Part shown: piece after piece, positions 1-64,000 of the stretch
Numbering within the stretch: position 1 is the stretch's first letter
Layout of the letters: every line of letters begins with the position of its first letter
Origin: Bacilli bacterium
GTDB taxonomy: Bacteria; Bacillota_I; Bacilli_A; ML615J-28; CAG-313
Assembly (NCBI GenBank): GCA_045652765.1
Contig: JAZOLG010000020.1
Span: 69,633-133,632, forward strand
DNA: 64,000 bases
Direction of reading: 5' to 3'
Notes under the pieces: model-generated
The model's database searches: none
Told to the model about the DNA's origin: nothing
Seen by the model: the letters and a program-made list of their open reading frames with translations, nothing else
Made by a program: the position numbers and the translations under genes

Positions 1-1215
1 AGTCAGGCGTTAACTGGTGTTGGTGTATGCTTGCCTTTAATATTAATTGTATCAGCTTTTGCGGCATTAGTTTCATCTGGTGGAGCTCCACGCGCTTCAA
101 TTAAACTAGGAGAAAAAGACTATCAAGGTGCTGAAGAAATTCTTGGTAATTGTTTTTCATTACAAATTATCATTTCAATAATATTAACAGCACTTTTGTT
201 GATTTTTGGTAGACCATTACTACTTGCTTTTGGTGGAAGTAGTAACACGATTGAATATGCAACAAGTTATATGAATATATATGCTATAGGTACAATATTT
301 GTTCAACTTACGCTTGGGATGAATGGATTTATTTCATGTCAAGGTTTTACTAAATATAGTATGATCAGTGTTGCAATCGGTGCAGTAACAAATATTATTC
401 TAGATCCCATTTTTATATATGGATTAAATATGGGGGTTTCAGGAGCGGCACTTGCGACTATTATCGCACAAGCTATATCTACAGTTTGGGTATTAAGTTT
501 TTTAAGAAGCAAAAAAACATTTATTAAACTAAAAACAAGTTATATGAAACTACATGCAAATGTTATTGTTCCTTGTGTATTACTTGGACTTGCGACATTT
601 ATTATGCAAGCTAGTGAAAGTGCGATTGCAATTTGTTTTAACTCATCACTTCAAAAATATGGAGGAGATTTGGAAGTAGGCACAATGACTATTCTTACTA
701 GTGTAATGCAATTTGCAATGATGCCAATGCAAGGTGTAGCTCAAGGCGCACAACCAATAATTAGTTACAATTTTGGCGCGAAAAATAAATCAAGAGTCAT
801 CTCAATCTTTAAGTTGTTATTAACTGTTTGTTTGACTTATTCTTTAGTTTTGTTTACAAGCATCATGTTATTTCCAAAAGGATTTGCAGGAATCTTTACT
901 GACAACCAAGAACTTGTAAATTTTGCGTCTAGGATGCTTAGAGTATATTGTGCAGGTATTGGAATATTTGGAATACAAATCGCATGTCAAATGACATTTG
1001 TTTCTATAGGCAATTCTTTGAGTTCAATATTAGTTGCAGTATTTAGAAAAATAATTGTATTGATTCCGTTAATATATATCATACCATTATTAATAGATAA
1101 TAAAATACTTGGTGTATATTTAGCAGAACCGATTGCAGATGTATCTGCTGTCATTTTTACAATTATTTTGTTTAGTTTCAAATTTAAAAAATCGATAAAG
1201 TTAATAACTGAATAA
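1..1215 (+). CDS. MATE family efflux transporter (5' end cut by window edge)
   Basis: Frame 1 is open from nt 1, so the tracked TTG at 31 is probably a window-edge artefact. Many hydrophobic helices and MATE-like stretches (GVSGAALATIIAQAIS, PMQGVAQGAQPIISYNFGA). Confidence 0.8.
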   Translation, partial: SQALTGVGVCLPLILIVSAFAALVSSGGAPRASIKLGEKDYQGAEEILGNCFSLQIIISIILTALLLIFGRPLLLAFGGSSNTIEYATSYMNIYAIGTIFVQLTLGMNGFISCQGFTKYSMISVAIGAVTNIILDPIFIYGLNMGVSGAALATIIAQAISTVWVLSFLRSKKTFIKLKTSYMKLHANVIVPCVLLGLATFIMQASESAIAICFNSSLQKYGGDLEVGTMTILTSVMQFAMMPMQGVAQGAQPIISYNFGAKNKSRVISIFKLLLTVCLTYSLVLFTSIMLFPKGFAGIFTDNQELVNFASRMLRVYCAGIGIFGIQIACQMTFVSIGNSLSSILVAVFRKIIVLIPLIYIIPLLIDNKILGVYLAEPIADVSAVIFTIILFSFKFKKSIKLITE

Positions 1216-1229
1216 AATGGAGGAATAAA

Positions 1230-1535
1230 ATGGAAAAACAAAAAAATATAATGGATCAAATTTTAGATGAAAATAACAATGATAATATAATCTTGTATAA
1301 TGAAAACGGTGAAGAAGTGGAATTTGAACAAATAGCCATCATTCCATTAAATGATAATGTATATCTTATTTTAAAACCAGTTGTTTTATTTGAAGGAATG
1401 CAAGAAAACGAAGGATTAGTATTCCTTATCGAAGAATATGAAGATGATACAAAATTCAAATTATGTGTTGAAGAAGATATAATTGATGAAGTGTTTAAAA
1501 TATATGATTCATTATGTATGAATAATGAAAAATAA
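1230..1535 (+). CDS. DUF1292 family small acidic protein
   Basis: 101 aa, acidic. Core NGEEVEFEQIAIIPLNDNVYLILKPV resembles DUF1292. GGAGGA lies 5 nt before the ATG. Confidence 0.65.
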   Translation: MEKQKNIMDQILDENNNDNIILYNENGEEVEFEQIAIIPLNDNVYLILKPVVLFEGMQENEGLVFLIEEYEDDTKFKLCVEEDIIDEVFKIYDSLCMNNEK

Positions 1536-1541
1536 AACTAT

Positions 1542-1568
1542 CACTTACTATTAAAGTAAGTGGTTTTT
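1542..1568 (+). terminator. Rho-independent terminator after the DUF1292 gene
   Basis: CACTTACT / AGTAAGTG stem, 5-nt loop, followed by GTTTTT. Confidence 0.75.
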
Positions 1569-1653
1569 ACTTATAGATAAAATAATAACATCAATTATTA
1601 ACTTTAGTTAGGGTGTATATGCTATCTATGTTTGTGTATATAAAAATAATTTA

Positions 1654-1662
1654 TGATATAAT
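1654..1662 (+). promoter_or_regulatory. Extended -10 element (TGATATAAT) of a possible murC leader promoter
   Basis: TGnTATAAT at 1654-1662. Only a weak -35 (TTTGTG/TGTGTA region) lies upstream. Confidence 0.35.
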
Positions 1663-1789
1663 GTTTTTAATAAATCAATTAAAACTACAAAAAATATTTT
1701 TAAGATTTTTTTAAAAGATATCATTGAATAGTTGGTTCAAATAAAACTGGATATTAGAAAGTATAAATTTTATTTAATTAAATATAAAA

Positions 1790-1826
1790 ATCATCATTTG
1801 CATATAATGCAAGTGGTGATTTTTTT
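1790..1826 (+). terminator. Terminator-like hairpin abutting the murC start codon (candidate attenuator)
   Basis: 14-bp stem (1790-1803 with 1807-1820, two G-U pairs), 3-nt loop, then T6 ending at 1826. The ATG is at 1827. The only SD-like GGTGAT (1815-1820) lies in the 3' arm. Confidence 0.6.
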
Positions 1827-3029
1827 ATGAAGTATTATTTAGTTGGTATTAAAGGTAGTGGTATGGCAGCACTGGCTTGCTTTTTAAAATCTATTGGGCA
1901 TGATGTTATAGGCAGTGACACAATAAATGATTATGGTTTTGAAAGTAAGTTGCAAACTATAGGGATTAATATTTTGCCATTTTCAAAAGATAATATTAAA
2001 AGTGATTATATATATATAATTAGTAATGCTTACCAAAAAGATTTTATTGAAGTAAAAGAAATTATTAAACAAAATTATTCTTATTTTTACTATCATGAAT
2101 TTATTAGTACTTTGAAAGGAATTCATATTGCAGTTAGTGGTACACATGGTAAAACAACTACAACTACCTTTTTAAAAGATTTGTTAATAGATCAGTCAAT
2201 TGCATATATTATTGGTGATGGGACTGGTGGAGGAAAGCCAAATTATAAATATTTGATCTATGAAGCATGTGAATATCAAGATCATTTTTTAGCTTATAAT
2301 CCTGATATTTTAGTAATAACAAATATTGACTTTGATCATCCGGATTACTTTAAAGATATATATGATGTTCAAAAGTCATTTGATAAATTAAAGACAAAAT
2401 CCAAATCTGTTATTGAACTAAACAAAAATGATTATGAAATACTTGAAACATCAAATCAAAAAACAATGTTTAAATATTTAGAAAATATATATATTACTAA
2501 TTTAGTTGGTAAACATTTAATCGAAGATTTGGTACTATGTTTAAAGGTCTTAACGATGCTTGGTTTTAATTTTGAATATATCCAAACACGCTTAGAAAAG
2601 TTACGTTTACCCAAAAGAAGAAGCGAGGAAACTAAAATTAAAAATACAATTATTATTGAAGATTATGGCCATCACCCAAACGAAATTAAGGCATTAGAAG
2701 AAATGATTAGAACAAAGTATCCTAGATATTTTATAACTTGTATTTTCCAACCACACACCTATTCCAGAACGTTAAAATTCTATAAAGAGTTTATAGAAAG
2801 TTTAGAAAAGTTTGATAAAGTATATATAGATGATGTTTTTTCATCTAAAAGAGAACCCTACGATTTAACTAAACAAAATCAAATAAATTATTTATTTAAT
2901 ATGTTCGAAAAATATGAAGATTTAAATGTTTATAATATCGACTTTCATGAAGAACAAATAATAGTTTTGTTAGGTGCAGGCAACGTGCACACTAGATTTA
3001 AAGAAAAACTTAAAAATGAAAAAGAATGA
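1827..3029 (+). CDS. murC: UDP-N-acetylmuramate--L-alanine ligase (Mur ligase family)
   Basis: N-terminal GIKGSGMAALA dinucleotide fold, P-loop GTHGKTTTT and DYGHHPNEI motif typical of MurC. 400 aa, slightly short for the family. Confidence 0.75.
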   Translation: MKYYLVGIKGSGMAALACFLKSIGHDVIGSDTINDYGFESKLQTIGINILPFSKDNIKSDYIYIISNAYQKDFIEVKEIIKQNYSYFYYHEFISTLKGIHIAVSGTHGKTTTTTFLKDLLIDQSIAYIIGDGTGGGKPNYKYLIYEACEYQDHFLAYNPDILVITNIDFDHPDYFKDIYDVQKSFDKLKTKSKSVIELNKNDYEILETSNQKTMFKYLENIYITNLVGKHLIEDLVLCLKVLTMLGFNFEYIQTRLEKLRLPKRRSEETKIKNTIIIEDYGHHPNEIKALEEMIRTKYPRYFITCIFQPHTYSRTLKFYKEFIESLEKFDKVYIDDVFSSKREPYDLTKQNQINYLFNMFEKYEDLNVYNIDFHEEQIIVLLGAGNVHTRFKEKLKNEKE

Positions 3030-3046
3030 AAATATTTTCATTTCTA

Positions 3047-3075
3047 TTGAAAAAATAATATATTAATAGTATAAT
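3047..3075 (+). promoter_or_regulatory. Sigma-A type promoter of the ccpA-like/tyrS unit
   Basis: TTGAAA (3047-3052), 17-bp spacer, TATAAT (3070-3075). AGGAGG RBS follows before the ATG at 3105. Confidence 0.6.
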
Positions 3076-3104
3076 AAGACGTAAAATAATTTAGGAGGTG
3101 CTCA

Positions 3105-4130
3105 ATGAACCAAATCAAGATTTATGATGTAGCAGGTGCAGCTGGTGTTTCTTTAGCAACAGTATCTAGAGTTTTAAATCATCCAGAAAAAGTTAAACCA
3201 GCAACAAGAGAAAAGATTGAACGTATTATTAAAGAATTGGGATACAAGCCTAACTTAAATGCAAAAGGACTAGCTAGTTCTAAATCAACTACAGTTGCGG
3301 TTGTTGTTCCTGAACTTACTAGAAGTAGTATTGCTGAAATGATTAATGGTATTGCCGATTGTGCAAGACGCCGTGGTTACTTATTAAGATTATTTGTAAA
3401 TAATAAAAATATTCGTGATAATGATGCATTAGAAAAAGAACATGAATTATGGCAAGATGTTGTAGCATCTGGTGTTGATGGCGTTTTATATATCAATGAT
3501 GAAATTACAGAAGAACATGAAAAAATGTTATTAAATATCCCAATGGATGTTGTATTAACAAATACAGTATGTTCTAATCCTCGTATTGCGATGGCTTCAC
3601 TTGATTATAAGAAAGCCGCATACGAAATTACTAAAGATATGATTAGACGTGGTAATACAAAAATTTGGATGATCACAACACTTCGTAAATATGTGATGAA
3701 TGATTTAAAGGTTGATGGTTATTTAGAAGCAATGAAAGAAGCTAACCTTGAACCACGCGTCATTTCTGTATCAGGTAAAACTGAGCTTAATGAAGTAGAT
3801 TATAATGAAATATTACAAAATGAACATCCTGAAGTTGCGATCGTTGTTCGTGATTCAATGGCTGTATCGTTTATAAATGTAGCAAGACTTTTACATATCC
3901 ATATTCCGGATGATATGCAAGTAATTGGATTCCAAAATACAAGATATGCTGAACTTTCAAGACCAAAGTTGACATGTGTTGAAACTCCAATTTATGATAT
4001 TGGTGAAAAAGCTATGGACTTACTTACAAATCTAATGGAAAGAGAAGAAGAAACAGAAGATATGCCAGACTTAAAACAATATGTAGATTATAGTGTAGTA
4101 TGGCGTGATAGTACGAAAAAGGAGAACTAG
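3105..4130 (+). CDS. ccpA: LacI family transcriptional regulator, CcpA-like
   Basis: N-terminal HTH IYDVAGAAGVSLATVSRVLN and C-terminal VIGFQNTRYAELSRPKLTCVETPIYDIGEKAMDLLTNLM closely parallel B. subtilis CcpA as I recall it. Lies next to tyrS, as ccpA does regionally in Bacillus. Confidence 0.6.
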   Translation: MNQIKIYDVAGAAGVSLATVSRVLNHPEKVKPATREKIERIIKELGYKPNLNAKGLASSKSTTVAVVVPELTRSSIAEMINGIADCARRRGYLLRLFVNNKNIRDNDALEKEHELWQDVVASGVDGVLYINDEITEEHEKMLLNIPMDVVLTNTVCSNPRIAMASLDYKKAAYEITKDMIRRGNTKIWMITTLRKYVMNDLKVDGYLEAMKEANLEPRVISVSGKTELNEVDYNEILQNEHPEVAIVVRDSMAVSFINVARLLHIHIPDDMQVIGFQNTRYAELSRPKLTCVETPIYDIGEKAMDLLTNLMEREEETEDMPDLKQYVDYSVVWRDSTKKEN

Positions 4131-4133
4131 AAA

Positions 4134-5363
4134 ATGAATTTGTTTGAAGAATTAAAATGGCGTGGACTAATCCACTCAGTTACAGATGAAGCAGTAATTG
4201 AAAAGATTAATAATGGAGAAGTTACATTCTATTTAGGCGCTGACCCAACTGGAGATAGTTTACATGTTGGACACTTACTTGTATATTTATTTGCAAAAAG
4301 ACTTGAATCTGTAGGTAATAAACCAATTTTCTTAATTGGTGGAGCAACAGCTTCAATTGGTGACCCAAAACCAGGTGCAGAACGTCAATTATTATCAAGA
4401 GAAACAATTGATCATAATGCAAATTGTTTATTTAATCAAGTATCTAATTTATTCCCAGCAGAAATGGTTAACAACTACAACTGGACAAAAGATTTAGATA
4501 TTTTAACATTCTTAAGAACATATGGTAAGTTCTTTAATGTAAACTATATGATTAATAAAGAAACAGTTAAAGCAAGACTTGATTCAGGAATTTCTTATGC
4601 TGAATTCTCATACCAAATTCTTCAAGCTTTAGACTTTGAACATTTATATAGAACTAAAGGATGTACATTACAAGTTGGTGGACAAGACCAATGGGGTAAC
4701 ATTACATCTGGACTAGAATTAATTAGAAAAATGAATGGTTCAGACGCAATAGCGTATGGTGTAACAGTTCCACTAGTATTAAAATCTGATGGTACTAAAT
4801 TTGGTAAATCAGAATCAGGTGCAGTTTGGGTAGATCCAAAGAAAACTAGCCCATATCACTTCTATCAATTCTGGATTAATACACCAGATAGTGATGTAGT
4901 AATGCGTTTAAAACAATTCACATTCTTATCTGTTGAAGAAATTATGGAACTTGAAGAATCACTAAAAAATGAAGCGCATTTAAGAAAAGCTCAAAAGGCA
5001 TTAGCAGCTGATATTACAAAATTAATTCATGGTGAAGAAGGCCTTGAAAGTGCATTAAAAATAACTAATGCATTATTTAGCGGCAAAGTTAATGAATTAA
5101 CTTCAGAAGAAATTGAAATGGCATTTGATGGTATGCCTCAAGTAGAAGTAGAAGATGGAACACTTTTAATTGATGCACTTGTTCAATGCAAAGCAGCAGG
5201 ATCTAAACGTGAAGCAAGAGAATTTATTAACAATGGTGCAGTACTAGTTAACGGTGAACAACAAAAGAACCTAGAATTTACTGTCTTAAAAGAAAATGCT
5301 ATAGGTAATAAATATACTGTCGTTAGACGTGGAAAGAAAAATTACTATTTATTAAAACACTAA
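4134..5363 (+). CDS. tyrS: Tyrosine--tRNA ligase
   Basis: HIGH-type motif (SLHVGHL), KMSKS-type motif (KFGKS), C-terminal S4-like domain, 409 aa. Confidence 0.95.
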   Translation: MNLFEELKWRGLIHSVTDEAVIEKINNGEVTFYLGADPTGDSLHVGHLLVYLFAKRLESVGNKPIFLIGGATASIGDPKPGAERQLLSRETIDHNANCLFNQVSNLFPAEMVNNYNWTKDLDILTFLRTYGKFFNVNYMINKETVKARLDSGISYAEFSYQILQALDFEHLYRTKGCTLQVGGQDQWGNITSGLELIRKMNGSDAIAYGVTVPLVLKSDGTKFGKSESGAVWVDPKKTSPYHFYQFWINTPDSDVVMRLKQFTFLSVEEIMELEESLKNEAHLRKAQKALAADITKLIHGEEGLESALKITNALFSGKVNELTSEEIEMAFDGMPQVEVEDGTLLIDALVQCKAAGSKREAREFINNGAVLVNGEQQKNLEFTVLKENAIGNKYTVVRRGKKNYYLLKH

Positions 5364-5386
5364 GGTACAAGTTTTGTACCTTTTTT
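5364..5386 (+). terminator. Rho-independent terminator after tyrS
   Basis: GGTACAA / TTGTACC stem, GTT loop, T6 run. Confidence 0.8.
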
Positions 5387-5435
5387 CTTTTGACATATTA
5401 ATACATTTTTTTCATATATTGTAATAGGTGATTAA

Positions 5436-6254
5436 ATGATATATGAAAACCCCTTAGAACTTATTGGTAATACACCAGTAGTAAAATATAAAAACATATA
5501 TATTAAGTTGGAGGGTTATAGCTTAACCAATTCATTAAAAGATAGATCTGCTTTATCAATTGTATTAAATAATCTAGATAGACAGAAAACACTAGTAACA
5601 TCAACTAGTGGTAACTTTGGTATATCTTTATCTTGTATTTGTGCATATCTTAAACAAAAATTAATTGTTATTATGCCAGAAGGGTTTCAAAACAAAAAAC
5701 AAATTATGGAATCTTTTGGAACTATGGTTATTGAAACAAATAAAAATGATGGAATGAATGGTACAATAAGGAAACTAAAAGAATTTAATACAAATGATTA
5801 TGTTGTAATTAATCAATTTACAAGTTTATATAATCCACTAGGATATATATCTTTAGTAAAAGAAATACAGAAAGATTTCAAAAAGTTAGATTATGTAGTA
5901 GTAGGCATTGGAAGTAGTGGCACATATTATACACTTTCTAGATGTTTAAAGAAAATATATCCTAATATTAAAATAGTTGGAGTTGAACCAGTAGATAATA
6001 ATAAAATTGACGGAATCGGTAGTAATACTAAGTGGGGCATAAAGCAAAGAATTAAAGATTTGAATATATATAAAGTAAGCGAAATAGATGCATTTAACAA
6101 AACAAAAGAGCTGTTAAGAAATGGTTATAATGTAGGTCTTTCAACAGGTGCGAATATATATGTTGGTGAGATGATTGAAAAAGAAAATCCTAGTTCTACA
6201 ATCCTTGTAATATCAGCTGATAATAGTTTTAAGTATAGTGATCGGCTTGTTTAG
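5436..6254 (+). CDS. Cysteine synthase family PLP enzyme (short CysK/CysM-like)
   Basis: IGNTPVV, SLKDRSA (PLP-lysine context) and GIGSSGT motifs. 272 aa is shorter than the canonical length of about 305 aa. Confidence 0.6.
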
Positions 6255-6747
6255 ATATCTGAAATACATTAAATCAATTGATCCTGCTATGAAATCATAT
6301 TTACAAATACTATTATTTAATGATGGATTTTGGGCATTTGTTTGGTATAAAGTTTCACACTGGTTATATACGCATCATTTAAAAATAATTGCGTTATTTA
6401 TCATGCATAGAGTAAAGATAAAAAGAGGGATTGAAATTCATCCTGCGTGTTTAATTGGTAAGAATCTACTTATAGATCACGGTGTAGGAGTTGTAATTGG
6501 CGAAACAACAATTATTGGTGATAACTGTTTAATCTATCAAGGTGTAACATTAGGTGGAACCGGAAAAGAAAATGGAAAACGTCATCCTACAATTGGTAAA
6601 AATGTAATGATAGGCGCAGGAGCAAAAGTTCTTGGAAATATATATATCGGTGATAATGTAAAAATAGGTGCGAATGCAACTGTTTTAGATAATATAGACT
6701 CATTAAATACTGTAGTTGGGTGTAAAGGAAAAATTGTTCAAAAGTAA
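6238..6747 (+). CDS. cysE: Serine O-acetyltransferase
   Basis: Left-handed beta-helix hexapeptide repeats: [46 protein letters not shown]...KRHPTIG. GTG start overlaps the upstream gene by 17 nt. Confidence 0.85.
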
Positions 6748-6778
6748 TTACTATGTATTATTTAAGTTAAAAAAGAAA

Positions 6779-6805
6779 GTGTCAGAAAAAAATCTGACAT
6801 TTTTT
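6779..6805 (+). terminator. Rho-independent terminator after cysE
   Basis: TGTCAGA / TCTGACA stem, A-rich loop, T-run. Confidence 0.8.
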
Positions 6806-6816
6806 AATATTATTTA

Positions 6817-6845
6817 TTGAAATCATATCATAAAAGTGATATAAT
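6817..6845 (+). promoter_or_regulatory. Promoter of operon A (serine hydrolase-GNAT-deacetylase-GHL10)
   Basis: TTGAAA (6817-6822), 17-bp spacer, TGaTATAAT (6837-6845). The -35 element coincides with the TTG used as start in the ORF track, which argues for a later start codon. Confidence 0.6.
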
Positions 6846-6864
6846 ATATAAAATGGAGAAAAAT

Positions 6865-7956
6865 ATGAAACTTAAAGAACTAGAAAAATTAATTCAAAGC
6901 GGGGTTGAAAATGGTGCATTTCCGGGTGCAACCTTCGCTATTGTTTTTAAAGACATGATATATACCAACTTTGTTGGTAATAAAGCACTTTATCCAAATG
7001 TTGAGCCAAATAGCCTTGATACCATTTATGATATGGCATCATGTTCTAAAGTTATTTCAACTGCAAGTGGTATATTAAAACTAATTGAAACAGGCAAAAT
7101 TAGACTTTTTACAAAAGTATCTGAAATTATACCTGAGTTTATTCATAAAGATTTAACTGTATGGAATTTAGTAACACACACATCAGGACTTGTTGAATGT
7201 GTTCCAAACCATGCTAATATTAAAGACAGCAATGAGATATGGGAAAAGGTAATGAATGCTGATAAACCATATCCATCTAATGAACATATAAAGTACTCTG
7301 ATTTAAACTTTATTTTATTAGGTGAAATCATAAAAAGAGTAAGTGGAAAACCACTTGATGAATTTGTTAAATGTGAAATTTTCGATAAACTAGAAATGTA
7401 TGATACTGGATATAATCCAGAAGATATCAACAGATGTGCACCAACTGAAGAAAGAAACGATTTGGTTGTGCAAGGAATAGTGCGTGGTAAAGTACACGAT
7501 GAAACAGCATACACATTGGGTGGTGTTGCAGGTCATGCCGGACTTTTCTCAACCGCTAATGATACAGCAAAATTTATTCAAATGATTTTAAACAATGGAA
7601 CATATAAAAACACTCAGGTATTTCCAAAGTGCATTGTTGATATGATGTATACTCCGCTTGTTAAAGAACAAGTTGGGTTATCAGTTTTACCACTTCAAAG
7701 AAGTGTTGGTTGGATTATTAAAGATTACAATCCAGCGAGTGGAGATTTAGTAAGCAACAATACAATTCAACATACTGGATTTACCGGAACTAATCTTTGG
7801 ATTGACCGTGATAATGAGGTTGGATTCTGTTTATTAACAAATAGAGTACATCCAACAAGAAGTAATCTTAAACATATGGAACTTAGACCTAAGGTCGCAA
7901 ATTATTTAATTGCCAATTTAAAAGAAATAAGGGAGGAAATAAAAAATGCAAATTAA
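6865..7956 (+). CDS. Class C beta-lactamase-fold serine hydrolase, cytoplasmic (AmiE/YbbE-like candidate)
   Basis: SxxK motif (ASCSKV) and HTGFTGT near the C-terminus. No signal peptide. Start moved to the ATG at 6865 (GGAG 6 nt upstream) because the promoter overlaps the tracked TTG at 6817. Confidence 0.7.
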   Translation: MKLKELEKLIQSGVENGAFPGATFAIVFKDMIYTNFVGNKALYPNVEPNSLDTIYDMASCSKVISTASGILKLIETGKIRLFTKVSEIIPEFIHKDLTVWNLVTHTSGLVECVPNHANIKDSNEIWEKVMNADKPYPSNEHIKYSDLNFILLGEIIKRVSGKPLDEFVKCEIFDKLEMYDTGYNPEDINRCAPTEERNDLVVQGIVRGKVHDETAYTLGGVAGHAGLFSTANDTAKFIQMILNNGTYKNTQVFPKCIVDMMYTPLVKEQVGLSVLPLQRSVGWIIKDYNPASGDLVSNNTIQHTGFTGTNLWIDRDNEVGFCLLTNRVHPTRSNLKHMELRPKVANYLIANLKEIREEIKNAN

Positions 7957-8932
7957 ACAATTTAAATTAGCTGAACATAGTGATGTAGTATTAAACTTAT
8001 GGAATGAAGTAGTTAGTGAAAAAGATTTTTATTATCAATTCGATAAAGCTGGATTTGAATCTATGCTTTATAAAAATCCACACTTCAAAGAAGAAGGTGC
8101 ATTTGTAGCCTATGAAGGGGAAACATTAATTGGTTTTGCGGTTGGATTTATTCGTAATGAAGATATTGACAATCCTAATGCACCAGGATATTTTAATACA
8201 ATTGTTGTAAAAAAAGAATTTAGAAGACAAGGAGTTGGAACAGCTCTTTTAAATAGTGTTGAAGGATATTTTAAAGCTATGGGAAAAACTGCTTCTCGTT
8301 CAGTATTCTTAAGCCCTGTAAATTGGCCATGGTATATTCCTGGAACTAATCATCATAATCATCCAGGTGCACCTGCAATTCCTGTAAATAAACCTGAGTA
8401 TTTCTTCTTACTTCATAATGGCTATCACATGCAAGGTCAAATTGATGCTTTCCATTTAGACTTAGCAAAATTTGAAATGCCAGAAAATGTTTTAGCAAAA
8501 ATGAAAGAAAATGAAGAAAAAGGTTTAACTATTGAAGTTTTTGATCCAAATAAACACTATGGTGTTGACGAATTCTGTGAAGCAATTCAAAACCCAGGTT
8601 TTGCAAGATCAATCAAATATAATTTACAAAGAGAAGAACCAAGACCATTCTTAATTGTATCTGACAATAATAGAATGGCAGGATGGACTGGTCCAATGTA
8701 TACTGAATCAACTGGTCGTGGACATTTAGATGGAATTGCCGTTGATCCAAATGTACGTGGTGGTGGACTTGGTAAAGCATTATTCTGTAAACTTTGTGAA
8801 TATTCTAAAAATCAAGGTTCAAGTTTCATGACTTTCTTTACAGGTTTAGAAAACAAAGCTAGATATATATATTTAGCAGCCGGATTTGATATTATTCAAA
8901 CATTCGGTATTCTTAGAAAGGAATTAAAATAA
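7946..8932 (+). CDS. Double-domain GNAT family N-acetyltransferase
   Basis: Two acetyl-CoA binding motifs (RRQGVGTALL and VRGGGLGKALF). 328 aa. Overlaps the upstream gene by 11 nt. Confidence 0.7.
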   Translation: MQIKQFKLAEHSDVVLNLWNEVVSEKDFYYQFDKAGFESMLYKNPHFKEEGAFVAYEGETLIGFAVGFIRNEDIDNPNAPGYFNTIVVKKEFRRQGVGTALLNSVEGYFKAMGKTASRSVFLSPVNWPWYIPGTNHHNHPGAPAIPVNKPEYFFLLHNGYHMQGQIDAFHLDLAKFEMPENVLAKMKENEEKGLTIEVFDPNKHYGVDEFCEAIQNPGFARSIKYNLQREEPRPFLIVSDNNRMAGWTGPMYTESTGRGHLDGIAVDPNVRGGGLGKALFCKLCEYSKNQGSSFMTFFTGLENKARYIYLAAGFDIIQTFGILRKELK

Positions 8933-8933
8933 T

Positions 8934-9626
8934 ATGGCAAAAACTATTCTTGCGATTGGTGGTCACATCGGTGATGCCGAACTTACTGCAGGAGGTGTAA
9001 TGGCCACAAATGCTGTCCAAGGTGGAAAGAATTATACTTTAGCTTTAACAGCAGGTGAACGTGGTAATCCTGCCCACTTAACAGTAGCGGAATACAGAGA
9101 ACAAAAAATCAAAGAAGCAAATGAATTTGCTGAAATGATGAATGGTAAAGCTTATGTATTAAGATATCAAGATGGTGAACTTCCTAATAATGAAGAAGTT
9201 AGATATGAAGTAGCTAATATAATTAGAGAAGTAAGACCAGATGTAATTATTACACACTGGAAATCTACAATGCATAAAGATCACAACAATACACACTTAA
9301 TTGTACCTGATGCACAATTTTTAGCAAGTGTAGTTGAATGTGACAAGATCAAAGGTAAACGCCATTATGCTCCTGTATACTTCGCAGAAAACTGGGAAGA
9401 TGATTTAGATTTTGATCCATATATATATGTAGATATTACTCCTGGATATGATCTTTGGTGTAAAGCATTAGAAAAACATTGGTTTGTTATGAATAGTAAA
9501 GATTTTAAATATTTTGACTATTATACTTCTTTAGCAAGATGTAGAGGTTGTTTAAATAAAACAATGTATGCTGAAACATTCAATATACAACAAAGACAAA
9601 AAGTTAAAAAAGGAGGAATACTATAA
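8934..9626 (+). CDS. PIG-L/LmbE family N-acetylglucosaminyl deacetylase
   Basis: N-terminal ILAIGGHIGDAELTAGG and HKDHNNTH metal-site pattern, 230 aa. Start is 1 nt after the upstream stop. Confidence 0.65.
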   Translation: MAKTILAIGGHIGDAELTAGGVMATNAVQGGKNYTLALTAGERGNPAHLTVAEYREQKIKEANEFAEMMNGKAYVLRYQDGELPNNEEVRYEVANIIREVRPDVIITHWKSTMHKDHNNTHLIVPDAQFLASVVECDKIKGKRHYAPVYFAENWEDDLDFDPYIYVDITPGYDLWCKALEKHWFVMNSKDFKYFDYYTSLARCRGCLNKTMYAETFNIQQRQKVKKGGIL

Positions 9627-11974
9627 TGAAAAAAGCAATATTTGCAATACTAATTACTTTAACTTTAGTGTTTACATTAGGTGTTAAAGGTACATCAGCT
9701 GGAGCAACAGAAGATGTAATTATTAATGGTAGTAAAGTATATTATAATTACACAGGCAATACTGTTAAGGTTCCAGTAGAATATGTTGTTGACTCTTCAG
9801 AAATGCGTGGTGCTTGGGTTGCTACTGTTTGGAATAACGACGTTCCAAAACAAAAAGGTACAACTGAAGCTGCAATTGCTGAATATAAAGCATTTTATTT
9901 AGATATATTAGATACTCTAGAAAGTTATAATATGAATACAATTTTCTTCCAAGTTCGTCCAAATAATGATGCATTCTATGAATCAGAATATAACGATTGG
10001 AGTGAATTTTTAGTTGCACGTGGAGTTAATCCTGGTTGGGATCCACTTGAATGGATGATTGAAGTAACTCATGAAAGAGACATGTATTTCCAATGTTGGA
10101 TGAATGCATTCCGTGTTACTGTTGAAGAACAATGCTCTAATGATGCAATTGCTTATTCAGATGATGAATTAATTGCTAAAAAAGCAGCAGCAATTCAAAA
10201 TTTAAGTGCAAAGAATTTCGCAAAACAACACCCTGAATATGTATTAATGGGTGACTATGATTCTAAATTAATTTTAAATCCAGCAGAACTTGCTGTACAT
10301 GATCACTTACTTAATACAATTGGTGAGTTAATCACAAAATATGATGTTGATGGATTCCATTTTGATGATTATTTCTATCTAGATGCAAGATCAGCAGATA
10401 GAATTGATCCACAAACACAAAACCTAGCATTTGCTGGTGGTATTGAATATAAAGAAAAATTAACTGGTGTTAATATTTTAAATGACTTACCAACTTATAA
10501 AGATTATCAAGAAAATCCAAGCAAATATAATTTACCTGAAGGTTTAACTCTTGGTGAATTTAGAAGAAAGAGCCTTAATAATTTAATGGCTAAAATTAGA
10601 GAACTTGTTGATTCAGTAAATGAAGAATATGGAAAAGATGTTGAATTCGGATCTAAACCAGCTGCTGTATGGCAATCAAATTCAGAAAACTGTGCAGACA
10701 GTAGTCAAAAAGGTGCAGTAGGCGGATCTAATACACATTGCGGTGCGTATAGCTCAAACTATGATTTATTTGCTGACACAAAATATTGGGTTGAAGCAGG
10801 ATATGTAGACTGGATTAGTCCACAAGTTTATTACGATTTAGCTAACCGTATTGTACCATATGCTGACATTGTTTCATGGTGGGCTGATGTCGTTGTTAAG
10901 ACTAATGAAAAAAGAGCACAAGAAGGTTTAGAACCTATTAAGATGTATGTTGCACATGGTATTTATAAATATCACGCATCAAGTAGTGAATATAATGATG
11001 TAAATGAAGTAACTTATCAAATGCGATATAACCAACAATTTGATGTAATTAAAGGTTCTGCAATTTATGCATATAGTGATTTATACAAATTCCAAAATGA
11101 CATTCAAAAATTTGGTGTTGGTACGCACTTTAGATCATTATGGGTAACACATCCAGTATTACCACTTCCAAAAGGAGAAGTTGATTTTACAGATTTAATG
11201 ATTGATACATATAATGTCAAAGATACTGCAACTAAAAATAAATTTGATGTAAGTTTCCCTAAAATTGAAAATGCTAGTATGTATGCAATTTATCGTATTA
11301 ACAAGGGTGAAACATTAGATTTAAATGACACTAGAAATCGTATTTTAATTGTAAAAGATTATAAGTTCGATCAAAATATTGAATTTACAGTTTTATGCAA
11401 TGAAAATCAAGAAGTATATGTTCAAGCTGTTTCTGACAACTATATTCCACAATCATCTGCTGTAAAAATCGATTTTGAAAAAGCAAGCATTAACCAAGCT
11501 CCAAATCCGGTTGAGATTGTAATTAACAATGGCGAAGATGTTTTGGACGCAAGTGGCGTTTATACATTTACTTTCCCATACGCATTTGATGTTGATGGAG
11601 ATGAACTTAAATATAGTGTTAAAGTTGGATTTGAAGGTAAAAACGGACCAATTAGAACTCCTGCCAACAGCATTGAATATTTAGATGATAAAATTGTTGT
11701 AACATTTGAAGCATTTGGTATTGAAACTGAAAACTTTGTTGTTCAATTAACAATTGATGATGGAAGAGAACAAACAATTGTTTATAGTAAAGAAGTAAAA
11801 CTTGTCGATGACGGTGGTAAGGATCCAGTTGAACCAGATACTCCAGAACAACCTGAAACTCCGGAAAACCCATCTAAACCAGGTAACTCTGGTGGCGGTT
11901 GTCCAATGGGTGTTATGTATTTAACACCACTTCTTGGAGCTTTCACAATTTTGGTTGTTAAAAGACGTAAATAA
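9626..11974 (+). CDS. Surface-exposed GHL10 (glycosyl hydrolase-like 10, DigH/YngK family) protein with C-terminal Cys-tail
   Basis: Signal peptide MKKAIFAILITLTLVFTLGVKGTSAGA. GHL10 core RGAWVATVWNND...IFFQVRPNNDAFYESEYNDWSEF...NPGWDPLEW...WMNAFRV...DGFHFDDYFY. Beta-sandwich C-terminal domains. Tail GGGCPMGVMYLTPLLGAFTILVVKRRK. TAATG stop/start overlap with the upstream gene. Confidence 0.8.
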   Translation: MKKAIFAILITLTLVFTLGVKGTSAGATEDVIINGSKVYYNYTGNTVKVPVEYVVDSSEMRGAWVATVWNNDVPKQKGTTEAAIAEYKAFYLDILDTLESYNMNTIFFQVRPNNDAFYESEYNDWSEFLVARGVNPGWDPLEWMIEVTHERDMYFQCWMNAFRVTVEEQCSNDAIAYSDDELIAKKAAAIQNLSAKNFAKQHPEYVLMGDYDSKLILNPAELAVHDHLLNTIGELITKYDVDGFHFDDYFYLDARSADRIDPQTQNLAFAGGIEYKEKLTGVNILNDLPTYKDYQENPSKYNLPEGLTLGEFRRKSLNNLMAKIRELVDSVNEEYGKDVEFGSKPAAVWQSNSENCADSSQKGAVGGSNTHCGAYSSNYDLFADTKYWVEAGYVDWISPQVYYDLANRIVPYADIVSWWADVVVKTNEKRAQEGLEPIKMYVAHGIYKYHASSSEYNDVNEVTYQMRYNQQFDVIKGSAIYAYSDLYKFQNDIQKFGVGTHFRSLWVTHPVLPLPKGEVDFTDLMIDTYNVKDTATKNKFDVSFPKIENASMYAIYRINKGETLDLNDTRNRILIVKDYKFDQNIEFTVLCNENQEVYVQAVSDNYIPQSSAVKIDFEKASINQAPNPVEIVINNGEDVLDASGVYTFTFPYAFDVDGDELKYSVKVGFEGKNGPIRTPANSIEYLDDKIVVTFEAFGIETENFVVQLTIDDGREQTIVYSKEVKLVDDGGKDPVEPDTPEQPETPENPSKPGNSGGGCPMGVMYLTPLLGAFTILVVKRRK

Positions 11975-11984
11975 TAATAATATA

Positions 11985-12022
11985 AGCTTTTAAAGAATAA
12001 AATGTCTTTAAAGGCTTTTTTT
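11985..12022 (+). terminator. Rho-independent terminator ending operon A
   Basis: AGCTTTTAAAGA / TCTTTAAAGGCT stem (one G-U pair) followed by T7. Confidence 0.75.
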
Positions 12023-12038
12023 ATTTTGTATTTTATTC

Positions 12039-12067
12039 TTGAAAAAAACCTAAACTTATGCTATACT
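12039..12067 (+). promoter_or_regulatory. Promoter of operon B (dipeptidase-GHL10-GHL10)
   Basis: TTGAAA (12039-12044), 17-bp spacer, TGcTATACT (12059-12067). Confidence 0.55.
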
Positions 12068-12089
12068 AATATGAAGAAAGGAAGATAAT

Positions 12090-12959
12090 ATGCCTATATA
12101 CGATACACATAGTGATATATTTTACAATTTAGCATTTAAAAATGTAGAAGACCCATTTAAACAATACCATTTAGATGACTTGACTAAAGGAAATGTCAAA
12201 GGTGGAATATGGGTAGTTTATTCTGATGAAGATTTTGATGTTGTCAAAGCTTATGAAATTGCCATTGATAAATTTAAAAACTACGAAAAAGATTTTGATG
12301 TTATCAAAGGATTAGAAGGTCTAAGAAATGTACCTGATTTAAAAACATTAGAACTTTTATATCAAATGGGAATTCGTCATGCTAGTTTAACATGGAACGA
12401 AGAAAATCATCTTGCAACTGGTGTCAGAGGAAATCCTGAAAGAGGACTAACTGAACTTGGAAAAGAATTTATCAAATACATGAATGAACATGATATGATT
12501 GTTGACGTTTCACATTTAAATGAAAAAAGTTTTTATGACGTTTTAAAAGAACAACCAAAGATCCTAATTGCGTCTCATTCCAATGCTTATGCATTATCTG
12601 ATCATATACGTAATTTAAAAGATGAACAACTAGTTGCTCTTCGTGAAGCTGGTGGAATGGTTGGCTGTGTTGCAGCAAGAAATTTTGTTTCTAAAAAGAA
12701 AGAAGATCAAAATATAAATGGTTTAGTAAAACAAATTAAATATTTAGTAGAAATTATGGGAATTGATAAAGTAATGTTAGGATTAGATATGATGAACTAT
12801 TTATCGGATTTTCCAAATTCGAACTTAGATGATTTACAAACACATGCTGATTGTTCAAAGTTAGAAGAGGCTTTACTAAAAAATGGTTTTAACAAAGAAG
12901 ATGTTGAAAAAATAACTTACAAAAATTATGAAAATTTAAAAAGAAAGGTAAAAATGTAA
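12090..12959 (+). CDS. Peptidase M19 family dipeptidase, cytoplasmic
   Basis: M19 signature pieces: IYDTHSDI, HASLTWNEENHLATG, VDVSHLNEKSF, ASHSNAYALSDHIRNLKDEQL. No signal peptide. Confidence 0.75.
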   Translation: MPIYDTHSDIFYNLAFKNVEDPFKQYHLDDLTKGNVKGGIWVVYSDEDFDVVKAYEIAIDKFKNYEKDFDVIKGLEGLRNVPDLKTLELLYQMGIRHASLTWNEENHLATGVRGNPERGLTELGKEFIKYMNEHDMIVDVSHLNEKSFYDVLKEQPKILIASHSNAYALSDHIRNLKDEQLVALREAGGMVGCVAARNFVSKKKEDQNINGLVKQIKYLVEIMGIDKVMLGLDMMNYLSDFPNSNLDDLQTHADCSKLEEALLKNGFNKEDVEKITYKNYENLKRKVKM

Positions 12960-12960
12960 A

Positions 12961-15114
12961 ATGAAAAGAATAGTAACTGTATTGTTATTAGTTTTTACGA
13001 TTATGTTTTTCGTAAAAAAACCAAGTGTCAATGCTTTAGTAATTAATGATAGCTTGGAAGAATTAAGGGGAGTATGGGTATCTACTGTATCTAACATTGA
13101 TATTAGTAGACAAAATGGTGTTACAGAAAAAGCAATTAATGATTATAAAAATCAATTATTAGATATATTAAGTAAGGCAGAACATTATGGAATTAATGCA
13201 ATCTTTTTCCAAGTTCGTCCTTCAAATGATGCATTCTATGAATCAGAATATAATCCATGGAGTCAATATTTTTTCCAACATGGTGTGAATCCGGGATGGG
13301 ATATGCTTTCATGGTTAGCTGATGAATGCCATTCGAGAGGTATTGAACTACACGCTTGGTTAAACCCATATCGTGTAACTGCATCTCGTGTTGCAAGTTT
13401 TAGTGATGGCGAAGAAAAAATTAATCAAATTAAATTTAGTTTAAGAGCTCAAGCTCAAAGCTTATACCCAAATATTAATAATCCATTAAATATTCAAGAT
13501 GATGAAGAGTTTTTATCAACTGTTGTTTTAGGTGCTGAAGGACAAATGGTATTAAATCCTGCAAAGCAAGCAACAATTGATCATGTAACAAATACTATTG
13601 TTGAATTAATTGAAAATTATAATATTGATGGTGTTCACTTTGATGACTATTTCTATCCATCAGGTGGTATTGAATCAAAATACGATTCAGCTGACTATCA
13701 AGCGTATAAACAAAATGGTGGTAACTTAGGCGTTGAAGATTGGCGTCGTAATAATGTTGATAGAATGGTAAAAGCGGTAAGTGATGCAGTTCAAGCTTAC
13801 AACCAAAAGAATCCAGATCAATATACTGCATTTGGTATTTCTCCGGCTCCTGTTTGGGCGCCATCTGCAGAAAGATGTCCAGATGGTCGTGGTCAAGAAG
13901 GCGGTATGGATGTAATTTGTGGAAGTTATAGTACATATAATACTTTATATGCCGATACAAAGAAATGGGTTGAAGAAGAATGGTTAGATTATATTCTTCC
14001 TCAATCATATTCATCACTTGCTGAAAACTACAAAGAAATTGTTAGATGGTGGTCAAAAATTTGTGCACCAACTAAAGTAAAATTATATATTGGAACAGGT
14101 TATTACAAATTAGCTGAATCAAATGCTGATACATTTGGTAGTGCTTACGAAGTTGATAATCAATTTAAATATGTTAAAGATAACAATTATACAGAAGTTG
14201 ATGGATTTGTATTATTCTCTTATAAGAATTTAGAAACATCAACTGGAAATTTAGGATCTGCTAATGTACTTTTAAAGAAAGCATGGAATAGTGGAGCATT
14301 ACTTCCATCATATGAAGAAGTAAAACCAATTACAGAACTTCCAACTGTTGAATTAATTAAACTTGGAAACAAATATTATATGAGTTTTAATGAAGTTGAA
14401 AATGCTAACGGATATGCATTATATGCTGTTCCAAAAGGACAAGATGCCAACTTTAAAGCAGAAGGCGTTGTTGTACAAAAAATCTTTAATAAACTAGGAA
14501 CTGGCGCTAAACAACAATATAATGCATTAACTGATTATAGTATTAGTAACTATGATTTCTATATCAGAATTTTTGATAATTCAAATAAACCTATTGAACA
14601 AAGTGTTAAAATTGATTTTAACACTGCAATAGTTAACGAAGGCGCACAAATTGAAATCTTAGATTTTGTTGAAAAAGATTATAAAGTTGGCGAAACTATT
14701 AAAGTTCGTGCTCAAATTACATCTGATTTAGATTTACCATTAACTGTTACTATTAAAGTTCGTTATAATGGTGCTAAATATTCTACAACATTTAATATGA
14801 CTGAGGTTGAAGATGGCATTTATGAATATGAATTCCAAACTTTGATCGAAGCAACAACTCAATTAAAAATTGTTGTAAACGACACTGATACTGAAAAAGA
14901 ATTAGAACTTCCTGCCGTTGAAGTTTTAGAAAAAGTAGTAGAACACGTTCATGAATTTATTGATGGTGTGTGTGATTGTGGTGAAAAAGATCCAAATAGA
15001 GAACCGGAAGATAAACCATCAAATGGTGGTGGATCAAATTGTCCAATGGGATTTGTTTCTGTTTTACCATTAATGGCTGCGGCTACATTATTATTAATAA
15101 GAAAGAAAAGATAG
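12961..15114 (+). CDS. Surface-exposed GHL10 family protein (paralog 2) with HxHEF..CxCGE module and C-terminal Cys-tail
   Basis: Signal peptide. Core RGVWVSTVSNID...IFFQVRPSNDAFYESEYNPWSQY...NPGWDMLSW...WLNPYRV...DGVHFDDYFYP. Ends EHVHEFIDGVCDCGEKDPN...GGGSNCPMGFVSVLPLMAAATLLLIRKKR. Confidence 0.8.
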   Translation: MKRIVTVLLLVFTIMFFVKKPSVNALVINDSLEELRGVWVSTVSNIDISRQNGVTEKAINDYKNQLLDILSKAEHYGINAIFFQVRPSNDAFYESEYNPWSQYFFQHGVNPGWDMLSWLADECHSRGIELHAWLNPYRVTASRVASFSDGEEKINQIKFSLRAQAQSLYPNINNPLNIQDDEEFLSTVVLGAEGQMVLNPAKQATIDHVTNTIVELIENYNIDGVHFDDYFYPSGGIESKYDSADYQAYKQNGGNLGVEDWRRNNVDRMVKAVSDAVQAYNQKNPDQYTAFGISPAPVWAPSAERCPDGRGQEGGMDVICGSYSTYNTLYADTKKWVEEEWLDYILPQSYSSLAENYKEIVRWWSKICAPTKVKLYIGTGYYKLAESNADTFGSAYEVDNQFKYVKDNNYTEVDGFVLFSYKNLETSTGNLGSANVLLKKAWNSGALLPSYEEVKPITELPTVELIKLGNKYYMSFNEVENANGYALYAVPKGQDANFKAEGVVVQKIFNKLGTGAKQQYNALTDYSISNYDFYIRIFDNSNKPIEQSVKIDFNTAIVNEGAQIEILDFVEKDYKVGETIKVRAQITSDLDLPLTVTIKVRYNGAKYSTTFNMTEVEDGIYEYEFQTLIEATTQLKIVVNDTDTEKELELPAVEVLEKVVEHVHEFIDGVCDCGEKDPNREPEDKPSNGGGSNCPMGFVSVLPLMAAATLLLIRKKR

Positions 15115-15117
15115 GAT

Positions 15118-16389
15118 ATGAAATTAAATAAATTTAATAGTGAAGAATTAGTTTGTTATTATAAATCTACTAAGCCTGTAGATTTACCGAATTATGAGTA
15201 TAATGAAAAATACGTTCGTGGTATTTGGGTTTCAAATGTTGTTAACATTGATACACCAATTATGAAAGATGTTGATAGTTATAAAGAATACTTAGTAAAA
15301 ATGATTGAAAACATTGCGTCATATAATATCAATTTAATGATCTTTCAAGTAAGACCAACAAGTGATGCATATTATGAATCTAAATTAAATCCATGGTCTA
15401 GATTTATTACTGGAACTGAAGGCAAAAATCCTGGATTTGACGTATTAAAATTTGTTATTGAAGAAGCTAAAAAACACAATATTGAAGTTCATGCATGGAT
15501 GAATCCATATCGTGTCTCAATGAAATCTGTTACTGATGGAACTATTACAAAAGAAGAATATCTTAATAATTTAGATGATTTAAACTTTGCGAAACGTTAT
15601 CCTGAAGATACAATTTTAGATGGAAATGGAAAGATAATTTTAAAACCTTCATCTGAAAGAGTTGTTAAATTTGTGACTGATACTATTATGGAAGTTATCG
15701 AAAATTATGATGTTACAGGTGTTCATATTGATGACTATTTCTATCCATATGCTAAAGTTCCAGAATCAGAAGAACTAGCTGATTATGAAGCAAGTGGGAA
15801 AGAAAAATCATTTGATGATTGGCGTAGAGAAAATGTTGATAAATTAATTGAAAGTGTTCACCATGCTATGAAAAAATCGCTTAGCAAAGAAAACCGCACA
15901 GTTCACTTTGGAATTAGTCCGTTTGCAATTTACAGAACAAATTCAAGCATTAAAGAAGGCGGATGGGAAAAAGGTTCATATCATTCAGCTGGTGTTACAG
16001 AATGCTATACTGACCTATACTCAGACATTTACAAATGGATGAAAGAAGGATGGATCGATTATGTTGTTCCTCAAATTTATTGGCCATTTGAAAGAAAAGA
16101 TGTTAACTACCATGACTTAACAAAATGGTGGAGTGAAATAGCACAAGAAACAAATACTATTCTTTACATTGGACATGGCCTATATCAAATGGGTGTAAAT
16201 GAAGTATGGGCAAATCCTTTAGAAATTGATAATCAATTAAGATTTAATCAACAATATCCTAAAGTAGCTGGTTCAATTTTCTTTACATACAAAGATTTAG
16301 TTCCTGGCCAAAATGCTACTAAAGATGCGGCGATTGCTCTTATGAAATGCCGTTTTAATCAAGAAAAAATCTTAAAATTTGAAAAATAA
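15118..16389 (+). CDS. Cytoplasmic GHL10 family protein (paralog 3)
   Basis: Same core (RGIWVSNVVNID, MIFQVRPTSDAYYESKLNPWSRF, NPGFDVLKF, WMNPYRV, TGVHIDDYFYPY). No signal peptide, no accessory domains, no tail. Confidence 0.8.
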   Translation: MKLNKFNSEELVCYYKSTKPVDLPNYEYNEKYVRGIWVSNVVNIDTPIMKDVDSYKEYLVKMIENIASYNINLMIFQVRPTSDAYYESKLNPWSRFITGTEGKNPGFDVLKFVIEEAKKHNIEVHAWMNPYRVSMKSVTDGTITKEEYLNNLDDLNFAKRYPEDTILDGNGKIILKPSSERVVKFVTDTIMEVIENYDVTGVHIDDYFYPYAKVPESEELADYEASGKEKSFDDWRRENVDKLIESVHHAMKKSLSKENRTVHFGISPFAIYRTNSSIKEGGWEKGSYHSAGVTECYTDLYSDIYKWMKEGWIDYVVPQIYWPFERKDVNYHDLTKWWSEIAQETNTILYIGHGLYQMGVNEVWANPLEIDNQLRFNQQYPKVAGSIFFTYKDLVPGQNATKDAAIALMKCRFNQEKILKFEK

Positions 16390-16399
16390 AGTAAAAAAT

Positions 16400-16426
16400 A
16401 AGTAGTCTTTTTAAGACTACTTTTTT
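16400..16426 (+). terminator. Rho-independent terminator ending operon B
   Basis: Perfect 10-bp stem AAGTAGTCTT / AAGACTACTT, 3-nt loop, T-run. Confidence 0.85.
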
Positions 16427-16441
16427 ATTTTATTGCCAAAA

Positions 16442-16456
16442 ATGAAAGCGCTTGAA
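16442..16456 (+). promoter_or_regulatory. cre-like / LacI-family operator upstream of operon C
   Basis: aTGAAAGCGCTTGAa fits WTGNAANCGNWNNCW with one mismatch. It is centred about 27 bp upstream of the -35 element. Confidence 0.5.
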
Positions 16457-16475
16457 AAATAATATTACATTCTAC

Positions 16476-16504
16476 TTGAAAAAAATATGCGTTTTTGGTA
16501 TAAT
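16476..16504 (+). promoter_or_regulatory. Promoter of the 23-kb operon C
   Basis: TTGAAA (16476-16481), 17-bp spacer, TGgTATAAT (16496-16504). AGGAGG RBS lies before the ATG at 16549. Confidence 0.65.
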
Positions 16505-16548
16505 AAGTCTATATAATCGGCTTATTATGTGAACAGGAGGAGCAAACT

Positions 16549-18414
16549 ATGGATTATTTAACACCAATGTTTAAAAAAATTAAATATTTTGAAAATTTAA
16601 ATAACAAATTTCTTAATGTTGGTTCGTTAAAAACAATCGATTTTCGCTCTTTTTTTGATGAACGATTAGATATGTTTGTAGAACAGTTAATTGAAAAATA
16701 TCCTACGGATCTAGAAAATGGGTTAATTACAATTAAAAATGGTAAAGTCCCATTTGAAGGATATAAATTACAAATATCTAATCGACGTGCTAATATTACT
16801 GCATCTTCTAAAGAAGGTTGTTATTATGCTCTTGTAACGCTAGAAGAATTAGCAAGAAAATACAATGGTATGATTCCTCCTTTAGAAATTGAAGATTATC
16901 CAGACCTTGCAGTTCGCGGCTTTATGCTTGATATTAGTAGATCAAAAGTAGCCAATGTTGAGACAATTTATAAATATATTGATATTTTAAGCAAATTAAA
17001 ATATAACCATTTTGAATTATATGTTGAAGGATTTTCTTTTGAATATAAGAGCATGCCTTTTGTAAACAAAGATGGTAATTTTATAAGTGTTGAAGAATAT
17101 CAAAAGGTTGAGAAGTATTGTTACGAACATTTTATTGATTTTGTGCCAAATCAAAATGGATTTGGACATATGACTGAATGGTTAAAGTTAGATGAGTTTA
17201 AACATTTATCAAACGTTGATGGACTATTTAATATTTGGGGAAGTAATAGAGTATCATCAACATTAGACCCAACAAATGATGAAAGTTATGAACTTGTTAA
17301 AAAGATGTATGGAGATATGTTGCCTTATAATAAGTCAAAATTCTTTAATATGAATTTTGATGAACCGTATGAACTTGGTTATGGTAGATCAAAAGAATTG
17401 TGTGATAAAACAAGTAGAGAAGATGTCTTTGCAGGATTTTTTAACAAGCTGGCAAGTGTTACAAAATCTTTTGGCAAAACACCGATGCTATGGGGCGATG
17501 TTATTATTCATAAACCAGATGCAATCAACAAAATTGATAAAGATGCGATTTTGATTGATTGGGGTTATAATGAAAATTACCCATTCTTGAAAAATGCACA
17601 AATGTTAAAAAAACTTAAACGACCATATATCTTAGCACCTGGCACATCAACTTGGGGAGTTGTGACATCTAAATACTATGAAATGTTATGGTCAATAAAA
17701 AATGCAGCTGAAGCTGCTTATCATAATGATGGTTTAGGAATAATTTTAACTGACTGGGGTGATTTTGGACATCTCCAATACCCACTCTATAGTTTACCAG
17801 GTATTGCGTATGCAGGATTACTTGCTTGGAACTATCAATCAGTTAGCCATAAACACATTAAAGAATATTTGGATTTACTAGTAAAAAATCATATTATTGT
17901 TGATTTAATTGTTGATGTTTCGATGTATCCTGAGTGTGAAGAATATTATCGTGGTTACTCAACAAAATTGTTTGCACCGATCGTGCAAGCAGAACTTTGT
18001 AAGACAGAAGAAAAAGAACTTGAAGTTTTTAAAACAAAACTTAAGTATCAATTATTGACTGATTATGAAGTACAAAATTATAAAACATATTTTAATTCAC
18101 TAAAGATTAAAATTTCTAGTGTGGACGCTATTAATGCAGAACAATCTTTATTAAAAGATGAAATTGCTAATAGTTTACTTTTACTAGAAACTTTAGTCGA
18201 TGTTAACATTTTTCTAAAAAATTATCTGAATGATTTGGTAGACGAACAACTACTAAATAAAATTGAAGATAATTTATGTAAATATCTTAATTCCCATTAC
18301 AACTTGTGGATATCTCGAAACAAAGAACAAGGATATTCATCAAGCGCTTGTCGTATAGAACGACTTTTATATTGTTTAAAAAATTTAAAGAAAGAGGCAA
18401 CAAATTATGAGTAA
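16549..18414 (+). CDS. Glycoside hydrolase family 20-like beta-N-acetylhexosaminidase, cytoplasmic
   Basis: DYPDLAVRGFMLDISRSKV, KYNHFELYVEG, NQNGFGHM and FNMNFDEPYELG (Asp-Glu pair) resemble the GH20 TIM barrel. No signal peptide. Confidence 0.6.
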   Translation: MDYLTPMFKKIKYFENLNNKFLNVGSLKTIDFRSFFDERLDMFVEQLIEKYPTDLENGLITIKNGKVPFEGYKLQISNRRANITASSKEGCYYALVTLEELARKYNGMIPPLEIEDYPDLAVRGFMLDISRSKVANVETIYKYIDILSKLKYNHFELYVEGFSFEYKSMPFVNKDGNFISVEEYQKVEKYCYEHFIDFVPNQNGFGHMTEWLKLDEFKHLSNVDGLFNIWGSNRVSSTLDPTNDESYELVKKMYGDMLPYNKSKFFNMNFDEPYELGYGRSKELCDKTSREDVFAGFFNKLASVTKSFGKTPMLWGDVIIHKPDAINKIDKDAILIDWGYNENYPFLKNAQMLKKLKRPYILAPGTSTWGVVTSKYYEMLWSIKNAAEAAYHNDGLGIILTDWGDFGHLQYPLYSLPGIAYAGLLAWNYQSVSHKHIKEYLDLLVKNHIIVDLIVDVSMYPECEEYYRGYSTKLFAPIVQAELCKTEEKELEVFKTKLKYQLLTDYEVQNYKTYFNSLKIKISSVDAINAEQSLLKDEIANSLLLLETLVDVNIFLKNYLNDLVDEQLLNKIEDNLCKYLNSHYNLWISRNKEQGYSSSACRIERLLYCLKNLKKEATNYE

Positions 18415-21400
18415 GAAGAAAAAACTCTTAATATTTTCAATTGCTGCACTTTTGGTAATTGCTGCAATCGTACTGATTGGACAACTAACAAAAGAAAAAC
18501 CACTTGAATATACTTACAATCATAGTGCTAACACAGTTGCAAGTATTGAAAATGGTGACTACGCAACATATTTAAGCCAATTGAAAAAACATTTAGGCTT
18601 AAAAGATACTGATGATATTGAGACTCCTCAAAACAAAGCAAAGATTAATGGTGTTGATTATTTCGAAAACGCAAGTGAAATAATTTCAACAACTGCTAAT
18701 CATGAGGCAAAAGTAATTACGGCTTATACTACTGCTGGAGATAGTTTTATTTATGAAGATGGCAAAAAAGTTTCATTGGAAAATATTAACACTCTTATGG
18801 TAGGTAATACAAATGACTTAGTTTACAAAGTAAATATTGATAAAGCTGGTAATTACAACATTGTTGTTAACTATGTAACAACAGATGGTTTAAACACAAT
18901 TTATAGTAGTTTCTCATCTTCTATTGAAAGAAAATTAACTTTAATTACTGGTGATGAAGCTATCAATAAAATCTTTGAAGAAAACATGGGTAATCAAAGT
19001 TATGTATTCTCAAGAGTTTGGAAAAGAGATCCAGGACAAGATAAAACTACAGATATTACAGTTTCTGAATTATCAAAATATGACACTAAACATTCATATT
19101 TAAGTTTAGCAGCAGATACTAAAGGTAATGATGTTAAACCATCTCAAAAAGAAGAAAATAACATTTATGTTTCAGCATATTTATCTGACTACATGGGATA
19201 TGTAACTGAACCATATCAATATTATTTTACTCAAGGTGAAAATACATTAGTGTTCTCAGCTATAAAAGAAAGTATTCAAATTGTAAGTGTAGAAATCCTA
19301 CCTGTTGAAGATACTCCTTCATACAAAGAATATTTAGATGAACATCAAAACGCTGTTAATTCTGCACCTAGCAATTATAGCTACCGTGTAGAAGGTGAAG
19401 CATCTAAATATACTTCATCTCCAACATTAAATCCTATTACAGATAGAACTAGCTCAAACACTTATCCATTCAGTATTAAAAATACTAAATTAAATTCAAT
19501 AGGTGGAGATAGCTGGAAAGTTCTTGGCGACTGGATTATTTGGGAATTTGAAGTTCCTGCTGATGGTTGGTATAATATTTCTTTAAGAGCACGTCAAAAT
19601 CTTGTTCGTGGTATGTACTCTCATAGAAAAGTTTATATTGACAATCAAATTCCATTTGAAGAATTAAAACAAACAGTTTTCCAATTCTCTTCTGATTGGC
19701 AAAATGTTACTTTAGGTTCAAATGATACTGGTGAACCTTTTAAATTCTATCTAAAAGCTGGTAAACACCAAGTTAAGATGGAAGTTACTCTTGGAGTTTA
19801 TGGTGAACTTGTTGAAGAACTTGAAAATATCACAGGTGATTTAAATAAATTATACTTAGATATTATCAAATATACAACAGCTTCTCCAGATACAAACCGT
19901 GACTACAACTTACACAACATGGAAAGCTTCGGAGATTTAAATCTTATGAAGAGACTTGAAGATGCGTCTTTAAGACTTCAAGTTGTTTCAAAAGAAATTG
20001 CAAGAATCTCAAGTAAGAATGCTGACAAAGAAGATACAGTTGGTGATGGTGAAATTTACGAAGATGGTAAGAGTGACAAAACAGGGGTTATCGATACTCT
20101 TGTTGAACAATTAAATTTATTCTTAGAAAATCCAAATAAATTAACAAAACAATTAAGTTCATTTAGTACAAACGTATCAAGCTTAGGTACATTACTTTCA
20201 ACTTTACAAGAGTTCCCATTAACTGTTGACTATCTTGCGGTATATGCGGCTGATGGAGACTACAAAATGCAAAAACCTAATGAAGGATTCTTCAAAAGAA
20301 TTTGGAATTCTATCGTTAGTTTCTTCTACTCATTCATTATTGACTATTCTGAAATCGGTTCATTAAGTGCTGATAAAATAGAAGGTGTTCAAGAAGTTGA
20401 AATTGAAGTTTGGATGACAATGGGTCGTGACCAAGCGAACGTAATTAGAAAATTAATTGACACACAATTCTTAAAAAATGAAGAAGATTTACCAATTATT
20501 AATGGTAAGAAAACTCACATCTCTGTTAATTTAAAATTAACTGGTGCTGACGTATTATTAAGAGCATCACTTGCTGGAGTTGGTCCTGAAGTAGCAATCA
20601 ACGTAGATTCTAGTTTACCTGTTAACTACGGTCTTCGTGGAGCAGCTTTAGACTTACAAGAAGCATTCGGTGATGACTTTACACAACATGTAAATGCTAA
20701 CTTTAAACCAAGTTCTATCAGACAATTTACATTTAATGGTGGAACTTATGCATTGCCAGAAAAACAATTATTTATGATGATGTTCGTAAGAACAGACATT
20801 ATGGAAGAATTATATGGTGAGTCTTGGGAAAGTCATATTCCACAAACTTGGGATGAAGTACTTTCTATGATGACAGACTTACAAACTGATGCATTACAAT
20901 TCTATCTACCAGTTAACGAAGCGGGTGCTTCAGCTCTTAACCCAGCATTTGTAAGTATGTTATATCAACGTGGTGGTAGACTTTATTCAACAGATGCAAA
21001 AGAAAGTGGATTATTAAGTAATGAAAAAATTGACGAAAATGGTCAAACATTAAGTCAAATTGGTATGGATACATTTGAGTATTGGACAGACTTCTATACT
21101 AAATATTCATTCCCACTATCTGCTTCATTCCTTAACCGTTTCCGTTCAGGGGAAATGCCTATCGGTATTTCATACTATGAAATGTACAATACTTTAGCGG
21201 TATTCGCTCCAGAAATTCGTGGTGACTGGGCATTCTATCCAGTTCCTGGAACATTAACTCAAGTAACTGATGATGAAGGTAACATTCATGAAGTTATCAA
21301 TCATACATCTGTAGCATCTGGTTCAGGTGCAATCATTACAGCTAAAAATGCTGAAAGAGATGAACTTAAAAAATATGCTGCATGGGAGTTCTTAAAATGG

Positions 21401-21829
21401 TGGACATCAACAGATATTCAAAGTAACTTCGGTAAAGAAATGGAAGGTATCTTAGGTATCTCTGCTCGTCATGCTACTGCTAACTTTAATGCGTTCCGTA
21501 AATTAGCTTGGCCTCAAGCTGATATGGAAATCTTATTAAAACAATGGGGTGTTGTTACTGATCGTAATAATCAATTAACAATGACTATTGATGGTGAAGA
21601 ATACTTATATGAAATTATTGACGGTGTTAAACATTTATATGGTGTTCGTGAAATTCCACAAATCGCCGGAAGTTATATCACTGGTCGTGAAATCGAAAAT
21701 GCTTATCGTACTGTAATTAACAAAAACGTTAATGCTAAAGAAACATTATATAAATTTGCACAAAATATTAATAACGAAATTGACCGTAAACGTGAAGAAT
21801 TCGGTTTACCACTAAAAGACGATAAATAG
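18407..21829 (+). CDS. Giant (1140 aa) membrane-anchored ABC substrate-binding protein with CBM-like beta-sandwich inserts
   Basis: N-terminal TM LLIFSIAALLVIAAIVLIGQL. Two CBM6/35-like modules (KAGNYNIVVNYV...; YRVEGEASKY...DGWYNISLRARQ...KAGKHQVKMEV). The C-terminal 500 aa or so resemble a family-1 solute-binding protein. Overlaps the GH20 gene by 8 nt. Confidence 0.6.
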   Translation: MSKKKKLLIFSIAALLVIAAIVLIGQLTKEKPLEYTYNHSANTVASIENGDYATYLSQLKKHLGLKDTDDIETPQNKAKINGVDYFENASEIISTTANHEAKVITAYTTAGDSFIYEDGKKVSLENINTLMVGNTNDLVYKVNIDKAGNYNIVVNYVTTDGLNTIYSSFSSSIERKLTLITGDEAINKIFEENMGNQSYVFSRVWKRDPGQDKTTDITVSELSKYDTKHSYLSLAADTKGNDVKPSQKEENNIYVSAYLSDYMGYVTEPYQYYFTQGENTLVFSAIKESIQIVSVEILPVEDTPSYKEYLDEHQNAVNSAPSNYSYRVEGEASKYTSSPTLNPITDRTSSNTYPFSIKNTKLNSIGGDSWKVLGDWIIWEFEVPADGWYNISLRARQNLVRGMYSHRKVYIDNQIPFEELKQTVFQFSSDWQNVTLGSNDTGEPFKFYLKAGKHQVKMEVTLGVYGELVEELENITGDLNKLYLDIIKYTTASPDTNRDYNLHNMESFGDLNLMKRLEDASLRLQVVSKEIARISSKNADKEDTVGDGEIYEDGKSDKTGVIDTLVEQLNLFLENPNKLTKQLSSFSTNVSSLGTLLSTLQEFPLTVDYLAVYAADGDYKMQKPNEGFFKRIWNSIVSFFYSFIIDYSEIGSLSADKIEGVQEVEIEVWMTMGRDQANVIRKLIDTQFLKNEEDLPIINGKKTHISVNLKLTGADVLLRASLAGVGPEVAINVDSSLPVNYGLRGAALDLQEAFGDDFTQHVNANFKPSSIRQFTFNGGTYALPEKQLFMMMFVRTDIMEELYGESWESHIPQTWDEVLSMMTDLQTDALQFYLPVNEAGASALNPAFVSMLYQRGGRLYSTDAKESGLLSNEKIDENGQTLSQIGMDTFEYWTDFYTKYSFPLSASFLNRFRSGEMPIGISYYEMYNTLAVFAPEIRGDWAFYPVPGTLTQVTDDEGNIHEVINHTSVASGSGAIITAKNAERDELKKYAAWEFLKWWTSTDIQSNFGKEMEGILGISARHATANFNAFRKLAWPQADMEILLKQWGVVTDRNNQLTMTIDGEEYLYEIIDGVKHLYGVREIPQIAGSYITGREIENAYRTVINKNVNAKETLYKFAQNINNEIDRKREEFGLPLKDDK

Positions 21830-21847
21830 AAATAGGAGGAAATAAAT

Positions 21848-23200
21848 ATGAAAATCTTTTTATATGTTGCATTCTCATTAATATTTGCTCTTATTACTTA
21901 TAAATTCGTAAAAGTTATTCTAAAGAATCAAAAATTGAACAAAAATAAAGTTCAATTAACTCGTGCAGAAAAACAAAAAATTGCGATTGAAAAGAAAGAA
22001 AATCGTTCTGAAGAAAAACGTTTATTACGTGAAGCAATGGCACAAAAGAAAGCTGAATGGAAAGCTGAAGATGCCGCTGCTGATGCTGAAGCAAAGCAAA
22101 ATATTATTGATTTGAAACAACAAATTGAAGAAGCAAAACCAATCTGGGAAGAGTATCATAAACGCTATAAAGAAAACCCAGAAGATGAAAAAGCTGTTGA
22201 AGAATATTTCGAATATAATAAGTTCTACAACCGCTTATTACAAAAATTACGTATTGAAAAAGAACGTGTATCTCTAACTCGTAAAATGGAACGTTGGAGT
22301 AAACGTGGAGGTAGATTACGTAGGGAAATTTTCATTAAGAGACAATACTACTATTTAGTAGCTCCTTATGTAATTTTATTCTTTGTATTTACAGTTTTAC
22401 CTGTAGTAATCTCATTAGTATTGAGTTTTACAAACTTTAACCTATTAGAGTTCCCAGACTTTGTAGGTTGGACAAACTACATGCGTTTGTTCGTAGATGA
22501 TGAAAACTTTATGACAGCTATTAAAAATACATTAATCTTAGCTGTTGTAACAGGTCCATTAAGTTATTTAATGGCTTTCGTATTTGCGTGGTTAATTAAT
22601 GAACTTCGTCCAAGACTTCGTTCATTCATGACATTAATTTTCTATGCACCATCTATTTCAGGTTCTGCATACTTAGTATGGAAATTAATCTTCTCAAGTG
22701 ATAGTTATGGTTACGCAAATGCATACTTAATTAAATTTGGTATTTTAAATGAACCAGTTCAATGGTTACAAAATGAAACGTACATAATTTGGATCATCAT
22801 GATCGTACAATTATGGTTAAGTTTAGGTGTAAGTTTCTTATCATTCATTGCCGGTTTACAAGGTGTTGATAAAACATTATACGAAGCAGGTGCAATTGAT
22901 GGTATTAGAAACCGTTGGCAAGAGTTATGGTTTATAACTTTACCACAAATGAAATCACAATTAATGTTCGGGGCCGTAATGCAAATTACATCAAGTTTAT
23001 CTATTGCTGATGTATCAGTTCAGATGGCAGGTTTCCCATCAGTCAACTACGCCGGACATACAATTATCACTCACTTGATGGACTATGGTAACATCCGTAT
23101 GGAAATGGGTTACGCATCAGCCATCGCAACAGTACTATTCCTAATCATGATACTTGCAAATATGTTAGTACGTAAAATTTTAAGAAGGGTAGGTAGCTAA
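21848..23200 (+). CDS. CUT1-type sugar ABC transporter permease (MalF-like) with about 170-aa charged N-terminal extension
   Basis: C-terminal 280 aa or so show the typical six-TM permease and EAA-type loop (YEAGAIDGIRNRWQELWFITLPQM). The N-terminus has one TM followed by a Lys/Glu-rich helical region. Confidence 0.8.
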   Translation: MKIFLYVAFSLIFALITYKFVKVILKNQKLNKNKVQLTRAEKQKIAIEKKENRSEEKRLLREAMAQKKAEWKAEDAAADAEAKQNIIDLKQQIEEAKPIWEEYHKRYKENPEDEKAVEEYFEYNKFYNRLLQKLRIEKERVSLTRKMERWSKRGGRLRREIFIKRQYYYLVAPYVILFFVFTVLPVVISLVLSFTNFNLLEFPDFVGWTNYMRLFVDDENFMTAIKNTLILAVVTGPLSYLMAFVFAWLINELRPRLRSFMTLIFYAPSISGSAYLVWKLIFSSDSYGYANAYLIKFGILNEPVQWLQNETYIIWIIMIVQLWLSLGVSFLSFIAGLQGVDKTLYEAGAIDGIRNRWQELWFITLPQMKSQLMFGAVMQITSSLSIADVSVQMAGFPSVNYAGHTIITHLMDYGNIRMEMGYASAIATVLFLIMILANMLVRKILRRVGS

Positions 23201-23202
23201 TA

Positions 23203-24216
23203 ATGGCAGATAAATTTGATGATGCAATTGGCGGTGCGGAGTTATCCAAAGCCGAGTTAAAAAGTATTAAACGTCAACAAAAATTAGCCAAAAAATATGG
23301 TATTCGTGATGAAGCTACCATGGGCAAAGTTGAACGATTCTTCTATTTACGTGCTAAGAAAAGAAGAATTAAGAAAAAGAAAAGAATGAGCAGAAGTTTA
23401 GGTGGAGACATTGCTTTATTCATGATGTTGTTATTCTTTGGTTTATTTAGTGCTTACCCACTAGTTTACTCAATCAATGCTGCATTTAAACCTTTAAATG
23501 AATTATTCATTTTCCCACCAAGATTATTCGTACAAAACCCTACAACAGATAACTTTACAGACCTTGCAATGTTGATGCAAGACTCTTGGGTTCCTTTCTC
23601 AAGATATTTCTTTAATACAATCTTCATTACATTAATGGGTACAATTGGTCACGTAATCATTGCTTCAATGGCTGCGTATCCTCTTGCAAAACATAGATTC
23701 CCAGGTAGTAAAGTAATTTTCGGTTTAGTAGTTTATTCTTTAATGTTCGCTGCACAAGTTACAGCAACACCTAAATACATTATCTTTAGTGTTTTAGGAC
23801 TTGTAGATACTCAATGGGCTATTATTATTCCAGCCTTTGCTTATTCATTAGGTCTATACTTGATGAAACAGTTTATGGATGATATTCCAATGGAATTAAT
23901 TGAATCAGCAAAAATTGATGGTGCAAACGAATTCCAAATTTACTGGCGTATAGTTATGCCACTAGTAAAACCAGCATGGTTAACACTTATTATTCTATTA
24001 TTCCAACAATTATGGAATAACGATGGTGGAACATTCATTTATAGTGAACAATTAAAACCATTAAGTTACTCACTACACCAAATCGTTGCCGGTGGTGTTG
24101 CGAGAACAGGTAGTGCCTCTGCCGTTATCTTAATTATGATGATTGTGCCAATTACTGTCTTTGTATTATCACAAAGTCAAATCATTGAAACAATGGCGCA
24201 TTCAGGTATGAAGTAG
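23203..24216 (+). CDS. CUT1-type carbohydrate ABC transporter permease (MalG-like) with basic N-terminal extension
   Basis: EAA loop ESAKIDGANEFQIYWRIVMPLVKP. About 65-aa N-terminal extension containing KKRRIKKKKR. Confidence 0.8.
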   Translation: MADKFDDAIGGAELSKAELKSIKRQQKLAKKYGIRDEATMGKVERFFYLRAKKRRIKKKKRMSRSLGGDIALFMMLLFFGLFSAYPLVYSINAAFKPLNELFIFPPRLFVQNPTTDNFTDLAMLMQDSWVPFSRYFFNTIFITLMGTIGHVIIASMAAYPLAKHRFPGSKVIFGLVVYSLMFAAQVTATPKYIIFSVLGLVDTQWAIIIPAFAYSLGLYLMKQFMDDIPMELIESAKIDGANEFQIYWRIVMPLVKPAWLTLIILLFQQLWNNDGGTFIYSEQLKPLSYSLHQIVAGGVARTGSASAVILIMMIVPITVFVLSQSQIIETMAHSGMK

Positions 24217-24228
24217 GAGGTACAAAAA

Positions 24229-26112
24229 ATGAAAAAGAAAATATTATTTTTAACAATTTTATTAACATTCTTACTTGTACCAACATTCGTAATTGGTGCA
24301 TACTCTTACAACTATGATTTCTTTAAAAATCCAATTTATTCAAGTGAAGGTTTAACTTTCAAAGATGCAATTGACTTTAATGAAATCTTTAAAAATGGTG
24401 ATTCATTTACAGATTCTGAAAACTTTATCGGTGGTACAGTAATTGATCACTTCATTGATTTATCTGACTTAGCTGTTTACGAAGATGAAATATATGTACT
24501 TGATGGTGCATCTACAGCATCTAAAAAAGATGTAATTGAGTTTACAGTTAATGCAAGAAAACAAGAAGATGTAGATAAAAATCCTGAAGCTTCTGCAAGT
24601 GAACAAAAAGTTCAAGTTTACAAAAATAGTGGAATCTATTTATTAAATCCAGATTACACAATTAAAGACAGAATGAACGTATTTGAAATTACAGATGAAG
24701 CTGCAAAAGCATTAGCAGAATCTTATTACTATGAACTAAAAGATGGTAAGAGAGAATACTTATTTGATTCAGAACATCCTGAAAAGGTTACAATTGAACA
24801 AATTCAAGCAGCTACAATTTTAATTGACAAAAACAATAAAGTTATTCGTGCTCCATTCTTTGCATATGATATTAATCCTAGTGAAGACGGATACGAAACA
24901 TGTGTAATGTTAAACTCTGCAAATGGTTTATACGTTACAAAAGATTATATTTATGTAGCAGATTCTGGTAATGCAAGAATTCTTGGTATTCGTAAGTCTG
25001 ACTACGTTGTAGATAAAGTGTACACTACACCTAATGATGAAGGTACATTCTACATGTTCGATTATGCTGATGAAGCAACAACAAAAATTTTATATCAACC
25101 TTCAAAAATTGTTGTAGACGATTCTGGTCGTTTATATACAATCGCAACTAATACATACCAAGGTATTATTGAATACAATCAAGATTCTGAATTCAATCGT
25201 TTCTTAGGTAAAAACTTAGTTACAAAACGTTCTTGGTGGTCATTCTTATTAAGTGAAGAACAATATGCTAAACTATCACTTAACTTACCATCAGAATTTA
25301 CAAATTTAACACTTGACGATCGTCAATTAATTTATGCTACTGCTCAACCAGACCCATCTGCAACAACAGCAGCAGAAATGATTAAACTTATTAATACATC
25401 TGGTAAAGACGTATTAAAACGTAATGGATATGTTACACCTGATGGTGATATTAAATATGCATCATACGTTAAACCAGCCGTTGAAGGATCTTCTAAGTTT
25501 ACAGCAATCGATGTAAATAAAGACCGTATCTATTCAGTAGCTGATAGAACAAGAGGTCGTATTTTCACATATGATGAAGAAGGTAACTTACTTTATGTAT
25601 CTGGTGAAAAAGGTGATCTAGAAAGTAATATTAAAAATCCAGTAGCTTTAAGATATTTCAATGTATCTGATTCAACTGGTGAAAACACTTTAGAATATGT
25701 ATTGTTACTTGACCAAGGCGCAGGTACAGTTATGGTTTACGAAACTACTCAGTTTGGTAAATTAGTAAATGAAGCTACAAGCTTATATTTAAGAAATGAT
25801 ATTCATGGTGCCAAAGCTAAGTGGGAAGAAGTTTCTAAGATGAATAGTAACTATGAACTTGCTTATGTTGGTATCGGTAAGAGCTTATTAAGAAATGGCG
25901 ATTACAAAGAAGCTATGGTAAACTTTGAATTAGGTCACAATGCTGAATATTATTCAGACGCATTCAAACTTTATCGTAATGATTTAATTAAAGAACACTT
26001 TGGAATTCTTATGACAGGAATTGTTATTATTTGTGTAGCAGGTGTTGCATTAACAGTTTCTAAAAAGATTTACAAAAGAAATCTAGAAAGATCACAAAGG
26101 GAGGAAGCGTAA
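24229..26112 (+). CDS. Exported NHL-like beta-propeller / TPR protein with C-terminal TM anchor
   Basis: Signal/anchor at the N-terminus. Repeats of NHL type (YIYVADSGNARILGI, VVDDSGRLYTIA, IYSVADRTRGRIFTYDEEGNLLYVSG). TPR-like helices follow, then TM GILMTGIVIICVAGVALTV and a charged tail. Confidence 0.5.
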   Translation: MKKKILFLTILLTFLLVPTFVIGAYSYNYDFFKNPIYSSEGLTFKDAIDFNEIFKNGDSFTDSENFIGGTVIDHFIDLSDLAVYEDEIYVLDGASTASKKDVIEFTVNARKQEDVDKNPEASASEQKVQVYKNSGIYLLNPDYTIKDRMNVFEITDEAAKALAESYYYELKDGKREYLFDSEHPEKVTIEQIQAATILIDKNNKVIRAPFFAYDINPSEDGYETCVMLNSANGLYVTKDYIYVADSGNARILGIRKSDYVVDKVYTTPNDEGTFYMFDYADEATTKILYQPSKIVVDDSGRLYTIATNTYQGIIEYNQDSEFNRFLGKNLVTKRSWWSFLLSEEQYAKLSLNLPSEFTNLTLDDRQLIYATAQPDPSATTAAEMIKLINTSGKDVLKRNGYVTPDGDIKYASYVKPAVEGSSKFTAIDVNKDRIYSVADRTRGRIFTYDEEGNLLYVSGEKGDLESNIKNPVALRYFNVSDSTGENTLEYVLLLDQGAGTVMVYETTQFGKLVNEATSLYLRNDIHGAKAKWEEVSKMNSNYELAYVGIGKSLLRNGDYKEAMVNFELGHNAEYYSDAFKLYRNDLIKEHFGILMTGIVIICVAGVALTVSKKIYKRNLERSQREEA

Positions 26113-26775
26113 ATGAAAGTATTAAATTACATTAAAAAGTTATTAAGTGCTTTTTATGAAAACTTCGTTAAAGTTCCTCTAAGATTATTATCACATCCAG
26201 TACTTGGATATACAGAATTTAAAGAAGATAAAAAAGGCAAATTAAGTGTTGGTATCGGAATGGTATTAATTTATGCATTACTAACAATTATTCGTTATAA
26301 TACTGATGGTATCATTATCAACAAAAACGACCCTACAAAATTTAATAGTATTCTATTAATAGTTTATGCAGTAATGCCACTTGTAATTTTATCAGTTGCT
26401 AACTGGAGTATTTCAACTCTTATGGATGGTAAAGCAACTATGAAACAAATCTTTACAATGGGTGGTTATTCTTATTTTCCATTAATTATTTTTGGAATTA
26501 TCAACTTAGTATTAAGTAATGTATTAACTGTTGATGAAGCAGACATGATCGTTTTATTTACAGTTTTAGGTTTTGCGTTAACTGTTTATATGATTTTTAT
26601 GGGACTAGTAGTATTACAAGAATATGGTGTTGCGAAAGCTGTTTGGACTGTAATCCTTACAATTGTTGCAACTGCTGTTATTCTATTTATTGCACTTCTT
26701 GTCTTCGACTTATCACAACAAATATACGGTTTCTTCTACTCATTGTATAAAGAAATTGTATCGAGATTCTTATAG
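26113..26775 (+). CDS. Yip1-domain-like polytopic membrane protein
   Basis: 220 aa with five predicted TMs after a short N-terminal segment (LLSHPVLGYTEFKEDKKGK). Start is adjacent to the upstream stop. Family call is from memory of Firmicute Yip1 proteins. Confidence 0.5.
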   Translation: MKVLNYIKKLLSAFYENFVKVPLRLLSHPVLGYTEFKEDKKGKLSVGIGMVLIYALLTIIRYNTDGIIINKNDPTKFNSILLIVYAVMPLVILSVANWSISTLMDGKATMKQIFTMGGYSYFPLIIFGIINLVLSNVLTVDEADMIVLFTVLGFALTVYMIFMGLVVLQEYGVAKAVWTVILTIVATAVILFIALLVFDLSQQIYGFFYSLYKEIVSRFL

Positions 26776-26787
26776 GAGGTAGTCGAG

Positions 26788-29700
26788 ATGAAATTAAGAT
26801 GGCCTAAATTTTTAACAGTTAAAAGAACAATTTTATTTGCATTGTTATTATTTGTAATAATCTTTGCATTAGTTTATTTCTTCGGTGGTTATAAAGCTTC
26901 TGCTTTAAGTAGTGATTTGATGGAATTTAATCCTGATGGATTTAAGCACATTGATCAATATATCAAAGATGAAGAAGCAGATAATCAAGCAGAATTTGAT
27001 AAATTATTAAATGAGTTAACTGTAGCAAATTATGATGAAAAAATTGATGCTGTTATTGCAGCATGTACTACAGTAACTTATTTAAACCAATTAAATGCTA
27101 AACTTTCTGAATTGCAAAAAGCTGATGATGATAATGATGATAAATATCAACACAATCTTGATTCTAATTCATTAATCACAACAGAAGAGTTTGCAAAACA
27201 AACAATGAATGAATTCCGTCCATGTTTAGAAAAATTAGATGCAAATGGAACAGGTTATAAATTAGAATTGAATTACTTTACAACTCAATTTAAAATTATT
27301 CGTTTTGAAAAAGGCGAAAAAGTAAATGAATGGTATTCAAACCCTCAAAATACTGATTACACTGCTAGTGTTGGTTCAACACTTGCTAACCAAAAAAGTC
27401 CATTGATTCTTTATTACTACACACCAAATGGAGCTACTCTTCCATATAGTGCTTTTGAATATTCAATCAATGATAACCAAGGATCAGCGGAGGCTCCTAC
27501 ATACGTTGATCAAACATTTAGTTATGACATAGATCCAACAAATGGAACTCTACAAGTATATTATGAGTTACAATCTAAAGGACATAAGTATTATGACTAT
27601 CCAAAATATTTAACTCCTGAACGTGTTAATGAATTAATTCAACGTAACAAGGATTATGTTGCAGCTGAACTTGCTGCTTTTGATACAAAAAATATGAGTG
27701 AATTACAAGAATATTTTAATGATCATTACGCAGTAAGATATATTAAAAGACCAAATGAAATTGGTTCAAAACGTCAAGGACTTATTGGACCTGAATCATA
27801 TAAATATTTTGTAGAAAAATTTAAATACAATGATTCTGATTACAAAAATGTAAACATTGATAACATTGTTTCACGTTTTAAAAGTATGGTAGATGCTAAT
27901 AAAATTGAAGATGTCAGAAATTTATGTAAAATTATGTTTAGATTAGAATATGAATATACAGATTCTAAACATGAATTTGTTAAAGATGGAAATATCTTAA
28001 AGACTTCAGATGCTTCTGAATTCTTAAAAAACCAATATAAATTGGATGATACATTAAGTGACTCTGCTCATCCATTCCCATTCTATGAAATCGTAGATAA
28101 TTATGATGAAACTATGGGTTACAGATCTAGCCAATTTATTTCTCAAACATTAAAGAAATTCCAATATTCTGAAGAAGATTTAAAAGCTGATCAAGAATTA
28201 TTTGGAGTTGAAATTGTTTCAAATAAACCTTCATTTAAAGTTGGTGTACAATATTCATTAACAGATAAAGGATTTGAAGCAAAAGTTATTAACAACTCAC
28301 TTTCTGAGTCATTACCTGAAAAGTATCCAATCTATAAGATTGAAATACTTCCATATTTCTCAGCAATTAGTGCTGATTATGCTCCTTATCAATATGCCGA
28401 TGGTAAAAAACAAATTGATAAAATTAACACATTAGAATCTAATGGGTATATGGTTATTCCTGATGGTAGCGGTGGTATCATTAATTTAAATAATGGTAAA
28501 TTTGCTTATCAAAAACGTGTATATTCAACTGATTTAGCGTTTGTTGATGAAGTTAAAAAGACTGCTTCTGAAGATGTATTATTACCAATGTTTGGTTTAA
28601 CTTATGACTCTGTAGACTTCTCAAGTGTTGCTCCTGGAAAAGAAGGAGGCTTTAGAGGAAGCAGCGTTATCGCAAGAGCTACTCAAGGTGCTTCTCAAAT
28701 GATTCTAACAGCTGGTGTTAGTGCAGCAAGTGATGCTTATAACAGAATTTGCTTCGCTGCAACATATAGAGAATCACAAACAGTAACAATTGGTACTGGT
28801 TACTATGCTAACCCAGTTACTCAAGTTACTCCAACAAATGTAAAAACTGACTTTACTGTTGAGTATTCACTAATTAATGAACAAGGTTTAACATATTCTG
28901 ATATCGCAAAACGTTATCAAGAAATGTTATATGGTGATGTTTTAGAACAAAATGCTCAAGACAAAACTAATACTCCAGTTCTTAATGCTGAATATTTAGG
29001 TTTATATGACTATAAAACAAACTTCTTAGGTATTGTATATAATGGTCATGATAGTTTAACAACTTATTCACAAGCTATTGACGTAACTAAAAAATTACAA
29101 GAATGGGGCGCTGAAAAGATTAACGTAATGTATCTTGGATGGCAAGATTCTGGTTTAGTTAACGAAACATTTAATGATATGAAGTTTACAAAAGACTTAG
29201 GTAATAAGAAAGAACTTCAATCAATGTTAAATTATTTCAAAGAAAATGATGTAACACTTTATCCAAATGTTAGCTTCCTTGAAGTAAACAAAATAAACGA
29301 ATCATTTGGTAAGATTAGATATGCATCTCGTGACATTTCTAATGAATTTACTGAAAAATATCCATATGATTTAGCAAGTGGTGTTTTTGATAAAAAACAA
29401 CGTGCAATCTATACTATTTCTCCAAAATTCTTCGATGTATTCTCAAGTAATTTAGTGGAAAATTTCAAAAAGAATAATCCTGAACTTGAAAGTATGGCAT
29501 TCGAAAAATTAGGATCAAAAATTGTAGGTGACTACAAGAAAAAGAATGAATTCTTTAGATTCAATTCTGTTGTTGAACAAATTAATGTATTTGAAAAATT
29601 AAATGCTAACAACATTAAAAATTTAACATTAACTGCTCCTTATGAATTTGCAGTTAAATATGCTAATAACATTGTTGAATTACCTTATGAATCAACATTA

Positions 29701-30249
29701 TTAGACATCTTTGATTATTCTATTCCTTTCTATCAATTAGTATTCTCTGGATACCGTGATTATAGTGGTATGAATATTAATGCTAATGACGAAAAAGGAT
29801 TAAATTATCATATTATGAAAATTCTTGAAACTGGTTCAAATATTGAGTTTACATTCAGTTATGACGATTCAAATGAATTAATTCAAACTGATTATAACTA
29901 TTATTACTATACTCATTATTTAGACTGGGCTAAAGAAGTAAGTTCATTATTAACAGTATTAAATAAATTAGAATTACACAAATATTACTTAGCTTCTCAC
30001 GAATGTGTAGCTGGTAATACTTCAGTATTTAAAGTTACTTATAAAGTTAAAGATGAATGCAAAGCACAAGTTAGTGATCCTGAATTCTCAATCTATTTGA
30101 ATTACTCAGATATGAATGTTAATTTAAGTGATACATTAACATACATTGACATCGAAAATAGTGATGCTCAATATAATCCGTTTAAAAATCAAACAACTGG
30201 TGGTATTTTAGATCCATGGAGTTGTGCAACAGATAAGGAGGTAGCTTAA
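26788..30249 (+). CDS. Large N-terminally anchored extracytoplasmic protein, DUF5696-like (possible TIM-barrel glycosidase)
   Basis: 1153 aa with a single N-terminal TM (ILFALLLFVIIFALVYFFGG). Segment KINVMYLGWQDSGLVNETFNDMKF...DVTLYPNVSF looks like a glycosidase barrel strand pattern. The DUF5696 assignment is from memory and unverified. Confidence 0.4.
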   Translation: MKLRWPKFLTVKRTILFALLLFVIIFALVYFFGGYKASALSSDLMEFNPDGFKHIDQYIKDEEADNQAEFDKLLNELTVANYDEKIDAVIAACTTVTYLNQLNAKLSELQKADDDNDDKYQHNLDSNSLITTEEFAKQTMNEFRPCLEKLDANGTGYKLELNYFTTQFKIIRFEKGEKVNEWYSNPQNTDYTASVGSTLANQKSPLILYYYTPNGATLPYSAFEYSINDNQGSAEAPTYVDQTFSYDIDPTNGTLQVYYELQSKGHKYYDYPKYLTPERVNELIQRNKDYVAAELAAFDTKNMSELQEYFNDHYAVRYIKRPNEIGSKRQGLIGPESYKYFVEKFKYNDSDYKNVNIDNIVSRFKSMVDANKIEDVRNLCKIMFRLEYEYTDSKHEFVKDGNILKTSDASEFLKNQYKLDDTLSDSAHPFPFYEIVDNYDETMGYRSSQFISQTLKKFQYSEEDLKADQELFGVEIVSNKPSFKVGVQYSLTDKGFEAKVINNSLSESLPEKYPIYKIEILPYFSAISADYAPYQYADGKKQIDKINTLESNGYMVIPDGSGGIINLNNGKFAYQKRVYSTDLAFVDEVKKTASEDVLLPMFGLTYDSVDFSSVAPGKEGGFRGSSVIARATQGASQMILTAGVSAASDAYNRICFAATYRESQTVTIGTGYYANPVTQVTPTNVKTDFTVEYSLINEQGLTYSDIAKRYQEMLYGDVLEQNAQDKTNTPVLNAEYLGLYDYKTNFLGIVYNGHDSLTTYSQAIDVTKKLQEWGAEKINVMYLGWQDSGLVNETFNDMKFTKDLGNKKELQSMLNYFKENDVTLYPNVSFLEVNKINESFGKIRYASRDISNEFTEKYPYDLASGVFDKKQRAIYTISPKFFDVFSSNLVENFKKNNPELESMAFEKLGSKIVGDYKKKNEFFRFNSVVEQINVFEKLNANNIKNLTLTAPYEFAVKYANNIVELPYESTLLDIFDYSIPFYQLVFSGYRDYSGMNINANDEKGLNYHIMKILETGSNIEFTFSYDDSNELIQTDYNYYYYTHYLDWAKEVSSLLTVLNKLELHKYYLASHECVAGNTSVFKVTYKVKDECKAQVSDPEFSIYLNYSDMNVNLSDTLTYIDIENSDAQYNPFKNQTTGGILDPWSCATDKEVA

Positions 30250-30250
30250 G

Positions 30251-31495
30251 ATGGAAGAAAAAGATCTACTAGAAGAAGTTCAAACAGCTGAATCTACTGA
30301 AAATGAATCTGTTCATAAATTAATGGATATTAACAAAGATGAAAAAGAAGTAAAAGGATTTGCGAAAATCAAAGAAAAAGTTTCTCGCGGTTTTAGAAAT
30401 TTATTAAATAAAATTTCAAGTTTCTTAAACAGTAATAAATTTGGACGTGGATTAAAGAAAGTGTTCAAATATATTGGTTTATTCTTCTACTACTTAGCTT
30501 ATCCATTCGTATTATTTAAACGTAAATGTTATGATAAATGGACTAGTAAAGGTCAAAAATTATTCGTAGCTATTTTATTCTTAACACCTGTAGTTCTTGG
30601 GTTCTTAATTTTCTATTTGTACCCAATGATAATGTCATTAATTTATTCATTTAGTGGAGTTGTTTCTGACAATGGTGTTCATGTTTCTTTTGGACAATTT
30701 ATTCATCCTGAAACAAAAATTGAAACAAAAGATTTCTTTGGAAATTATAAGTATGCATTTACTGAATTAATGTTCCCTACTCGTGGAGCTGACTTCGGTA
30801 GTGATGAAAAAATCAGTTTTATTCAAGCATTGACTGAAACTGGTTTCCAAACTATTTTAGATGCAATCGTTATTACAATCTTTAGTTTATTAATTGCTGT
30901 TATGTTAAATGGTAACTTTAAAGGAAGAGCAGTTGCTAGAGCAATTTTCTTCTTACCAGTTATCTTAAACTCTGAAGCTATCACAGCTGCAACAGATTCA
31001 ACAGCAGCTATTGACTCTGTACTTAACTCGATTGGTCAAAATGCCCTCAGTCAAATCTTTGACATGAAAGCATTCTTTACTCAAATTGGTATACCTGCTA
31101 AGATTGTTACATTTTTAAGTGATATTACTTCGACTATCTATAGTACAATTTCTTATGCCGGTGTTCAAATCTTAATCTTCTTAGCAGCCATTCAATCTGT
31201 TCCTGGTCATTTATATGAAGCAGCAAAAATTGAAGGTGCTACTAAGTATGAATCATTCTGGAAAATTACTTTACCAATGGTTTCTCCAATGATTTTAACA
31301 GTTGTAGTATATACAATCGTTGACTCATTCTTAAGAAGTGACTTAAGTTACTACTTGAAATCATTATGTCAAAACTACAAGTATGGTCTACATGCGGCTG
31401 TATCTTGGTGTTATATCTTATTATCATTATTGATTTTAGGTATCGCATTATTATTCTTGAAGAAGGTGGTGTTCTATCATGATGAACGAAAATAA
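30251..31495 (+). CDS. CUT1-type sugar ABC transporter permease (second pair) with about 100-aa N-terminal extension
   Basis: EAA loop YEAAKIEGATKYESFWKITLPMVSP. The acidic/basic N-terminal extension has an extra TM. Confidence 0.8.
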   Translation: MEEKDLLEEVQTAESTENESVHKLMDINKDEKEVKGFAKIKEKVSRGFRNLLNKISSFLNSNKFGRGLKKVFKYIGLFFYYLAYPFVLFKRKCYDKWTSKGQKLFVAILFLTPVVLGFLIFYLYPMIMSLIYSFSGVVSDNGVHVSFGQFIHPETKIETKDFFGNYKYAFTELMFPTRGADFGSDEKISFIQALTETGFQTILDAIVITIFSLLIAVMLNGNFKGRAVARAIFFLPVILNSEAITAATDSTAAIDSVLNSIGQNALSQIFDMKAFFTQIGIPAKIVTFLSDITSTIYSTISYAGVQILIFLAAIQSVPGHLYEAAKIEGATKYESFWKITLPMVSPMILTVVVYTIVDSFLRSDLSYYLKSLCQNYKYGLHAAVSWCYILLSLLILGIALLFLKKVVFYHDERK

Positions 31496-32528
31496 AGTAC
31501 CATCAAAAGCAAAGTTAAAATACGAACAAATTCTTAGGGATTTAAGAAATCCGGTTAAGAAAGCCGTAAGAACACAAAAAGTTGCTGATAAACTATCATC
31601 ATTATTCAGAGCAATAATTCTTCTTGGGTTATCATTCGTTATTATTTTCCCAATTTTCCAACAAATTTCATTAGCGTTTAGACACCCTGCGGATATTCAA
31701 AATAAACTTGTTATTTGGATTCCTGAAACATGGTCTGTTTTAAACTTTAAAATTGCTTATAGAATACTTGATTATTTGAACGCATTGTTCAATAATATTC
31801 GTGTATCATTAATCGTTATGATCGGACAAGTTGCATGTTCAGTACTTGCTGGTTATGCACTTGCAAGATTAAAATTTAAAGGAAGTAATGTAATTTTCTT
31901 AGTTTTACTTGCTACATTCATTATTCCACCTCAAGCCGTTTCTGTATCAAGAATGTTATATTTCTCTGACTTTGATATTCTTGGTATTATTGGTTTATTC
32001 AATGGTGGAAAAGGACTTGTTTTATCTGGTTCAAGATTTATTCTATATATTATGGCATTTACTGGACAAGGTATTAACAACGCAATCTTCATTTTCTTAT
32101 TCAGACAATTCTTTAGAGGCGTTCCAGTTGAACTTGAAGAATCTGCAGAAATTGATGGAGCTGGTGTATTTAGAACATTCTGGAGTATCATGCTTCCAAA
32201 TGCTCGTGGTGTAATGGTTACAGTTATGTTATTCTCATTCGTATGGCAATGGAATGATGTATACTATACAAGTTTATTAGAACTTTCTACTAATGATTTC
32301 CCATTACTTACAATGAAACTTTTAAATACAGCTGAAAGACTTCCTAACTTTATGAAGATCTATAAATTAGACCAATTAGTTGACCCGGAAATCCGTGGTA
32401 ACTCGATGTTTATTTCGCTTATTGCAAATACTGCTGGTTTCTTGATGATGCTTCCACTTTTAGTTGGTTATCTATTCGTACAAAAATTATTTGTTGAAGG
32501 TATTGAAAGAACTGGTATTGTAGGTTAA
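31479..32528 (+). CDS. CUT1-type carbohydrate ABC transporter permease (second pair)
   Basis: EAA loop ESAEIDGAGVFRTFWSIMLPNARG. Overlaps the upstream gene by 17 nt. Confidence 0.8.
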   Translation: MMNENKVPSKAKLKYEQILRDLRNPVKKAVRTQKVADKLSSLFRAIILLGLSFVIIFPIFQQISLAFRHPADIQNKLVIWIPETWSVLNFKIAYRILDYLNALFNNIRVSLIVMIGQVACSVLAGYALARLKFKGSNVIFLVLLATFIIPPQAVSVSRMLYFSDFDILGIIGLFNGGKGLVLSGSRFILYIMAFTGQGINNAIFIFLFRQFFRGVPVELEESAEIDGAGVFRTFWSIMLPNARGVMVTVMLFSFVWQWNDVYYTSLLELSTNDFPLLTMKLLNTAERLPNFMKIYKLDQLVDPEIRGNSMFISLIANTAGFLMMLPLLVGYLFVQKLFVEGIERTGIVG

Positions 32529-32557
32529 TCAATGCTAAAATAAATCGAGGATGAATT

Positions 32558-33247
32558 ATGAAAAGCAAAATATTGAATAGTAAAGCATATCAAGTATTTG
32601 ATTACATATGTCGTTTAGTTATTCTGAATTTATTGCTGGTCATAATATCATTCTCGATTTTTCTTATTATGATCAACATATTTCCGAATATGAAAAATAT
32701 TTATCGAATACTTTGTTTAATACCAACAGCACTAAATTTCTTGCCATGTGTTGTGGCTATTGCTGATGTTATTAAAGGATATGAAATAGAAAAAAATACA
32801 GGTATTTTTAAAGAATTTTTTACAGGTTTTAAAAAATATTTTTCTAAAGCATCATTACTAAGTGTGCTTTTAATTGGATGTATATTATTGATTACAAATA
32901 GTGTAACTTTCTTTAGTACAATGCAATCAACAGGTGTTATATACACGATTGGCTTTGGACTATCATTATCATTAATTGTTGTTTTGATAATAGGATTTAT
33001 TCATCTACCACTAGTAATGATTTATTTCGATGATTTGAAGTTGGTTCATTATATTAAACTAAGTTTAATATTCGGATTTAAAGATCTTGGATTAACTTTA
33101 TTATTAACATTATTTGTTATTGGGACTATTGTCCTTTGTTACTTAATGAGTTTTTATTTAGTAGTTTTAGCATTTAGCTTAGCAATATATTTAATAATTA
33201 AATTAACAAAAAATAAATATTTTAAAATTTCTGAAAGGAATAAATAA
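32558..33247 (+). CDS. YesL/DUF624 family membrane protein
   Basis: 229 aa. N-terminus YQVFDYICRLVILNLLLVIISFSIF and six TMs are typical of DUF624 proteins found beside sugar ABC systems. Confidence 0.65.
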   Translation: MKSKILNSKAYQVFDYICRLVILNLLLVIISFSIFLIMINIFPNMKNIYRILCLIPTALNFLPCVVAIADVIKGYEIEKNTGIFKEFFTGFKKYFSKASLLSVLLIGCILLITNSVTFFSTMQSTGVIYTIGFGLSLSLIVVLIIGFIHLPLVMIYFDDLKLVHYIKLSLIFGFKDLGLTLLLTLFVIGTIVLCYLMSFYLVVLAFSLAIYLIIKLTKNKYFKISERNK

Positions 33248-33248
33248 T

Positions 33249-35261
33249 ATGAAAAAGAGTTTATTATGTAAAAGACTAGTTGCGGTTATTATCGGACTAT
33301 TTCTAGTATGTACTCTAACTTTTAAAATTAACTCTGCAAATGTAACTGATAGTGTTGCACTTGTTGGCGATATTAAAACTGAAAGATTATGGGACGGCAT
33401 TGATATGGAAAGAATGCACGTTCAATCAAAACTTCATGGTGTTCCAACAAATGGTAATAGTTATGATTGGGATGCAGTAGCAATTTCTGCTGAAAACAAT
33501 CCAGCTATTAGAATTGTTACTTGGGGTTTAACTGCTGCTGATGGTGTTGGCTATAAAGCCGGAACAACTATGGATATCGCAAAAAATTATGAAAAAGAAA
33601 ATCCTGGATATACTGTTATTGCAGCTATCAACGGAGATTTCTTTGCTAACGCTCCATTTACTACTTCTGCAGGTGTTAGCAATAGTAAAGGAACTTTTGA
33701 ACCAATTAATACATGGGTTGCAGACGGTGGTAAAGTATATAAACCAGTTACAATTGCGCACCCTCATCATAACGTTATTGGTTTATTTGAAGACAGATCA
33801 TATCTATATCACTTAGGTACTTGGTATGATCAATTAGGAAATGTAAGTTTTGCAGATGGTGCATATGCTGGAACATCTGCTCAATATGGACAAAATTTAC
33901 CAACATTTACTGAACAAGCAGTTTTCTCAGTAGGAGATTATCAAACTACTGCATGGTCATATAAACAAAAAGCTTCTCTAAATGAAGAAGCGGTTAATAT
34001 TTTCTGGGAAGGTCAATACCTTAATATTGATGTTACAGGATATACAGTATGGAAAGCAAAAACTGACCGTTTAAGTATTCCAACAGATGGATTCCAAACA
34101 AAATATTTTGTTGAACAATCATTAGCTGGATGGCAATATAATTTAGAATATACTAAATATTATATGGAAGGTCGTTTTACTGAAGTTCAAAACTTAACAT
34201 CTATTAGTGAAGTTGAAGATGGTTGGTGTTATATTGTAACAAAAGATCAAGAAGTAATTAGCAGATTAGGTCGTGCTGTTGAATTTACAGCTCAATATGA
34301 AATGACAGGCGTTTGGGAAAATGTTAATTCAGCAATCGGTACAGTTTTACCTATTATTATTCAAGGTAAGAGAACTGCGTATGTTGGTGTTAACGAACAT
34401 TATTTAAATACTTTCAAACCTAAAACAGTTTTAGCATTTAAAGAAGACGGAACATGTTTATTCTTCTTTATGGGTCCTGGACCACTTGGTGGTTCTAGTG
34501 AAGGTGGACCTTCATCAATTGAACTTGCTGAATTATTAGAAAGACTAGGCGTAGTTGATGCCTTCTGTTTAGATGGCGGCGGATCTTCATCAATTATTTG
34601 TAGAAGAGGTGATGACTTCGTTGAATTAAATACTCCTACAGATGGTCAAACAAGATCTATTGGTAATGCCGTATTAATGGTTGTAGAAAACAGCAATCTT
34701 GAAGTATTAGAAGCACATGCTACAAAAGCTACATTTGGTCAATCAAAACCAATGGTAGAAAGTGAATTAAAAGAAGCTGTTCTTCACTTTAATGGTAAAG
34801 ATTATGTATATAATGGCGAAGAAATTTTAATTGAAGGGTTAAAACCTAATACAACTTATGAATATTATTTTGATTATTCATTTGAAAGAGATGGAAAATT
34901 ATTACATTCAAAAACAAATATTCAAACATTCACAACTGGAAACGATGATCCTATACATGTTCATGAATTTGTAGATGGTGTTTGTGAATGTGGAGAAAAA
35001 GATCCAAACTGGAAAGAACCAGTTCATGAACATGAATTTGTAGATGGTGTTTGCGAATGCGGAGAAAAAGATCCAAACTGGAAAGAACCAGTTCATGAAC
35101 ACGTATTTGTAGATGGCGTTTGTGAATGTGGAGAAAAAGAACAAAATGAAGATGAAAAACCATCAAATGGTGGTGGAGGAATGAACTGTGCTATGGGATT
35201 TGTTTCAGTTCTACCTTTAATTGGTGCAGGAGCCTTATTAATAATTAAAAAACGCAAATAA
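33249..35261 (+). CDS. Surface-exposed phosphodiester glycosidase (NAGPA/DUF2233) family protein with 3 HxHEF..CxCGE repeats and Cys-tail
   Basis: Signal peptide. VIAAINGDFFAN and AFCLDGGGSSSII...TRSIGNAVLMV match the NAGPA-domain hallmarks as I recall them. Tail GGGGMNCAMGFVSVLPLIGAGALLIIKKRK. Confidence 0.7.
   Translation: MKKSLLCKRLVAVIIGLFLVCTLTFKINSANVTDSVALVGDIKTERLWDGIDMERMHVQSKLHGVPTNGNSYDWDAVAISAENNPAIRIVTWGLTAADGVGYKAGTTMDIAKNYEKENPGYTVIAAINGDFFANAPFTTSAGVSNSKGTFEPINTWVADGGKVYKPVTIAHPHHNVIGLFEDRSYLYHLGTWYDQLGNVSFADGAYAGTSAQYGQNLPTFTEQAVFSVGDYQTTAWSYKQKASLNEEAVNIFWEGQYLNIDVTGYTVWKAKTDRLSIPTDGFQTKYFVEQSLAGWQYNLEYTKYYMEGRFTEVQNLTSISEVEDGWCYIVTKDQEVISRLGRAVEFTAQYEMTGVWENVNSAIGTVLPIIIQGKRTAYVGVNEHYLNTFKPKTVLAFKEDGTCLFFFMGPGPLGGSSEGGPSSIELAELLERLGVVDAFCLDGGGSSSIICRRGDDFVELNTPTDGQTRSIGNAVLMVVENSNLEVLEAHATKATFGQSKPMVESELKEAVLHFNGKDYVYNGEEILIEGLKPNTTYEYYFDYSFERDGKLLHSKTNIQTFTTGNDDPIHVHEFVDGVCECGEKDPNWKEPVHEHEFVDGVCECGEKDPNWKEPVHEHVFVDGVCECGEKEQNEDEKPSNGGGGMNCAMGFVSVLPLIGAGALLIIKKRK
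34956..35150 (+). repeat. In-frame tandem repeat, 3 x 69 bp (23 aa, H-x-H-E/V-F-V-D-G-V-C-E-C-G-E-K)
   Basis: Units start at 34956, 35025 and 35094. The first two are nearly identical at the nucleotide level and the third diverges after GEKE. Confidence 0.9.
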
Positions 35262-35276
35262 AAATAAGAGGTCAAC

Positions 35277-37256
35277 ATGAAAATAAAAGTTTTTAAAAAT
35301 TTGTTGATGCTTATTGTAAGCGTGAGCTTAGTTACTGTTTTATCAATAAACGTTAATGCTGCAAAACTAACTGAAAATGTAGAACTTGTTGGCGATATAC
35401 ATTCTCAACAAATATGGGATGGTGTAATGCTTGAGCGTATGCATATTAAAGCAAAAAGAGTTGGATCAACTAGTGCAGATCCAAGTATTTATGACTGGGA
35501 TACAGTAGCAATTAGTGCTGAGAATAATCCTGCTATTCGTATTGTAACTTGGGGTATGGATACCCAATTAAATGGTAAAGATTACAAAGCTGGTACAACT
35601 TTACAAATTGCACAAAACTATGAAGCAACTCATCCAGGATATACAGTTATTGCTGGAGTAAATGGAGACTTTTTTGCCAATCGTGGTTTTACAACGAGCG
35701 GAGGTAAGGTTTATTCATCGGCTACAAATGAACCTCTTAATACATGGATTGCTGATGGAGATGCGTTTAAATCTGTAGTAATGGCTAATCCTGACCATGT
35801 GGTTCTAGGCTTTAGTGAAGACCGTAGTTATCAATATCACATCGGTACAATCTATGGTAAAAATTATGAAATTATCTATAATGATAATATATATGATGGA
35901 ACTGGCGCAGTTAGAGGTGAAAATGTTCCAACATTTACAGATACACCAATTTTTAATATAAATGATACAAAAAAAGAAGCTAACGTTTATTTTCAAACGA
36001 AAGAAGTAAAAGACGATGCAGTTAATATCTTCTGGGAAGGTAACTATGATAATATAGATGTATCTGGTTATACTGTTTGGAAAGGTTATGTTGATAGATT
36101 TAGCATTCCACAAGATGGATTTAATAAAACATTTATTGGTAGACATCCAAGTGATTCTAGTCAACATGCAATGACTTATGGATATGATTATACGCATTAT
36201 TATTTGCGTGGTCGACTATTAGAAGAAGTTGAAATAGATACTATTTCAACTGTGGATGAAAACTATTTTTATGTTGTAACTAAGGATGATGCAGTAACTA
36301 GCCAATTTGTTAAAGCTGCAACAATTAAAGTACAATATGAATTAACAGGTAATTGGGCCGGTGTAACATCTACAATGGGCGTATTATTTCCATTCTTAAT
36401 TAATGGTAAGAGAACAGCTTATGTTTCAGTTAAAGGCGATCAACATAATAATAATTATTTAAATGACAATAAACCTAAACCTGCAATTGGATTCAAAGCA
36501 GATGGTACTTGTGTGTTCTTCTTTATGGGACCAGGACCACTTAGCAAATCTAGTCAAGGTGGACCTTCTTCAATTGAAATGGTTGAAGTAATGGAAAAAA
36601 TGGGAATTGTTGATGCATTCTGCTTAGATGGCGGCGGATCGGCTTCAATTGTTTATCGTAACGATAAAGGGAAACTTGAAGAATTAAATTCACCGACTGA
36701 TGGGCAAACAAGAAGTGTTGCAAATGCAATATTAATGGTAGTTGAAGATAGTAATTTAGAAATGATTGAAACTTTATCAACAAGTGCAACATTTGGACAA
36801 ACAAAACCTATGGTTGATAGTGAATTATTATCTGCTACTTTACATATTGATGGCAAAACATATGAATTAAAGAATGAAAATATAACTGTAACAGGACTAA
36901 AACCTAATACTGAATATGAATACTATTTTGAATATACTTATAAAGATAATCTTCTTGAAAGAACAACAAAAACTAATTTGATGAAGTTTGTAACAAGTTC
37001 CTTAGATGAGCATGAACATGAATTTATTGATGGAAAATGTGAATGTGGAGAACTTGATCCAAATTATGAACCTCCACTTGATGAACACGAACATGAATTT
37101 ATAAATGGTGAATGTTCATGCGGTGAAAAAGAATCTACTACTAATGAACCTGATAAAAACAATAATGGTACATCAGGATGTAATATCGGCAGTTTGGCAA
37201 CTATTCTGCCTATGATTGCAGCATTTAGTTTGATACTAATAAGAAAAAGAAAATAA
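35277..37256 (+). CDS. Surface-exposed phosphodiester glycosidase (NAGPA/DUF2233) family protein, paralog 2, with 2 repeats and Cys-tail
   Basis: Collinear with the upstream paralog (VIAGVNGDFFAN, AFCLDGGGSASIV, TRSVANAILMV). Signal peptide. Tail GTSGCNIGSLATILPMIAAFSLILIRKRK. Confidence 0.7.
   Translation: MKIKVFKNLLMLIVSVSLVTVLSINVNAAKLTENVELVGDIHSQQIWDGVMLERMHIKAKRVGSTSADPSIYDWDTVAISAENNPAIRIVTWGMDTQLNGKDYKAGTTLQIAQNYEATHPGYTVIAGVNGDFFANRGFTTSGGKVYSSATNEPLNTWIADGDAFKSVVMANPDHVVLGFSEDRSYQYHIGTIYGKNYEIIYNDNIYDGTGAVRGENVPTFTDTPIFNINDTKKEANVYFQTKEVKDDAVNIFWEGNYDNIDVSGYTVWKGYVDRFSIPQDGFNKTFIGRHPSDSSQHAMTYGYDYTHYYLRGRLLEEVEIDTISTVDENYFYVVTKDDAVTSQFVKAATIKVQYELTGNWAGVTSTMGVLFPFLINGKRTAYVSVKGDQHNNNYLNDNKPKPAIGFKADGTCVFFFMGPGPLSKSSQGGPSSIEMVEVMEKMGIVDAFCLDGGGSASIVYRNDKGKLEELNSPTDGQTRSVANAILMVVEDSNLEMIETLSTSATFGQTKPMVDSELLSATLHIDGKTYELKNENITVTGLKPNTEYEYYFEYTYKDNLLERTTKTNLMKFVTSSLDEHEHEFIDGKCECGELDPNYEPPLDEHEHEFINGECSCGEKESTTNEPDKNNNGTSGCNIGSLATILPMIAAFSLILIRKRK
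37005..37131 (+). repeat. In-frame tandem repeat, 2 x 75 bp (DEHEHEFIxGxCxCGE)
   Basis: Units start at 37005 and 37080 (DEHEHEFIDGKCECGELDPNYEPPL / DEHEHEFINGECSCGEKE). Confidence 0.85.
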
Positions 37257-37263
37257 CTAGAAA

Positions 37264-38838
37264 ATGAGTGATATAATGATTGACATTAATAAATTGACTT
37301 TAAAAGAAAAAATTGGACAAATGATAGGACTAGCATTTAGCGGTACAAGTTATAGTGAAGAACTTAGAATGCAAGTAGAAGAAATTGGTGCAGGTCTTAT
37401 TATTTACTTTAAAGATAATTGCAATAATCCAAAACAAATATTTGATCTAAACAAAACAATTTATAAGAATAGTAAAATTCCACCATTTATTGCATTAGAC
37501 CAAGAAGGTGGCATGGTCGCGCGTGTTACTGAAGGTGTCGTTCAGTCTCCTGGCGCAATGGCAATTAGTGCTTGTCAAAATCCTAAGTATGCTTATAATT
37601 TAGCATATAATATGGGTAAAGATTTAAGAAAGTTAGGTTTTAACTTTAATTTTGCACCTGTTGGTGATATAAATAACAATGCATTAAATCCAGTTATAAA
37701 TGTTAGAAGTTATTCAGAAAATCCAGAAGTAGTTTGCGAATATGTAAAAGAAGCTGTTCTTGGTTATCAAGATGCAGGTCTCATGACTTCAATTAAACAT
37801 TTTCCAGGACATGGTGATACCGCTGTAGATTCGCATTTAGGTTTACCAAAAGTTGATTTTGATAAAGAACGCCTATATAATATGGAACTTAAACCATTTA
37901 TTATGGCTAAAGAAGAAAACTTACCAGGTATTATGGCATCACATGTCATGTTTACTAAGTTTGACTCTGAATTTCCAACAACTTTGTCTAAGAAAATTAT
38001 TAATGGTTTATTAAGAGATGAAATCGGTTATAATGGACTTGTTGTTACAGATTCATTAACAATGAAAGCTGTTTTTAATAATTATAGTTTAGAAGAAATC
38101 GTATATAACTCAATGAATTCTGGTTGTGACATTTTATTGTTATGTGGAGCACGTGATATTAAAATGCAAAAAGAATTTGCGGATATCGCACTTCGTTTAG
38201 CAGAATGTGGCAAAATACCAATGGAAACAATCGATGCTGCTGTTACAAGAATTCTTATATATAAGGAAATGTTTACAGCAGGTCAAATGAATGACTGTTT
38301 TGAAGATGTAAAAGACGAAATTAACAACATTAAAGAAGTAGAATTTTCACAAAAAGTTAGTGAAGAAAGTATAACAGAAATTATAAATAGTAATCATTTA
38401 TATCCTGTTTGTAAGGATGAAAAAATTCTTGTTGTTTTCCCATTAATTAAAGTTGTCACTTTAGTTGAAGATGAAAACAATAACTTGATGTCACTTTGTG
38501 ATTTTATGGATATTCCAACTGATCGATTATATATGTCAATCGATCCAACAGAAGATGAACAAAACAAACTTTTAGAAATTGTAGATAATTATGATAAGAT
38601 AATTTATTGCAGTTATAATGCATGTTTCAATGAGACACAAAGTGAATTAATAAATAAAATTGATCAAAATAAATTAATTGTTTGTGCAATTAGAACTCCA
38701 TATGATTTAAGAGTTTTACCAAATGTACAAGCATATTTATGTAGCTATGAAGCAACACCACTTAGTCTTGCTTCTTTAGCAAAGGTATTAACTGGAAAGA
38801 TTAAACCAAGAGGTATTCTTCCGGTAACTATTAAATAG
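37264..38838 (+). CDS. nagZ: Glycoside hydrolase family 3 beta-N-acetylglucosaminidase, cytoplasmic
   Basis: IALDQEGGMVARV, KHFPGHGDTAVDSH and VVTDSLTMKA motifs of GH3 NagZ/YbbD-type enzymes. No signal peptide. 524 aa, two-domain form. Confidence 0.8.
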   Translation: MSDIMIDINKLTLKEKIGQMIGLAFSGTSYSEELRMQVEEIGAGLIIYFKDNCNNPKQIFDLNKTIYKNSKIPPFIALDQEGGMVARVTEGVVQSPGAMAISACQNPKYAYNLAYNMGKDLRKLGFNFNFAPVGDINNNALNPVINVRSYSENPEVVCEYVKEAVLGYQDAGLMTSIKHFPGHGDTAVDSHLGLPKVDFDKERLYNMELKPFIMAKEENLPGIMASHVMFTKFDSEFPTTLSKKIINGLLRDEIGYNGLVVTDSLTMKAVFNNYSLEEIVYNSMNSGCDILLLCGARDIKMQKEFADIALRLAECGKIPMETIDAAVTRILIYKEMFTAGQMNDCFEDVKDEINNIKEVEFSQKVSEESITEIINSNHLYPVCKDEKILVVFPLIKVVTLVEDENNNLMSLCDFMDIPTDRLYMSIDPTEDEQNKLLEIVDNYDKIIYCSYNACFNETQSELINKIDQNKLIVCAIRTPYDLRVLPNVQAYLCSYEATPLSLASLAKVLTGKIKPRGILPVTIK

Positions 38839-38848
38839 GAGGGAAAAT

Positions 38849-39574
38849 ATGAAAGTAATAGTTGTAAAAAACTACGATGAAATGAGTAAAAAAGCAGCTG
38901 AGATTTTTATTGAACAATTAAAAAATAAACCAAATTCAATCTTAGGGCTTGCTACTGGAGGTAGCCCAGTAGGTACTTACAAAGAACTAATTAAAGCATA
39001 TAATGATGGTCAAATTTCATTTAAAGATGTTCAAACTTACAACTTAGATGAATACTGTGGAATTGATATTAACCATCCACAAAGCTATTATTATTTCATG
39101 CATGATAATCTATTTAACCATGTAGATATCAAAGAAGAAAATGTACATATTCCAAGTGCAAGAGGGGAAAATATTGCTAAGCAATGTGATGATTATAACA
39201 AAGCATTACATAGCGTTGAAATTGATATTCAACTACTTGGTATTGGTTCAAATGGTCATATTGCATTCAATGAACCAGGAACATCATTTGAACAAGAAAC
39301 ATTCATTGTTGAGTTAACTGATAAAACTAGACAAGATAATAAACGTTTCTTCAATAGTATCGATGAAGTTCCAACACATGCTATGACAATGGGTATTAAA
39401 AACATTATGCAAGCTAAATCAATCGTTATGTTAATTAGTGGCGCAAGCAAAAAAGAAACTGTTGAAAAACTTTTAAAAGGTCCAATTACAGAAAGTTTCC
39501 CAGCTAGTATCTTACATAATCACCAAGATGTAACAGTAATTATTGATGAAGATGCTTATCAAAATATGAAATAA
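38849..39574 (+). CDS. nagB: Glucosamine-6-phosphate deaminase
   Basis: LGLATGGSPVGTYKEL, NLDEY and GIGSNGHIAFNEPG motifs. 241 aa. Confidence 0.92.
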   Translation: MKVIVVKNYDEMSKKAAEIFIEQLKNKPNSILGLATGGSPVGTYKELIKAYNDGQISFKDVQTYNLDEYCGIDINHPQSYYYFMHDNLFNHVDIKEENVHIPSARGENIAKQCDDYNKALHSVEIDIQLLGIGSNGHIAFNEPGTSFEQETFIVELTDKTRQDNKRFFNSIDEVPTHAMTMGIKNIMQAKSIVMLISGASKKETVEKLLKGPITESFPASILHNHQDVTVIIDEDAYQNMK

Positions 39575-39585
39575 TTACAATTTTT

Positions 39586-39630
39586 AAGGGTCTTTAGGCA
39601 TTAATTTGTATGCCAAAAAAGACCCTTTTT
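39586..39630 (+). terminator. Rho-independent terminator ending operon C
   Basis: AAGGGTCTTT / AAAGACCCTT outer stem enclosing a GGCAT/ATGCC inner hairpin, then T5. Confidence 0.8.
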
Positions 39631-39683
39631 ATTTACTTTTTAATGCCTTATAAACTAATTATTGGAAATGTATGTAAAAAAAG

Positions 39684-39698
39684 ATAAAAACGCTTGCA
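39684..39698 (+). promoter_or_regulatory. cre-like box overlapping the -35 of the operon D promoter
   Basis: ATAAAAACGCTTGCA fits WTGNAANCGNWNNCW with one mismatch. Confidence 0.4.
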
Positions 39699-39722
39699 AA
39701 AAAAAGAGTACAATGTTATAAT
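39694..39722 (+). promoter_or_regulatory. Near-consensus promoter of operon D
   Basis: TTGCAA (39694-39699), 17-bp spacer, TGtTATAAT (39714-39722). AGGAGG RBS lies before the ATG at 39769. Confidence 0.7.
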
Positions 39723-39726
39723 ATAA

Positions 39727-39741
39727 TCGCAAACGCTTTCA
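39727..39741 (+). promoter_or_regulatory. cre-like box just downstream of the -10 of operon D
   Basis: TCGCAAACGCTTTCA fits WTGNAANCGNWNNCW with one mismatch. The position suggests an operator or roadblock. Confidence 0.5.
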
Positions 39742-39768
39742 AAAATAATATATAGGAGGAAAAAATAT

Positions 39769-42700
39769 ATGAAAAAAGTTTTTGCTTGCTTAAGTGCTTT
39801 AACACTTATGTTAGTAGCGTTTGGTGTTGCAATGAAACCTGCTACTGTTTCAGCTGCTGGTGTTGCTGATGGTAAATTCATTGTTGACCCAACTCTTGAA
39901 GAGGGAGATATCCCAATGTATATAATGAATAGTATTTATACTACATTCCCTACTCTTTATGATAATGATGCTCAAGCTGACCCAGATCATTCAACTGGTC
40001 GTTTGTTCTACTGGAATGAAGTTAAATTAATTATTCCTCAATTTAGTGCTGAAGGTCCTACTGGACAAAGATATACTGTATACTCACAAGGTGCTTATGA
40101 TGAAACATTAGAATCTGCTGCAGGTACTAAAATTTATCTTTGGACATTAGATGAAAACGGTAACCCTGTTACTTCTACAAAAACTCGTAGTGGAAACCCT
40201 GACTACACAAGTTTATATGGTCCACAATTTGGTGACGTATCACTTTCTGGTATCCGTTACAATGTAACTGGTCAAGAAGTAATTATCAACGACCTTCATA
40301 ATGAAAAAGGTATTACTAATGGTGACGGTGGTACTGACCCATTCTTCATTATTTTCAATGGTGAAGGTAAAGCTGTTCGTGGTCATAACCATGGTAACTA
40401 TGTTGATGCTGCAAATATTGAAGCTTATGGATACACTCCATTATTAGGTTATAAAGATGGTCAAATCGTTGTAATCGAAGACGTAGCTGGTGCTGCTGAT
40501 GTTAATGGTAACTCTGCTGCTGAAGCTGATTTAGACGTTAAGAAAGTTACAGTTGATGATTTAGACAATCCATTATTAGACCCTGTTACTGGTGAACAAT
40601 TAACAGACGATGAAGGAAATCCTCTTTACAATCAAAAAGAAGAAGATGATCCAACTGGTGCTAAACAAATTTTAACTGGTAAACGTTATATTTGGCAATG
40701 GTATTCTGAAGAAGAATTTGCTAACGTTAAAGTTAACACTGTTCCTTACATGGCTGAAGGTTGGTTAGCTGATCGTTGGGATTATGCATACCCAGATCAA
40801 AATGGTGGTTATGTATGTATCGCTATTACTTCATCTTTAGGTAACAATGCTAAAATCTCTGCTGAAGAATCAGCAATCCACAATGCATCTGTAGACGCAT
40901 TAGTAGCTGCTGGTGAAGAAGCTCCTGCTAAGATTGAAGAAACTGAAACTCCAAATGAAGATGGTACTGTAACAGTTACTTATGCTGCTTACCGTCGTCC
41001 TATCGTTATCAGTGTTGTAATCCCTGTTGATGGTATTATGTATCGTTTCGGTTACTTAGATTACACTGGTAAACCAGCTGTTCCTCTATACATGGAAAAA
41101 TTCAACCCATTATGGGAACAAGCTATGTTATATGGTCGTAACCCTGAATATCAAGCTTACGCTCGTACATATAACTTCTCTGGTCAAGGTTTAGTTGAAA
41201 CTAATGCTGTTGTTAATGGTGAATCATTTATCGTTAGAAACGAAAATGGTAAATTAGTTGTTGAAGTTAAAGCTGGTGCTACTATCGATGTATCTGAATT
41301 AATCGAAATTTCTGGTATGTTAGGTGGTTACGCAACTGCTGGTAAACCTGCTAAAGAAGCTGGTTCTAACGTTGCTGCTGTTTTAACTTATAAAAATGCT
41401 GACGTTTCTGAATTAAGTTACGTTTTAGACATTGATGGACAACACATCATGTGGGCTGAAAAGTTCAAATATGAAAGTGCTGCTCAAGCTGCTGCTGAAT
41501 TCAAAGTTGCTATGGAAGCTGCATTCGGTGGTGCATTCTCTAACTGGTCTGGTAATGCTAACATCTTCAAACTATTCACAGAATCTGATGAATGGGATTG
41601 GGTATTAGATTATTGGACAGCTGTAAATGCTAATGAATATGAAGGCAAGAAAAATGCTGATATGTTCCAAGCATTAAAGAATGGCGATACATCTATCGAT
41701 CCATACTTTATCGCTGTTGAAGCTAACTCATTTGCTAAATTAACTGAATCTTCAGTTTATGCAAGTTCATTAAAATCTGCTAACTATGGTAACGCTGATG
41801 TTCAAGAAGCTATCTGGGACTTCATGCCTGCACCAGATCCATACAAATTTGAATCATTCGATTTATTCGTTGAAGAATTTATTAAAGATTATGGAACATG
41901 GGCTGCTGAATTCTGTGCTGCTAATGGTAAAACATTCGTTACATTAGTTGACGGTGTTCCTACATTCTCTGGTGATGGTAAACCTATCAACAAAACTACA
42001 TGGTCAGGTGCTATGGAAAACGTTGTAGGTAATGCTAACTGGAAATACACTACATTCTTCGAAGATGAAAGATTCGCTGAAAAATGGGGTTGGTTCATTG
42101 ATTTCTTCAATGAACAAATCACTTCTACTCCAAAAGCTGACGGTACTGCATATGCTTACACAATCGATAATAAATATGCATGGCGTCAAGCTTTACAAGC
42201 TTACTTCACAGCTGAATATTGGGGTTCATGGCCATATTCTCCAGACTTCTCTGGTAGATCAGAAACTCCTTACTGGGTTGGTATTAATGAAGTATGTCCA
42301 ACTTGGGCTGAAGCTCAATTCGTTTTAGGTGAAGCTTACGATGTTCATGACAGAATTCCTCTAGCTCTTGAAGTTACTAACAAAGCTACTGGATTTGTTG
42401 ATACATTAGCTATGGAATTTGTAATCGTTGAAGATTACACTCCATTATTAAAAGTTGACACTGCTGCTTTAGAAGCAATGCAAAGTGAAATCTATGGTGG
42501 TGCTACATCAATCGATTTATCAAAAGCTCTTCTTGCTTATGATGGATACTATGATGCAAGATTAGATAACGTTTATGGTCATAACATTTCTAGACACATT
42601 GAATGGGATTTACCAGAAGGATTTGATCCTGCTCAATTAACAGCTGGTCAATGGGTTATCAAAGCTCGTATCGAATCTCAAGTAAATGGTGCTAACAAAT

Positions 42701-43197
42701 CTGCTGAAGCTCAATTCACAGTTTATGTACCAGATAATACAGCTCCTGTATTTAAAACTTTAAATAACGGTGTTATTTATGTACCTGTTGGTACTCCTAT
42801 CACAGCTGAAATGGTATTACAATTTGCTTATGACAACGTTGATGGTGATTACTTAAATAACTGTCAAGTATACCATAACTGGTTCTCAGTTAAAACTGAT
42901 TATGATCCATTAATGGCTGCTGTATATGATGAATATGACGCTGAAATTACTGTTGCTGACTCTAACGGTATGAAATCAACTGAAAAAGTTACAATTATCG
43001 TAACTGGTACTTATGTTGATTTAGAAGGTATTGAATTCCCTGAATTCCCTACTCCAGAACAACCTGGTCAAAATAATGGAACTGATGGTGGTGAAAACAA
43101 CGGTGGTGAACAAGCTGGTTGTGTAAGCTTTGCTTATGTTTCAAGCTTCATTGCTGCTGCTGGTTTAGCATTATTAGTTTTCAAAAAAAGACACTAA
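39769..43197 (+). CDS. 1142-aa surface protein of unknown function with Ig-like C-terminal domains and Cys-tail
   Basis: Signal peptide (cleavage near VSAAG). No catalytic motif recognised. The C-terminal region has DUF5011/Ig-like pattern (VPDNTAPVF...DNVDGDY...ITVADSNGMKSTEKVTIIV). Tail GGEQAGCVSFAYVSSFIAAAGLALLVFKKRH. Strong bias to GCT/GGT/GTT/ACT codons. Confidence 0.6.
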   Translation: MKKVFACLSALTLMLVAFGVAMKPATVSAAGVADGKFIVDPTLEEGDIPMYIMNSIYTTFPTLYDNDAQADPDHSTGRLFYWNEVKLIIPQFSAEGPTGQRYTVYSQGAYDETLESAAGTKIYLWTLDENGNPVTSTKTRSGNPDYTSLYGPQFGDVSLSGIRYNVTGQEVIINDLHNEKGITNGDGGTDPFFIIFNGEGKAVRGHNHGNYVDAANIEAYGYTPLLGYKDGQIVVIEDVAGAADVNGNSAAEADLDVKKVTVDDLDNPLLDPVTGEQLTDDEGNPLYNQKEEDDPTGAKQILTGKRYIWQWYSEEEFANVKVNTVPYMAEGWLADRWDYAYPDQNGGYVCIAITSSLGNNAKISAEESAIHNASVDALVAAGEEAPAKIEETETPNEDGTVTVTYAAYRRPIVISVVIPVDGIMYRFGYLDYTGKPAVPLYMEKFNPLWEQAMLYGRNPEYQAYARTYNFSGQGLVETNAVVNGESFIVRNENGKLVVEVKAGATIDVSELIEISGMLGGYATAGKPAKEAGSNVAAVLTYKNADVSELSYVLDIDGQHIMWAEKFKYESAAQAAAEFKVAMEAAFGGAFSNWSGNANIFKLFTESDEWDWVLDYWTAVNANEYEGKKNADMFQALKNGDTSIDPYFIAVEANSFAKLTESSVYASSLKSANYGNADVQEAIWDFMPAPDPYKFESFDLFVEEFIKDYGTWAAEFCAANGKTFVTLVDGVPTFSGDGKPINKTTWSGAMENVVGNANWKYTTFFEDERFAEKWGWFIDFFNEQITSTPKADGTAYAYTIDNKYAWRQALQAYFTAEYWGSWPYSPDFSGRSETPYWVGINEVCPTWAEAQFVLGEAYDVHDRIPLALEVTNKATGFVDTLAMEFVIVEDYTPLLKVDTAALEAMQSEIYGGATSIDLSKALLAYDGYYDARLDNVYGHNISRHIEWDLPEGFDPAQLTAGQWVIKARIESQVNGANKSAEAQFTVYVPDNTAPVFKTLNNGVIYVPVGTPITAEMVLQFAYDNVDGDYLNNCQVYHNWFSVKTDYDPLMAAVYDEYDAEITVADSNGMKSTEKVTIIVTGTYVDLEGIEFPEFPTPEQPGQNNGTDGGENNGGEQAGCVSFAYVSSFIAAAGLALLVFKKRH

Positions 43198-43246
43198 TTA
43201 GTAGTTAAATAAGGGGGGCTTGCCTCCCTTATTGCAAGTATAATAT

Positions 43247-44230
43247 ATGACTAATAGTATCTACTACAAAACATTTAAAGATTATTCGAAAGAAAAATCT
43301 TTAATGTTATACAAATTATGGAATGATGAACTTGGTTTTATTTTTCCAATTAATGAAGAACTAATGCAAAGAAATACTTACGATACTAAAGGATTTCTTG
43401 AAGAATATTCATATGTTGCCATTGTTGATGATGAACCTGTTGGATTTGTTGTTAATAAAATATGGGCAAATGAGTATCAAATTGAAGCTTATTTAAATAC
43501 TGGTTGGATAAGTTTAATATATGTAAAAAAAGATTTTCGAAACCAAGGAATTGGTTCTGAACTTCTTAACAAAAGTTTAAGTGCTTTTAAATACTTTGAT
43601 TGTAACAAAGTTTTCCTTGGCAAAGATTATCAAAACTTCTTTCCAGGGCTACCAGTAGATCTAAAAGCACATGTTAAGTGGTTTACTAAACGAGGATTTA
43701 GTGGACTATATGACACTAATGATTTAGTAAACTACAATCTTAATTCCAAATACGAATTAAGAAATTATTTAGATAATCTAAATTATACAATTCGTTTAGG
43801 AAGTGAATTTGATTTACCGAAAATTGATGCATTTTTTCAAAAAAATTTTCCTGGCCGTTGGCATAAGGAATATTTAGATTATGTATCAAATGGAGGTAAT
43901 GGATCTGAATATTTAATATGTTTGGATTCACAAAACAATGTTTGTGGTTTTTGTAAAATACAAACATTTGACACACCAATTAATCTAATTGGATATAGTC
44001 TAACATGGCGTAATCGCTTTGATAGAATAGGAGGAGTAGGACCTCTTGGAGTTGATAGAGATTATCGACACAAAAATATTGCGTATAATTTGCTTGTTAG
44101 TGCTATCAATGAGCTAATTGATCAAAATTGTCAGAAAGCAATAATTGATTGGACTAATTTAATGGAGCTTTATCGCAAATTCGGATTTGAAATCTGGAAA
44201 TCCTACACTTATTTACAACTCAATTTATAA
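43247..44230 (+). CDS. Double-domain GNAT family N-acetyltransferase (paralog of 7946-8932)
   Basis: FRNQGIGSELL and YRHKNIAYNLL acetyl-CoA motifs. The N-terminus aligns with the other GNAT (LYKLWNDE vs VLNLWNEV). No obvious SD sequence. Confidence 0.65.
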   Translation: MTNSIYYKTFKDYSKEKSLMLYKLWNDELGFIFPINEELMQRNTYDTKGFLEEYSYVAIVDDEPVGFVVNKIWANEYQIEAYLNTGWISLIYVKKDFRNQGIGSELLNKSLSAFKYFDCNKVFLGKDYQNFFPGLPVDLKAHVKWFTKRGFSGLYDTNDLVNYNLNSKYELRNYLDNLNYTIRLGSEFDLPKIDAFFQKNFPGRWHKEYLDYVSNGGNGSEYLICLDSQNNVCGFCKIQTFDTPINLIGYSLTWRNRFDRIGGVGPLGVDRDYRHKNIAYNLLVSAINELIDQNCQKAIIDWTNLMELYRKFGFEIWKSYTYLQLNL

Positions 44231-44247
44231 AAAGGAGAACACAAAAA

Positions 44248-45861
44248 ATGAAAAAATTTTGGCAATTAATATTAGTTGTTATGTTCGCATTTGTTCTTGT
44301 AGGTTGCAAGGGCGGCGGTGATGAAACAGACCCTGAACCAACTCCAACTCCTACACCTACACCAGGACCAGGAGTATCTGGCGATGATTTTGAACCATTC
44401 CCAGAAGGAATGTCTTGTGCTGAAATGCCAGAACTTGAAAGATGCGGATATATTGAAGGTTGGGCTTGGAATTACAACCGTTTAGGTTTTGATGGTAAAG
44501 GTATGGAAATTGTACTTTTAAGTGGTGCTTCTGAAGAAGTTGACCCATACAATGACAACTTTACTGGTGAAAGAAAAGCTGACAAACAAAAACAACTTAT
44601 TCAAATCGAACAAGCTTATAACATTGACTTAGTTATTAAAAACTATCCAGACTCAGCTGCATGGGGTCCAAGCCGTGTTCAATGGTTAAATGACAATGCT
44701 GCTAGTGGAACATTATTACAACAAGGTCATATCTATACAATTTCTTCTGACTGGGTTCCAACATTAAAACAAGGTAACTCAATCGCTGAACTTGAAAACA
44801 CAGTTAAAAAAGCTGGTATTTTCACTGATTTAAATTATGAACAATCAAAAGAAAAGAATCAACAATACTCAGTTGGTACTAAAGTTTATGGATATTCAGC
44901 TGGTGAAGCTCATGCTGACTACTTCTTATACTACAACCAACAATTAGTTAAAGACTATGGTCTAGAAGATCCTGCAACACTTTGGAACCAAGGTCGTTGG
45001 GATTGGTCTGATTTCTATTCTTACATCACTGCTGCTCAAGCTGCTTTCGATGCTAAATCAGAAGAAAAGATTTATGCATTCGGTGGATTCATCAATGATA
45101 TCGCACGTGGTATGTTAGCTGCTCGTGGTCACAAATTAATCGACAACGAATCTGGTACAGTATTATTTACTAACCCTAATACAGTTCAACTTTACAACGA
45201 TTTAAGAGAAATCCACGCTGCTGGTATGTGGGCTATCGATTCTTATTCAGCTGACGTTTCTCAAAGCTTCGTTAAAGGATTACAATTATTCGCTCATGGA
45301 CAATTATGGTTCTTATCAAGTGAAATGAGATTTAAAGATCAAACTGGATTTAACATTGGTTTAGTTCCTTATCCAACTGCTGAAGGTGCTGCAAAAGCTA
45401 ATGGTGAAGTTGTTCCTGGTTACTTAGTACCAATGGGTGCTGACTCTGGTTATGCATTCCCTAACGTAACTAATGGTGAAAATGGTTTATCAACAGCTGT
45501 TCTTGTTAACATCGCTGATGACTTTACTCGTGGTTTAGTTCCTGAATTCGATTCAACTGAAATGGATGCACGTGACCAATACATTGCATTCTTAAGTAAG
45601 AGAATCAAAGGTGAAGAAGCTGTAGTTGAAGAAATCTTAGCTGCTGTTATGAGTGTTGAAGATAACGTTAAAGTTTACGGTTACACTGATTACATGGACA
45701 TCGTTTCTAAATCAGTAGGTGGTGGTTCTGACTGGAACTTAGAAGGATTCGCTACTTGGGGTATGTCACTTGTTACAAAACAAGATGTTAACCCATCTGC
45801 AACATTACAATCTAAGAAAGACATCTATCAAAAAGCATTAGATGAAATCTTAAATAGCTAA
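44248..45861 (+). CDS. ABC transporter substrate-binding lipoprotein (family 1)
   Basis: Lipobox FVLVGC followed by a PEPTPTPTPTPGPG linker. 537 aa with solute-binding-protein-like composition. Biased codon usage like the upstream surface protein gene. Confidence 0.7.
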   Translation: MKKFWQLILVVMFAFVLVGCKGGGDETDPEPTPTPTPTPGPGVSGDDFEPFPEGMSCAEMPELERCGYIEGWAWNYNRLGFDGKGMEIVLLSGASEEVDPYNDNFTGERKADKQKQLIQIEQAYNIDLVIKNYPDSAAWGPSRVQWLNDNAASGTLLQQGHIYTISSDWVPTLKQGNSIAELENTVKKAGIFTDLNYEQSKEKNQQYSVGTKVYGYSAGEAHADYFLYYNQQLVKDYGLEDPATLWNQGRWDWSDFYSYITAAQAAFDAKSEEKIYAFGGFINDIARGMLAARGHKLIDNESGTVLFTNPNTVQLYNDLREIHAAGMWAIDSYSADVSQSFVKGLQLFAHGQLWFLSSEMRFKDQTGFNIGLVPYPTAEGAAKANGEVVPGYLVPMGADSGYAFPNVTNGENGLSTAVLVNIADDFTRGLVPEFDSTEMDARDQYIAFLSKRIKGEEAVVEEILAAVMSVEDNVKVYGYTDYMDIVSKSVGGGSDWNLEGFATWGMSLVTKQDVNPSATLQSKKDIYQKALDEILNS

Positions 45862-45877
45862 TTTGCTTTTTAAAAAG

Positions 45878-45910
45878 AAACACTATGTGAGAAATCACAT
45901 AGTGTTTTTT
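45878..45910 (+). terminator. Rho-independent terminator ending operon D
   Basis: 13-bp stem AAACACTATGTGA / TCACATAGTGTTT, GAAA loop, T-run. Confidence 0.85.
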
Positions 45911-45981
45911 ATTTTAAATAAAATACCTAAATACTTTAAAAATTCATAAAAATTTGGTAAAATATATAATGAGGTGATATT

Positions 45982-46659
45982 ATGAGTTTAGATAAAAAAT
46001 TAAATTCTAAAACATATCGTTTTTTTGATTATTTATTTGGACTAGTAGTTGTAAATTTATTTACAATTATATTATCAATTTTTATTATTACATTATTGCC
46101 TGCACTTACTGCTGCATACCAAACTGTTGCGGATTTTAAGGAAGTTGGCCCTAGCAAAGTACTTAGAATGTATTTTAGTAATTTTAAAAAGCATTTGGAA
46201 AAGTCATTTGTTATAGGATTATTTATAATAATAATAATAGTCTTAGCAAGTTTTTCAATGTATTTTTATAGTCATAGATTTGAAGCTGATAATTTTGTTG
46301 GTCAAGCAGGATATTGGGCAATGCTTGTTGTAATGTTGCTACTGCTTTTGTTTAGTTTGCATTTACCGCTTGTTATGATAAATTTTCAGACACTTGGAAT
46401 ACTTGATACAATAAGAATATCGATATTTATTTGTTTTAGATACTTTATATCAAGTTTAATCATTTTAGGTATGAATATTGTTATGTTAATAGGTGTACTT
46501 GCACTGCCAATATGGGTAGTAATTGGTATTAGTTTACCAGTGTTTTTAAGTATTAAGTTTACAGATGCAACTTATTACTATTTAAGAAAAATCGATTTAG
46601 AAAAAATAATACAAAGAGCAAAGGAGATTGAAGATGAAGAAGACGATTTTGGGAATTGA
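45982..46659 (+). CDS. YesL/DUF624 family membrane protein (paralog 2)
   Basis: N-terminus YRFFDYLFGLVVVNLFTIILSIFIITLLPALTAAY and multi-TM layout parallel ORF 32558-33247. GAGGTGA RBS. Confidence 0.65.
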   Translation: MSLDKKLNSKTYRFFDYLFGLVVVNLFTIILSIFIITLLPALTAAYQTVADFKEVGPSKVLRMYFSNFKKHLEKSFVIGLFIIIIIVLASFSMYFYSHRFEADNFVGQAGYWAMLVVMLLLLLFSLHLPLVMINFQTLGILDTIRISIFICFRYFISSLIILGMNIVMLIGVLALPIWVVIGISLPVFLSIKFTDATYYYLRKIDLEKIIQRAKEIEDEEDDFGN

Positions 46660-47782
46660 GAGAGTAGATGAATTTAAGGAATTTTTTGGAAACAAAAGAG
46701 TGGGATTAATTACTAATCCAACAGGAATTGATTCTAATTTTAAATCAAGTATTGATATCTTACTTGAAAAAACAAATTTAGTAGCATTATTTTCACCAGA
46801 ACATGGTGTGCGTGCAAGTATTCAAGCAGGTATGCATTTACCAACATATATTGATGAAGAAACTGGTTTAACAGTTTATAGTTTATATGGTAAATCTAAA
46901 AAACCAACTGAAGAAATGATGAATGCTATTGATGTAATGACAATCGATGTACAAGATTGTGGTTCAAGATATTATACTTTTATTTATACAATGGCATATT
47001 GCATGATGGCTTGTGCAGATTATAAAAAACCATTTGTTGTATTTGATCGTCCAAATCCAATTGGACTTGAAAAAGTAGAAGGTAATATTTTAGATATTAA
47101 ATATCGTTCATTTGTTGGATATTATCCAATTCCTCAACGTCATGGTATGACAATGGGTGAACTTGCTAAATTATTCAATGAGGAATTTGGTATCGGCTGC
47201 GAACTACATGTAATTGAAATGAAAAATTACGAAGCTTGGATGAGCTTTGAAGATACAAAATTACCTTGGGTAATCCCAACACCAAATATGCCAACTATTA
47301 ATACATGTTATGCATATAATACAACTTGTGTTTTCGAAGGAACTAATGTTGCAGAAGGACGTGGTACTACAACACCATTCGAAATTGTTGGTGCGCCATG
47401 GATTAAGAGTGAAGAATTCGCTAGACAACTTAATGCCTATAATTTAGAAGGTGTATACTTTAGACCACAATATTTTACACCAACATTCTCTAAATATCAA
47501 GGCGAACTTTGTGGTGGTGTTTATGTACATATAACTGATCGTGAAAAATTTAACACAATGAAAGCAAGTTGGGTTATGTTACATGTTATTAGAACTGAAT
47601 ATGCTGAACATTTCAAAGTAAATAAACCTTATGTTGAAGGACGTCCATCTTTATTTGAATTTGAAGTTGGTTGTGATTATATGATTGAAAATAGTTATTC
47701 ACTAGAAAAACAACTTGAAATCTTAGATCAAGATGCGGAAACATTTAAGAAAATAAGAAAACCTTACATGATTTATAAATAG
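46634..47782 (+). CDS. namZ: DUF1343 family exo-beta-N-acetylmuramidase (NamZ/YbbC-like), cytoplasmic
   Basis: RVGLITNPTGIDSNFKSSIDILL...LFSPEHGVRASIQAG is the DUF1343 N-terminal signature. No signal peptide. I prefer the ATG at 46634 (AAGGAG 7 nt upstream) over the tracked TTG at 46628. Confidence 0.75.
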   Translation: MKKTILGIERVDEFKEFFGNKRVGLITNPTGIDSNFKSSIDILLEKTNLVALFSPEHGVRASIQAGMHLPTYIDEETGLTVYSLYGKSKKPTEEMMNAIDVMTIDVQDCGSRYYTFIYTMAYCMMACADYKKPFVVFDRPNPIGLEKVEGNILDIKYRSFVGYYPIPQRHGMTMGELAKLFNEEFGIGCELHVIEMKNYEAWMSFEDTKLPWVIPTPNMPTINTCYAYNTTCVFEGTNVAEGRGTTTPFEIVGAPWIKSEEFARQLNAYNLEGVYFRPQYFTPTFSKYQGELCGGVYVHITDREKFNTMKASWVMLHVIRTEYAEHFKVNKPYVEGRPSLFEFEVGCDYMIENSYSLEKQLEILDQDAETFKKIRKPYMIYK

Positions 47783-47790
47783 GAGTTTTT

Positions 47791-48837
47791 ATGGAAAAAC
47801 TAAAAGGCATTTCGGTATACGTAGGTCTTGATGACTACCCTATCGAAGAAACGCTTAAATATTTAGAACTAGCAAAAGAATTTGGGGTTGATTTTGTTTT
47901 TACATCAGCTCATATTCCTGAGGCTGATATCGAAACTTCATTTCAAAAATTACTAGATAAAGCAGATGAATTAGAATTACCTTTAGTAGTTGATGTTTCA
48001 AAAAAAGTAATGGATAAATTCAAACTACCTAAATCAATTGGTGCTTTAAGATTAGATTATGGTTTTACTATTGAAGAAGTTGTTGAATATTCAAATACTT
48101 TACCATACTTAATTGAACTAAATGCTAGTAATTTAACTAGAAATTATTTAGAAAGATTGAAAGCTTTAAATGCTAATTTTAATAATATTCGTTTAAGTTA
48201 TAACTTCTATCCTAAACGTTATACAGGAATGGATATATTAAATGTTAAAAGACTTAATGAGTTATATAGAGAATATGGTTTAAAAGTATTAGCATATATT
48301 CCATCTAATAGTAGTAAGAGACCTCCGTTATACGATGGTCTCCCAAGTGTTGAAACGCATCGTGATTTAGATATATGTAAAGCGTCTTACGAGTTATTTG
48401 CTGTTGGATGTGATGGTGTTTGTATAGGGGATGCATATATTAATCAAAGTGATTTTGAAAAATTAAATTCACTTAGTGATATATATGAAATACCAATCAA
48501 AATATATAATAATTTATCCCATGAAGAATTGGAAATTTTAAATGTGGTACACACATTTAGAATTGATGAAAGCAGTTATTTAAAACGTTCATCAAAATCA
48601 AGAGGAGTAAAAATTACTCCAAATAATACAACTTGTATTAAACCATATATGGTAACTATTGATAATGAATTATATAAGCGTTATACAGGTGAAGTTAGTA
48701 TAGCGCTAAAAGAAATGAATAATAAAGGGTTTGTAAATGTCGTTGGTGTTGTGTGTGATGATGTACATACATTGATTGATTTGATTAAACCAGGTAGTAA
48801 ATTTAAATTTAAAATTTGTGGATTTATAGGAGAATAA
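47791..48837 (+). CDS. mupG: DUF871 family 6-phospho-N-acetylmuramidase (MupG-like)
   Basis: GISVYVGLD...YLELAKEFGVDFVFTSAHIPEA resembles the DUF871/MupG N-terminal barrel. Length 348 aa matches. Confidence 0.7.
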   Translation: MEKLKGISVYVGLDDYPIEETLKYLELAKEFGVDFVFTSAHIPEADIETSFQKLLDKADELELPLVVDVSKKVMDKFKLPKSIGALRLDYGFTIEEVVEYSNTLPYLIELNASNLTRNYLERLKALNANFNNIRLSYNFYPKRYTGMDILNVKRLNELYREYGLKVLAYIPSNSSKRPPLYDGLPSVETHRDLDICKASYELFAVGCDGVCIGDAYINQSDFEKLNSLSDIYEIPIKIYNNLSHEELEILNVVHTFRIDESSYLKRSSKSRGVKITPNNTTCIKPYMVTIDNELYKRYTGEVSIALKEMNNKGFVNVVGVVCDDVHTLIDLIKPGSKFKFKICGFIGE

Positions 48838-48838
48838 T

Positions 48839-49774
48839 ATGAAACCATATTTTTTGTGTATGGAATCAGGTGGAACAAAAACGTTAACTTGTGGTATTGA
48901 TTTAGATGGTAATATTATTTATGAATATCATAATGGTGTTGGAAGTCCTGCTGTTGATTATGATTTAGCTCTTAAAAATATTTTTGAAGGTATTGAAAAT
49001 GTTTATAATACTTTAAAAAACCAATATGAACTTGTTTTTATTGAACTTGGCATTTCAGGGCTTGGTAGAGTTGATAACGTTGAATCTTTAAAAAATGACA
49101 TACACAATAAATATGGTGTTTCGGTTGATATTGTGACTGATGCTGAGATGAGTCTTCATTCAATATTAAAAAATGAAATTGATTATGGTATTTTAGTTGT
49201 CAGTGGGACGGGTAATGCGACTTGTGCAATCAACAATAATAAATTTATGATTGTTGGTGGTGGTGGCCAGTTACTAGATGAAGAAGGATCAGGATATTCA
49301 TTAATTCATAAATCCGTTTTAGAAATTAAAAGAAAATATGAACATGGTATAGAATATGATGAATATGATTTAGCCTTATTAAATTGGACTAAGTGTGTTG
49401 ATTTCCCGAATCTGAAAACATACTTTTATGCTCATACTAAATCAGAAATGGCATCTTTAGTATACAATGTTATGGATATTGTAAATAATCAAGATAACAA
49501 TACAAAACTTTACAAAATAGCCAAAAGCAATGTTCAAAAACAAGGCTTTTATTTAGCTACCCAAGTAACTACAATAACTAATACTCTAAAAATCCCTAAT
49601 GGCGCGATTTTGGGCCTTGTTGGCGGTTTTTGGCGTAATAATTCGGTTTTACTGGAAAGTTTTGAAATTAACTTAAAAAATAATAATAAAGATTTTAAAA
49701 TCGTAAATGTTGATTCTAATGCAGTAATGGGTTGTTATTATCTTGCAATTAGAAATTGGAGAAAAACATGTTAA
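48839..49774 (+). CDS. BadF/BadG/BcrA/BcrD-type ATPase family sugar kinase (GlcNAc/MurNAc kinase candidate)
   Basis: N-terminal ESGGTKT phosphate-1 motif and VVSGTGNA motif, 311 aa. Sits between the mupG-like and anmK genes. Confidence 0.6.
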   Translation: MKPYFLCMESGGTKTLTCGIDLDGNIIYEYHNGVGSPAVDYDLALKNIFEGIENVYNTLKNQYELVFIELGISGLGRVDNVESLKNDIHNKYGVSVDIVTDAEMSLHSILKNEIDYGILVVSGTGNATCAINNNKFMIVGGGGQLLDEEGSGYSLIHKSVLEIKRKYEHGIEYDEYDLALLNWTKCVDFPNLKTYFYAHTKSEMASLVYNVMDIVNNQDNNTKLYKIAKSNVQKQGFYLATQVTTITNTLKIPNGAILGLVGGFWRNNSVLLESFEINLKNNNKDFKIVNVDSNAVMGCYYLAIRNWRKTC

Positions 49775-50919
49775 TTAATGTACAAGATAAAGTATATAGT
49801 ATTGGTTTAATGAGTGGAACATCACTTGATGGTATTGATGTTTGTCTTGCGAGTCATCAAAACAATCATCATGAATTAATCGAATTCAGAAGTTATTCTT
49901 ATAGTGAGTCGCTAAAAGAAAAGATCTTAAAAGCTTCAAAGTTAGATACATCAAATGTTAGACTTATTTGTTCTTTAAATAAAGAACTCGGAATGGCATA
50001 TGTTGATGCTATTAACAAATTTTTAAAAGATACAAATACTAACATCGATGATATATCATTTATTGCGAATCATGGACAAACTATTTGGCATAATCCAGAT
50101 ATGTTGGATGGAACATTTCCATCAACACTCCAAATTGGTGATGCATCATATATAAGTTATACTTTTAATAAAACAGTGGTTTTTGATTTTAGAAGTCTTG
50201 ATATATCTGCAGGAGGCTGCGGAGCACCACTCGTACCAGTTATTGATTATTTGTTATTTAAAGATAAAGCACCAGCTATACTTTTAAATATTGGTGGTAT
50301 TAGTAATATTACATATATACCAAAATCAAAAAAACAAGAAGATGTTGTGGCTTTTGACACAGGACCTGGTAATATGTTAATTGATGGCTTAATGATGAGA
50401 CTTTACAATATTCCATATGATGAAGATGGCCGAGTTGCGTTAAAAGGAAAAGTGTCACAAGAGTTACTTAATATTTTAATGCAAGATGAATATTACGATT
50501 TAGACTATCCAAAGTCAACTGGAAGAGAAAAGTATAATGAAGCATATATAGACAATATTATAAATTTATCCAATGAATTAAAACTAAAAAAAGAAGATAT
50601 TATTAGAACTGTTACTATGTTGACAGCGTCTGCTATTAAATATCAAATAAAGAAATTTTTCAAAGATTTTGATGGAGTTTTAATCCCAGCTGGTGGTGGA
50701 TGTAATAATCCAGTTATAATGAAAGATTTAGAATCAAATGATTATCAATTACAAAAGATCGATGATTATAATATATCTGCTGATGGAAAAGAAGCATATG
50801 CTTTTTCGATATTAGGATATCTTCGACTTACTAATCAAGCTAGTAACTTAAGAAGTGTTACTGGAAGTAAAGATAACTTATCACTTGGTAGTATAATTTT
50901 ACCGCCAGTTATTAAATAG
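49768..50919 (+). CDS. anmK: Anhydro-N-acetylmuramic acid kinase
   Basis: IGLMSGTSLDGIDV signature near the N-terminus, FDTGPGNMLID, and about 380 aa. I prefer the ATG at 49768 (GGAG 6 nt upstream) over the tracked TTG at 49756. Confidence 0.9.
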   Translation: MLINVQDKVYSIGLMSGTSLDGIDVCLASHQNNHHELIEFRSYSYSESLKEKILKASKLDTSNVRLICSLNKELGMAYVDAINKFLKDTNTNIDDISFIANHGQTIWHNPDMLDGTFPSTLQIGDASYISYTFNKTVVFDFRSLDISAGGCGAPLVPVIDYLLFKDKAPAILLNIGGISNITYIPKSKKQEDVVAFDTGPGNMLIDGLMMRLYNIPYDEDGRVALKGKVSQELLNILMQDEYYDLDYPKSTGREKYNEAYIDNIINLSNELKLKKEDIIRTVTMLTASAIKYQIKKFFKDFDGVLIPAGGGCNNPVIMKDLESNDYQLQKIDDYNISADGKEAYAFSILGYLRLTNQASNLRSVTGSKDNLSLGSIILPPVIK

Positions 50920-50928
50920 GAGAATAAA

Positions 50929-51834
50929 ATGAGTATTAATATAAAAAATATTACAACAGAAGGAAGAAACGAACTAACAAGAGGAATTGATCAATTAAAT
51001 TCTTTAGAAATTGTTCGTTTGATTAATAATGAAGATAAAACAGTACCACTAAGTGTAGAATGTGCACTTGAACAAATTGCGGCTTTAGTAGATGCAATTG
51101 TGGAAAAATTAAGAGTTGGTGGAAGACTTATTTATATGGGTGCTGGAACAAGCGGAAGAATTGGTCTTTTAGATGCTGTTGAGTGCCCTCCAACTTATGG
51201 TGTATCGGATGAGCAAGTAATGTGTTTACTAGCAGGAGGACGCGATGCATTCTCAAAAGCAGTAGAAGGTGCCGAAGATAGTAAAACATTAGCAGTTGAA
51301 GATTTAGATTTTGTTAATGTTAACGAAAAAGACGTGATTGTTGGTATTGCAGCTAGCGGAAGAACACCATATGTTATTTCTGGTATTGAATATGCTAAAA
51401 GTAAAGGTTGTATAACTGGCTGTATTGTTAATGCAAAAAACAGCGTTATGGCAACACTTGTTGATTTTCCAGTAGAGGCTGTAACAGGCTCTGAAGTAAT
51501 AAGTGGATCTACGCGTATGAAATCAGGAACTGCCCAAAAGCTTATTTGTAATATGATTTCAACAGCAACAATGGTTAGACTTGGACACGTATATAAAAAT
51601 TTAATGATTGATTTAAAAGCAACAAATGAAAAATTAGTTGCTCGTCAACTTGGAATAATTGCTGAAGTATGTGAATGTGAAACAGATAAAGCTAATGAAC
51701 TATTACAAAAATATGGAACTGTTAAAAAAGCAATTTTTGCATATCTTGCAAATATTGATTGTCCAAAACAAGCTGAAGAAATTTTAGCAAGAAATGATAA
51801 TCACATTCAAAAAGCATTAAAGGAGATTAAATAA
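50929..51834 (+). CDS. murQ: N-acetylmuramic acid 6-phosphate etherase
   Basis: TEGRNELTRGIDQL, SIS-domain GRLIYMGAGTSGRIGLLDAVECPPTYG and GSTRMKSGTAQK motifs. 301 aa. Confidence 0.92.
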   Translation: MSINIKNITTEGRNELTRGIDQLNSLEIVRLINNEDKTVPLSVECALEQIAALVDAIVEKLRVGGRLIYMGAGTSGRIGLLDAVECPPTYGVSDEQVMCLLAGGRDAFSKAVEGAEDSKTLAVEDLDFVNVNEKDVIVGIAASGRTPYVISGIEYAKSKGCITGCIVNAKNSVMATLVDFPVEAVTGSEVISGSTRMKSGTAQKLICNMISTATMVRLGHVYKNLMIDLKATNEKLVARQLGIIAEVCECETDKANELLQKYGTVKKAIFAYLANIDCPKQAEEILARNDNHIQKALKEIK

Positions 51835-52568
51835 TGATTAAACTTGTTGAACTTAAAAAAGAATATACATTACGTGGTATCTATAATGAAGTAGATAATT
51901 CAAGAGGTTTAGTAGTAATGTTCCATGGTTTTACTGGACATTTAAATGAAAATGGATATTTATTTAAAGTATTATCAGATGAACTTGCAAAAAATGGTTT
52001 TAGTTCACTTCGCTTTGACTTTATGGGAAGTGGAATGAGTGATGGATACTTCAAAGATATGACATTTAGAACAGAACTAACTGATGCAATTAATATTATA
52101 GAATATGCAATAGAAATTAAAAAAGATCAACCATTAATCGTACTAGGATTCTCAATGGGTGGCGCAGTAGCTGGATGTATGAGTAGTCATTTCCAAAATA
52201 GAATTGACAAACTAATTCTTTGTGCACCAGCAGGATGTATGGATGAACATGCAAGAGCATATTTTGAAAGATCTACAAGATGGGTAGATGACAGAAATAT
52301 TGATATGGGTGGATATTTAATGTGCTTAGATTTCGCCGATTCATTTAATGGATTAGATTTATTTGGTGGCATTGAAAACTTTACAAATCCGGTATGTATT
52401 ATTCATGGTGAAGCAGACCAATCCGTTCCAATTGAATATGGTAGAAAATATGCATCAATCTATAAGAATGCTGAATTCCATCAAATTGATGGTGCATCAC
52501 ACTGTTATACAGATGTAAAACATAGAAAACAATTTAATGAACATGTTATTAATTTCTTAAACAAATAG
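51834..52568 (+). CDS. Alpha/beta hydrolase (esterase/lipase fold)
   Basis: Nucleophile elbow GFSMGG, HG oxyanion motif (MFHGFTG), C-terminal His (GASHCY). TAATG overlap with the murQ stop. Confidence 0.7.
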   Translation: MIKLVELKKEYTLRGIYNEVDNSRGLVVMFHGFTGHLNENGYLFKVLSDELAKNGFSSLRFDFMGSGMSDGYFKDMTFRTELTDAINIIEYAIEIKKDQPLIVLGFSMGGAVAGCMSSHFQNRIDKLILCAPAGCMDEHARAYFERSTRWVDDRNIDMGGYLMCLDFADSFNGLDLFGGIENFTNPVCIIHGEADQSVPIEYGRKYASIYKNAEFHQIDGASHCYTDVKHRKQFNEHVINFLNK

Positions 52569-52606
52569 AGTACAGCACATTAATAATAATAAAGTTCTGG
52601 TGAAAA

Positions 52607-53674
52607 ATGAAAAAATTATTTCTTATTATTATCATTTTATTATTTAGTTTTACTCTAATTGCATGTGATACTAACAAGTCAATAGAACAAGCAGACATCG
52701 ATAATAGTGATTTAGGTTTGGTTATCGAAAAGGAAATTGAATTAGGTGAAGAACGAGAATCAGTTATTTTAAATATCGATGGTACAGAAGTTTTAGTTGA
52801 TGATAATTATTCATTTAGAGAACTATATCGTATTATACCTGAATTTAATAACAATAATTCTGGATTATATTCATATGATATTGAATATAGAATAGATGAT
52901 GAAATTCCTAATTACACCAATGTAAATGTCTATAATTATAATGAATATCAAGATAATTATCAAATAGAAAGAACATATGAAGTAGCAAGATCAAAAGATC
53001 AAAATTCAAAACACATTTATAAAGCTGAAACTTATTATTTTAATCAAGTTGACACTGCCAATCTTTATCAATTTATCAAACACACTTTTGAAAAAAGACT
53101 TTACAAAAATGAAATGTCTTTTTGTGGAACTGTGGTTAATACATTTAAATCAAATCCACATACTCTTTATTCTAATAAAAATATTCCTACAAGTCCAGAA
53201 AGGGAAACTGATTTGTTGTCTATGACACTAAAGTCTCAAAGAGCTCAAAAGTTAAAAATATTGATGCTATTTGAACAGTTTGATTCGTTTGAATTCGAAG
53301 GAAATACATATGAATTCAATAGTTATATTACATCAAATTTTAAAATATACGATAATTATATTGTTTTCAAAGAAATAACACCATTTTACAAAGGTGAGTG
53401 GATCGCAAAATCTGAGTGGTACTATTGGTACCAAAGTTGTTTGAATAATGATTTATTGGTTACGCAAGAAGCATATTACAATATTTCGACTGGAAAAATT
53501 GATCATGTCAGAGTATATGGTAAAATAGTTGATTTTTTCCATTATTCTAGATTCGAGCCTTCTACGATTGAAATTGATATAAAATTATACATTCATAATT
53601 TTAAAATAGATGAATACGATAAGAAAGTTTCTCGTTTAGTTAGATACATTAAATTGAAGTCAAATAATTTATAA
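52607..53674 (+). CDS. Lipoprotein of unknown function
   Basis: Lipobox FTLIAC. Asn/Tyr-rich 355-aa protein with no recognised domain. No terminator separates it from the upstream gene. Confidence 0.5.
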   Translation: MKKLFLIIIILLFSFTLIACDTNKSIEQADIDNSDLGLVIEKEIELGEERESVILNIDGTEVLVDDNYSFRELYRIIPEFNNNNSGLYSYDIEYRIDDEIPNYTNVNVYNYNEYQDNYQIERTYEVARSKDQNSKHIYKAETYYFNQVDTANLYQFIKHTFEKRLYKNEMSFCGTVVNTFKSNPHTLYSNKNIPTSPERETDLLSMTLKSQRAQKLKILMLFEQFDSFEFEGNTYEFNSYITSNFKIYDNYIVFKEITPFYKGEWIAKSEWYYWYQSCLNNDLLVTQEAYYNISTGKIDHVRVYGKIVDFFHYSRFEPSTIEIDIKLYIHNFKIDEYDKKVSRLVRYIKLKSNNL

Positions 53675-53676
53675 TA

Positions 53677-53708
53677 AAAACAACCTCATTCATTTGAATG
53701 AGGTTTTT
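53677..53708. terminator. Bidirectional terminator between convergent genes
   Basis: AACCTCATTC / GAATGAGGTT stem flanked by an A-run and a T-run. Confidence 0.8.
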
Positions 53709-53711
53709 GTT

Positions 53712-54668
53712 TTAAGATTCAATTGATATTTTAATATCACCAGTATCAGTAGTAATTGTGCATAATCCACCACTCATAACATCAGGTAAATCAACATCAC
53801 CAGTATCAGTATCATACTTAAATAATTTATCACTAAGAAGCGTACCACATACATCGCCAGTATCAGTTTTAATATATAGTTCTTGTGCATCTGATTTATT
53901 AAATAAAATATCACCAGTTGAGCGTTCTATTACAAATTTTGAACCGATTACATTATTAAGAACAATATCGCCAGTTGATGCATTTGATATTAATTCACTT
54001 GTTAAAACATTAGTTAAAGTAGTTTTTCCTGTAGATGAATTTAATTTAATGTTTGAACTTATAATGTCATTTAAAGTAACATTACCAGTTGATGTATTAA
54101 GTTCAATAATATTACTGTTAATACCAGTTAATTGAATATTACCAGTTGATAAATCAATTTTAGTATATTCGCATCCACTAGCATGACAGCTAATATCTCC
54201 AGTAGAAGCAGAAATGTTAATAGTTTTAAAACTAAATTCTTTTGGTAATTTTATGTCTCCCGTATCTTCGTTAATAATGATTGAATCATATGTATTTTTA
54301 TTAAGATATACTTTAATTATTGGTGTTTTAAAATTAAAACCAATATAATCAAACCATTTACGTTCATTTGTAACATCAATAGTTAATTTGCCATTCAATA
54401 CTTTTACTTCGTGAATTTCCTTTGTTGATTCAAAACATTCTACTTTATTTAATTCATCACTAAATATAAATTCAATGTCCGCAGTATTTGTATTAATTAC
54501 TATTTCATTAAATGAGTCATTTAATTGATGAGTATTAGTTGTATATGAAGAATTATCTAATTTTGAAAAATCGAATTTATTATTGATTAGGACAATTAGA
54601 GCTAAAATTAAACCTATTAGAATTAATATTCCACCAACAATAAATAAACAATTTCTTTTCTTTGTCAT
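53712..54668 (-). CDS. DUF4097 family beta-helix protein with N-terminal TM
   Basis: Repeated S/TTGD-I/V units (TGDIKLP, STGDISC, STGNIQL, STGNVTL, STGKTTL, STGDIVL, STGDILF, DTGDVCG, DTGDVDL, DTGDIKI). TM near the N-terminus. Confidence 0.7.
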   Translation of the reverse strand: MTKKRNCLFIVGGILILIGLILALIVLINNKFDFSKLDNSSYTTNTHQLNDSFNEIVINTNTADIEFIFSDELNKVECFESTKEIHEVKVLNGKLTIDVTNERKWFDYIGFNFKTPIIKVYLNKNTYDSIIINEDTGDIKLPKEFSFKTINISASTGDISCHASGCEYTKIDLSTGNIQLTGINSNIIELNTSTGNVTLNDIISSNIKLNSSTGKTTLTNVLTSELISNASTGDIVLNNVIGSKFVIERSTGDILFNKSDAQELYIKTDTGDVCGTLLSDKLFKYDTDTGDVDLPDVMSGGLCTITTDTGDIKISIES

Positions 54669-55273
54669 TATTCCTTCTCCTTTCTAATAAATATTTTTTT
54701 GATTGATAATATTACATATTTACCAAACTTTAAAAGAAGTTTTGTTAATGAAAGAATGCCATAATAACAGAATATAGCTAGACCACTACAAACTAAACTT
54801 AGTGCTATTAGAAAAAGTCCAGCAGCATTATTTGGTGTAAATAAAGATATAATTCCCAATATCGTACCAGCAAATCCACAACAAATTAAAGTACCAAAGA
54901 TTGCCCATAACGAGATGACAACAGACCAAAAACTGATATATAATGAAAATATCACAGATAATAGAGAAACTAACAGTGTAAACCAAATTGGAAAACCTAA
55001 TATGATTAAAATATATACCCATGGTTTAAATTTATTTTTTGGTTTAAATTTTATTTTCGCAAGCTTAATAAGAGATGTATCTTTTAGTATTTCATTAACT
55101 ACATTATCAATGCTGCCGAGTTTAGATACAGCATCTTCCTCAGGTAAACCATCTTCAATGTAGTCATCAATAATTTCACTATAAAAATTTATTCTATCAC
55201 TTAATTCTTGGGCCGGAAGAAGTGAAAGCTTTTGTTTTAAAGATTCTATAAATTCATTCTTATTCATTGTCAC
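54668..55273 (-). CDS. DUF1700 (HAAS-type) membrane protein
   Basis: N-terminus MNKNEFIESLKQKLSLLPAQELSDRINFYSEIIDDYIEDGLPEEDAVSKLGS, then three or four TMs. Overlaps both neighbours. Confidence 0.75.
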   Translation of the reverse strand: MTMNKNEFIESLKQKLSLLPAQELSDRINFYSEIIDDYIEDGLPEEDAVSKLGSIDNVVNEILKDTSLIKLAKIKFKPKNKFKPWVYILIILGFPIWFTLLVSLLSVIFSLYISFWSVVISLWAIFGTLICCGFAGTILGIISLFTPNNAAGLFLIALSLVCSGLAIFCYYGILSLTKLLLKFGKYVILSIKKIFIRKEKE

Positions 55274-55580
55274 TATCTCCTTTTGTAATAAATTTATATA
55301 TTGACATTACTTCATGCCATTCTTTTTTAAATTCATCAATTTTTACTAAACCAGCACTAGTAATACGGTAATACTTTCTAAGCCTTCCATTGTGTTCTAC
55401 GTTATATACAGTTAACATCTTAGCACTTTCTAATCTTTTTAAAATGGTATATAATGTTGATTCGGTCATTTCAATATATGGTTTGACATCTTTAATTATT
55501 TGATAACCATATGAATCATGATCTTTGATAGAAGCTAACACACAAACATCTAAAATACCACGTTTTAATTGAGTATCCAT
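55260..55580 (-). CDS. PadR family transcriptional regulator
   Basis: Winged-helix core GILDVCVLASIKDHDSYGYQIIKDV...STLYTILKRLE...GRLRKYYRITSAG. 106 aa. Confidence 0.9.
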   Translation of the reverse strand: MDTQLKRGILDVCVLASIKDHDSYGYQIIKDVKPYIEMTESTLYTILKRLESAKMLTVYNVEHNGRLRKYYRITSAGLVKIDEFKKEWHEVMSIYKFITKGDSDNE

Positions 55581-55725
55581 ATATACTCCTCCTTACATAA
55601 TACATCATATCACGAAGTATTAATAAACGTCAAATCAAAAGATAAGATTAAATACTTTAAAGATTAGTTGAATTAATCAAGAAAATAGTGTATAATAAAT
55701 AAGTAAAGAATCTAAGGAGTACCTT

Positions 55726-56781
55726 ATGTTAGATGTAATTAAAGAAATTTTAACAGACAATAATTTCATAGGTGCAATTTTTTCTGCACTAGCATTTATC
55801 TTTATTGGCTTTATTTTAAGACATAAAAATATTATTACTAAAGATACAAAAAAAGCCTTAACTTTCATATTATTAAATATTACTTTACCAGCAATGGCAT
55901 TTTGTGCTTTTATGACTGATTTTAGTAAAGAATCATTTAAAGAGAATATTTTGGTCTTTTTGTTATCTTTTGTATTTTATGTTTTATTAGTATTTATTGG
56001 TAAAATAATATATATTAAAAAACCAAAAGAAGATCGTAATATATATGCTTTATTTGTTTCGATTGGTCAAATTACTTTCTTTACGATACCAATTCTACAT
56101 GCAATTTATAACGGTATTTCAGAATTTTTAATTCCAGCTAATATGATGACTTTATCATTCAGAATAATGTTATATATATATTGTTACATGAAAATGGCTA
56201 GACTTAAACTAAATAAAGAGAGCTTAAAAGAGTCTTTAAAAAAGATTGCATTAAATCCAATTATGATTTGTATGATAGTTGGTTTGATTATATGGGTAAC
56301 TCAAGGTATAATGCCGAAAGTTACAATTAATTTAAAAGAATATTCAATCTTTAGAATTGATCAAACACTGTCTAGTATATATATGTTTATTAAAATGGCA
56401 TCTAATCTAACAACACCACTTGCGATGATCGTAATTGGATCTATTTTAGGAGATGCTCAAATCAAAGATGCATTACTTGATAAAAATGCTTGGATTAGTG
56501 CGGTATTAAAAACTTTAGTTTTACCACTATTAGTTTTACTAATTATAACAGGGTTACAAGCATTAAAATTAATTCATTTTAATGAATATAGTTTAGCTGT
56601 ATTAGTGTTAGGGTATAGCGCACCTGTATCGGCAGTACTTAGTACATACGCAACAAGATTTAAAAATCATGATCAAATGGCAGGAAGAGTTTGCCTATTA
56701 TCGATTATTTTAAGTGTAATAGCCTTCCCACTATTATTTATCTTAGTTAAATATTTTTCAACGTTTAGTATATTTATGTAA
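55726..56781 (+). CDS. AEC (auxin efflux carrier) family transporter
   Basis: 351 aa with about 10 TMs. The N-terminal pattern (FIFIGFILRHKNIITKDTKKALTFILLNITLPAMAF) is typical of AEC permeases. Confidence 0.6.
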   Translation: MLDVIKEILTDNNFIGAIFSALAFIFIGFILRHKNIITKDTKKALTFILLNITLPAMAFCAFMTDFSKESFKENILVFLLSFVFYVLLVFIGKIIYIKKPKEDRNIYALFVSIGQITFFTIPILHAIYNGISEFLIPANMMTLSFRIMLYIYCYMKMARLKLNKESLKESLKKIALNPIMICMIVGLIIWVTQGIMPKVTINLKEYSIFRIDQTLSSIYMFIKMASNLTTPLAMIVIGSILGDAQIKDALLDKNAWISAVLKTLVLPLLVLLIITGLQALKLIHFNEYSLAVLVLGYSAPVSAVLSTYATRFKNHDQMAGRVCLLSIILSVIAFPLLFILVKYFSTFSIFM

Positions 56782-56784
56782 AAA

Positions 56785-56820
56785 AAGAACGCTGACAGTT
56801 ATTCTGTCGACGTTCTTTTT
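56785..56820. terminator. Bidirectional terminator between convergent genes
   Basis: AAGAACGCTGACAG / CTGTCGACGTTCTT imperfect stem flanked by an A-run and a T-run. Confidence 0.7.
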
Positions 56821-56866
56821 ATTTTATAAAAGTTAGGTAAAATAATTATAAAATTTACTTTAATAT

Positions 56867-57475
56867 TTACTTCTTCAATACTTTCTTACACCAAGATCGT
56901 TTATTGCATTTAGGGCACTTCAAATATCTTGTAGTTCCTCTGTGCATTGCGTTAAGCACTTGTTTATATGTTGGCACTATTTCGTAACCACAGTGTTTAC
57001 ATTTATAGGCGCCTACACTAACTTCAAGTTTTAATGCATAAAAACATGGTATTAAAAAAACTACACAAAGCGAAAGTATTGCGACAAGCATCCAAGGACC
57101 TTCTTCCATAAAACATGCAATAAGTGCTAAACCTCCAATTAATCCAACAATACTAACGCTCATGATTATCCACATTGCATTCCAGATAATTTTATTTTTC
57201 TTTTCTATTTCTTTGGCCATATCAAGTAATAGTAATTCATTATTTGTTTCGTTGTTTTCCATATTGTTTTTCTCTCCTGTTAATAATTCATTTACGGTGA
57301 TTCCAAGAATATCACAAAGTTCTAGCATAATCGATGTATCAGGCATAGCAATCCCACGTTCCCATTTTGATATTGCTTTATCAGTGATACCAAGTTTTTC
57401 TGAAAGTTGTAGTTGTGTTATATTTATTTTTTTTCTTCTTTCAGCAATAAATTTTCCAATCTTAATTTGATCCAT
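56867..57475 (-). CDS. XRE family HTH regulator fused to two TMs and a C-terminal CxxC...CxxC zinc ribbon
   Basis: HTH IGKFIAERRKKINITQLQLSEKLGITDKAISKWERG. Two hydrophobic helices. CKHCGYE...CPKCNKRSWC at the C-terminus. Confidence 0.75.
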   Translation of the reverse strand: MDQIKIGKFIAERRKKINITQLQLSEKLGITDKAISKWERGIAMPDTSIMLELCDILGITVNELLTGEKNNMENNETNNELLLLDMAKEIEKKNKIIWNAMWIIMSVSIVGLIGGLALIACFMEEGPWMLVAILSLCVVFLIPCFYALKLEVSVGAYKCKHCGYEIVPTYKQVLNAMHRGTTRYLKCPKCNKRSWCKKVLKK

Positions 57476-57614
57476 AGTTACCCTCCTTCGTATATATTAT
57501 AGCCTGTTTATTTAAAAATGTACACCTACCGGTGGTTTAGTAGTGAAAAATTTTTCATTAATTGTCTGTGTAGTTAGATATATTTTCTGATATTATGTTC
57601 CTCACATTAATTAT

Positions 57615-57650
57615 AACATAAAATGGCAGAGATATACTTTACTCTGCCAT
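57615..57650 (-). terminator. Rho-independent terminator after trpS
   Basis: On the minus strand: ATGGCAGAG / CTCTGCCAT stem followed by TTTTATGTT. Confidence 0.7.
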
Positions 57651-57700
57651 TCATATAAACCAATTTTTATATTTCATTGATACCATTAGAAGGAAGTTTA

Positions 57701-58708
<1,008 letters not shown>

Positions 58709-58713
58709 CTAAT

Positions 58714-58928
58714 AAAAAAAGTCCTTAGGTCAAAAAAACCTAAGGACGAATATCTCGTGGTGCCACCTTAATTTAGCTTAAAAAATTTAAGCCCTCAATC
58801 TGTTAACGCCAGAGTACGGAATTACTTCACATCATAAGTCCCATTCATTAAAGACGCCTTATAGCATTCCCACTATCTGCTACTCACTTTTAATTAAATC
58901 TTTAATTACTATTCTTAATCTTTTGCTT
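58714..58928 (-). promoter_or_regulatory. T-box leader (Trp specifier) controlling trpS
   Basis: Minus strand: T-box sequence AAGGTGGCACCACGAG (58754-58769). Terminator GTCCTTAGG/CCTAAGGAC plus T7 (58714-58747). Candidate specifier UGG in GAAUGGGAC (58841-58843). Stem I-like AGTGAGTAGCAGATAGTGGGAATGC. Confidence 0.85.
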
Positions 58929-58934
58929 TAGTAT

Positions 58935-58963
58935 ATTATATATTTAATTTTATAAAAAGTCAA
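58935..58963 (-). promoter_or_regulatory. Promoter of the trpS T-box leader
   Basis: Minus strand: TTGACT (58958-58963), 17-bp spacer, TATAAT (58935-58940). Confidence 0.7.
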
Positions 58964-58966
58964 GAT

Positions 58967-60343
58967 TTACGCTAAACCAGATTTTTGTCGATACCAATTT
59001 TTTAAATAGATTCCCCATTCTCTTAAATTATCATCTGATACATCATCCATAATAGAGCTATATTTCTTAAATATTGAAGAAGAACATGCACTATTTGATA
59101 TGTTCCAAGCTACATAACTTATGTTTCTAGAATCTAAAACTGTTTTCCAAGCATCACCATTAGTTGTACTTATTGGACCATCACCATCAGAATTCATAAA
59201 GCCAAATTCACTAATAAACACTGGAAAACCAGCATCATAGGCGTTTTCTACTTGGGTAGTACGTCGATGATCTCTTGCGTAAAAATGATATGTGTACATA
59301 ATATTATCATATCCTACAAGTGGATCTTTCATAACAGAATTTAAATCGGCAGTCCAACGTGGATTTCCGACTAATATTATTCCATCTGAATTCGAACGAA
59401 TACATGGAATGATTTCATTTGCATATTTTTTACAGTCTGCCCAAGTTGTTGATCCGTTTGGTTCATTCATAATTTCAAATAAAATATTATCTTGATCTTT
59501 GTAATAGTTAGATATATAACTAAAAAACTCTTTTGATTCTTCTAAATATGTTAATGGGTTTTTATCTAATGGATCGATTGCTCCAACCATATGCCAGTCA
59601 ACAATAACATATAAACCGAGTTTTGTTGCGGCATCGATTCCTTCATGTAAATCTTCAAGCATTTGTTTTTTCACAATTTCTCCACCAGTACAATAACCAG
59701 CCTCAGACGTAGTTAAAGCAAAACGCACTATATTAATACCAAATTCACTTGTGATAGCCGCAAGCGTATTAAGATTACAATATTGTCCAAACCATTGTAT
59801 ACCATGGGTACTTAATCCATACAATTGAAACTTTTCGCCATATTGATTAACAAGATCAGGTCCAACAACACTTAATTTGCCATTATAATGATAATTATTA
59901 GAAAGGTATGTATAACTTTTAATAACTTCATCACATCTGCCACAGTGTAAATCTCTTGATCCAATTGTTGATGCGCTAGGTAAAGCAGTTATATTTAGTT
60001 TACCATTGATGTGACCGAGTGAATTAGTAGTTGTCTCATAACTATAAGCACACTTTTTACAAGTATGTTTTTCTAAACCATTTTCAGTACAAGTTGGCTC
60101 AGATAAAACTTGAATATCATATTCATGGTAATTCATATAAGTTTCTTCAGTCAAAATTGAATTACAAATTAAACACATTTGAACGCGCTTATTTCTCCCA
60201 CAAACAATTGGTTCTACATCTTGCCAATCAGAAACATTTTGTTCACAAATATGTTTGCTATCATCTGGAACATTTGGTTCATTACAACCAATTAACAAAC
60301 ATCCAAAATAAAATAAAAAACAAATAATAAAAAATTTTTTCAA
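58967..60343 (-). CDS. Glycoside hydrolase family 5 lipoprotein with N-terminal Cys-rich modules
   Basis: Lipobox CLLIGC. GH5 acid/base FEIMNEPNG and nucleophile VFISEFG. The first 130 mature residues or so carry three H...C...CxxC modules. Confidence 0.8.
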   Translation of the reverse strand: MKKFFIICFLFYFGCLLIGCNEPNVPDDSKHICEQNVSDWQDVEPIVCGRNKRVQMCLICNSILTEETYMNYHEYDIQVLSEPTCTENGLEKHTCKKCAYSYETTTNSLGHINGKLNITALPSASTIGSRDLHCGRCDEVIKSYTYLSNNYHYNGKLSVVGPDLVNQYGEKFQLYGLSTHGIQWFGQYCNLNTLAAITSEFGINIVRFALTTSEAGYCTGGEIVKKQMLEDLHEGIDAATKLGLYVIVDWHMVGAIDPLDKNPLTYLEESKEFFSYISNYYKDQDNILFEIMNEPNGSTTWADCKKYANEIIPCIRSNSDGIILVGNPRWTADLNSVMKDPLVGYDNIMYTYHFYARDHRRTTQVENAYDAGFPVFISEFGFMNSDGDGPISTTNGDAWKTVLDSRNISYVAWNISNSACSSSIFKKYSSIMDDVSDDNLREWGIYLKNWYRQKSGLA

Positions 60344-60475
60344 TTTAGTTTATATCCTTTCCAGAATTTTCCCTCATATATATAATTAGTATAACAAATA
60401 AAAGAAACATTGTCAAAATATTTTTTTTAAAAAATAAAAAAAATTACTAAAGTTTAGTAAATTTCAAAAAAACTC

Positions 60476-60504
60476 TTGCTATTTGTTGAAAAATATGATA
60501 AAAT
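60476..60504 (+). promoter_or_regulatory. Promoter of spx
   Basis: TTGCTA (60476-60481), 17-bp spacer, TGaTAAAAT (60496-60504). Confidence 0.5.
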
Positions 60505-60545
60505 AGAAAAGTAAGAAGATATATATAGTATTGGAGGCGAATTCA

Positions 60546-60953
60546 GTGATTCAAATATACACAACACCAAGCTGCGCATCATGTAGAAAAGCCAAAAAAT
60601 GGTTTGATCAATATAAAATACCATATTCAGAAAAAAATATATTTAGCATCAAACTTAGTAAAGAAGATATTTTTAAAATGTTAGCTAATAGTGAAAATGG
60701 CTTTGAAGATATTATTTCTACAAGATCTAAAGTTTTTAAAGAAAAACATTTAGAACCAGATAATATGTCTATTCATGAGTTAGTAAACTTCATTATTGAA
60801 AATCCTAGTGTTTTAAAAAGACCAATCATAATTAATGAAAATGAATTACAAGTAGGCTATAACAATGAAGATATCACAATATTCTTACCAAAAGAATTAA
60901 GAAATCGTGAATGCTTCAGTGGATTTGATAATAACTCATTAGAAGATGAATAA
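60546..60953 (+). CDS. spx: Spx/ArsC family redox-sensing transcriptional regulator
   Basis: IQIYTTPSCASCRKAKKWFDQYKIPYSEKNI with the CxxC redox motif. I prefer the GTG at 60546 (GGAGG 8 nt upstream) over the tracked TTG at 60531. Confidence 0.85.
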   Translation: MIQIYTTPSCASCRKAKKWFDQYKIPYSEKNIFSIKLSKEDIFKMLANSENGFEDIISTRSKVFKEKHLEPDNMSIHELVNFIIENPSVLKRPIIINENELQVGYNNEDITIFLPKELRNRECFSGFDNNSLEDE

Positions 60954-60966
60954 AAAAGAAAAGAGC

Positions 60967-61545
60967 TTATTGACGCTTTAAAGCGTTGTAAGCTCTTTTA
61001 ATTTTAGTTTCACCTTTTTTATAAATAATACCAAGTTCTTTAACTGTTTCAACAAAATCTTTTTTACCAAGATCTCTTGTTGATGCTTGGAATTCAAGTT
61101 CATAATCTGTTTCTCCAAGGTATTCGCATTTATCAATCGCAAGAACACCATGCTTGTGCGGGAAGAAAATTCTAAATGTTGATAAACTCATATAGTTAAC
61201 AATTTTCTGTCCTTTTATAAGTTCACCAATTTCTGCTTGAATTTCAAGAGATGGAATAACACCTTCAGTAACAAATTTATTAAATTCTTCTTCAGTAATA
61301 AAATTTGTAAGTTCTACTTTTGTATATCCTTTTTTTCTTCTTAAAGTAATTTCATAACGTTCACGTTTTCTAACACGAAGAACAACTTCAGCTGCTTTTA
61401 ATGTAAAACGTGAAGTATCAAAGTAGTAATTAATTTGTAAGTTTGAAGGTTTATCATTATACATTTCTGCAAGTTTATTATATTCATTTTTTGACAATAA
61501 TGTTCTAAATGAAACTTCTAATTCTTTCGCCATAAGTGCCTCCAT
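60967..61545 (-). CDS. CYTH domain protein (YjbK-like triphosphatase fold)
   Basis: ELEVSFRTLLSKNEYNKL start, alternating charged beta-strands (EVVLRVRKR, YEITLRRKK, YELEFQ). About 190 aa. The start may be the ATG at 61533. Confidence 0.65.
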   Translation of the reverse strand: MEALMAKELEVSFRTLLSKNEYNKLAEMYNDKPSNLQINYYFDTSRFTLKAAEVVLRVRKRERYEITLRRKKGYTKVELTNFITEEEFNKFVTEGVIPSLEIQAEIGELIKGQKIVNYMSLSTFRIFFPHKHGVLAIDKCEYLGETDYELEFQASTRDLGKKDFVETVKELGIIYKKGETKIKRAYNALKRQ

Positions 61546-61646
61546 TTTTAACTACTTGTATTATACACGAAAACTTTTAAAAATCAAGTATATGTATAAA
61601 AAAACCAAAAAATGTCAAAAAGTGATATAATATTAGTGGTGATAGA

Positions 61647-62486
61647 ATGATATTAAAATATAACATAGAAAACGATATAACAATTAAAGAATATTTAGAT
61701 AAAAGAATAACTCAAAGGCTTTTTAAAGTTTTAAGCAATAATCCCAATAGTTTTATTGTTAATAATCAAATTGTAAAAAACTATTACTTATTAAAAGCGG
61801 GTGATACTTTAGAAATAGTTATACCTGTTATTGATTCTTCCCATATTATACCTACTAATAAAAAATTCGAAATACTTTATGAAGATGAATATTTATTAAT
61901 AATTGATAAAGAAAAGGATATTGCAAGTATTCCTACTAGAAATCATTATACTAATTCACTTGCTAATTATGTACGTAGTTATTATTTACAAAAAGGAATT
62001 TCATCAGGAATTCATTTTGTTAATAGACTAGATATGGCAACATCTGGTATTATTGTGGTTGCGAAAAACATATATATAGCAGAGATAATGAAAGAAGCTA
62101 TCTTAACTAAAAAATATATATTACTAGTTCATGGAAATATTCAAGAAAATGGTAAGATTATAACTGGTATTGAAAAAGAAGAAGGAAGTATTATTAAAAG
62201 AACTATAAGTAGTAAAAATAATGCCATTACAACATATGAAGTTATTCAAGAATTTAGTGATAAAACATTAATTAACGCAACACTTGTAACTGGCAAGACT
62301 CATCAACTAAGAGTACATTTTTCATCTATTGATCATCCTATTGTTGGTGATAAATTATATGGAAACGATGATGAAAGTTTTTTACATCTTCATAGTGCAT
62401 TTTTGGAATTTATCCATCCAATAACAAAAAAAAGAGTAGAAATTACTTCTACTCCTTCATGGAACTTTTTAGAATCTGATCGATAA
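61647..62486 (+). CDS. RluA family pseudouridine synthase
   Basis: Catalytic [17 protein letters not shown] motif and GKTHQLRVH motif. N-terminal S4-like region. Confidence 0.85.
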
Positions 62487-63030
62487 TTCCATATGATTTT
62501 GCTTCCGAGGCTGTCATATAGAAATCGCGTTCAGAATCAGCTTCAATTTTGTCTATAGATTGTTTTGTCTTAAAGGCTAATATTTCATTTAGCCTTTTTT
62601 TCGTTTTAATAATTTCTTCAGCAACAATCATAATATCACTTGCCTGACCTTCACTTTTGCCAAGTGGTTGATGAATCATTATTTTAGTATTTTCAAGAGC
62701 ATAACGTTTATTACCAGTAGCAAGTAAAAAAGCACCTAGGCTTGCGCATAAACCCATGCCAATAGTAATAACTTCACATTTAATATAATTGATGACATCA
62801 TAAATTGCAAGGCCTGCAGTAACTGAACCACCTGGTGAGTTAATGTAAATATAGATAGCATCAGTCGATGTACTTTCTAAATATAGCATTTGTGCAATCA
62901 CACTAGCAGATGTTAAATCATTGATTTCACCAAAAATTAAAATAATTCGATCTTGTAAAAGTCTAGAATAAATATCATAGCTTCTTTCACCACGCGATGT
63001 TTTTTCAATAACATAAGGTGTTAAGTTCAT
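62449..63030 (-). CDS. clpP: ATP-dependent Clp protease proteolytic subunit
   Basis: [27 protein letters not shown], active-site context [11 protein letters not shown] and IMIHQPLG. 193 aa. The 3' end overlaps the convergent rluA-family gene by 38 nt. Confidence 0.95.
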
Positions 63031-63143
63031 ATATATACCTCCACATAAATTATATATATATTAAGTGTAAAAAAATATCATAATTTGGTAATAACACAAA
63101 CAAATTATAAATACAAGAATAGATTAATATAGGAGGTGAAAAA

Positions 63144-63425
63144 ATGAATAATCAATTTGGCTTTCCAAATTTCATGAACAATCAAAATAACAACAACAAT
63201 CAATGTTGTAAACCAGAATGTCCTACAATCTATAAAGAATGTCCACCAATTATGACATGTTCTAAACAAGTAATTGATCAATATCATGTTACAAAACAAC
63301 CATATATTCATACATATCATACTGAAGTTGTACATCATCATGTTGTAGAAAATGAATTTATTCCTAAATTCACATGTAGTGAAGTTCATGTTAATGAACC
63401 AACTGTTTGTCGTAATCAAGGGTAA
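63144..63425 (+). CDS. Small Cys/His-rich protein, tentatively CotD-like (inner spore coat protein D family)
   Basis: AGGAGGTG RBS. 93 aa. The pattern HVTKQPYIHTYHTEVVHHHVVENEFIP resembles the His/Thr/Val-rich CotD repeats as I recall them. The N-terminus is Asn-rich and CC-containing. Confidence 0.4.
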   Translation: MNNQFGFPNFMNNQNNNNNQCCKPECPTIYKECPPIMTCSKQVIDQYHVTKQPYIHTYHTEVVHHHVVENEFIPKFTCSEVHVNEPTVCRNQG

Positions 63426-63429
63426 TAGA

Positions 63430-63454
63430 AAAGGTCCAGAAAATGGACCTTTTT
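63430..63454 (+). terminator. Rho-independent terminator
   Basis: AAGGTCCA / TGGACCTT stem, 5-nt loop, T6. Confidence 0.85.
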
Positions 63455-63518
63455 TCTACAATTATAAAGCTACGGTTTAATTTCTAGACATATAACTACG
63501 GCTTTTTTACACTATTAG

Positions 63519-63547
63519 TTGTAAAACTTATAAAAAAATAGTATAAT
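63519..63547 (+). promoter_or_regulatory. Promoter of the terminal lipoprotein gene
   Basis: TTGTAA (63519-63524), 17-bp spacer, TATAAT (63542-63547). Confidence 0.5.
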
Positions 63548-63605
63548 AAGTAAGAAAAGAGATGTAAAAAAAGGTATACCTTTTTATACTAAATTGGAGG
63601 AAAAT

Positions 63606-64000
63606 ATGAAAAGAATTAAACTAGTTGTCTTTTTTATTCTTGGTTTATTCATGCTAACATCATGTGGCAGTTTAAATCATGAAAGCTTCCCAAGTGGACC
63701 TCAAATTGAGGAGCCAGGAAATCCTGAAAATCCAGGTGGGGAAGTATCTAGTTATTTAATTACTTATTATGAAAACGGCTTAAAAGTACATCAAGAAAAA
63801 CTTGAAAGTGGTAAGGCGCTTCCACAAGTGAACGCAACAAAAATGCCACTTGGTCAAGAATTCAAAGGGTGGTCTTTATCTAAAGAAGAATATATACCTG
63901 TTGATTTTGATGTAATGCCAGATGCTGATGTAGATCTATATGCATTTTACCAAAATGTAAAATATACAATTACATTTAATGCAAATATTGATTTACCAGA
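63606..64000 (+). CDS. Lipoprotein with Listeria-Bacteroides (Flg_new-type) repeat, 3' end cut by window edge
   Basis: Absent from the ORF track because no stop is reached. GGAGG RBS and ATG at 63606. My translation is MKRIKLVVFFILGLFMLTSCGS... (lipobox LTSC), then YLITYYENG...LPQVNATKMPLGQEFKGWSL...YAFYQNVKYTITFNAN, typical of that repeat. Confidence 0.65.
   Translation, partial: MKRIKLVVFFILGLFMLTSCGSLNHESFPSGPQIEEPGNPENPGGEVSSYLITYYENGLKVHQEKLESGKALPQVNATKMPLGQEFKGWSLSKEEYIPVDFDVMPDADVDLYAFYQNVKYTITFNANIDLP

Follow-up and report, generated by a model that had tools for sequence, protein, structure and literature searches.

A probable multi-operon peptidoglycan utilisation locus conserved in a lineage of low-GC Bacilli

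The NamZ family comprises exo-beta-N-acetylmuramidases (PMC8054146), and Cwp19 is a lytic transglycosylase that releases 1,6-anhydro-muropeptides (PMC6016235). Relatives of both are encoded in a 47-kb block of 31–32 co-oriented genes from an uncultured low-GC Bacilli bacterium, within a stretch of 64,000 nucleotides analysed here as a whole (the window). This block is probably a multi-operon locus for peptidoglycan utilisation, conserved within a lineage of low-GC Bacilli with reduced genomes, and the proposal of a first-pass annotation that it serves peptidoglycan harvesting and MurNAc/GlcNAc catabolism is supported by family HMMs and by co-localisation in relatives.

The ORF list contains 32 ORFs on the + strand from 6865 to 53674 (the first is also listed from 6817), in agreement with the single-strand arrangement described previously, and the opposite strand carries only small shadow ORFs. 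Co-orientation alone is weak evidence, because the seven genes upstream of the cluster are likewise on the + strand and GC skew stays positive over the first 54 kb of the window. Intergenic gaps run from -32 to +49 nt throughout except at the four unit borders (115, 159, 194 and 120 nt); those within unit 3, given earlier as 0–29 nt or overlaps, measured -17 to +29 nt. Housekeeping genes lie on both flanks, which gives the cluster sharp limits. All four internal terminators of the first-pass annotation were located, each with a promoter-like site after it, and the division into five units stands:

6774–6805, + strand: left-boundary terminator, a 13-pair stem and then a T run, closing upstream cysK/cysE-like genes
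6817–6845, + strand: unit 1 promoter-like site, TTGAAA-17-TATAAT with TG, 11/12 matches
11984–12017, + strand: terminator, unit 1/unit 2
12039–12067, + strand: unit 2 promoter-like site, TTGAAA-17-TATACT with TG
16400–16422, + strand: terminator, unit 2/unit 3
16476–16504, + strand: unit 3 promoter-like site, TTGAAA-17-TATAAT with TG
39586–39627, + strand: terminator, unit 3/unit 4, folding at -20.4 kcal/mol, z -5.0
39694–39722, + strand: unit 4 promoter-like site, TTGCAA-17-TATAAT with TG
45875–45910, + strand: terminator, unit 4/unit 5, 16-pair stem
45935–45963, + strand: unit 5 promoter-like site, TTTAAA-17-TAAAAT with TG, weak as previously judged
53682–53705, no single strand: right-boundary terminator, bidirectional, at the cluster end

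None of 200 shuffles was as stable as the unit 3/4 terminator. The -10 elements at 6817, 12039, 16476 and 39694 are TG-extended, and since promoter-like matches were not enriched over shuffles, it is position that supports these sites. The ATG at 6865 is most likely the start of the first gene because the TTG at 6817 sits within the promoter. A cre-like site with one mismatch (16443–16456) lies by the unit 3 promoter-like site, and two more, with one mismatch each, flank that of unit 4 (39685 and 39728). Neither a dedicated regulator for the cluster nor an operator common to the five promoters was found, and co-regulation is therefore unsupported.

Units 1 and 2 encode the following proteins:

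6865–7956, + strand: g01, beta-lactamase-fold serine hydrolase, predicted cytoplasmic (PF00144 160.8 bits; no signal peptide)
7946–8932, + strand: g02, tandem-GNAT acetyltransferase of 328 aa, GlmA-like (Pfam GNAT, two stretches)
8934–9626, + strand: g03, PIG-L/LmbE-type de-N-acetylase, predicted cytoplasmic (PF02585 75.9 bits)
9626–11974, + strand: g04, surface GHL10 of the Cwp19 family, predicted to cleave glycan strands (PF02638 132.9 bits)
12090–12959, + strand: g05, compact M19 dipeptidase, predicted cytoplasmic (PF01244 210 bits)
12961–15114, + strand: g06, surface GHL10 (PF02638 189.6 bits)
15118–16389, + strand: g07 (GHL10c), predicted cytoplasmic GHL10 (Pfam 201.8 bits; no signal peptide)

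The g01 protein, with its SxxK motif at residue 59 (SCSK) and a best NCBIfam match to PBP4B (146 bits, under the cut-off of 385), is from its sequence a candidate MurNAc-L-Ala amidase or D-peptidase of AmiE/PBP4B-like type, and is kept in L091–L098 (L numbers denote related loci) at 49–54%. The best PDB sequence match of g02 is the 5KF1/5KGH family, also of 328 aa (E 6e-8, residues 16–287), which we take to be GlmA, making g02 a candidate glucosamine/glucosaminide N-acetyltransferase. The g03 protein, which resembles BshB1 in NCBIfam under the cut-off, is the best conserved of unit 1 (68–80% in L091–L096). The paralogues g04, g06 and g07 differ in predicted topology: g04 begins with a signal peptide and ends in a Cys/TM/basic anchor, g06 has both of these plus one His/Cys repeat, and g07 has neither a signal peptide nor a place among the anchored proteins. 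A close relative of the catalytic domain of C. difficile Cwp19, g07 matches PDB 5OQ2 with E 2.5e-80 over residues 24–404. Release of 1,6-anhydro-muropeptides by enzymes of Cwp19 type would supply the substrate for AnmK and so explain the presence of AnmK in the cluster. The dipeptidase g05 has its HxD metal motif at residues 7–9, and its orthologue in L098 is fused to an Orn/DAP decarboxylase.

Unit 3 is made up as follows:

16549–18414, + strand: g08, GH20 beta-N-acetylhexosaminidase, predicted cytoplasmic (PF00728, PF02838; PDB GH20 matches)
18407–21829, + strand: g09, membrane-anchored protein of 1140 aa (SBP_bac_1 at residues 701–1005; N-terminal TM segment)
21848–24216, + strand: g10 and g11, permease pair of ABC system A, CUT1-type (Pfam BPD_transp_1)
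24229–26112, + strand: g12, exported NHL-repeat (beta-propeller) protein (NHL 27.7 bits; C-terminal TM anchor)
26113–26775, + strand: g13, Yip1-domain polytopic membrane protein (PF04893 51.3 bits)
26788–30249, + strand: g14, membrane-anchored extracellular DUF5696 protein (PF18952 392.7 bits)
30251–32528, + strand: g15 and g16, permease pair of ABC system B (Pfam BPD_transp_1)
32558–33247, + strand: g17, DUF624/MusI-like accessory membrane protein (PF04854 22.6 bits, just under the cut-off of 24.2; weak NCBIfam MusI match)
33249–37256, + strand: g18 and g19, surface NAGPA-domain "phosphodiester glycosidase" proteins (PF09992 63.5 and 69.8 bits)
37264–38838, + strand: g20, GH3 NagZ-type beta-N-acetylglucosaminidase, predicted cytoplasmic (PF00933 261.6 bits)
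38849–39574, + strand: g21, NagB, glucosamine-6-phosphate deaminase (TIGR00502 298 bits, over the cut-off of 236.9)

The D271-E272 pair of g08 is invariant in the GH20 alignment, and g20 contains the NagZ Asp-His motif (KHFPGHGDTAVDSH) and scores 188 bits against NCBIfam NF003740, under the cut-off of 207. The C-terminal part of g09 is a family-1 sugar-binding protein, Pfam leaves its first ~700 residues without a family, and the protein is kept at 37–50% in L088–L108; the permeases g10 and g11 are UgpA/E-like and MalF/G-like in NCBIfam. The NHL protein is syntenic in L003, L005, L008, L009, L025 and L088–L108, and g13 always adjoins the DUF5696 gene in related loci. The AF2 model of g14 (pLDDT 86.9, pTM 0.83) matched PDB 5OPQ (E 1e-20) and NagBb 5WZN (E 5e-17) in Foldseek with TMt of 0.57–0.61, and had hits at probability 1.0 among GH129, GH101 and GH36 structures, from which g14 is predicted to be a glycosidase of GH129/GH101/GH36-like fold. 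The NAGPA proteins g18 and g19 are paralogues, 50% identical, with His/Cys repeats and a Cys/TM/basic anchor. Alpha-linked or phosphodiester-linked sugars, the substrates of the fold relatives of NAGPA and DUF5696, are not present in the peptidoglycan backbone, so some of unit 3 may have a target other than murein. Units 4 and 5 encode the remaining proteins:

39769–43197, + strand: g22, surface protein of 1142 aa (C-terminal Ig/cadherin-like repeats; Cys/TM/basic anchor)
43247–44230, + strand: g23, second tandem-GNAT, GlmA-like acetyltransferase, paralogue of g02 (Pfam)
44248–45861, + strand: g24, lipoprotein of 537 aa (LVGC lipobox)
45982–46659, + strand: g25, DUF624/MusI-like accessory membrane protein (PF04854 34 bits; weak NCBIfam MusI match)
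46628–47782, + strand: g26, NamZ (GH171) exo-beta-N-acetylmuramidase (NamZ_N 284.6, NamZ_C 157.1 bits; no signal peptide)
47791–48837, + strand: g27, MupG, 6-phospho-N-acetylmuramidase (MupG_N 193.7, MupG_C 92.9 bits)
48839–49774, + strand: g28, BadF-type sugar kinase, MurK-like (MurNAc/GlcNAc kinase; PF01869 42.8 bits)
49756–50919, + strand: g29, AnmK, anhydro-MurNAc kinase (Pfam 332.3 bits)
50929–51834, + strand: g30, MurQ, MurNAc-6-phosphate etherase (TIGR00274 350.6 bits, >302)
51834–52568, + strand: g31, alpha/beta hydrolase, esterase or peptidase (Pfam Abhydrolase_1, Hydrolase_4)
52607–53674, + strand: g32, lipoprotein of 355 aa without a known family; its position implies co-transcription

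No Pfam, NCBIfam or PDB sequence match was found for g22; its AF2 model (pLDDT 82) matches Ig-like repeats only in Foldseek, and its position is kept in 10 loci. The second acetyltransferase is kept at 44–82% in relatives. The g24 lipoprotein, for which there is no Pfam match, keeps its position before DUF624-NamZ in relatives and is presumed, by role, to be the solute-binding protein of system B. The best PDB match of g28, over its full length, is 8ZO3, "N-acetylmuramic acid/N-acetylglucosamine kinase" (E 2.5e-12), and g29 and g30 score 416 bits against equivalog NF007148 (over the cut-off of 387) and 391.7 bits against NF003915 (over 168), respectively. The hydrolase g31 ends unit 5 in relatives too (47–51% in L169 and L170). 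The g32 gene is absent after the hydrolase in L169 and is not conserved, and is therefore probably not part of the system.

The families that the first-pass annotation had named (NamZ, MupG, AnmK, MurQ, GH3 NagZ, NagB, GHL10 with three members, M19 and the beta-lactamase fold) were all recovered by HMM over curated thresholds, together with the expected GH20 (one) and PF09992 (two NAGPA) matches. MurQ, AnmK and NagB exceed curated NCBIfam equivalog cut-offs, and NamZ, MupG, the three GHL10, both NAGPA, GH20, GH3, M19, PIG-L and DUF5696 exceed Pfam gathering scores; the AmiE-like protein, the BadF kinase, GNAT and NagZ fall under the equivalog cut-offs, and their specificities are candidates only. 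Seven proteins are predicted to be membrane-anchored outside the cell (two GHL10, two NAGPA, DUF5696, the NHL protein and the 1142-aa protein), a further two are lipoproteins, and no signal peptide is predicted for the others. The view that surface enzymes fragment the wall holds for two GHL10 and the other anchored proteins; no signal peptide is predicted for NamZ, GH3 NagZ, GH20, GHL10c or the AmiE-like protein, which are therefore placed in the cytoplasm rather than at the surface.

The substrates and order of steps that we infer begin outside the cell, where membrane-tethered exo-enzymes would attack the polymeric wall, whether foreign or the cell's own. Two Cwp19-type GHL10 would cut glycan strands, partly as lytic transglycosylases leaving 1,6-anhydroMurNAc ends, the two NAGPA proteins and the GH129/GH101-like DUF5696 protein would strip sugar-phosphate or alpha-linked decorations, and the NHL propeller and the 1142-aa Ig-repeat protein may bind substrate. 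Muropeptide or glycan oligomers would be taken up by two CUT1-type ABC importers, system A (the 1140-aa binding protein and two permeases) and system B (two permeases, the MusI-like DUF624 proteins and the 537-aa lipoprotein), both energised by a common ATPase encoded elsewhere. In the cytoplasm, GHL10c, NamZ, GH3 NagZ and GH20 would dismantle glycans from their ends, the GlmA-like GNATs would re-acetylate GlcN residues so that the hexosaminidases can act, and the AmiE/PBP4B-like serine hydrolase and M19 dipeptidase would remove and split stem peptides. The MurK-like kinase and AnmK would yield MurNAc-6-P, MupG would split MurNAc-6P-GlcNAc, and MurQ would produce GlcNAc-6-P and D-lactate; de-N-acetylation, by a NagA encoded elsewhere or by the PIG-L enzyme, would then allow NagB to form fructose-6-P.

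Relatives, of which those with names are MAGs labelled Bacilli, Acholeplasmataceae or Erysipelotrichaceae, do not show the lack of co-occurrence by which the first-pass annotation would have had its reading refuted. Units 3, 4 and 5 lie next to each other in the same order in five loci (L001, L003, L168, L169 and L170), across which the surface protein is only 30–86% identical, units 3 and 4 are colinear in L009, L010 and L025, and units 1, 2 and 3 in five others (L091, L092, L094, L095 and L096). The adjacency of unit 1 varies, the unit being missing from the neighbourhood in L088, L089 and L097, and in L002 the surface protein is followed by neither the remainder of unit 4 nor unit 5. Some ~60 more distant GH20 loci, serving as a background control, carry none of the cluster genes. 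The synteny may be partly inherited rather than selected, given that all cluster-bearing loci fall within one broad lineage. Independent gene associations also favour the peptidoglycan reading, with divergent or rearranged relatives bringing in more genes specific to peptidoglycan: L168 has a GH3::NagB fusion, the rearranged L098 has an LD-carboxypeptidase S66 and a DAP-decarboxylase::M19 fusion between the AmiE-like, GNAT and GHL10c genes, and in the compact L029 (Acholeplasmataceae; DUF5696-perm-perm-DUF624-NamZ-GH3-BadF kinase-MurQ-x-NAGPA) the genes for DUF5696, the ABC permeases and NAGPA are linked directly with those for NamZ, kinase and MurQ, and ETF and an FAD-linked oxidase of D-lactate dehydrogenase type come next.

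To our knowledge, several conserved protein families of the block have never been studied. The best characterised relative of the GHL10 proteins is Cwp19 instead of DigH, the member that the first-pass annotation had named. Family searches of the window ORFs bear out the reported lack of NagA, an ABC ATPase, a MurP PTS and a MurR regulator, with no PTS or RpiR/MurR family in any of them. The known substrate of MupG arises via PTS import, and the lack of a PTS in the window counts against the peptidoglycan reading, as does that of NagA and the ABC ATPase. Transporters of this class share MsmX/MsmK ATPases, and a missing ABC ATPase is normal for them.

The cluster comprises 32 open reading frames (g01–g32) of 220–1153 amino acids, all on the plus strand between 6865 and 53674 of the window, which has a G+C content of about 30%; the other strand holds only small shadow ORFs in this region. 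Intergenic gaps range from −32 to +49 nt with four exceptions of 115, 159, 194 and 120 nt, and in each of these large gaps a strong hairpin precedes a run of Ts. The four terminators part the genes into five units, and further terminators mark the boundaries of the cluster:

11984–12017, between units 1 and 2: hairpin, then T run
16400–16422, between units 2 and 3: hairpin, then T run
39586–39627, between units 3 and 4: hairpin folding at −20.4 kcal/mol (z −5.0)
45875–45910, between units 4 and 5: hairpin, then T run
6774–6805 and 53682–53705: boundary terminators of the cluster

A promoter-like site follows each hairpin, with a TG-extended −10 element before units 1–4 and a weak site before unit 5. 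The first-pass annotation had described five same-strand units separated by terminators and promoter-like sites, the last of them weak, and by the evidence of ORFs, gaps and hairpins this description is accurate.

The cluster is bordered by housekeeping genes, which on the left are those for a MurC-like ligase, a CcpA-like LacI regulator, tyrS, cysK and cysE, and on the right PadR, trpS with a T-box, a GH5 gene, spx, clpP and others. The MurC-like ligase (1827–3029) is short at 400 aa and scores 244 against a TIGR01082 cut-off of 335, with its motifs GTHGKTTT, DYAHHP and FQPHTYSRT intact; it bears on whether the genome-reduced host still makes peptidoglycan. On the right, the trpS-like gene (57701–58699) is preceded by a T-box leader (58739–58931, minus strand; 106 bits, with the gathering score at 93), and a gene of the GH5 'cellulase' family (458 aa, 58967–60343, minus strand) stands among the housekeeping genes 5 kb downstream, on the strand opposite to the cluster. 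At about 54 kb the GC skew changes sign, positive before and negative after, precisely where the genes switch strand (window 53700–62000), which could be a replication-related landmark or a plain strand-bias effect.

The stretch from 6.8 to 53.7 kb encodes no transcriptional regulator. The LacI gene upstream (3105–4130) was considered as a regulator of the cluster and ruled out, being CcpA-like and separated from it by tyrS, cysK and cysE; so was a downstream HTH_3 gene, which is not homologous to the HTH_3 gene that follows the hydrolase in a related locus, L169. The cre/LacI-type pattern TGNAANCGNTTNCA gave five hits at one mismatch where 2.75 were expected, a number equalled in 15 of 100 shuffles, and its hits near unit promoters, confined to those of units 3 and 4, are not above chance. 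A k-mer comparison of the five unit upstream regions yielded nothing in common but the promoter elements themselves. With no shared operator and the cre-like hits at chance level, no regulon is therefore claimed. Rfam searches detected no riboswitch or leader within the cluster.

The gene content of the units is as follows, in gene order and all on the plus strand:

Unit 1 (g01–g04): beta-lactamase-fold serine hydrolase; tandem GNAT; PIG-L deacetylase; GHL10 protein of 782 aa
Unit 2 (g05–g07): M19 dipeptidase; GHL10 protein of 717 aa; GHL10 protein of 423 aa
Unit 3 (g08–g21), first part: GH20; 1140-aa protein with an SBP_bac_1 binding protein as its C-terminal part; two permeases; NHL-repeat protein; Yip1 membrane protein
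Unit 3, second part: DUF5696 protein (1153 aa); two permeases; DUF624; two NAGPA proteins; GH3 NagZ; NagB
Unit 4 (g22–g24): orphan protein of 1142 aa; second tandem GNAT; 537-aa lipoprotein
Unit 5 (g25–g32): DUF624; NamZ; MupG; BadF-type kinase; AnmK; MurQ; alpha/beta hydrolase; 355-aa lipoprotein

Profile searches of the cluster ORFs bore out all the family assignments of the first-pass annotation, and family profile searches also upheld its statement that a MurP PTS and a MurR regulator are lacking, in that no PTS or RpiR/HTH_6 family member was found in any ORF of the window. MurQ scores 350.6 bits against TIGR00274 (cut-off 302) and 391.7 bits against NF003915 (cut-off 168), AnmK 416.3 bits against the NF007148 equivalog (cut-off 387) and 332.3 bits against its Pfam model, and NagB lies above the TIGR00502 cut-off. 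NamZ (GH171) matches NamZ_N with 284.6 and NamZ_C with 157.1 bits, and MupG has both of its domains (MupG_N 193.7, MupG_C 92.9 bits). The GH3 NagZ scores 261.6 bits and contains the KHFPGHGDTAVDSH motif, with the NagZ NCBIfam score of 188 falling under the cut-off of 207. The GH20 protein has its D-E pair. In the hydrolase g01 (PF00144, 160.8 bits; SCSK at residue 59) the top NCBIfam match is PBP4B, at 146 bits far under the cut-off of 385, and the PDB matches are generic esterases and D-peptidases. The top PDB match of the BadF-type kinase is 8ZO3, 'N-acetylmuramic acid/N-acetylglucosamine kinase', over its full length (E 2.5e-12), and its NCBIfam result is a weak NagK hit of 34 bits against a cut-off of 370. 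The two GNAT proteins, of 328 and 327 aa, each contain two GNAT stretches, and their top PDB match is the 5KF1 family (328 aa, E 6e-8), presumably GlmA of Clostridium acetobutylicum, a glucosaminide N-acetyltransferase; both PDB entries are identified here by molecule name only. In the M19 protein g05 only profile positions 103–315 are matched, and N-terminal truncation was considered and rejected, the HxD metal motif at residues 7–9 pointing to a complete, compact form.

The three GHL10 proteins score 132.9 (g04), 189.6 (g06) and 201.8 bits (g07) against PF02638, and g07 matches the catalytic domain of Clostridioides difficile Cwp19 (PDB 5OQ2) with an E-value of 2.5e-80. Cwp19 is a GHL10 lytic transglycosylase that releases 1,6-anhydro-muropeptides together with some hydrolytic products (PMC6016235). 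Cutters of this type would supply a rationale for AnmK, and the presence of AnmK in turn gives circumstantial support to the release of anhydroMurNAc by the GHL10 proteins. The NAGPA proteins g18 and g19 score 63.5 and 69.8 bits against PF09992 (cut-off 25), and their LDGGGS and NGDF motifs are invariant in the NAGPA alignment; our literature search retrieved no bacterial NAGPA member with a demonstrated substrate.

Topology was predicted from simple hydropathy and from the N- and C-termini rather than with SignalP. The GHL10 proteins g04 and g06, the NHL-repeat protein g12, both NAGPA proteins, the orphan g22 and the large binding protein g09 are predicted to be exposed and membrane-tethered, as is the DUF5696 protein g14 through an N-terminal anchor, and g24 and g32 are predicted to be exposed lipoproteins. 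A signal peptide is missing from NamZ, NagZ, GH20, g07, the AmiE-like hydrolase g01, M19 and both GNATs, and likewise from PIG-L, MupG, the kinases, MurQ and the alpha/beta hydrolase; by simple hydropathy an N-terminal hydrophobic segment is absent from g01, g20 (NagZ) and g26 (NamZ). This layout departs from the B. subtilis paradigm, as NamZ, NagZ, GH20, the AmiE-like hydrolase and g07 would be cytoplasmic and not surface enzymes. The predicted topology therefore suggests that the polymer is cut outside, that oligomers enter through the two ABC systems and that the exo-enzymes work inside.

Five of the exposed proteins end in a common C-terminal tail composed of a G-rich stretch, a Cys (GGGxC[PAN]xG), one TM helix and four K/R residues:

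11880–11974, plus strand: tail of g04 (GHL10)
15020–15114, plus strand: tail of g06 (GHL10)
35170–35261, plus strand: tail of g18 (NAGPA)
37165–37256, plus strand: tail of g19 (NAGPA)
43100–43197, plus strand: tail of g22 (1142-aa orphan)

The Cys is kept in homologs, at a level of at least 90% in column C635 of the NAGPA alignment and also in the consensus of alignment A3. No NCBIfam sorting-domain model (LPXTG, GlyGly-CTERM, MYXO-CTERM and others) matched the tails significantly, the sub-threshold hits being Loki-CTERM, Heimdall-CTERM and NPXTG at E 0.05–0.1. In the shared tail this lineage may have a signal for sorting or lipid anchoring that has not been described before. Just N-terminal of the C-terminal anchor, three of these proteins have one to three tandem copies of a His/Cys motif of about 23 aa, HEHEF(V/I)DGxCECGEKDPN, which resembles a small metal-binding knuckle:

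about 14950–15020, plus strand: His/Cys motif of g06
about 34960–35130, plus strand: His/Cys motif of g18
about 37015–37120, plus strand: His/Cys motif of g19

Two terminator-like hits on the minus strand (35005–35026 and 35074–35095) were discarded as being merely the near-identical DNA repeats that encode this motif. In the importers, the first permease of each ABC pair (21848–23200 and 30251–31495; 450 and 414 aa in total) has a long extra N-terminal region, so that the BPD_transp_1 domain starts past residue 170–250 or thereabouts, which CUT1 permeases do not usually have. Both DUF624 proteins show a weak match to the family of MusI, a membrane protein that serves as accessory subunit in an ABC sugar importer. 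The energising ATPase would be encoded elsewhere, as is usual for ABC transporters of this class.

Neither the DUF5696 protein nor the 1142-aa orphan has a PDB sequence match, and our literature search on DUF5696 retrieved no paper. An AF2 model of DUF5696 built from 43 homologs has a pLDDT of 86.9 and a pTM of 0.83, and its C-terminal 700 residues align with a Foldseek probability of 1.0 to GH129, GH101, GH36 and GH31 structures, the GH129 matches being a 3,6-anhydro-D-galactosidase and the Bifidobacterium alpha-N-acetylgalactosaminidase NagBb. The alignments with 5OPQ and 5WZN have TMt values of 0.57–0.61 and E-values of 1e-20 to 1e-12 at 8–12% sequence identity, and the acidic columns D559, D688, D725, D976 and D991 are conserved. 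From these alignments to glycosidase families we read DUF5696 as a putative glycosidase, with an alpha-linked sugar as its most likely substrate. The model of the orphan (pLDDT 82) has structural relatives only for its C-terminal Ig/cadherin-like repeats, from which we infer a substrate-binding or scaffold protein.

Related loci were gathered through a search for NAGPA homologs and their context, scans of GTDB genomes with the NAGPA alignment and of metagenomes with the GH20 alignment, and homologs of g22; the 170 loci so collected were annotated by tblastn with all 32 window proteins. Units 3–5 are colinear in L001, L003, L168, L169 and L170, where the surface protein is 86, 43, 34, 40 and 30% identical, respectively, and three MAGs, labelled Acholeplasmataceae (L009), Bacilli (L010) and Erysipelotrichaceae (L025), have units 3 and 4 colinear as far as the retrieved flank reaches. 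Units 1–3 are colinear in L091, L092, L094, L095 and L096, with a GH20 identity of 41–45%. In L088, L089 and L097, uvrC, an exonuclease gene and a Wzy-like gene precede unit 2 in place of unit 1, and the linkage of unit 1 is therefore variable. Some 60 more distant GH20 loci contain no cluster genes, so GH20 neighbourhoods in general do not show the association. Co-occurrence of the units in relatives, which had been set beforehand as a test of the proposed peptidoglycan-harvesting supercluster, was observed in that order is kept at 30% identity, but it does not extend uniformly to unit 1, nor to g32, which is not conserved among relatives. The metagenome contigs of L001 (14549–22037) and L002 (12731–17347) encode an identical NAGPA protein; in L002, gidB follows a 1150-aa surface protein where L001 has GNAT, SBP, DUF624 and NamZ; either this strain has lost units 4b and 5 or the assembled contig is chimeric.

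Other loci keep the genes together in a different arrangement. The compact locus L029 (Acholeplasmataceae) has the order DUF5696, two permeases, DUF624, NamZ, GH3, BadF kinase, MurQ, a further gene and NAGPA, directly followed at 11312–14720 by genes for ETF beta, ETF alpha and an FAD-linked oxidase of D-lactate dehydrogenase type, which suggests a coupled oxidation of the D-lactate released by MurQ. The rearranged locus L098 contains, in this order, Dus, a DAP/Orn decarboxylase fused to M19, an AmiE-like hydrolase, GNAT, an LD-carboxypeptidase (S66), a g07-type GHL10, QueH, GH20, the large binding protein and permeases; LD-carboxypeptidase and DAP decarboxylase are specific to murein stem peptides. 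The decarboxylase–M19 fusion (L098, 1725–3914) is of 729 aa, and in L168 GH3 NagZ is fused to NagB in a protein of 762 aa (7541–9829), so that both fusions would join consecutive steps of the proposed pathway. All three loci speak for function and not for an inherited order.

Co-orientation is weak evidence in itself, because the upstream genes have the same strand and GC skew. An accidental adjacency of five unrelated operons on the leading strand would agree with a co-orientation that includes unrelated upstream genes and tracks the skew, with the failure to find a shared operator or regulator, and with the absence of unit 1 from the neighbourhood of L088, L089 and L097. However, more than 15 loci retain the set of genes, with protein identities of 25–50%, and they include a rearranged and a compact version that keep its membership; gene fusions span the steps, the enzymes form a chemically continuous pathway, and we consider an accident highly improbable.

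The same loci bear on whether the whole cluster serves one substrate. Unit 5 and parts of units 1 and 2 might alone act on murein while units 3 and 4 harvest another hexosamine polymer, such as teichoic acid or a secondary wall polymer, PNAG or another exopolysaccharide, chitin or a host glycan, the routes being adjacent through their convergence on GlcNAc-6-P and NagB. The closest folds to DUF5696 are indeed those of alpha-N-acetylgalactosaminidase, endo-alpha-GalNAc-ase and alpha-galactosidase families, GH20, GH3 and NagB are generic GlcNAc enzymes, and L098 has a GH18 fragment at its margin. The NAGPA prototype cleaves GlcNAc-alpha-1-phosphodiesters (PMC13474241). A partial module in Acholeplasma granularum, with GntR, NAGPA, GH20, an Ig-repeat surface protein, DUF624, a large SBP, permeases and a ROK kinase, has no MurNAc genes within 10 kb. 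We regard such a division of labour as rather unlikely nonetheless, as L029 has DUF5696, permeases and NAGPA in a tight same-strand run with NamZ, a MurK-like kinase and MurQ, the order of units 3–5 is kept to 30% identity, and L098 puts LD-carboxypeptidase and DAP decarboxylase beside the head of unit 3. A host glycan as the only substrate is further opposed by carriers from digesters and sediments as well as guts, and with wall-attached teichoic acid or its linkage unit as the polymer the alternative merges with the main explanation.

The best explanation, and a fairly probable one, is a conserved multi-operon peptidoglycan utilisation locus. The analysis establishes the protein families, the build of the operons, a predicted topology and the conservation of linkage; the substrates and the order of steps are proposed. 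Tethered enzymes would cut the wall polymer and strip its decorations, the oligomers would be taken up through the two ABC importers, and cytoplasmic exo-glycosidases, peptide-removing enzymes, kinases and MurQ would convert them to fructose-6-P, D-lactate and amino acids. The GlcNAc-6-P deacetylase step would fall to a NagA encoded elsewhere or to the highly conserved PIG-L enzyme, and candidate sources of the phosphorylated disaccharide that MupG would need without a PTS are kinase action or natural MurNAc-6-phosphate sites.

Instead, these enzymes might turn over and recycle the wall of the cell that makes them, in a combined autolysin and recycling system whose tethered GHL10 and NAGPA proteins act on the inner face of the sacculus and whose products are re-imported. 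In the MurC-like ligase 4 kb upstream every nucleotide-binding and ligase motif is intact, which makes peptidoglycan synthesis by this organism probable, and the membrane anchors would hold the enzymes at the cell's own surface. The known models are all recycling systems, among them MurK and GlmA of C. acetobutylicum. They also include the B. subtilis murQ-murR-murP-amiE-nagZ-namZ genes (PMC8054146), and Cwp19 is itself an autolysin. The pathway terminates, however, in NagB and catabolism, with no AmgK/MurU-type salvage route and no Mpl, and two importers and seven exposed proteins would be a very large outlay for self-recycling. Related modules moreover occur in genomes labelled Acholeplasmataceae and in A. 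granularum (L009, L028, L029), members of a group treated as peptidoglycan-deficient (PMC10868615). On the strength of the catabolic end-point, the exposed proteins and importers, and these modules, we favour scavenging as the main role, with self-recycling possible beside it; own-wall use as the actual purpose we judge unlikely, and the two uses could coexist.

A more specific version of the scavenging explanation may be put forward tentatively, its parts being offered jointly and the whole being rather doubtful. Reduced-genome Bacilli would use this murein utilisation locus to feed on the whole Gram-positive wall of other bacteria, with NAGPA as an uncovering enzyme, DUF5696 as a new glycoside hydrolase and the shared Cys/TM/basic tail as a new signal for surface sorting or lipid anchoring. 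NAGPA would cut the GlcNAc-alpha-1-phosphate linkage unit through which teichoic acids or other polymers are attached to O6 of MurNAc; the MurNAc-6-phosphate left in the strand would, after import, be the substrate of the PTS-less MupG; and DUF5696 would be a GH129/GH101-like new family for an alpha-linked wall decoration. The users would include relatives of wall-less Acholeplasma, and at least three activities would be undescribed.

Peptidoglycan is among the largest organic carbon and nitrogen pools in guts, digesters and sediments. To our knowledge, dedicated loci for its catabolism are known only as small recycling operons. No genetic blueprint for feeding on bacterial cell wall would so far be as complete as this locus, which joins cutters of lytic-transglycosylase type, two importers and a full MurNAc/GlcNAc/peptide end-pathway. 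Its main value lies less in surprise than in testable roles for several orphan families, since it gives a context to DUF5696, bacterial NAGPA, the Yip1/NHL pair, the DUF624/MusI-like proteins and the 1142-aa orphan; it may also explain why MupG occurs in organisms that have no MurNAc PTS and, because the relatives include Acholeplasma-like lineages, bears on the livelihood of genome-reduced, partly wall-less Bacilli.

Literature searches on this locus, DUF5696, Acholeplasma with MurQ and bacterial NAGPA function retrieved nothing relevant. Comparison is with the closest systems known from elsewhere. The B. subtilis murQ-murR-murP-amiE-nagZ-namZ (ybbC) operon (PMC8054146) has in common MurQ, NamZ (GH171), GH3 NagZ and a beta-lactamase-fold hydrolase in the position of AmiE, and the same logic of exo-wise dismantling of glycan strands to feed MurNAc-6-P to the etherase. 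The present locus lacks two defining features of that operon, the MurP PTS and MurR, uptake would be through two ABC systems, and NamZ, NagZ and the AmiE-like hydrolase, being without signal peptides, are predicted to act after import and not outside. It is also larger, with 31–32 genes against six and about ten families that the Bacillus operon does not have. The MurNAc/GlcNAc kinase MurK and the glucosaminide N-acetyltransferase GlmA are enzymes of a kinase-route recycling system described from C. acetobutylicum. The BadF-type kinase (top match 8ZO3) and the 328-aa tandem GNATs (top match the 5KF1 family) would correspond to that PTS-independent route, in which sugars are phosphorylated after uptake, although the similarity is remote (E 2.5e-12 and 6e-8) and here two GNAT copies stand in a far larger locus with surface enzymes.

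With Cwp19 of C. difficile (PMC6016235; PDB 5OQ2) the locus has the catalytic domain in common, as Pfam GHL10 in g04, g06 and g07. Cwp19 is a CWB2-anchored autolysin, whereas here two copies have the C-terminal Cys/TM/basic anchor, the closest copy is predicted to be cytoplasmic, and all sit in catabolic operons and not alone. MupG and MurQ occur together as in the MurP-MupG-MurQ route of Staphylococcus aureus (PMC6262408), but the window holds no PTS to create MurNAc-6P-GlcNAc. The proposed use of foreign peptidoglycan, by way of NamZ, a MurNAc kinase and the etherase, has a counterpart in Tannerella forsythia (NamZ1/2, MurT, MurK, MurQ; PMC5790795, bioRxiv 10.1101/2021.12.02.470905), a member of the Bacteroidota in which an MFS-type transporter is used, the route serves MurNAc auxotrophy and there is no GHL10/NAGPA/DUF5696/GlmA/AnmK set. 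The plan of exposed depolymerases, SBP with permeases, and intracellular exo-glycosidases feeding central metabolism is that of Gram-positive polysaccharide utilisation loci, from which this locus differs in its apparent target, the bacterial cell wall, and in having no cognate regulator in or beside it. The core of unit 5 together with NagZ and NagB is thus of a known kind, and the locus appears to be set apart by cytoplasmic exo-enzymes, ABC uptake, the combination of AnmK with Cwp19-type cutters, and conserved uncharacterised families.

Follow-up and report, generated by a model that had tools for sequence, protein, structure and literature searches.

A candidate Cys-type C-terminal sorting and anchoring tail on exported proteins of uncultured Mollicutes-like Bacilli

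The available evidence supports the existence of a real, conserved module that is found only at the C-terminus, that carries an invariant Cys, and that is shared by unrelated exported proteins. The best explanation is that uncultured low-GC Mollicutes-like Bacilli use it to keep enzymes and surface proteins, once exported by Sec, at the outer side of the cytoplasmic membrane. Because the tail matches no catalogued signal, it probably represents a new signal related to the cysteine-type anchoring signals of myxobacteria and archaea. By analogy with MYXO-, Synerg-, and CGP-CTERM, there is about an even chance that it is a new Cys-type tripartite sorting and anchoring signal, whose Cys would be lipidated before an intramembrane cleavage. 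The tail was studied in a stretch of 64,000 nucleotides, hereafter the window, from the genome of a low-GC gut bacterium.

Five exported proteins with a common C-terminal tail

Five genes of the window, all on the plus strand, encode proteins carrying the tail. Carrier 1 (9626..11974, 782 aa) is an exported glycan hydrolase of the GHL10 family (PF02638, E=1.7e-38) with a signal peptide at about 9626-9706; its tail, GGGCPMGVMYLTPLLGAFTILVVKRRK, spans 11891..11971, with the Cys codon at 11900-11902. Carrier 2 (12961..15114, 717 aa) is a second exported GHL10-family hydrolase (PF02638, E=9.7e-56). Its signal peptide lies at about 12961-13035 and its tail, GGGSNCPMGFVSVLPLMAAATLLLIRKKR, at 15025..15111, where codon 15040-15042 specifies the Cys (C694, an invariant column in alignment A3 of 40 sequences). 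Carriers 3 (33249..35261, 670 aa; PF09992, E=3.7e-17) and 4 (35277..37256, 659 aa; PF09992, E=4.1e-19) are exported paralogues of the NAGPA phosphodiester-glycosidase family, with signal peptides at about 33249-33338 and 35277-35360, respectively. They end in GGGGMNCAMGFVSVLPLIGAGALLIIKKRK (35169..35258, Cys codon 35187-35189) and GTSGCNIGSLATILPMIAAFSLILIRKRK (37167..37253, Cys codon 37179-37181). Finally, carrier 5, hereafter P5 (39769..43197, 1142 aa), is an exported surface protein with a signal peptide at about 39769-39855 and the tail GGEQAGCVSFAYVSSFIAAAGLALLVFKKRH at 43102..43194; its Cys (codon 43120-43122, C1118) is likewise invariant in alignment A5 of the P5 family.

The translation of each range gives exactly the peptide quoted in the preliminary description, followed by a stop codon, which that description had counted into the tail end coordinates. 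All five tails are, as it stated, the extreme C-termini of proteins with N-terminal signal peptides. A scan for hydrophobic segments found just two in every carrier, including carrier 1: an N-terminal one resembling a signal peptide, with an AXA-type site as judged by eye, and the C-terminal helix. The invariant Cys is present in all five tails, 3-4 residues ahead of the hydrophobic window, within the motifs CPMG, CPMG, CAMG, CNIG, and CVSF (tails 1-5 in turn), and the proteins end in KRRK, RKKR, KKRK, RKRK, and KKRH in the same order. When the window was filtered for a C-terminal transmembrane (TM) helix with a basic tip, the five carriers were retained together with one polytopic ABC permease devoid of the Cys. 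The propeller protein, an NHL-repeat protein encoded at 24229-26112, has a longer and unlike C-terminus, and none of the window ORFs of at least 100 aa has an LPXTG-like motif among its last 50 residues; both points had been made from the sequence at the outset.

A tail HMM trained solely on tails of homologues from outside the window scored the window tails at 22.7-54.5 bits (25.8, 54.5, 45.4, 45.8, and 22.7 for tails 1-5), every match lying at the very C-terminus. The next-best of 370 six-frame ORFs in the window reached 7.0 bits; among 15,771 control ORFs, taken from 1.48 Mb of other genomes, the top score was 9.0 bits. The window tails thus stand clear of all other window and control ORFs, and the match among the five carriers is well beyond chance.

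That description had spoken of five exported enzymes. Four of the carriers do have hydrolase domains (two GHL10 and two NAGPA), but the fifth is not demonstrably an enzyme. P5 has no sequence match in Pfam, NCBIfam, or PDB. In its AF2 model (pLDDT 81.7), a beta-rich N-terminal portion is followed by C-terminal domains of Ig/cadherin-like type, and cadherin/Ig-like repeats were the sole Foldseek matches of the model.

Upstream of three of the tails, a regular expression applied to the translations located a His2/Cys2 mini-motif, H-x-H-x-F-[IV]-[DN]-G-x-C-x-C, on the same strand. One copy lies just upstream of tail 2 (14944..14979), where it is an accessory linker module; three tandem 23-aa copies precede tail 3 (34956..35129), and two copies tail 4 (37011..37121). 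The exported proteins of the window are all tethered to the membrane in some way, and classical lipoproteins with LVGC, LIAC, and LIGC lipoboxes are also encoded there.

Distribution and conservation of the tail

The preliminary description allowed that the motif might be limited to the paralogue pairs of the window. This is not the case: it occurs in many MAG lineages and in several subtypes, namely [GS]GC-x-[MF]-G, KGCKK, KKCGKK, GC-x-x-C-x-K, and TGCG[FW]FN. All Cys-tail sources are MAGs labelled Bacilli, Mollicutes, Tenericutes, or Izemoplasmatales. The proposed lineage specificity holds insofar as the tail is limited to uncultured Mollicutes-like Bacilli, but these do not form one narrow lineage; likewise, the Gly-rich spacer is present in the window subtype but is not a feature of the others. 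Besides the GHL10 and NAGPA proteins and the P5 family, the non-homologous carriers include a metallophosphoesterase resembling purple acid phosphatases and an Ig-like surface protein encoded by an Izemoplasmatales MAG. A search of 1.84 billion representative proteins returned 20 significant matches, all located at the C-terminus or at most 2 residues from it except in one 60-aa fragment. Individual clusters of carrier proteins at 90% identity comprise 270-990 sequences, and public metagenome assemblies, including those from animal and human samples, are rich in sequences of the carrier lineages.

Of the 111 GHL10 homologues with a C-terminal anchor, 101 have a juxtamembrane Cys, as do all 54 tailed P5-family members, and no substitution of it was seen in the closest 30 GHL10 homologues or in the 54 P5 homologues. 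It stands 23-33 residues from the C-terminus and is preceded by G, S, K, or N in 95% of tails (G or S in 72%). It is also an invariant column in alignments whose mean column identities are 32% and 37%. In the P5 family, the tail is a conserved island (0.52) beyond a hypervariable linker (0.13; whole protein, 0.39) and the TM sequence is near-invariant; in GHL10 proteins, the tail (0.42) is less conserved than the protein on average (0.51). The core of the window subtype is C-x-[MF]-G-x4-L-P, whose conserved Gly and Pro fall within the outer helix half.

Tails 2 and 3 belong to unrelated enzymes (GHL10-b and NAGPA-a), and they share 63% aa and 70% nt identity. Since identity at third codon positions is only 57%, recent gene conversion is not the cause of this likeness. 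Between old paralogues of one genome, the signature motif also co-varies (0.44 vs 0.29 identity; 17 of 720 permutations reach the observed value), in a comparison of only six partly related genomes.

Comparison with catalogued models and the literature

In line with the undescribed signal proposed in the preliminary description, none of the models in NCBIfam (June 2026) or Pfam attains its cutoff on the tail, and no account of it was found in the searchable literature. Sorting-domain models were compared with 15 tails, the five of the window and 10 of other subtypes, and none of these tails reached any cutoff. Loki-CTERM (NF033507) scored 13.6-16.9 bits (cutoff 19.9), aligned over positions 5/6-26 of 27 in the profile; the LPXTG model TIGR01167 scored at best 14.6 bits (cutoff 15.9), over positions 10-32 of 34, its alignments as a whole covering no more than positions 9/10-34; and Rumino_NPXTG (NF033846) scored 13.7 bits (cutoff 23.5), over positions 11-30 of 30. 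The partial alignments to Loki-CTERM and LPXTG can be read as covering the helix and the basic part. MYXO-CTERM (TIGR03901), CGP-CTERM (TIGR04288), and JDVT-CTERM gave no match at E<=10 with the 15 tails. Synerg-CTERM (TIGR04564) did not match the five window tails, and its best score among the 10 tails of other subtypes was 12.7 bits (cutoff 22.5).

This last, weak, and partial match of one subtype is what speaks for a divergent member of a catalogued family (Synerg-CTERM, MYXO-CTERM, or Loki-CTERM) that current HMMs have missed. Such an assignment is highly improbable: it is opposed by the failure of all 15 tails to reach a cutoff, and by the hosts themselves, which are Bacilli rather than Synergistales, Myxococcota, or Thermococcales. 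They are also monoderm or wall-reduced, so that the T2SS or outer-membrane step of the known systems cannot apply. In three features, the tail does conform to the generic tripartite signal of Haft. It occupies the extreme C-terminus of proteins with N-terminal signal peptides, it consists of [GSKN]-C, about 20 hydrophobic residues, and then 3-4 K/R, and several non-homologous carriers occur per genome or lineage.

A possible sorting pathway and its alternatives

Two steps of the proposed pathway follow directly from the sequence architecture. Sec export would be driven by the N-terminal signal peptide, and transfer would then be halted by the C-terminal helix and the cytoplasmic RKKR tip, leaving the Cys at the outer membrane interface. 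The thiol of the Cys may next receive a lipid, after which a polytopic intramembrane protease would cut off the helix and the basic tip to yield a C-terminally lipid-anchored protein. This protease would most plausibly be CPBP/Rce1-like and encoded elsewhere in the genome. Four Cys-type tripartite signals have been tied to CPBP proteases (10.1101/2023.06.07.544157), and cleavage of MYXO-CTERM by MrtX was found by experiment to depend on the Cys (PMC11980579). Cleavage at the Cys, lipidation, thioether formation, and a dedicated enzyme are all predicted by analogy. The absence of a processing enzyme from the window, already remarked upon in the preliminary description, was borne out: no candidate protease gene was found there. 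Genes for CPBP, rhomboid, sortase, or exosortase proteins were found neither in the window nor in about 300 kb of tail-positive loci, PF02517 was in no neighbour list of related loci, and the multi-TM ORFs contained no CPBP-like motifs.

This lack of a nearby protease candidate is in keeping with a simpler scheme, in which the tail stays uncleaved as a permanent stop-transfer anchor and no sorting protease is required, and in which the Cys serves for S-acylation, as a second tether, or for intermolecular disulfides that pair surface enzymes. In Acholeplasma, Haploplasma, and Haloplasma, the homologues have retained a tail with a TM helix and basic residues but lack the Cys, and these Cys-less tails on homologous enzymes of related lineages imply that the helix alone can anchor. 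The membrane tethering of all exported proteins of the window also fits the anchoring need of a wall-poor cell. In addition, Lys residues flank the Cys on both sides in many subtypes, an arrangement that would remain of use at the membrane surface in an uncleaved tail. Lys-Lys directly after the Cys, found in many subtypes, tells against the sorting-signal explanation, since it has no obvious role if the cut falls directly after the Cys; the lower-than-average conservation of the GHL10 tails tells against that explanation too. The permanent anchor is nevertheless judged rather unlikely. The helix-destabilising Gly and Pro retained in the outer helix half of the window subtype suggest recognition by a protein more than mere embedding in lipid, as does the near-invariant TM of the P5 family. 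Moreover, the co-variation of the motif within genomes hints at a common recognition partner, and signals of the same architecture are cleaved in all experimental cases, such as MYXO-CTERM (PMC11980579).

The Cys might also have no special function at all, the tail being an ordinary C-terminal anchor whose likeness among carriers stems from common descent and from exon-like shuffling or gene conversion of 3' ends in a compact locus. A single syntenic super-locus does house most carriers, and the 70% nt identity of tails 2 and 3 fits an exchange of modules, but the third-position identity implies that the exchange was not recent, and some carriers lie outside the locus, beside housekeeping genes. 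Furthermore, the Cys is kept in 155 of 165 tails, in families down to 26-35% identity, whereas its neighbours and the linker vary freely, and Cys residues are rare in extracytoplasmic sequence (0.9% in protein bodies). This makes the ordinary anchor very unlikely.

Significance

Should the tail be a sorting signal, the Cys-type class of MYXO-, Synerg-, CGP-, and JDVT-CTERM would extend to Bacillota, Mycoplasmatota, and single-membrane bacteria. The tail would also mark the extracellular enzymes of a conserved MurNAc/peptidoglycan-scavenging locus, and a new annotation model could flag surface proteins in thousands of MAGs. The carriers would further provide a target set in the search for a new sorting protease and a lipid transferase; to our knowledge, the transferase of the MYXO-CTERM system has not yet been assigned either. 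A more specific proposal, put forward tentatively and at somewhat less than even probability, is a 'C-terminal lipoprotein' pathway of uncultured, genome-reduced gut Bacilli of Mollicutes-like lineages that would mirror Lgt/Lsp, with the Cys lipidated and the helix cut by a dedicated intramembrane protease. Monoderm or wall-less bacteria would thereby have a first example of Cys-type CTERM sorting, operating without T2SS or outer membrane, and the pathway would be the main display route of these Bacilli for glycan- and peptidoglycan-scavenging enzymes.

Comparison with known systems

Like the tail, the LPXTG/sortase system of Gram-positive bacteria acts on proteins with signal peptides, pairs a C-terminal TM helix with a basic tip, and serves for surface retention. 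By contrast, the tail has a Cys in place of the sortase motif, and this Cys abuts the helix with no spacer. The N-terminal lipoprotein signal peptide (lipobox; Lgt, Lsp) is topologically a mirror image of the tail: both run from basic residues in the cytoplasm through a hydrophobic span and small residues to a Cys on the outer side. However, the tail lies at the opposite end of the protein with the chain direction reversed, and an Lsp-type cut N-terminal of the Cys cannot release it.

CGP-CTERM (MrtA, Thermococcales) and JDVT-CTERM (MrtJ) are Cys-type tripartite signals whose motif abuts the helix, as it does here. CGP-CTERM also operates in a single-membrane cell, like that of the present hosts, but it is archaeal, and the tail lacks Cys-Gly-Pro: its Cys is followed by P/A/N-M/I/F-G, K-K, or similar residues rather than by G-P. 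JDVT-CTERM is a one-target system adjoining its CPBP protease gene, whereas the targets described here have no protease neighbour. Synerg-CTERM, with its predicted protease MrtS, shares with the window subtype, as judged by inspection, the succession of a Ser/Gly-rich cluster, a single invariant Cys abutting the TM helix, and a basic tip, and it too is found on several secreted proteins per genome. It differs in its hosts, which are Synergistales that have MrtS and a divergent T2SS, whereas the carriers here come from Bacilli, Mollicutes, or Izemoplasmatales MAGs and no MrtS-like enzyme was identified; it also differs in motif, the window subtype having a C-x-[MF]-G...L-P core and other subtypes being Lys-rich (KGCKK) or two-Cys.

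MYXO-CTERM, the target of the myxosortase MrtX in Myxococcota, has the same invariant Cys motif, TM helix, and basic cluster, and the two Cys (GC-x-x-C) of some subtypes here are a further likeness. Its proteins go on to the outer-membrane surface via a T2SS, which has no counterpart in a monoderm cell. With Cys-dependent intramembrane cleavage by a CPBP protease shown experimentally and lipidation predicted (PMC11980579), MYXO-CTERM is the best mechanistic model for the tail.

Five exported proteins with a common C-terminal tail

The five tail peptides of the preliminary description are encoded exactly where it had placed them, each running to a stop codon. Within this window of 30% G+C, they end two proteins with a GHL10 domain (9626-11974 and 12961-15114), two with a NAGPA domain (33249-35261 and 35277-37256), and a fifth protein (39769-43197) for which Pfam, NCBIfam, and PDB sequence searches gave no match. 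All five carriers have the same architecture, with only two hydrophobic segments: an N-terminal signal-peptide-like segment with an AXA-type site, judged by eye, and a C-terminal helix, which is preceded by small residues and a Cys and followed by a basic tip. The carriers had all been called enzymes, which is verified for four of them, those with GHL10 or NAGPA hydrolase domains. For the AlphaFold (AF2) model of the fifth protein (pLDDT 81.7), Foldseek matched Ig/cadherin-like repeats only, in the C-terminal third. Its signal peptide, MKKVFACLSxxxLMLVAFG (39769-39855, and homologues P0183-P0235), is unusually conserved, with a mean column identity of 0.655 versus 0.39 for the whole protein, and is still recognisable in homologues down to 26-30% identity.

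Besides the five carriers, a filter for a C-terminal helix with a basic tip retained in the window a single polytopic ABC permease, in which the Cys is missing. As had been described, the NHL-repeat protein (24229-26112) has a C-terminus unlike the five tails, and the LPXTG-like motif looked for in the window was not found. No exported protein of the window appears to be freely secreted. Those without a Cys tail are tethered by a lipobox (three lipoproteins, at 44248, 52607, and 58967), by an N-terminal signal anchor (18407, 26788, and 53712) or, for the NHL-repeat protein, by another C-terminal helix.

The tails were compared with chance by means of an HMM trained on homologue tails only, the window's own being left out. 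Six-frame translation of the window gave 370 stop-to-stop ORFs of 40 aa or more, among which the five tails scored 54.5, 45.8, 45.4, 25.8, and 22.7 bits, in each case at the very C-terminus; the next-best ORF scored 7.0 bits. The best score in control DNA from other lineages (15,771 ORFs, 1.48 Mb, 80 loci) was 9.0 bits. The five-tail pattern is genuine and statistically sound. When 1.84 billion representative proteins were searched with a profile, 20 matches were obtained at E<=0.001, all of them, bar one 60-aa fragment, at the C-terminus or 1-2 residues short of it. A word-indexed homologue search with the tail alignment returned 2 fragments, short queries having few 5-mers in common, and a metagenome scan with a tightened alignment returned 7 loci, every one on a contig of accession JAEIGA01.

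Distribution and subtypes of the tail

Conservation of the tail extends beyond the paralogue pairs of the window. The helix and basic tip are found in 111 of the best 120 GHL10 homologues, and 101 of these 111 have a Cys between positions -10 and +3 relative to the helix start; all tailed homologues of the fifth protein have it (54/54). The tail Cys forms an invariant column in alignments of 40 sequences each, at C694 for GHL10 (32% mean column identity) and at C1118 for the fifth family (37%). The Cys content of the protein bodies is 0.9%. The tail Cys is located 23-33 residues from the C-terminus and follows G in 51% of cases, S in 21%, K in 14%, and N in 9%.

Several subtypes can be distinguished. 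The window type has the pattern G-G-x-x-C-x-[MF]-G-x4-L-P-[LMI]...R-K-[KR]-[RE], and other homologues have Lys-rich tails (KGCKK and KKCGKK), a two-Cys type (GC-x-x-C-x-K) or, in Izemoplasmatales, TGCG[FW]FN. Homologues from Acholeplasma MAGs, Haploplasma axanthum, and Haloplasma contractile carry the helix and the basic tip without the Cys.

The source MAGs of the best 120 GHL10 homologues are labelled Bacilli, Mollicutes, Tenericutes, or Izemoplasmatales. The tail is restricted in lineage. These labels point to lineages of the kind of RFN20, RF39, and ML615J-28, which are genome-reduced, partly peptidoglycan-deficient orders of Bacilli (Field et al.). A scan of genome contigs with the GHL10 alignment gave, among the matches listed, homologues of at most 38% identity from many phyla.

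The carriers are heterogeneous. The window-type tail also ends a purple-acid-phosphatase-like metallophosphoesterase, encoded in the same contig region as amidase, ribosomal-protein, and IF-3 genes, and a NAGPA protein whose gene adjoins those for DNA polymerase III and tgt. A Cys tail is likewise found on an Ig-like surface protein from an Izemoplasmatales MAG.

The tail as an exchangeable module

The tail is an island of conservation after a hypervariable linker. In the fifth family, mean column identity is 0.52 over the last 25 residues, 0.13 in the linker, and 0.39 over the whole protein; the GHL10 tail (0.42) is below its protein average (0.51) but above the linker (0.22). The tails of the second GHL10 carrier and the first NAGPA carrier, two unrelated proteins, are identical at 63% of amino acids and 70% of nucleotides, whereas those of the NAGPA paralogues, which are 52% identical overall, share only 33%. 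Tails have therefore moved between genes. Identity at third codon positions between the two alike tails is only 57%, so the movement was not recent, and this divergence rules out recent gene conversion as the source of their likeness. Across six genomes, the Cys signatures of two old GHL10 paralogues are more alike within a genome (0.44) than between genomes (0.29), the observed value being reached in only 17 of 720 permutations. Such co-variation, seen here in a small sample, would be expected if the motif were recognised by a single partner encoded in each genome.

A tandem 23-aa mini-repeat, H-[EV]-H-[EV]-F-[IV]-[DN]-G-x-C-x-C-G-E-x-[DE]-P, immediately precedes three of the tails, with one copy before tail 2 (14944-14979), three before tail 3 (34956-35129), and two before tail 4 (37011-37121); homologue P0174 has up to four. 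Tails 1 and 5 lack it, and no Pfam model covers it. With two His and two Cys each, these repeats may form an extracellular Zn-knuckle-like linker module. The small metagenomic ORF P0167 (86 aa) contains nothing but a lipoprotein signal peptide (LVGC lipobox), a single His/Cys mini-motif, and a Cys tail of the window type; it could be what a deletion has left, or else a micro-protein anchored at both ends.

Genomic context

Most of the window (~1800-52600) is occupied by one conserved MurNAc/peptidoglycan-scavenging super-locus, partly syntenic in the related contigs L081-L088. It encodes three GHL10 proteins, M19 dipeptidase, PIG-L, GH20, two NAGPA proteins, GH3, NagB, NamZ, a kinase, AnmK, and MurQ, as well as a truncated MurC-like ligase, LacI, a PBP4B-like protein, DUF5696, the NHL protein, and Yip1. 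Transport is represented by two ABC systems (two permease pairs) and a 1140-aa anchored solute-binding protein. The third GHL10 paralogue (15118-16389, 423 aa), whose position is conserved in related contigs, is presumably cytoplasmic, since it has neither signal peptide nor tail. The Mur-ligase gene (1827-3029) is the first of the scavenging locus in related contigs; its product is short (400 aa) and scores 244 bits against a MurC equivalog cutoff of 335. The ligase may serve in recycling, in which case it would not indicate complete synthesis of peptidoglycan.

Search for a processing enzyme

The window had been described as lacking a cognate processing enzyme, and none was detected there or in ~300 kb of related loci. 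Pfam scans of the membrane proteins of the window, the neighbour Pfam lists of six related contigs, additional Pfam scans, and a screen by regex and number of TM segments for ORFs resembling CPBP or rhomboid proteases all gave no candidate. This carries little weight either way, because in the MYXO and Synerg systems, too, the genes for the housekeeping sortases lie away from those of the targets (Haft survey, 10.1101/2023.06.07.544157).

Two families were considered as possible partners of the tail: DUF624, whose genes adjoin NAGPA tail genes on the upstream side, and Yip1/DUF1189, encoded near some carriers. Six-TM proteins immediately precede NAGPA tail genes in three contigs (window, 32558-33247; L086, 4553-5257; L089, 23-712), and a second window copy is found at 45982-46659. 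Both window copies match DUF624 (YesL-like), and the L086 copy has no Pfam match. DUF624 was set aside as a tail partner, and its link to the tails is probably incidental, since the second window copy precedes the gene for NamZ, which shows no hydrophobic segment. Yip1/DUF1189 was also set aside: Yip1 comes after the Cys-less NHL protein or is perhaps fused with it. To our knowledge, neither family has a protease function.

Sorting signal or retained anchor

The best-supported reading, which we hold with about even confidence, is that the tail represents a C-terminal signal of the Cys type, as yet undescribed, for sorting or anchoring, with putative processing by a putative cognate enzyme. Once exported by Sec, the protein would be stopped in the membrane by its helix and basic tip, which would place the Cys at the outer face; this residue would then be lipidated, and an intramembrane protease, most likely of CPBP type, would cut off the helix to leave a C-terminal lipid anchor. 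Judging from its sequence, the window subtype would suit such a protease through its C-x-[MF]-G and through the Gly and Pro of the outer helix half. The main rival, which seems less likely to us, is that the helix stays in place as an anchor and that the Cys is acylated or forms a disulfide bond; this reading is kept alive by the Cys-less anchors of related lineages.

Comparison with known sorting signals

In the literature searched, no tail of this kind was described for Bacillota or Mycoplasmatota, and Pfam made no assignment to it. None of 15 tails reached the cutoff of any sorting-domain model in NCBIfam release 20; weak sub-cutoff matches to TIGR04564, TIGR01167, NF033507, and NF033846 indicate that this release includes such models. 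The closest scores were 12.7 bits for Synerg-CTERM (cutoff 22.5), 16.9 for Loki-CTERM (cutoff 19.9), and 14.6 for LPXTG (cutoff 15.9), the last aligned over later profile positions only, read as the helix and basic part. The MYXO-, CGP-, and JDVT-CTERM models did not match at all. The Haft survey (10.1101/2023.06.07.544157) counts four tripartite signals of the Cys type (MYXO-, JDVT-, Synerg-, and CGP-CTERM) and links each to an intramembrane protease of the CPBP/Rce1 kind; its main text makes no mention of the terms Firmicutes, Bacilli, Mollicutes, Tenericutes, or Erysipelotrich-. Cleavage of MYXO-CTERM by MrtX has since been shown, and is Cys-dependent (PMC11980579). In its design, the tail is the mirror of an N-terminal lipoprotein signal peptide.

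What the first reader, a model, noticed from the sequence alone, without database searches (positions are those of the whole stretch)
18407..33247. Uncharacterised envelope module inside the 23-kb operon: giant binding protein, two permease pairs, NHL/TPR propeller, Yip1-like, DUF5696-like and YesL proteins, no ATPase
SEEN: nine consecutive, tightly coupled genes encode only membrane or extracytoplasmic proteins. They are a 1140-aa TM-anchored binding protein; MalF/MalG-like pair 1; an exported beta-propeller plus TPR protein with a C-terminal TM; a 5-TM Yip1-like protein; an 1153-aa N-anchored protein with a barrel-like segment; MalF/MalG-like pair 2; and a DUF624 protein. One operon holds two permease pairs but a single binding protein, and there is no nucleotide-binding subunit anywhere in 64 kb. 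INFERENCE: the propeller/TPR, Yip1-like and DUF5696-like trio is inserted exactly between the two permease pairs. This suggests a dedicated surface processing or hand-over complex for long glycan chains rather than a plain importer. I know of no functional description for this combination.
Basis: partly seen in the sequence, partly recalled or inferred. Interest (0 to 1): 0.75.

Follow-up and report, generated by a model that had tools for sequence, protein, structure and literature searches.

The report
Conserved Firmicute sugar-uptake cassette with accessory trio
The nine genes are real and are one copy of an eight-gene cassette found in the same order across many Firmicutes: two sugar-permease pairs, a giant tethered binding protein, and three uncharacterised surface or membrane proteins, one with a glycosidase fold; I found no paper that describes it.

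Summary
All nine ORFs and their family assignments were confirmed, and the 64 kb window encodes no ABC ATPase.

1. The trio is not a local insertion. The order giant SBP, permease pair, NHL/TPR, Yip1, DUF5696, permease pair recurs colinearly in more than 70 loci. These come from uncultured Bacilli, Lachnospiraceae, Oscillospiraceae, Ruminococcus, Paenibacillus, Thermobacillus and Halalkalibacter.
2. The cassette is not specific to amino sugars. Elsewhere it sits beside mannan, xylan, pectin, fructan, alpha-galactoside and GH123 genes. It was never found without the four permeases.
3. DUF5696 is a distant homologue of glycoside hydrolase family GH129, by both fold and profile.
4. A missing ATPase is normal for these importers, and Paenibacillus cellulosilyticus has a MalK-type ATPase gene directly upstream. 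A second, divergent binding lipoprotein lies at 44248-45861.

NHL/TPR and Yip1 are fused into one protein in two Paenibacillus species, which argues that they work together.

The best reading is a dual ABC oligosaccharide importer with a surface capture and processing complex, powered by an ATPase encoded elsewhere. No paper in the searched library describes the cassette. The mechanism is inferred, not shown.

The parts
16400..16504 (+). Start of the transcription unit: hairpin terminator (16400-16422), LacI/cre-like operator half-site (16443-16456), and promoter TTGAAA-17-TATAAT with an extended TG (16476-16504).
   Evidence: consensus matches only
16549..18414 (+). GH20 beta-N-acetylhexosaminidase-like gene, first gene of the operon. 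It overlaps the giant SBP start by 8 nt. A GH20 gene sits in the same position in the Bacilli-lineage relatives.
18407..21829 (+). Giant binding protein (1140 aa), tethered by an N-terminal TM helix. It has CBM35-like beta-sandwich modules, a coiled-coil stalk and a C-terminal CUT1-type SBP domain (residues 650-1140).
21848..23200 (+). Permease P1 (MalF/UgpA-like, 450 aa). The EAA loop is present. A charged N-terminal extension is specific to the Bacilli lineage.
23203..24216 (+). Permease P2 (MalG/UgpE-like, 337 aa). The EAA loop is present.
24229..26112 (+). Exported six-bladed NHL beta-propeller plus TPR protein (627 aa) with a C-terminal TM anchor and a basic cytoplasmic tail.
26113..26775 (+). 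Yip1-family membrane protein (220 aa; five to six hydrophobic segments). Its start abuts the NHL gene stop. It is fused to the NHL/TPR protein in Paenibacillus.
26788..30249 (+). DUF5696 protein (1153 aa), anchored at the N-terminus, with a GH129-like ectodomain: beta-sandwich, (beta/alpha)8 barrel, beta-sandwich. Near-invariant D915, D976 and E1014.
30251..31495 (+). Permease P3 (MalF-like, 414 aa). The EAA loop is present.
31479..32528 (+). Permease P4 (MalG-like, 349 aa). The EAA loop is present. It overlaps P3 by 17 nt.
32558..33247 (+). Six-TM DUF624/MusI-like accessory membrane protein. It is not part of the conserved core.
44248..45861 (+). Lipoprotein (537 aa, LVGC lipobox) homologous to the small SBPs that follow P4 in other cassettes. 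It is a candidate binding protein for P3/P4.
45982..46659 (+). Second DUF624/MusI-like membrane protein, directly after the small SBP-like gene.

Best explanation
The region is the local copy of a widespread, ancient Bacillota cassette. The core is eight genes, with an optional DUF624/MusI-like ninth gene.

Proposed mechanism:
1. Two CUT1-type ABC permease heterodimers, P1P2 and P3P4, are both competent to dock a MalK/MsmK-type ATPase that is encoded elsewhere in this genome.
2. P1P2 is served by a membrane-tethered giant binding protein. Its CBM35-like modules and coiled-coil stalk hold a CUT1 SBP domain above the membrane.
3. P3P4 is served by an ordinary small lipoprotein SBP. Here that is probably the 44248-45861 product.
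4. Between the two pairs lies an extracytoplasmic and membrane trio. The NHL-propeller/TPR protein is coupled to a Yip1-like membrane protein and probably acts as a scaffold. The membrane-anchored GH129-like DUF5696 protein probably binds or trims incoming oligosaccharides at the cell surface and hands the products to the permeases.
5. The flanking enzymes set the substrate. In this genome the cargo is most likely GlcNAc/MurNAc-containing cell-wall fragments, which are then catabolised by the GH3, NagB, NamZ, MupG, AnmK and MurQ genes nearby.

Shown: gene content, topology, the conserved order, the GH129-type fold, the fusion proteins, and an ATPase next to one homologous cassette.

Inferred: physical complex formation, catalysis by DUF5696, which SBP serves which permease pair, and the cargo.
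For: Conserved order:
- The order is the same in about 20 genome loci anchored on DUF5696.
- It is the same in 44 of 44 informative metagenome loci anchored independently on the NHL protein. Every incomplete case ends at a contig end.
- Annotated cultured examples are Butyrivibrio fibrisolvens D1, Paenibacillus cellulosilyticus, Paenibacillus baekrokdamisoli (name as given by the protein source), Thermobacillus composti KWC4 and Halalkalibacter sp.; an Acetatifactor MAG carries it too.

Permeases:
- Four distinct orthogroups exist. Identity across loci is 55% (P1-P1), 49% (P2-P2), 35% (P3-P3) and 36% (P4-P4). Identity between paralogues is about 23% (P1-P3) and 24% (P2-P4), even within one locus.
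- All four keep the EAA coupling loop.

ATPase: a MalK-type ATPase gene (ABC_tran + OB_MalK + TOBE_2) lies directly upstream of the P. cellulosilyticus cassette. Shared ATPases are established for such importers (PMC7658222, PMC5730181).

NHL/TPR and Yip1: they are fused in one 719-aa and one 699-aa protein with a consistent topology.

DUF5696:
- The AF2 model has pLDDT 87.5.
- Foldseek top hits are GH129 ZgGH129 (E 3e-21) and NagBb (E 5e-18), followed by GH101, GH36 and GH31.
- The family profile hits GH129 sequences at 1.2e-9 and 3.3e-6.
- D915, D976 and E1014 are conserved in 84-99% of members.

Giant SBP: CUT1 SBP, best match Lin1841 at 3.6e-30, plus a CBM35-like hit and a coiled coil.

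Small SBP: it follows P4 directly in 28 metagenome loci and about 8 genome loci. The window lipoprotein matches the small-SBP HMM at 7.6e-20.

Conservation pattern: DUF5696 (26%) and the small SBP (25%) are the least conserved parts. P1 and P2 (about 50%) are the most conserved. This fits substrate-contacting parts versus chassis parts.

Amino-sugar context: GH20, cassette, NAGPA, GH3, NagB is syntenic in a sheep-colon Bacilli MAG.
Against: - There is no experimental or structural evidence for a complex.
- A glycosidase kept in loci for chemically unrelated glycans is odd if it is substrate-specific.
- The giant SBP is fairly conserved across loci (34% identity, more than the small SBP). This argues that it may not read the variable substrate.
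- In P. cellulosilyticus the downstream neighbours are LLM oxidoreductases, not CAZymes.
- Distant DUF5696 homologues occur outside any cassette (L025, L027).
- The small-SBP candidate lies 11 kb away in another transcription unit.
Confidence: 0.6

Rival explanations
1. These are two ordinary, independent CUT1 importers. The three genes between them are unrelated envelope proteins kept by operon inertia, with no joint machine.
For: Each permease pair resembles a standard MalFG/UgpAE pair. A small SBP usually follows P4, so P3P4 plus that SBP looks self-sufficient.
Against: The order is invariant across classes of Bacillota in more than 70 loci with different flanking genes. Gene junctions are tight or overlapping. 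NHL and Yip1 are fused in Paenibacillus. The NHL-anchored scan never found the trio without both permease pairs.
Confidence: 0.1
2. The cassette is mainly a sensor. The giant SBP, P1P2 and the NHL/TPR-Yip1 pair would detect extracellular glycan and signal to locus regulators, and only P3P4 with the small SBP would import.
For: NHL propellers serve as extracellular sensor domains, as in PknD (1rwi hit). P1, P2 and the giant SBP are much more conserved than expected for substrate-specific parts. Two-component or AraC regulators sit next to several cassettes.
Against: No signalling output domain occurs in any cassette protein. P1 and P2 keep their EAA loops. The regulators differ between loci (LacI, AraC-type response regulator, or none nearby), which is typical of any Gram-positive PUL.
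Confidence: 0.12
3. DUF5696 is a non-catalytic pseudo-glycosidase that only binds or holds glycans, or acts as a structural spacer in the wall. The complex would capture but not process.
For: The same family serves loci for unrelated glycans. Identity to real GH129 enzymes is only 11-13%. Some consensus acidic positions are changed in the window protein: N827 and K907 where the family consensus is Asp.
Against: D976 and E1014 are 99% conserved and D915 is 84% conserved across 80 diverse members. D915 and D976 follow predicted barrel strands 4 and 6, the canonical catalytic positions. That placement is inferred from the DSSP order.
Confidence: 0.2
4. The module works on the cell's own envelope, for example turnover or remodelling of wall glycopolymers to open a path through peptidoglycan, and does not feed on external glycans.
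For: In this window it is embedded among peptidoglycan-recycling genes: NamZ, MupG, AnmK, MurQ, a Mur ligase (possibly Mpl-like), NAGPA and GH20.
Against: In most other genomes the neighbours degrade plant or dietary glycans and include no wall-recycling genes.
Confidence: 0.06

Closest known systems
CUT1-family ABC sugar importers of Firmicutes energised by a shared MsmX/MsmK ATPase (B. subtilis AraNPQ, YesOPQ and others; PMC7658222, PMC5730181)
   Same: Both have MalF/MalG-type permease pairs with EAA loops and an SBP_bac_1 binding protein. The ATPase gene is absent from the operon. One homologous cassette has a MalK-type ATPase next to it.
   Different: This cassette has two fixed permease pairs in one unit. 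Its SBP is about 1000 aa, TM-tethered, and carries CBM-like modules and a coiled coil. Three extra conserved envelope proteins are not known for any characterised CUT1 system.
Glycoside hydrolase family GH129 (NagBb alpha-N-acetylgalactosaminidase, 5wzn; ZgGH129 3,6-anhydro-D-galactosidase, 5opq/8rzk), and more remotely GH101, GH36 and GH31
   Same: The DUF5696 ectodomain shares the three-domain fold (Foldseek E 1e-18 to 1e-21, TM 0.5-0.6). Profile-level sequence homology is detectable (1e-9).
   Different: Identity is only 11-13%. DUF5696 is a separate Pfam family. It is membrane-anchored and always encoded inside a transporter cassette. Its catalytic residues are not mapped and its activity is unknown.
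MusEFGK2I maltose importer of Corynebacterium glutamicum and Gardnerella (PMC13008276, PMC10101108)
   Same: It is an ABC sugar importer whose operon includes an extra small polytopic membrane protein (MusI). The window's DUF624 proteins hit the MusI_fam model weakly.
   Different: The scores are far below the family cut-off (33-49 bits against 160). The DUF624 gene is not part of the conserved core. The Mus system has no NHL, Yip1 or DUF5696 component.
YknWXYZ of Bacillus (PMC4887032)
   Same: It is the only bacterial precedent found here for a Yip1-family membrane protein (YknW) acting as an accessory subunit of an ABC transporter. In Thermobacillus composti, YknX-like and MacB/FtsX-like genes directly follow the cassette.
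   Different: YknYZ is a MacB-type exporter with a membrane-fusion protein. The window has neither, and its permeases are type I importer TMDs.
Gram-positive polysaccharide utilisation loci (PMC5320581), with Bacteroidota Sus-like systems as a functional analogue
   Same: Transporter, glycan-binding and glycosidase functions are encoded together with CAZymes and a regulator. Capture and processing at the surface precede import.
   Different: There is no SusC/SusD and no outer membrane. The cassette is a fixed chassis reused across substrates. Its accessory proteins have no described counterpart in gpPUL literature that I could search.

Membership tests
CUT1-type ABC importer (type I, binding-protein dependent) | Two integral-membrane subunits with the BPD_transp_1 fold and an EAA coupling loop | tested here: met
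   Pfam BPD_transp_1 is found in all four permeases. NCBIfam hits are to UgpA/UgpE, MalF/MalG and GlcT/GlcU. EAA motifs are present.
CUT1-type ABC importer (type I, binding-protein dependent) | Extracytoplasmic family-1 solute-binding protein | tested here: met
   SBP_bac_1 scores 1.7e-16. The profile hits CUT1 SBP structures, with Lin1841 at 3.6e-30.
CUT1-type ABC importer (type I, binding-protein dependent) | MalK/MsmK-type nucleotide-binding subunit | tested here: not met
   None is encoded in the 64 kb window. One is present directly upstream of the homologous Paenibacillus cellulosilyticus cassette. An ATPase supplied in trans is common for this family (PMC7658222). The rest of the genome could not be examined.
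CUT1-type ABC importer (type I, binding-protein dependent) | ATP-dependent uptake of an oligosaccharide | not testable with these tools
   Requires transport assays.
Pfam DUF5696 (PF18952) | Score above the gathering threshold over the full model | tested here: met
   392.7 bits against a 25.6 cut-off, covering model positions 1-602 of 612.
Glycoside hydrolase family GH129 | N-terminal beta-sandwich, (beta/alpha)8 barrel and C-terminal beta-sandwich fold | tested here: met
   The model has pLDDT 87.5. The top Foldseek hits are 5opq, 8rzk and 5wzn, at E 3e-21 to 5e-18 and TM 0.5-0.6.
Glycoside hydrolase family GH129 | Significant sequence similarity to family members (the CAZy criterion) | tested here: inconclusive
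   Similarity appears only at profile level: 1.2e-9 to ZgGH129 and 3.3e-6 to NagBb, in short segments. A single sequence gives nothing below E = 1 (one search was marginal, E 0.045). Identity is 11-13%.
Glycoside hydrolase family GH129 | Catalytic nucleophile Asp and acid/base residue in equivalent positions | tested here: inconclusive
   Conserved D915, D976 and E1014 exist. No coordinates or structural alignment were available. hhalign against GH36 found nothing.
Yip1 domain family (PF04893) | Pfam match above threshold and a multi-span (about 5 TM) topology | tested here: met
   51.3 bits against a 28.6 cut-off. Five to six hydrophobic segments.
DUF624 / MusI family | Score above the curated cut-off | tested here: not met
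   Pfam gives 22.6 bits against 24.2. NCBIfam MusI_fam gives 32.8 bits against 160. Homology is weak but the six-TM topology is similar.
YknWXYZ-type transporter | MacB-type permease/ATPase and a membrane-fusion protein alongside the Yip1 protein | tested here: not met
   None is present in the window. YknX-like and FtsX/MacB_PCD genes follow the cassette only in T. composti.
Gram-positive PUL (PMC5320581) | A glycan-degrading enzyme, a carbohydrate transporter and a regulator encoded together | tested here: met
   The same strand run carries GH20, GH3, three GHL10, two NAGPA, NamZ and MupG genes, the ABC cassette, and a LacI gene at 3105-4130. Operator-like sites lie at both promoters.

The most novel reading that the evidence does not exclude
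The giant CBM-bearing SBP, the NHL/TPR-Yip1 unit and the GH129-like DUF5696 protein assemble with two permease pairs into a single membrane 'utilisome'. This would be a Gram-positive counterpart of the Bacteroidota Sus machinery. It would be a reusable chassis that captures glycan chains at the cell surface, cleaves them with a new glycoside-hydrolase family, and feeds two import channels. DUF5696 would then found a new CAZy family, and bacterial Yip1 proteins would gain a defined role as ABC-transporter scaffolds.
Probability: 0.3. Interest if true: 0.8.

Novelty: new variant of a known kind. Interest (0 to 1): 0.65.

Why it matters
Firmicutes dominate fibre fermentation in the gut and rumen, yet their glycan uptake is described almost entirely as 'SBP plus two permeases'.

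This cassette is large and common:
- The DUF5696 family has about 5,000 clusters at 50% identity.

It recurs with a fixed architecture next to enzymes for many different dietary and host glycans. It contains three protein families with no assigned function.

Working it out could have three results. It could define a new glycoside-hydrolase family. It could give bacterial Yip1 and NHL/TPR proteins a role. It could change how Gram-positive polysaccharide utilisation loci are predicted and annotated.

Cultured carriers make it directly testable: Butyrivibrio fibrisolvens D1, Thermobacillus composti KWC4 and several Paenibacillus species.

In this window it also marks an uncultured gut Bacilli lineage that appears to scavenge bacterial cell-wall sugars.

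Tried and rejected
- **Exact look-up of the window DUF5696 protein.** It is not in the collection.
- **The search for homologous proteins with the AT-rich window protein and with alignment A1.** Both returned the same 12 proteins because the word filter saturated. A Clostridial query (P0012) gave 682.
- **First AF2 run.** It used the full-length protein with 10 sequences and was poor in the DUF5696 domain, with pLDDT below 50. An 80-sequence alignment of the domain alone fixed this. A 147-sequence alignment was too large to submit.
- **Metagenome scan with the 17-sequence NHL alignment.** A 5-sequence alignment worked.
- **Mapping catalytic residues by profile-profile comparison with GH36 genes from related loci.** Protein comparison failed, and hhalign found no relation (probability 0.1).
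- **Relaxed Pfam scan of DUF5696 proteins for GH101/GH129-type models.** It gave no hits.
- **Literature.** 'DUF5696' and 'PF18952' gave 0 papers. Combinations of Yip1, NHL, ABC transporter, solute-binding and Butyrivibrio gave nothing relevant.
- **Idea rejected: the two permease pairs are a recent duplication.** Paralogue identity is only about 23%.
- **Idea rejected: the cassette is specific to amino sugars.** The flank census shows otherwise.
- **Idea rejected: DUF5696 is always bound to a cassette.** L025 and L027 show otherwise.
- **Plasmid search.** It gave only two carriers.

Full report
**Observation.** The window is about 30% G+C, and nearly all genes from 1.8 to 53.7 kb lie on the + strand. 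The nine ORFs are at the stated coordinates. Junctions range from a 17-nt overlap to a 29-nt gap.

Pfam and NCBIfam confirm every assignment:
- A 1140-aa protein whose SBP_bac_1 domain occupies only residues 701-1005.
- Four BPD_transp_1 permeases that pair as MalF/UgpA-like plus MalG/UgpE-like.
- An NHL protein.
- A Yip1 protein.
- A DUF5696 protein (4e-117).
- A weak DUF624/MusI-like protein.

A profile built from 17 orthologues shows that the 627-aa protein is a six-bladed NHL propeller followed by TPR repeats. It has an N-terminal signal and a C-terminal TM helix with a basic tail.

No ABC ATPase is encoded anywhere in the window. No LSGGQ signature occurs in any frame, and no ORF has an ABC_tran hit. 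A terminator hairpin and the best promoter match precede the GH20 gene at 16549. A hairpin with a T-run follows nagB near 39.6 kb. A transcription unit of about 23 kb is therefore plausible.

**Surroundings.** The operon and its neighbours form an amino-sugar and peptidoglycan-fragment catabolic locus:
- Glycosidase-type genes: three GHL10, GH20, two NAGPA phosphodiester glycosidases, a GH3 NagZ-like gene, NamZ and MupG.
- Downstream catabolism: NagB, a BadF-type kinase, AnmK and a MurQ-like SIS protein.
- Peptide-stem genes: an M19 dipeptidase, a beta-lactamase-fold protein and a Mur-ligase-family protein (possibly Mpl-like).
- Others: a PIG-L deacetylase, GNATs and a LacI regulator.

**The cassette is conserved.** Close relatives of the DUF5696 protein (41-96% identity) come from uncultured gut 'Bacilli' MAGs. 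They carry the same GH20, nine-gene block, NAGPA, GH3, NagB synteny.

A relative with only 26% identity sits in a mannan locus (GH26, GH130, LacI), yet has the same order: giant SBP, two permeases, NHL, Yip1, DUF5696, two permeases.

I called ORFs in 25 genome loci and mapped them with HMMs built from the window proteins. This order appeared in every locus with enough flanking DNA. The sources were Bacilli, Lachnospiraceae, Oscillospiraceae, Acutalibacteraceae, Ruminococcus, Anaerotaenia, Herbinix and Mobilitalea.

Among the 80 loci fetched, 44 of 44 with sufficient sequence carry the complete eight-gene order. Every shorter pattern stops at a contig end.

Annotated examples, five in cultured or named organisms plus one MAG:

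| Organism | Record | Notes |
|---|---|---|
| Butyrivibrio fibrisolvens D1 | plasmid pNP243 | two small SBPs follow P4 |
| Paenibacillus cellulosilyticus | unnamed 509-kb plasmid | ATPase upstream; NHL-Yip1 fused |
| Paenibacillus baekrokdamisoli (name as given by the protein source) | GCA_014191785.1 | two GH123 upstream; NHL-Yip1 fused |
| Thermobacillus composti KWC4 | CP003255.1 | GH10, GH43, GH127 downstream |
| Halalkalibacter sp. | GCA_023017105.1 | GH10, GH43 downstream |
| Acetatifactor sp. (MAG) | ENA ERZ14208509 | PL11, GH32, GH172, GH43 nearby |

Flanking genes differ widely: GH26/GH130, GH36, GH10/GH43/GH127, GH35, GH123, PL11/GH32/GH172, and LLM oxidoreductases in one case.

The cassette is therefore a substrate-independent chassis. 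The test 'trio without ABC permeases' is not met.

The DUF5696 family as a whole has about 4,960 clusters at 50% identity. Two distant members lie outside any cassette, in a sigma-factor context and in an FtsK/PhoH context.

**The two permease pairs.** Identity within each position across loci is 55% for P1, 49% for P2, 35% for P3 and 36% for P4. Identity between paralogues is about 23-24%, even inside one locus. There are thus four old orthogroups, not a recent duplication and not an insertion into one operon. All four keep the EAA loop that docks the ATPase.

**ATPase.** Its absence is ordinary. CUT1 importers of Firmicutes commonly share one MsmX/MsmK ATPase (PMC7658222, PMC5730181). None of the 80 metagenomic loci has an ATPase next to the cassette. 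In P. cellulosilyticus a MalK-type gene (ABC_tran, OB_MalK, TOBE_2) lies directly upstream of the giant SBP gene. This supports MalK-type energisation.

**Binding proteins.** Both halves of the giant protein are conserved in all cassettes. Its C-terminal part is a CUT1 SBP, closest to the Lin1841 sophoro-oligosaccharide binder at 3.6e-30. Its N-terminal part gives a CBM35-like match and coiled-coil matches.

An ordinary 460-630-aa SBP directly follows P4 in about 8 genome loci and 28 metagenome loci. The window lacks one at that place. However, the 537-aa lipoprotein at 44248-45861 is the only window ORF that matches an HMM of those small SBPs (7.6e-20). It also matches the Pfam-confirmed L003 SBP at 5e-11. 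A second DUF624/MusI-like gene follows it.

'One binding protein for two permease pairs' therefore holds for the operon, but probably not for the system.

**DUF5696.** With an 80-sequence alignment, the ectodomain (window 28105-30249) folds confidently, at pLDDT 87.5 and pTM 0.87. Foldseek places it next to GH129 enzymes: ZgGH129 at E 3e-21 and NagBb at E 5e-18, with TM 0.5-0.6. GH101, GH36 and GH31 follow.

The family profile detects GH129 sequences at 1.2e-9 and 3.3e-6, so this is homology and not only a shared fold.

D915, D976 and E1014 (full-length numbering) are conserved in 84%, 99% and 99% of 80 diverse members. From the order of strands and helices in the model, D915 and D976 follow barrel strands 4 and 6. 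Those are the positions of the nucleophile and acid/base in this superfamily. This placement is my inference and was not checked on coordinates.

The positive-inside rule puts the domain outside the cell.

**NHL/TPR and Yip1.** The two genes abut or overlap. In two Paenibacillus species they are one polypeptide. It reads: signal, NHL/TPR ectodomain, the usual TM helix, a cytoplasmic linker, then the Yip1 helices. This Rosetta-stone fusion is the strongest computational evidence that the two act together.

The only bacterial precedent I found for a Yip1 protein in a transporter is YknW of YknWXYZ (PMC4887032). In T. composti, YknX-like and MacB/FtsX-like genes follow the cassette. That is a single observation.

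**Conservation pattern.** Median identity across eleven cassettes:

| Component | Median identity (%) |
|---|---|
| P1 | 53 |
| P2 | 49 |
| P3 | 35 |
| P4 | 35 |
| Giant SBP | 34 |
| Yip1 | 32 |
| NHL | 31 |
| DUF5696 | 26 |
| Small SBP | 25 |

I read DUF5696 and the small SBP as the parts that adapt to the substrate. I read P1 and P2 as the most constrained chassis, perhaps because they contact several partners. This is inference.

**Mechanism proposed.**
1. Enzymes of each locus release oligosaccharides at the surface.
2. The tethered giant SBP collects them through its CBM-like modules and delivers them to P1P2.
3. The anchored GH129-like protein binds or trims chains.
4. The small SBP feeds products to P3P4.
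5. NHL/TPR-Yip1 holds the assembly together.
6. A MalK/MsmK ATPase encoded elsewhere powers both channels.

In this genome the cargo is probably GlcNAc/MurNAc-containing wall fragments. Only the parts list, the conserved order, the fold and the fusion are shown. Everything else is inferred. Rival readings are scored separately: independent importers, a sensing device, a non-catalytic DUF5696, and self-wall remodelling.

**Novelty.** No paper in the searchable library mentions DUF5696 or PF18952, or describes this gene combination. That library omits most subscription journals, so prior description cannot be excluded.

I rate the finding as a new variant of a known kind. It is an ABC sugar importer with an undescribed, conserved accessory module and a probable new GH family. 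The main corrections are that the cassette is general and not a local oddity, that the missing ATPase is unremarkable, and that the tie to muropeptides is specific to this lineage.

Noticed in passing
window 16443-16456, 39685-39698, 39728-39741: LacI/cre-like operator matches (TGNAANCGNTTNCA, one mismatch each) sit at the promoters of the cassette operon and of the next operon. A LacI-family gene lies at 3105-4130. The overall count is not above chance (5 found against 2.75 expected), but three of the five matches lie at these two promoters.
   Followed up: partly
window 39587-39640: A hairpin with a long loop (AAGGGTCTTT...AAAGACCCTT) followed by a T-run comes after the nagB stop. It is a likely terminator ending the 23-kb operon, and the scanner missed it.
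   Followed up: partly
window 58739-58931 (-): A T-box leader (106 bits) lies upstream of the tryptophanyl-tRNA synthetase gene at 57701-58699.
   Followed up: no
window 39769-43197: A 1142-aa exported protein with a C-terminal TM anchor has no Pfam or NCBIfam hit. It is the first gene of the downstream operon, which also holds the small SBP-like lipoprotein.
   Followed up: no
window 21848-22360, 23203-23400, 30251-30550: P1, P2 and P3 of the Bacilli lineage carry long, highly charged N-terminal extensions. P1 also has an extra N-terminal TM helix. These are absent from the roughly 300-aa orthologues in Clostridia and Paenibacillus.
   Followed up: partly
L113 14456-18404 (Thermobacillus composti KWC4, CP003255.1): A YknX-like membrane-fusion protein and a FtsX/MacB_PCD permease directly follow the cassette. 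This recalls YknWXYZ, whose YknW subunit is a Yip1 protein. It is a single example.
   Followed up: no
L111 15964-25187 (Paenibacillus cellulosilyticus plasmid): This cassette is followed by four LLM-class flavin oxidoreductases and two further SBPs, not by CAZymes. The cargo may therefore not always be a glycan.
   Followed up: no
L025 3900-6014 and L027 9422-11632: Distant DUF5696 homologues (22-24% identity) in Acutalibacteraceae and Ruminococcaceae lie outside any cassette. Their neighbours are a sigma factor and a Mur ligase in one case, and FtsK and PhoH in the other.
   Followed up: partly
window 9626-16389 and 33249-37256: Three GHL10 (PF02638) paralogues and two NAGPA phosphodiester-glycosidase paralogues flank the cassette. 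The NAGPA genes hint at cleavage of GlcNAc-1-phosphate linkage units of wall polymers. That is my inference.
   Followed up: no
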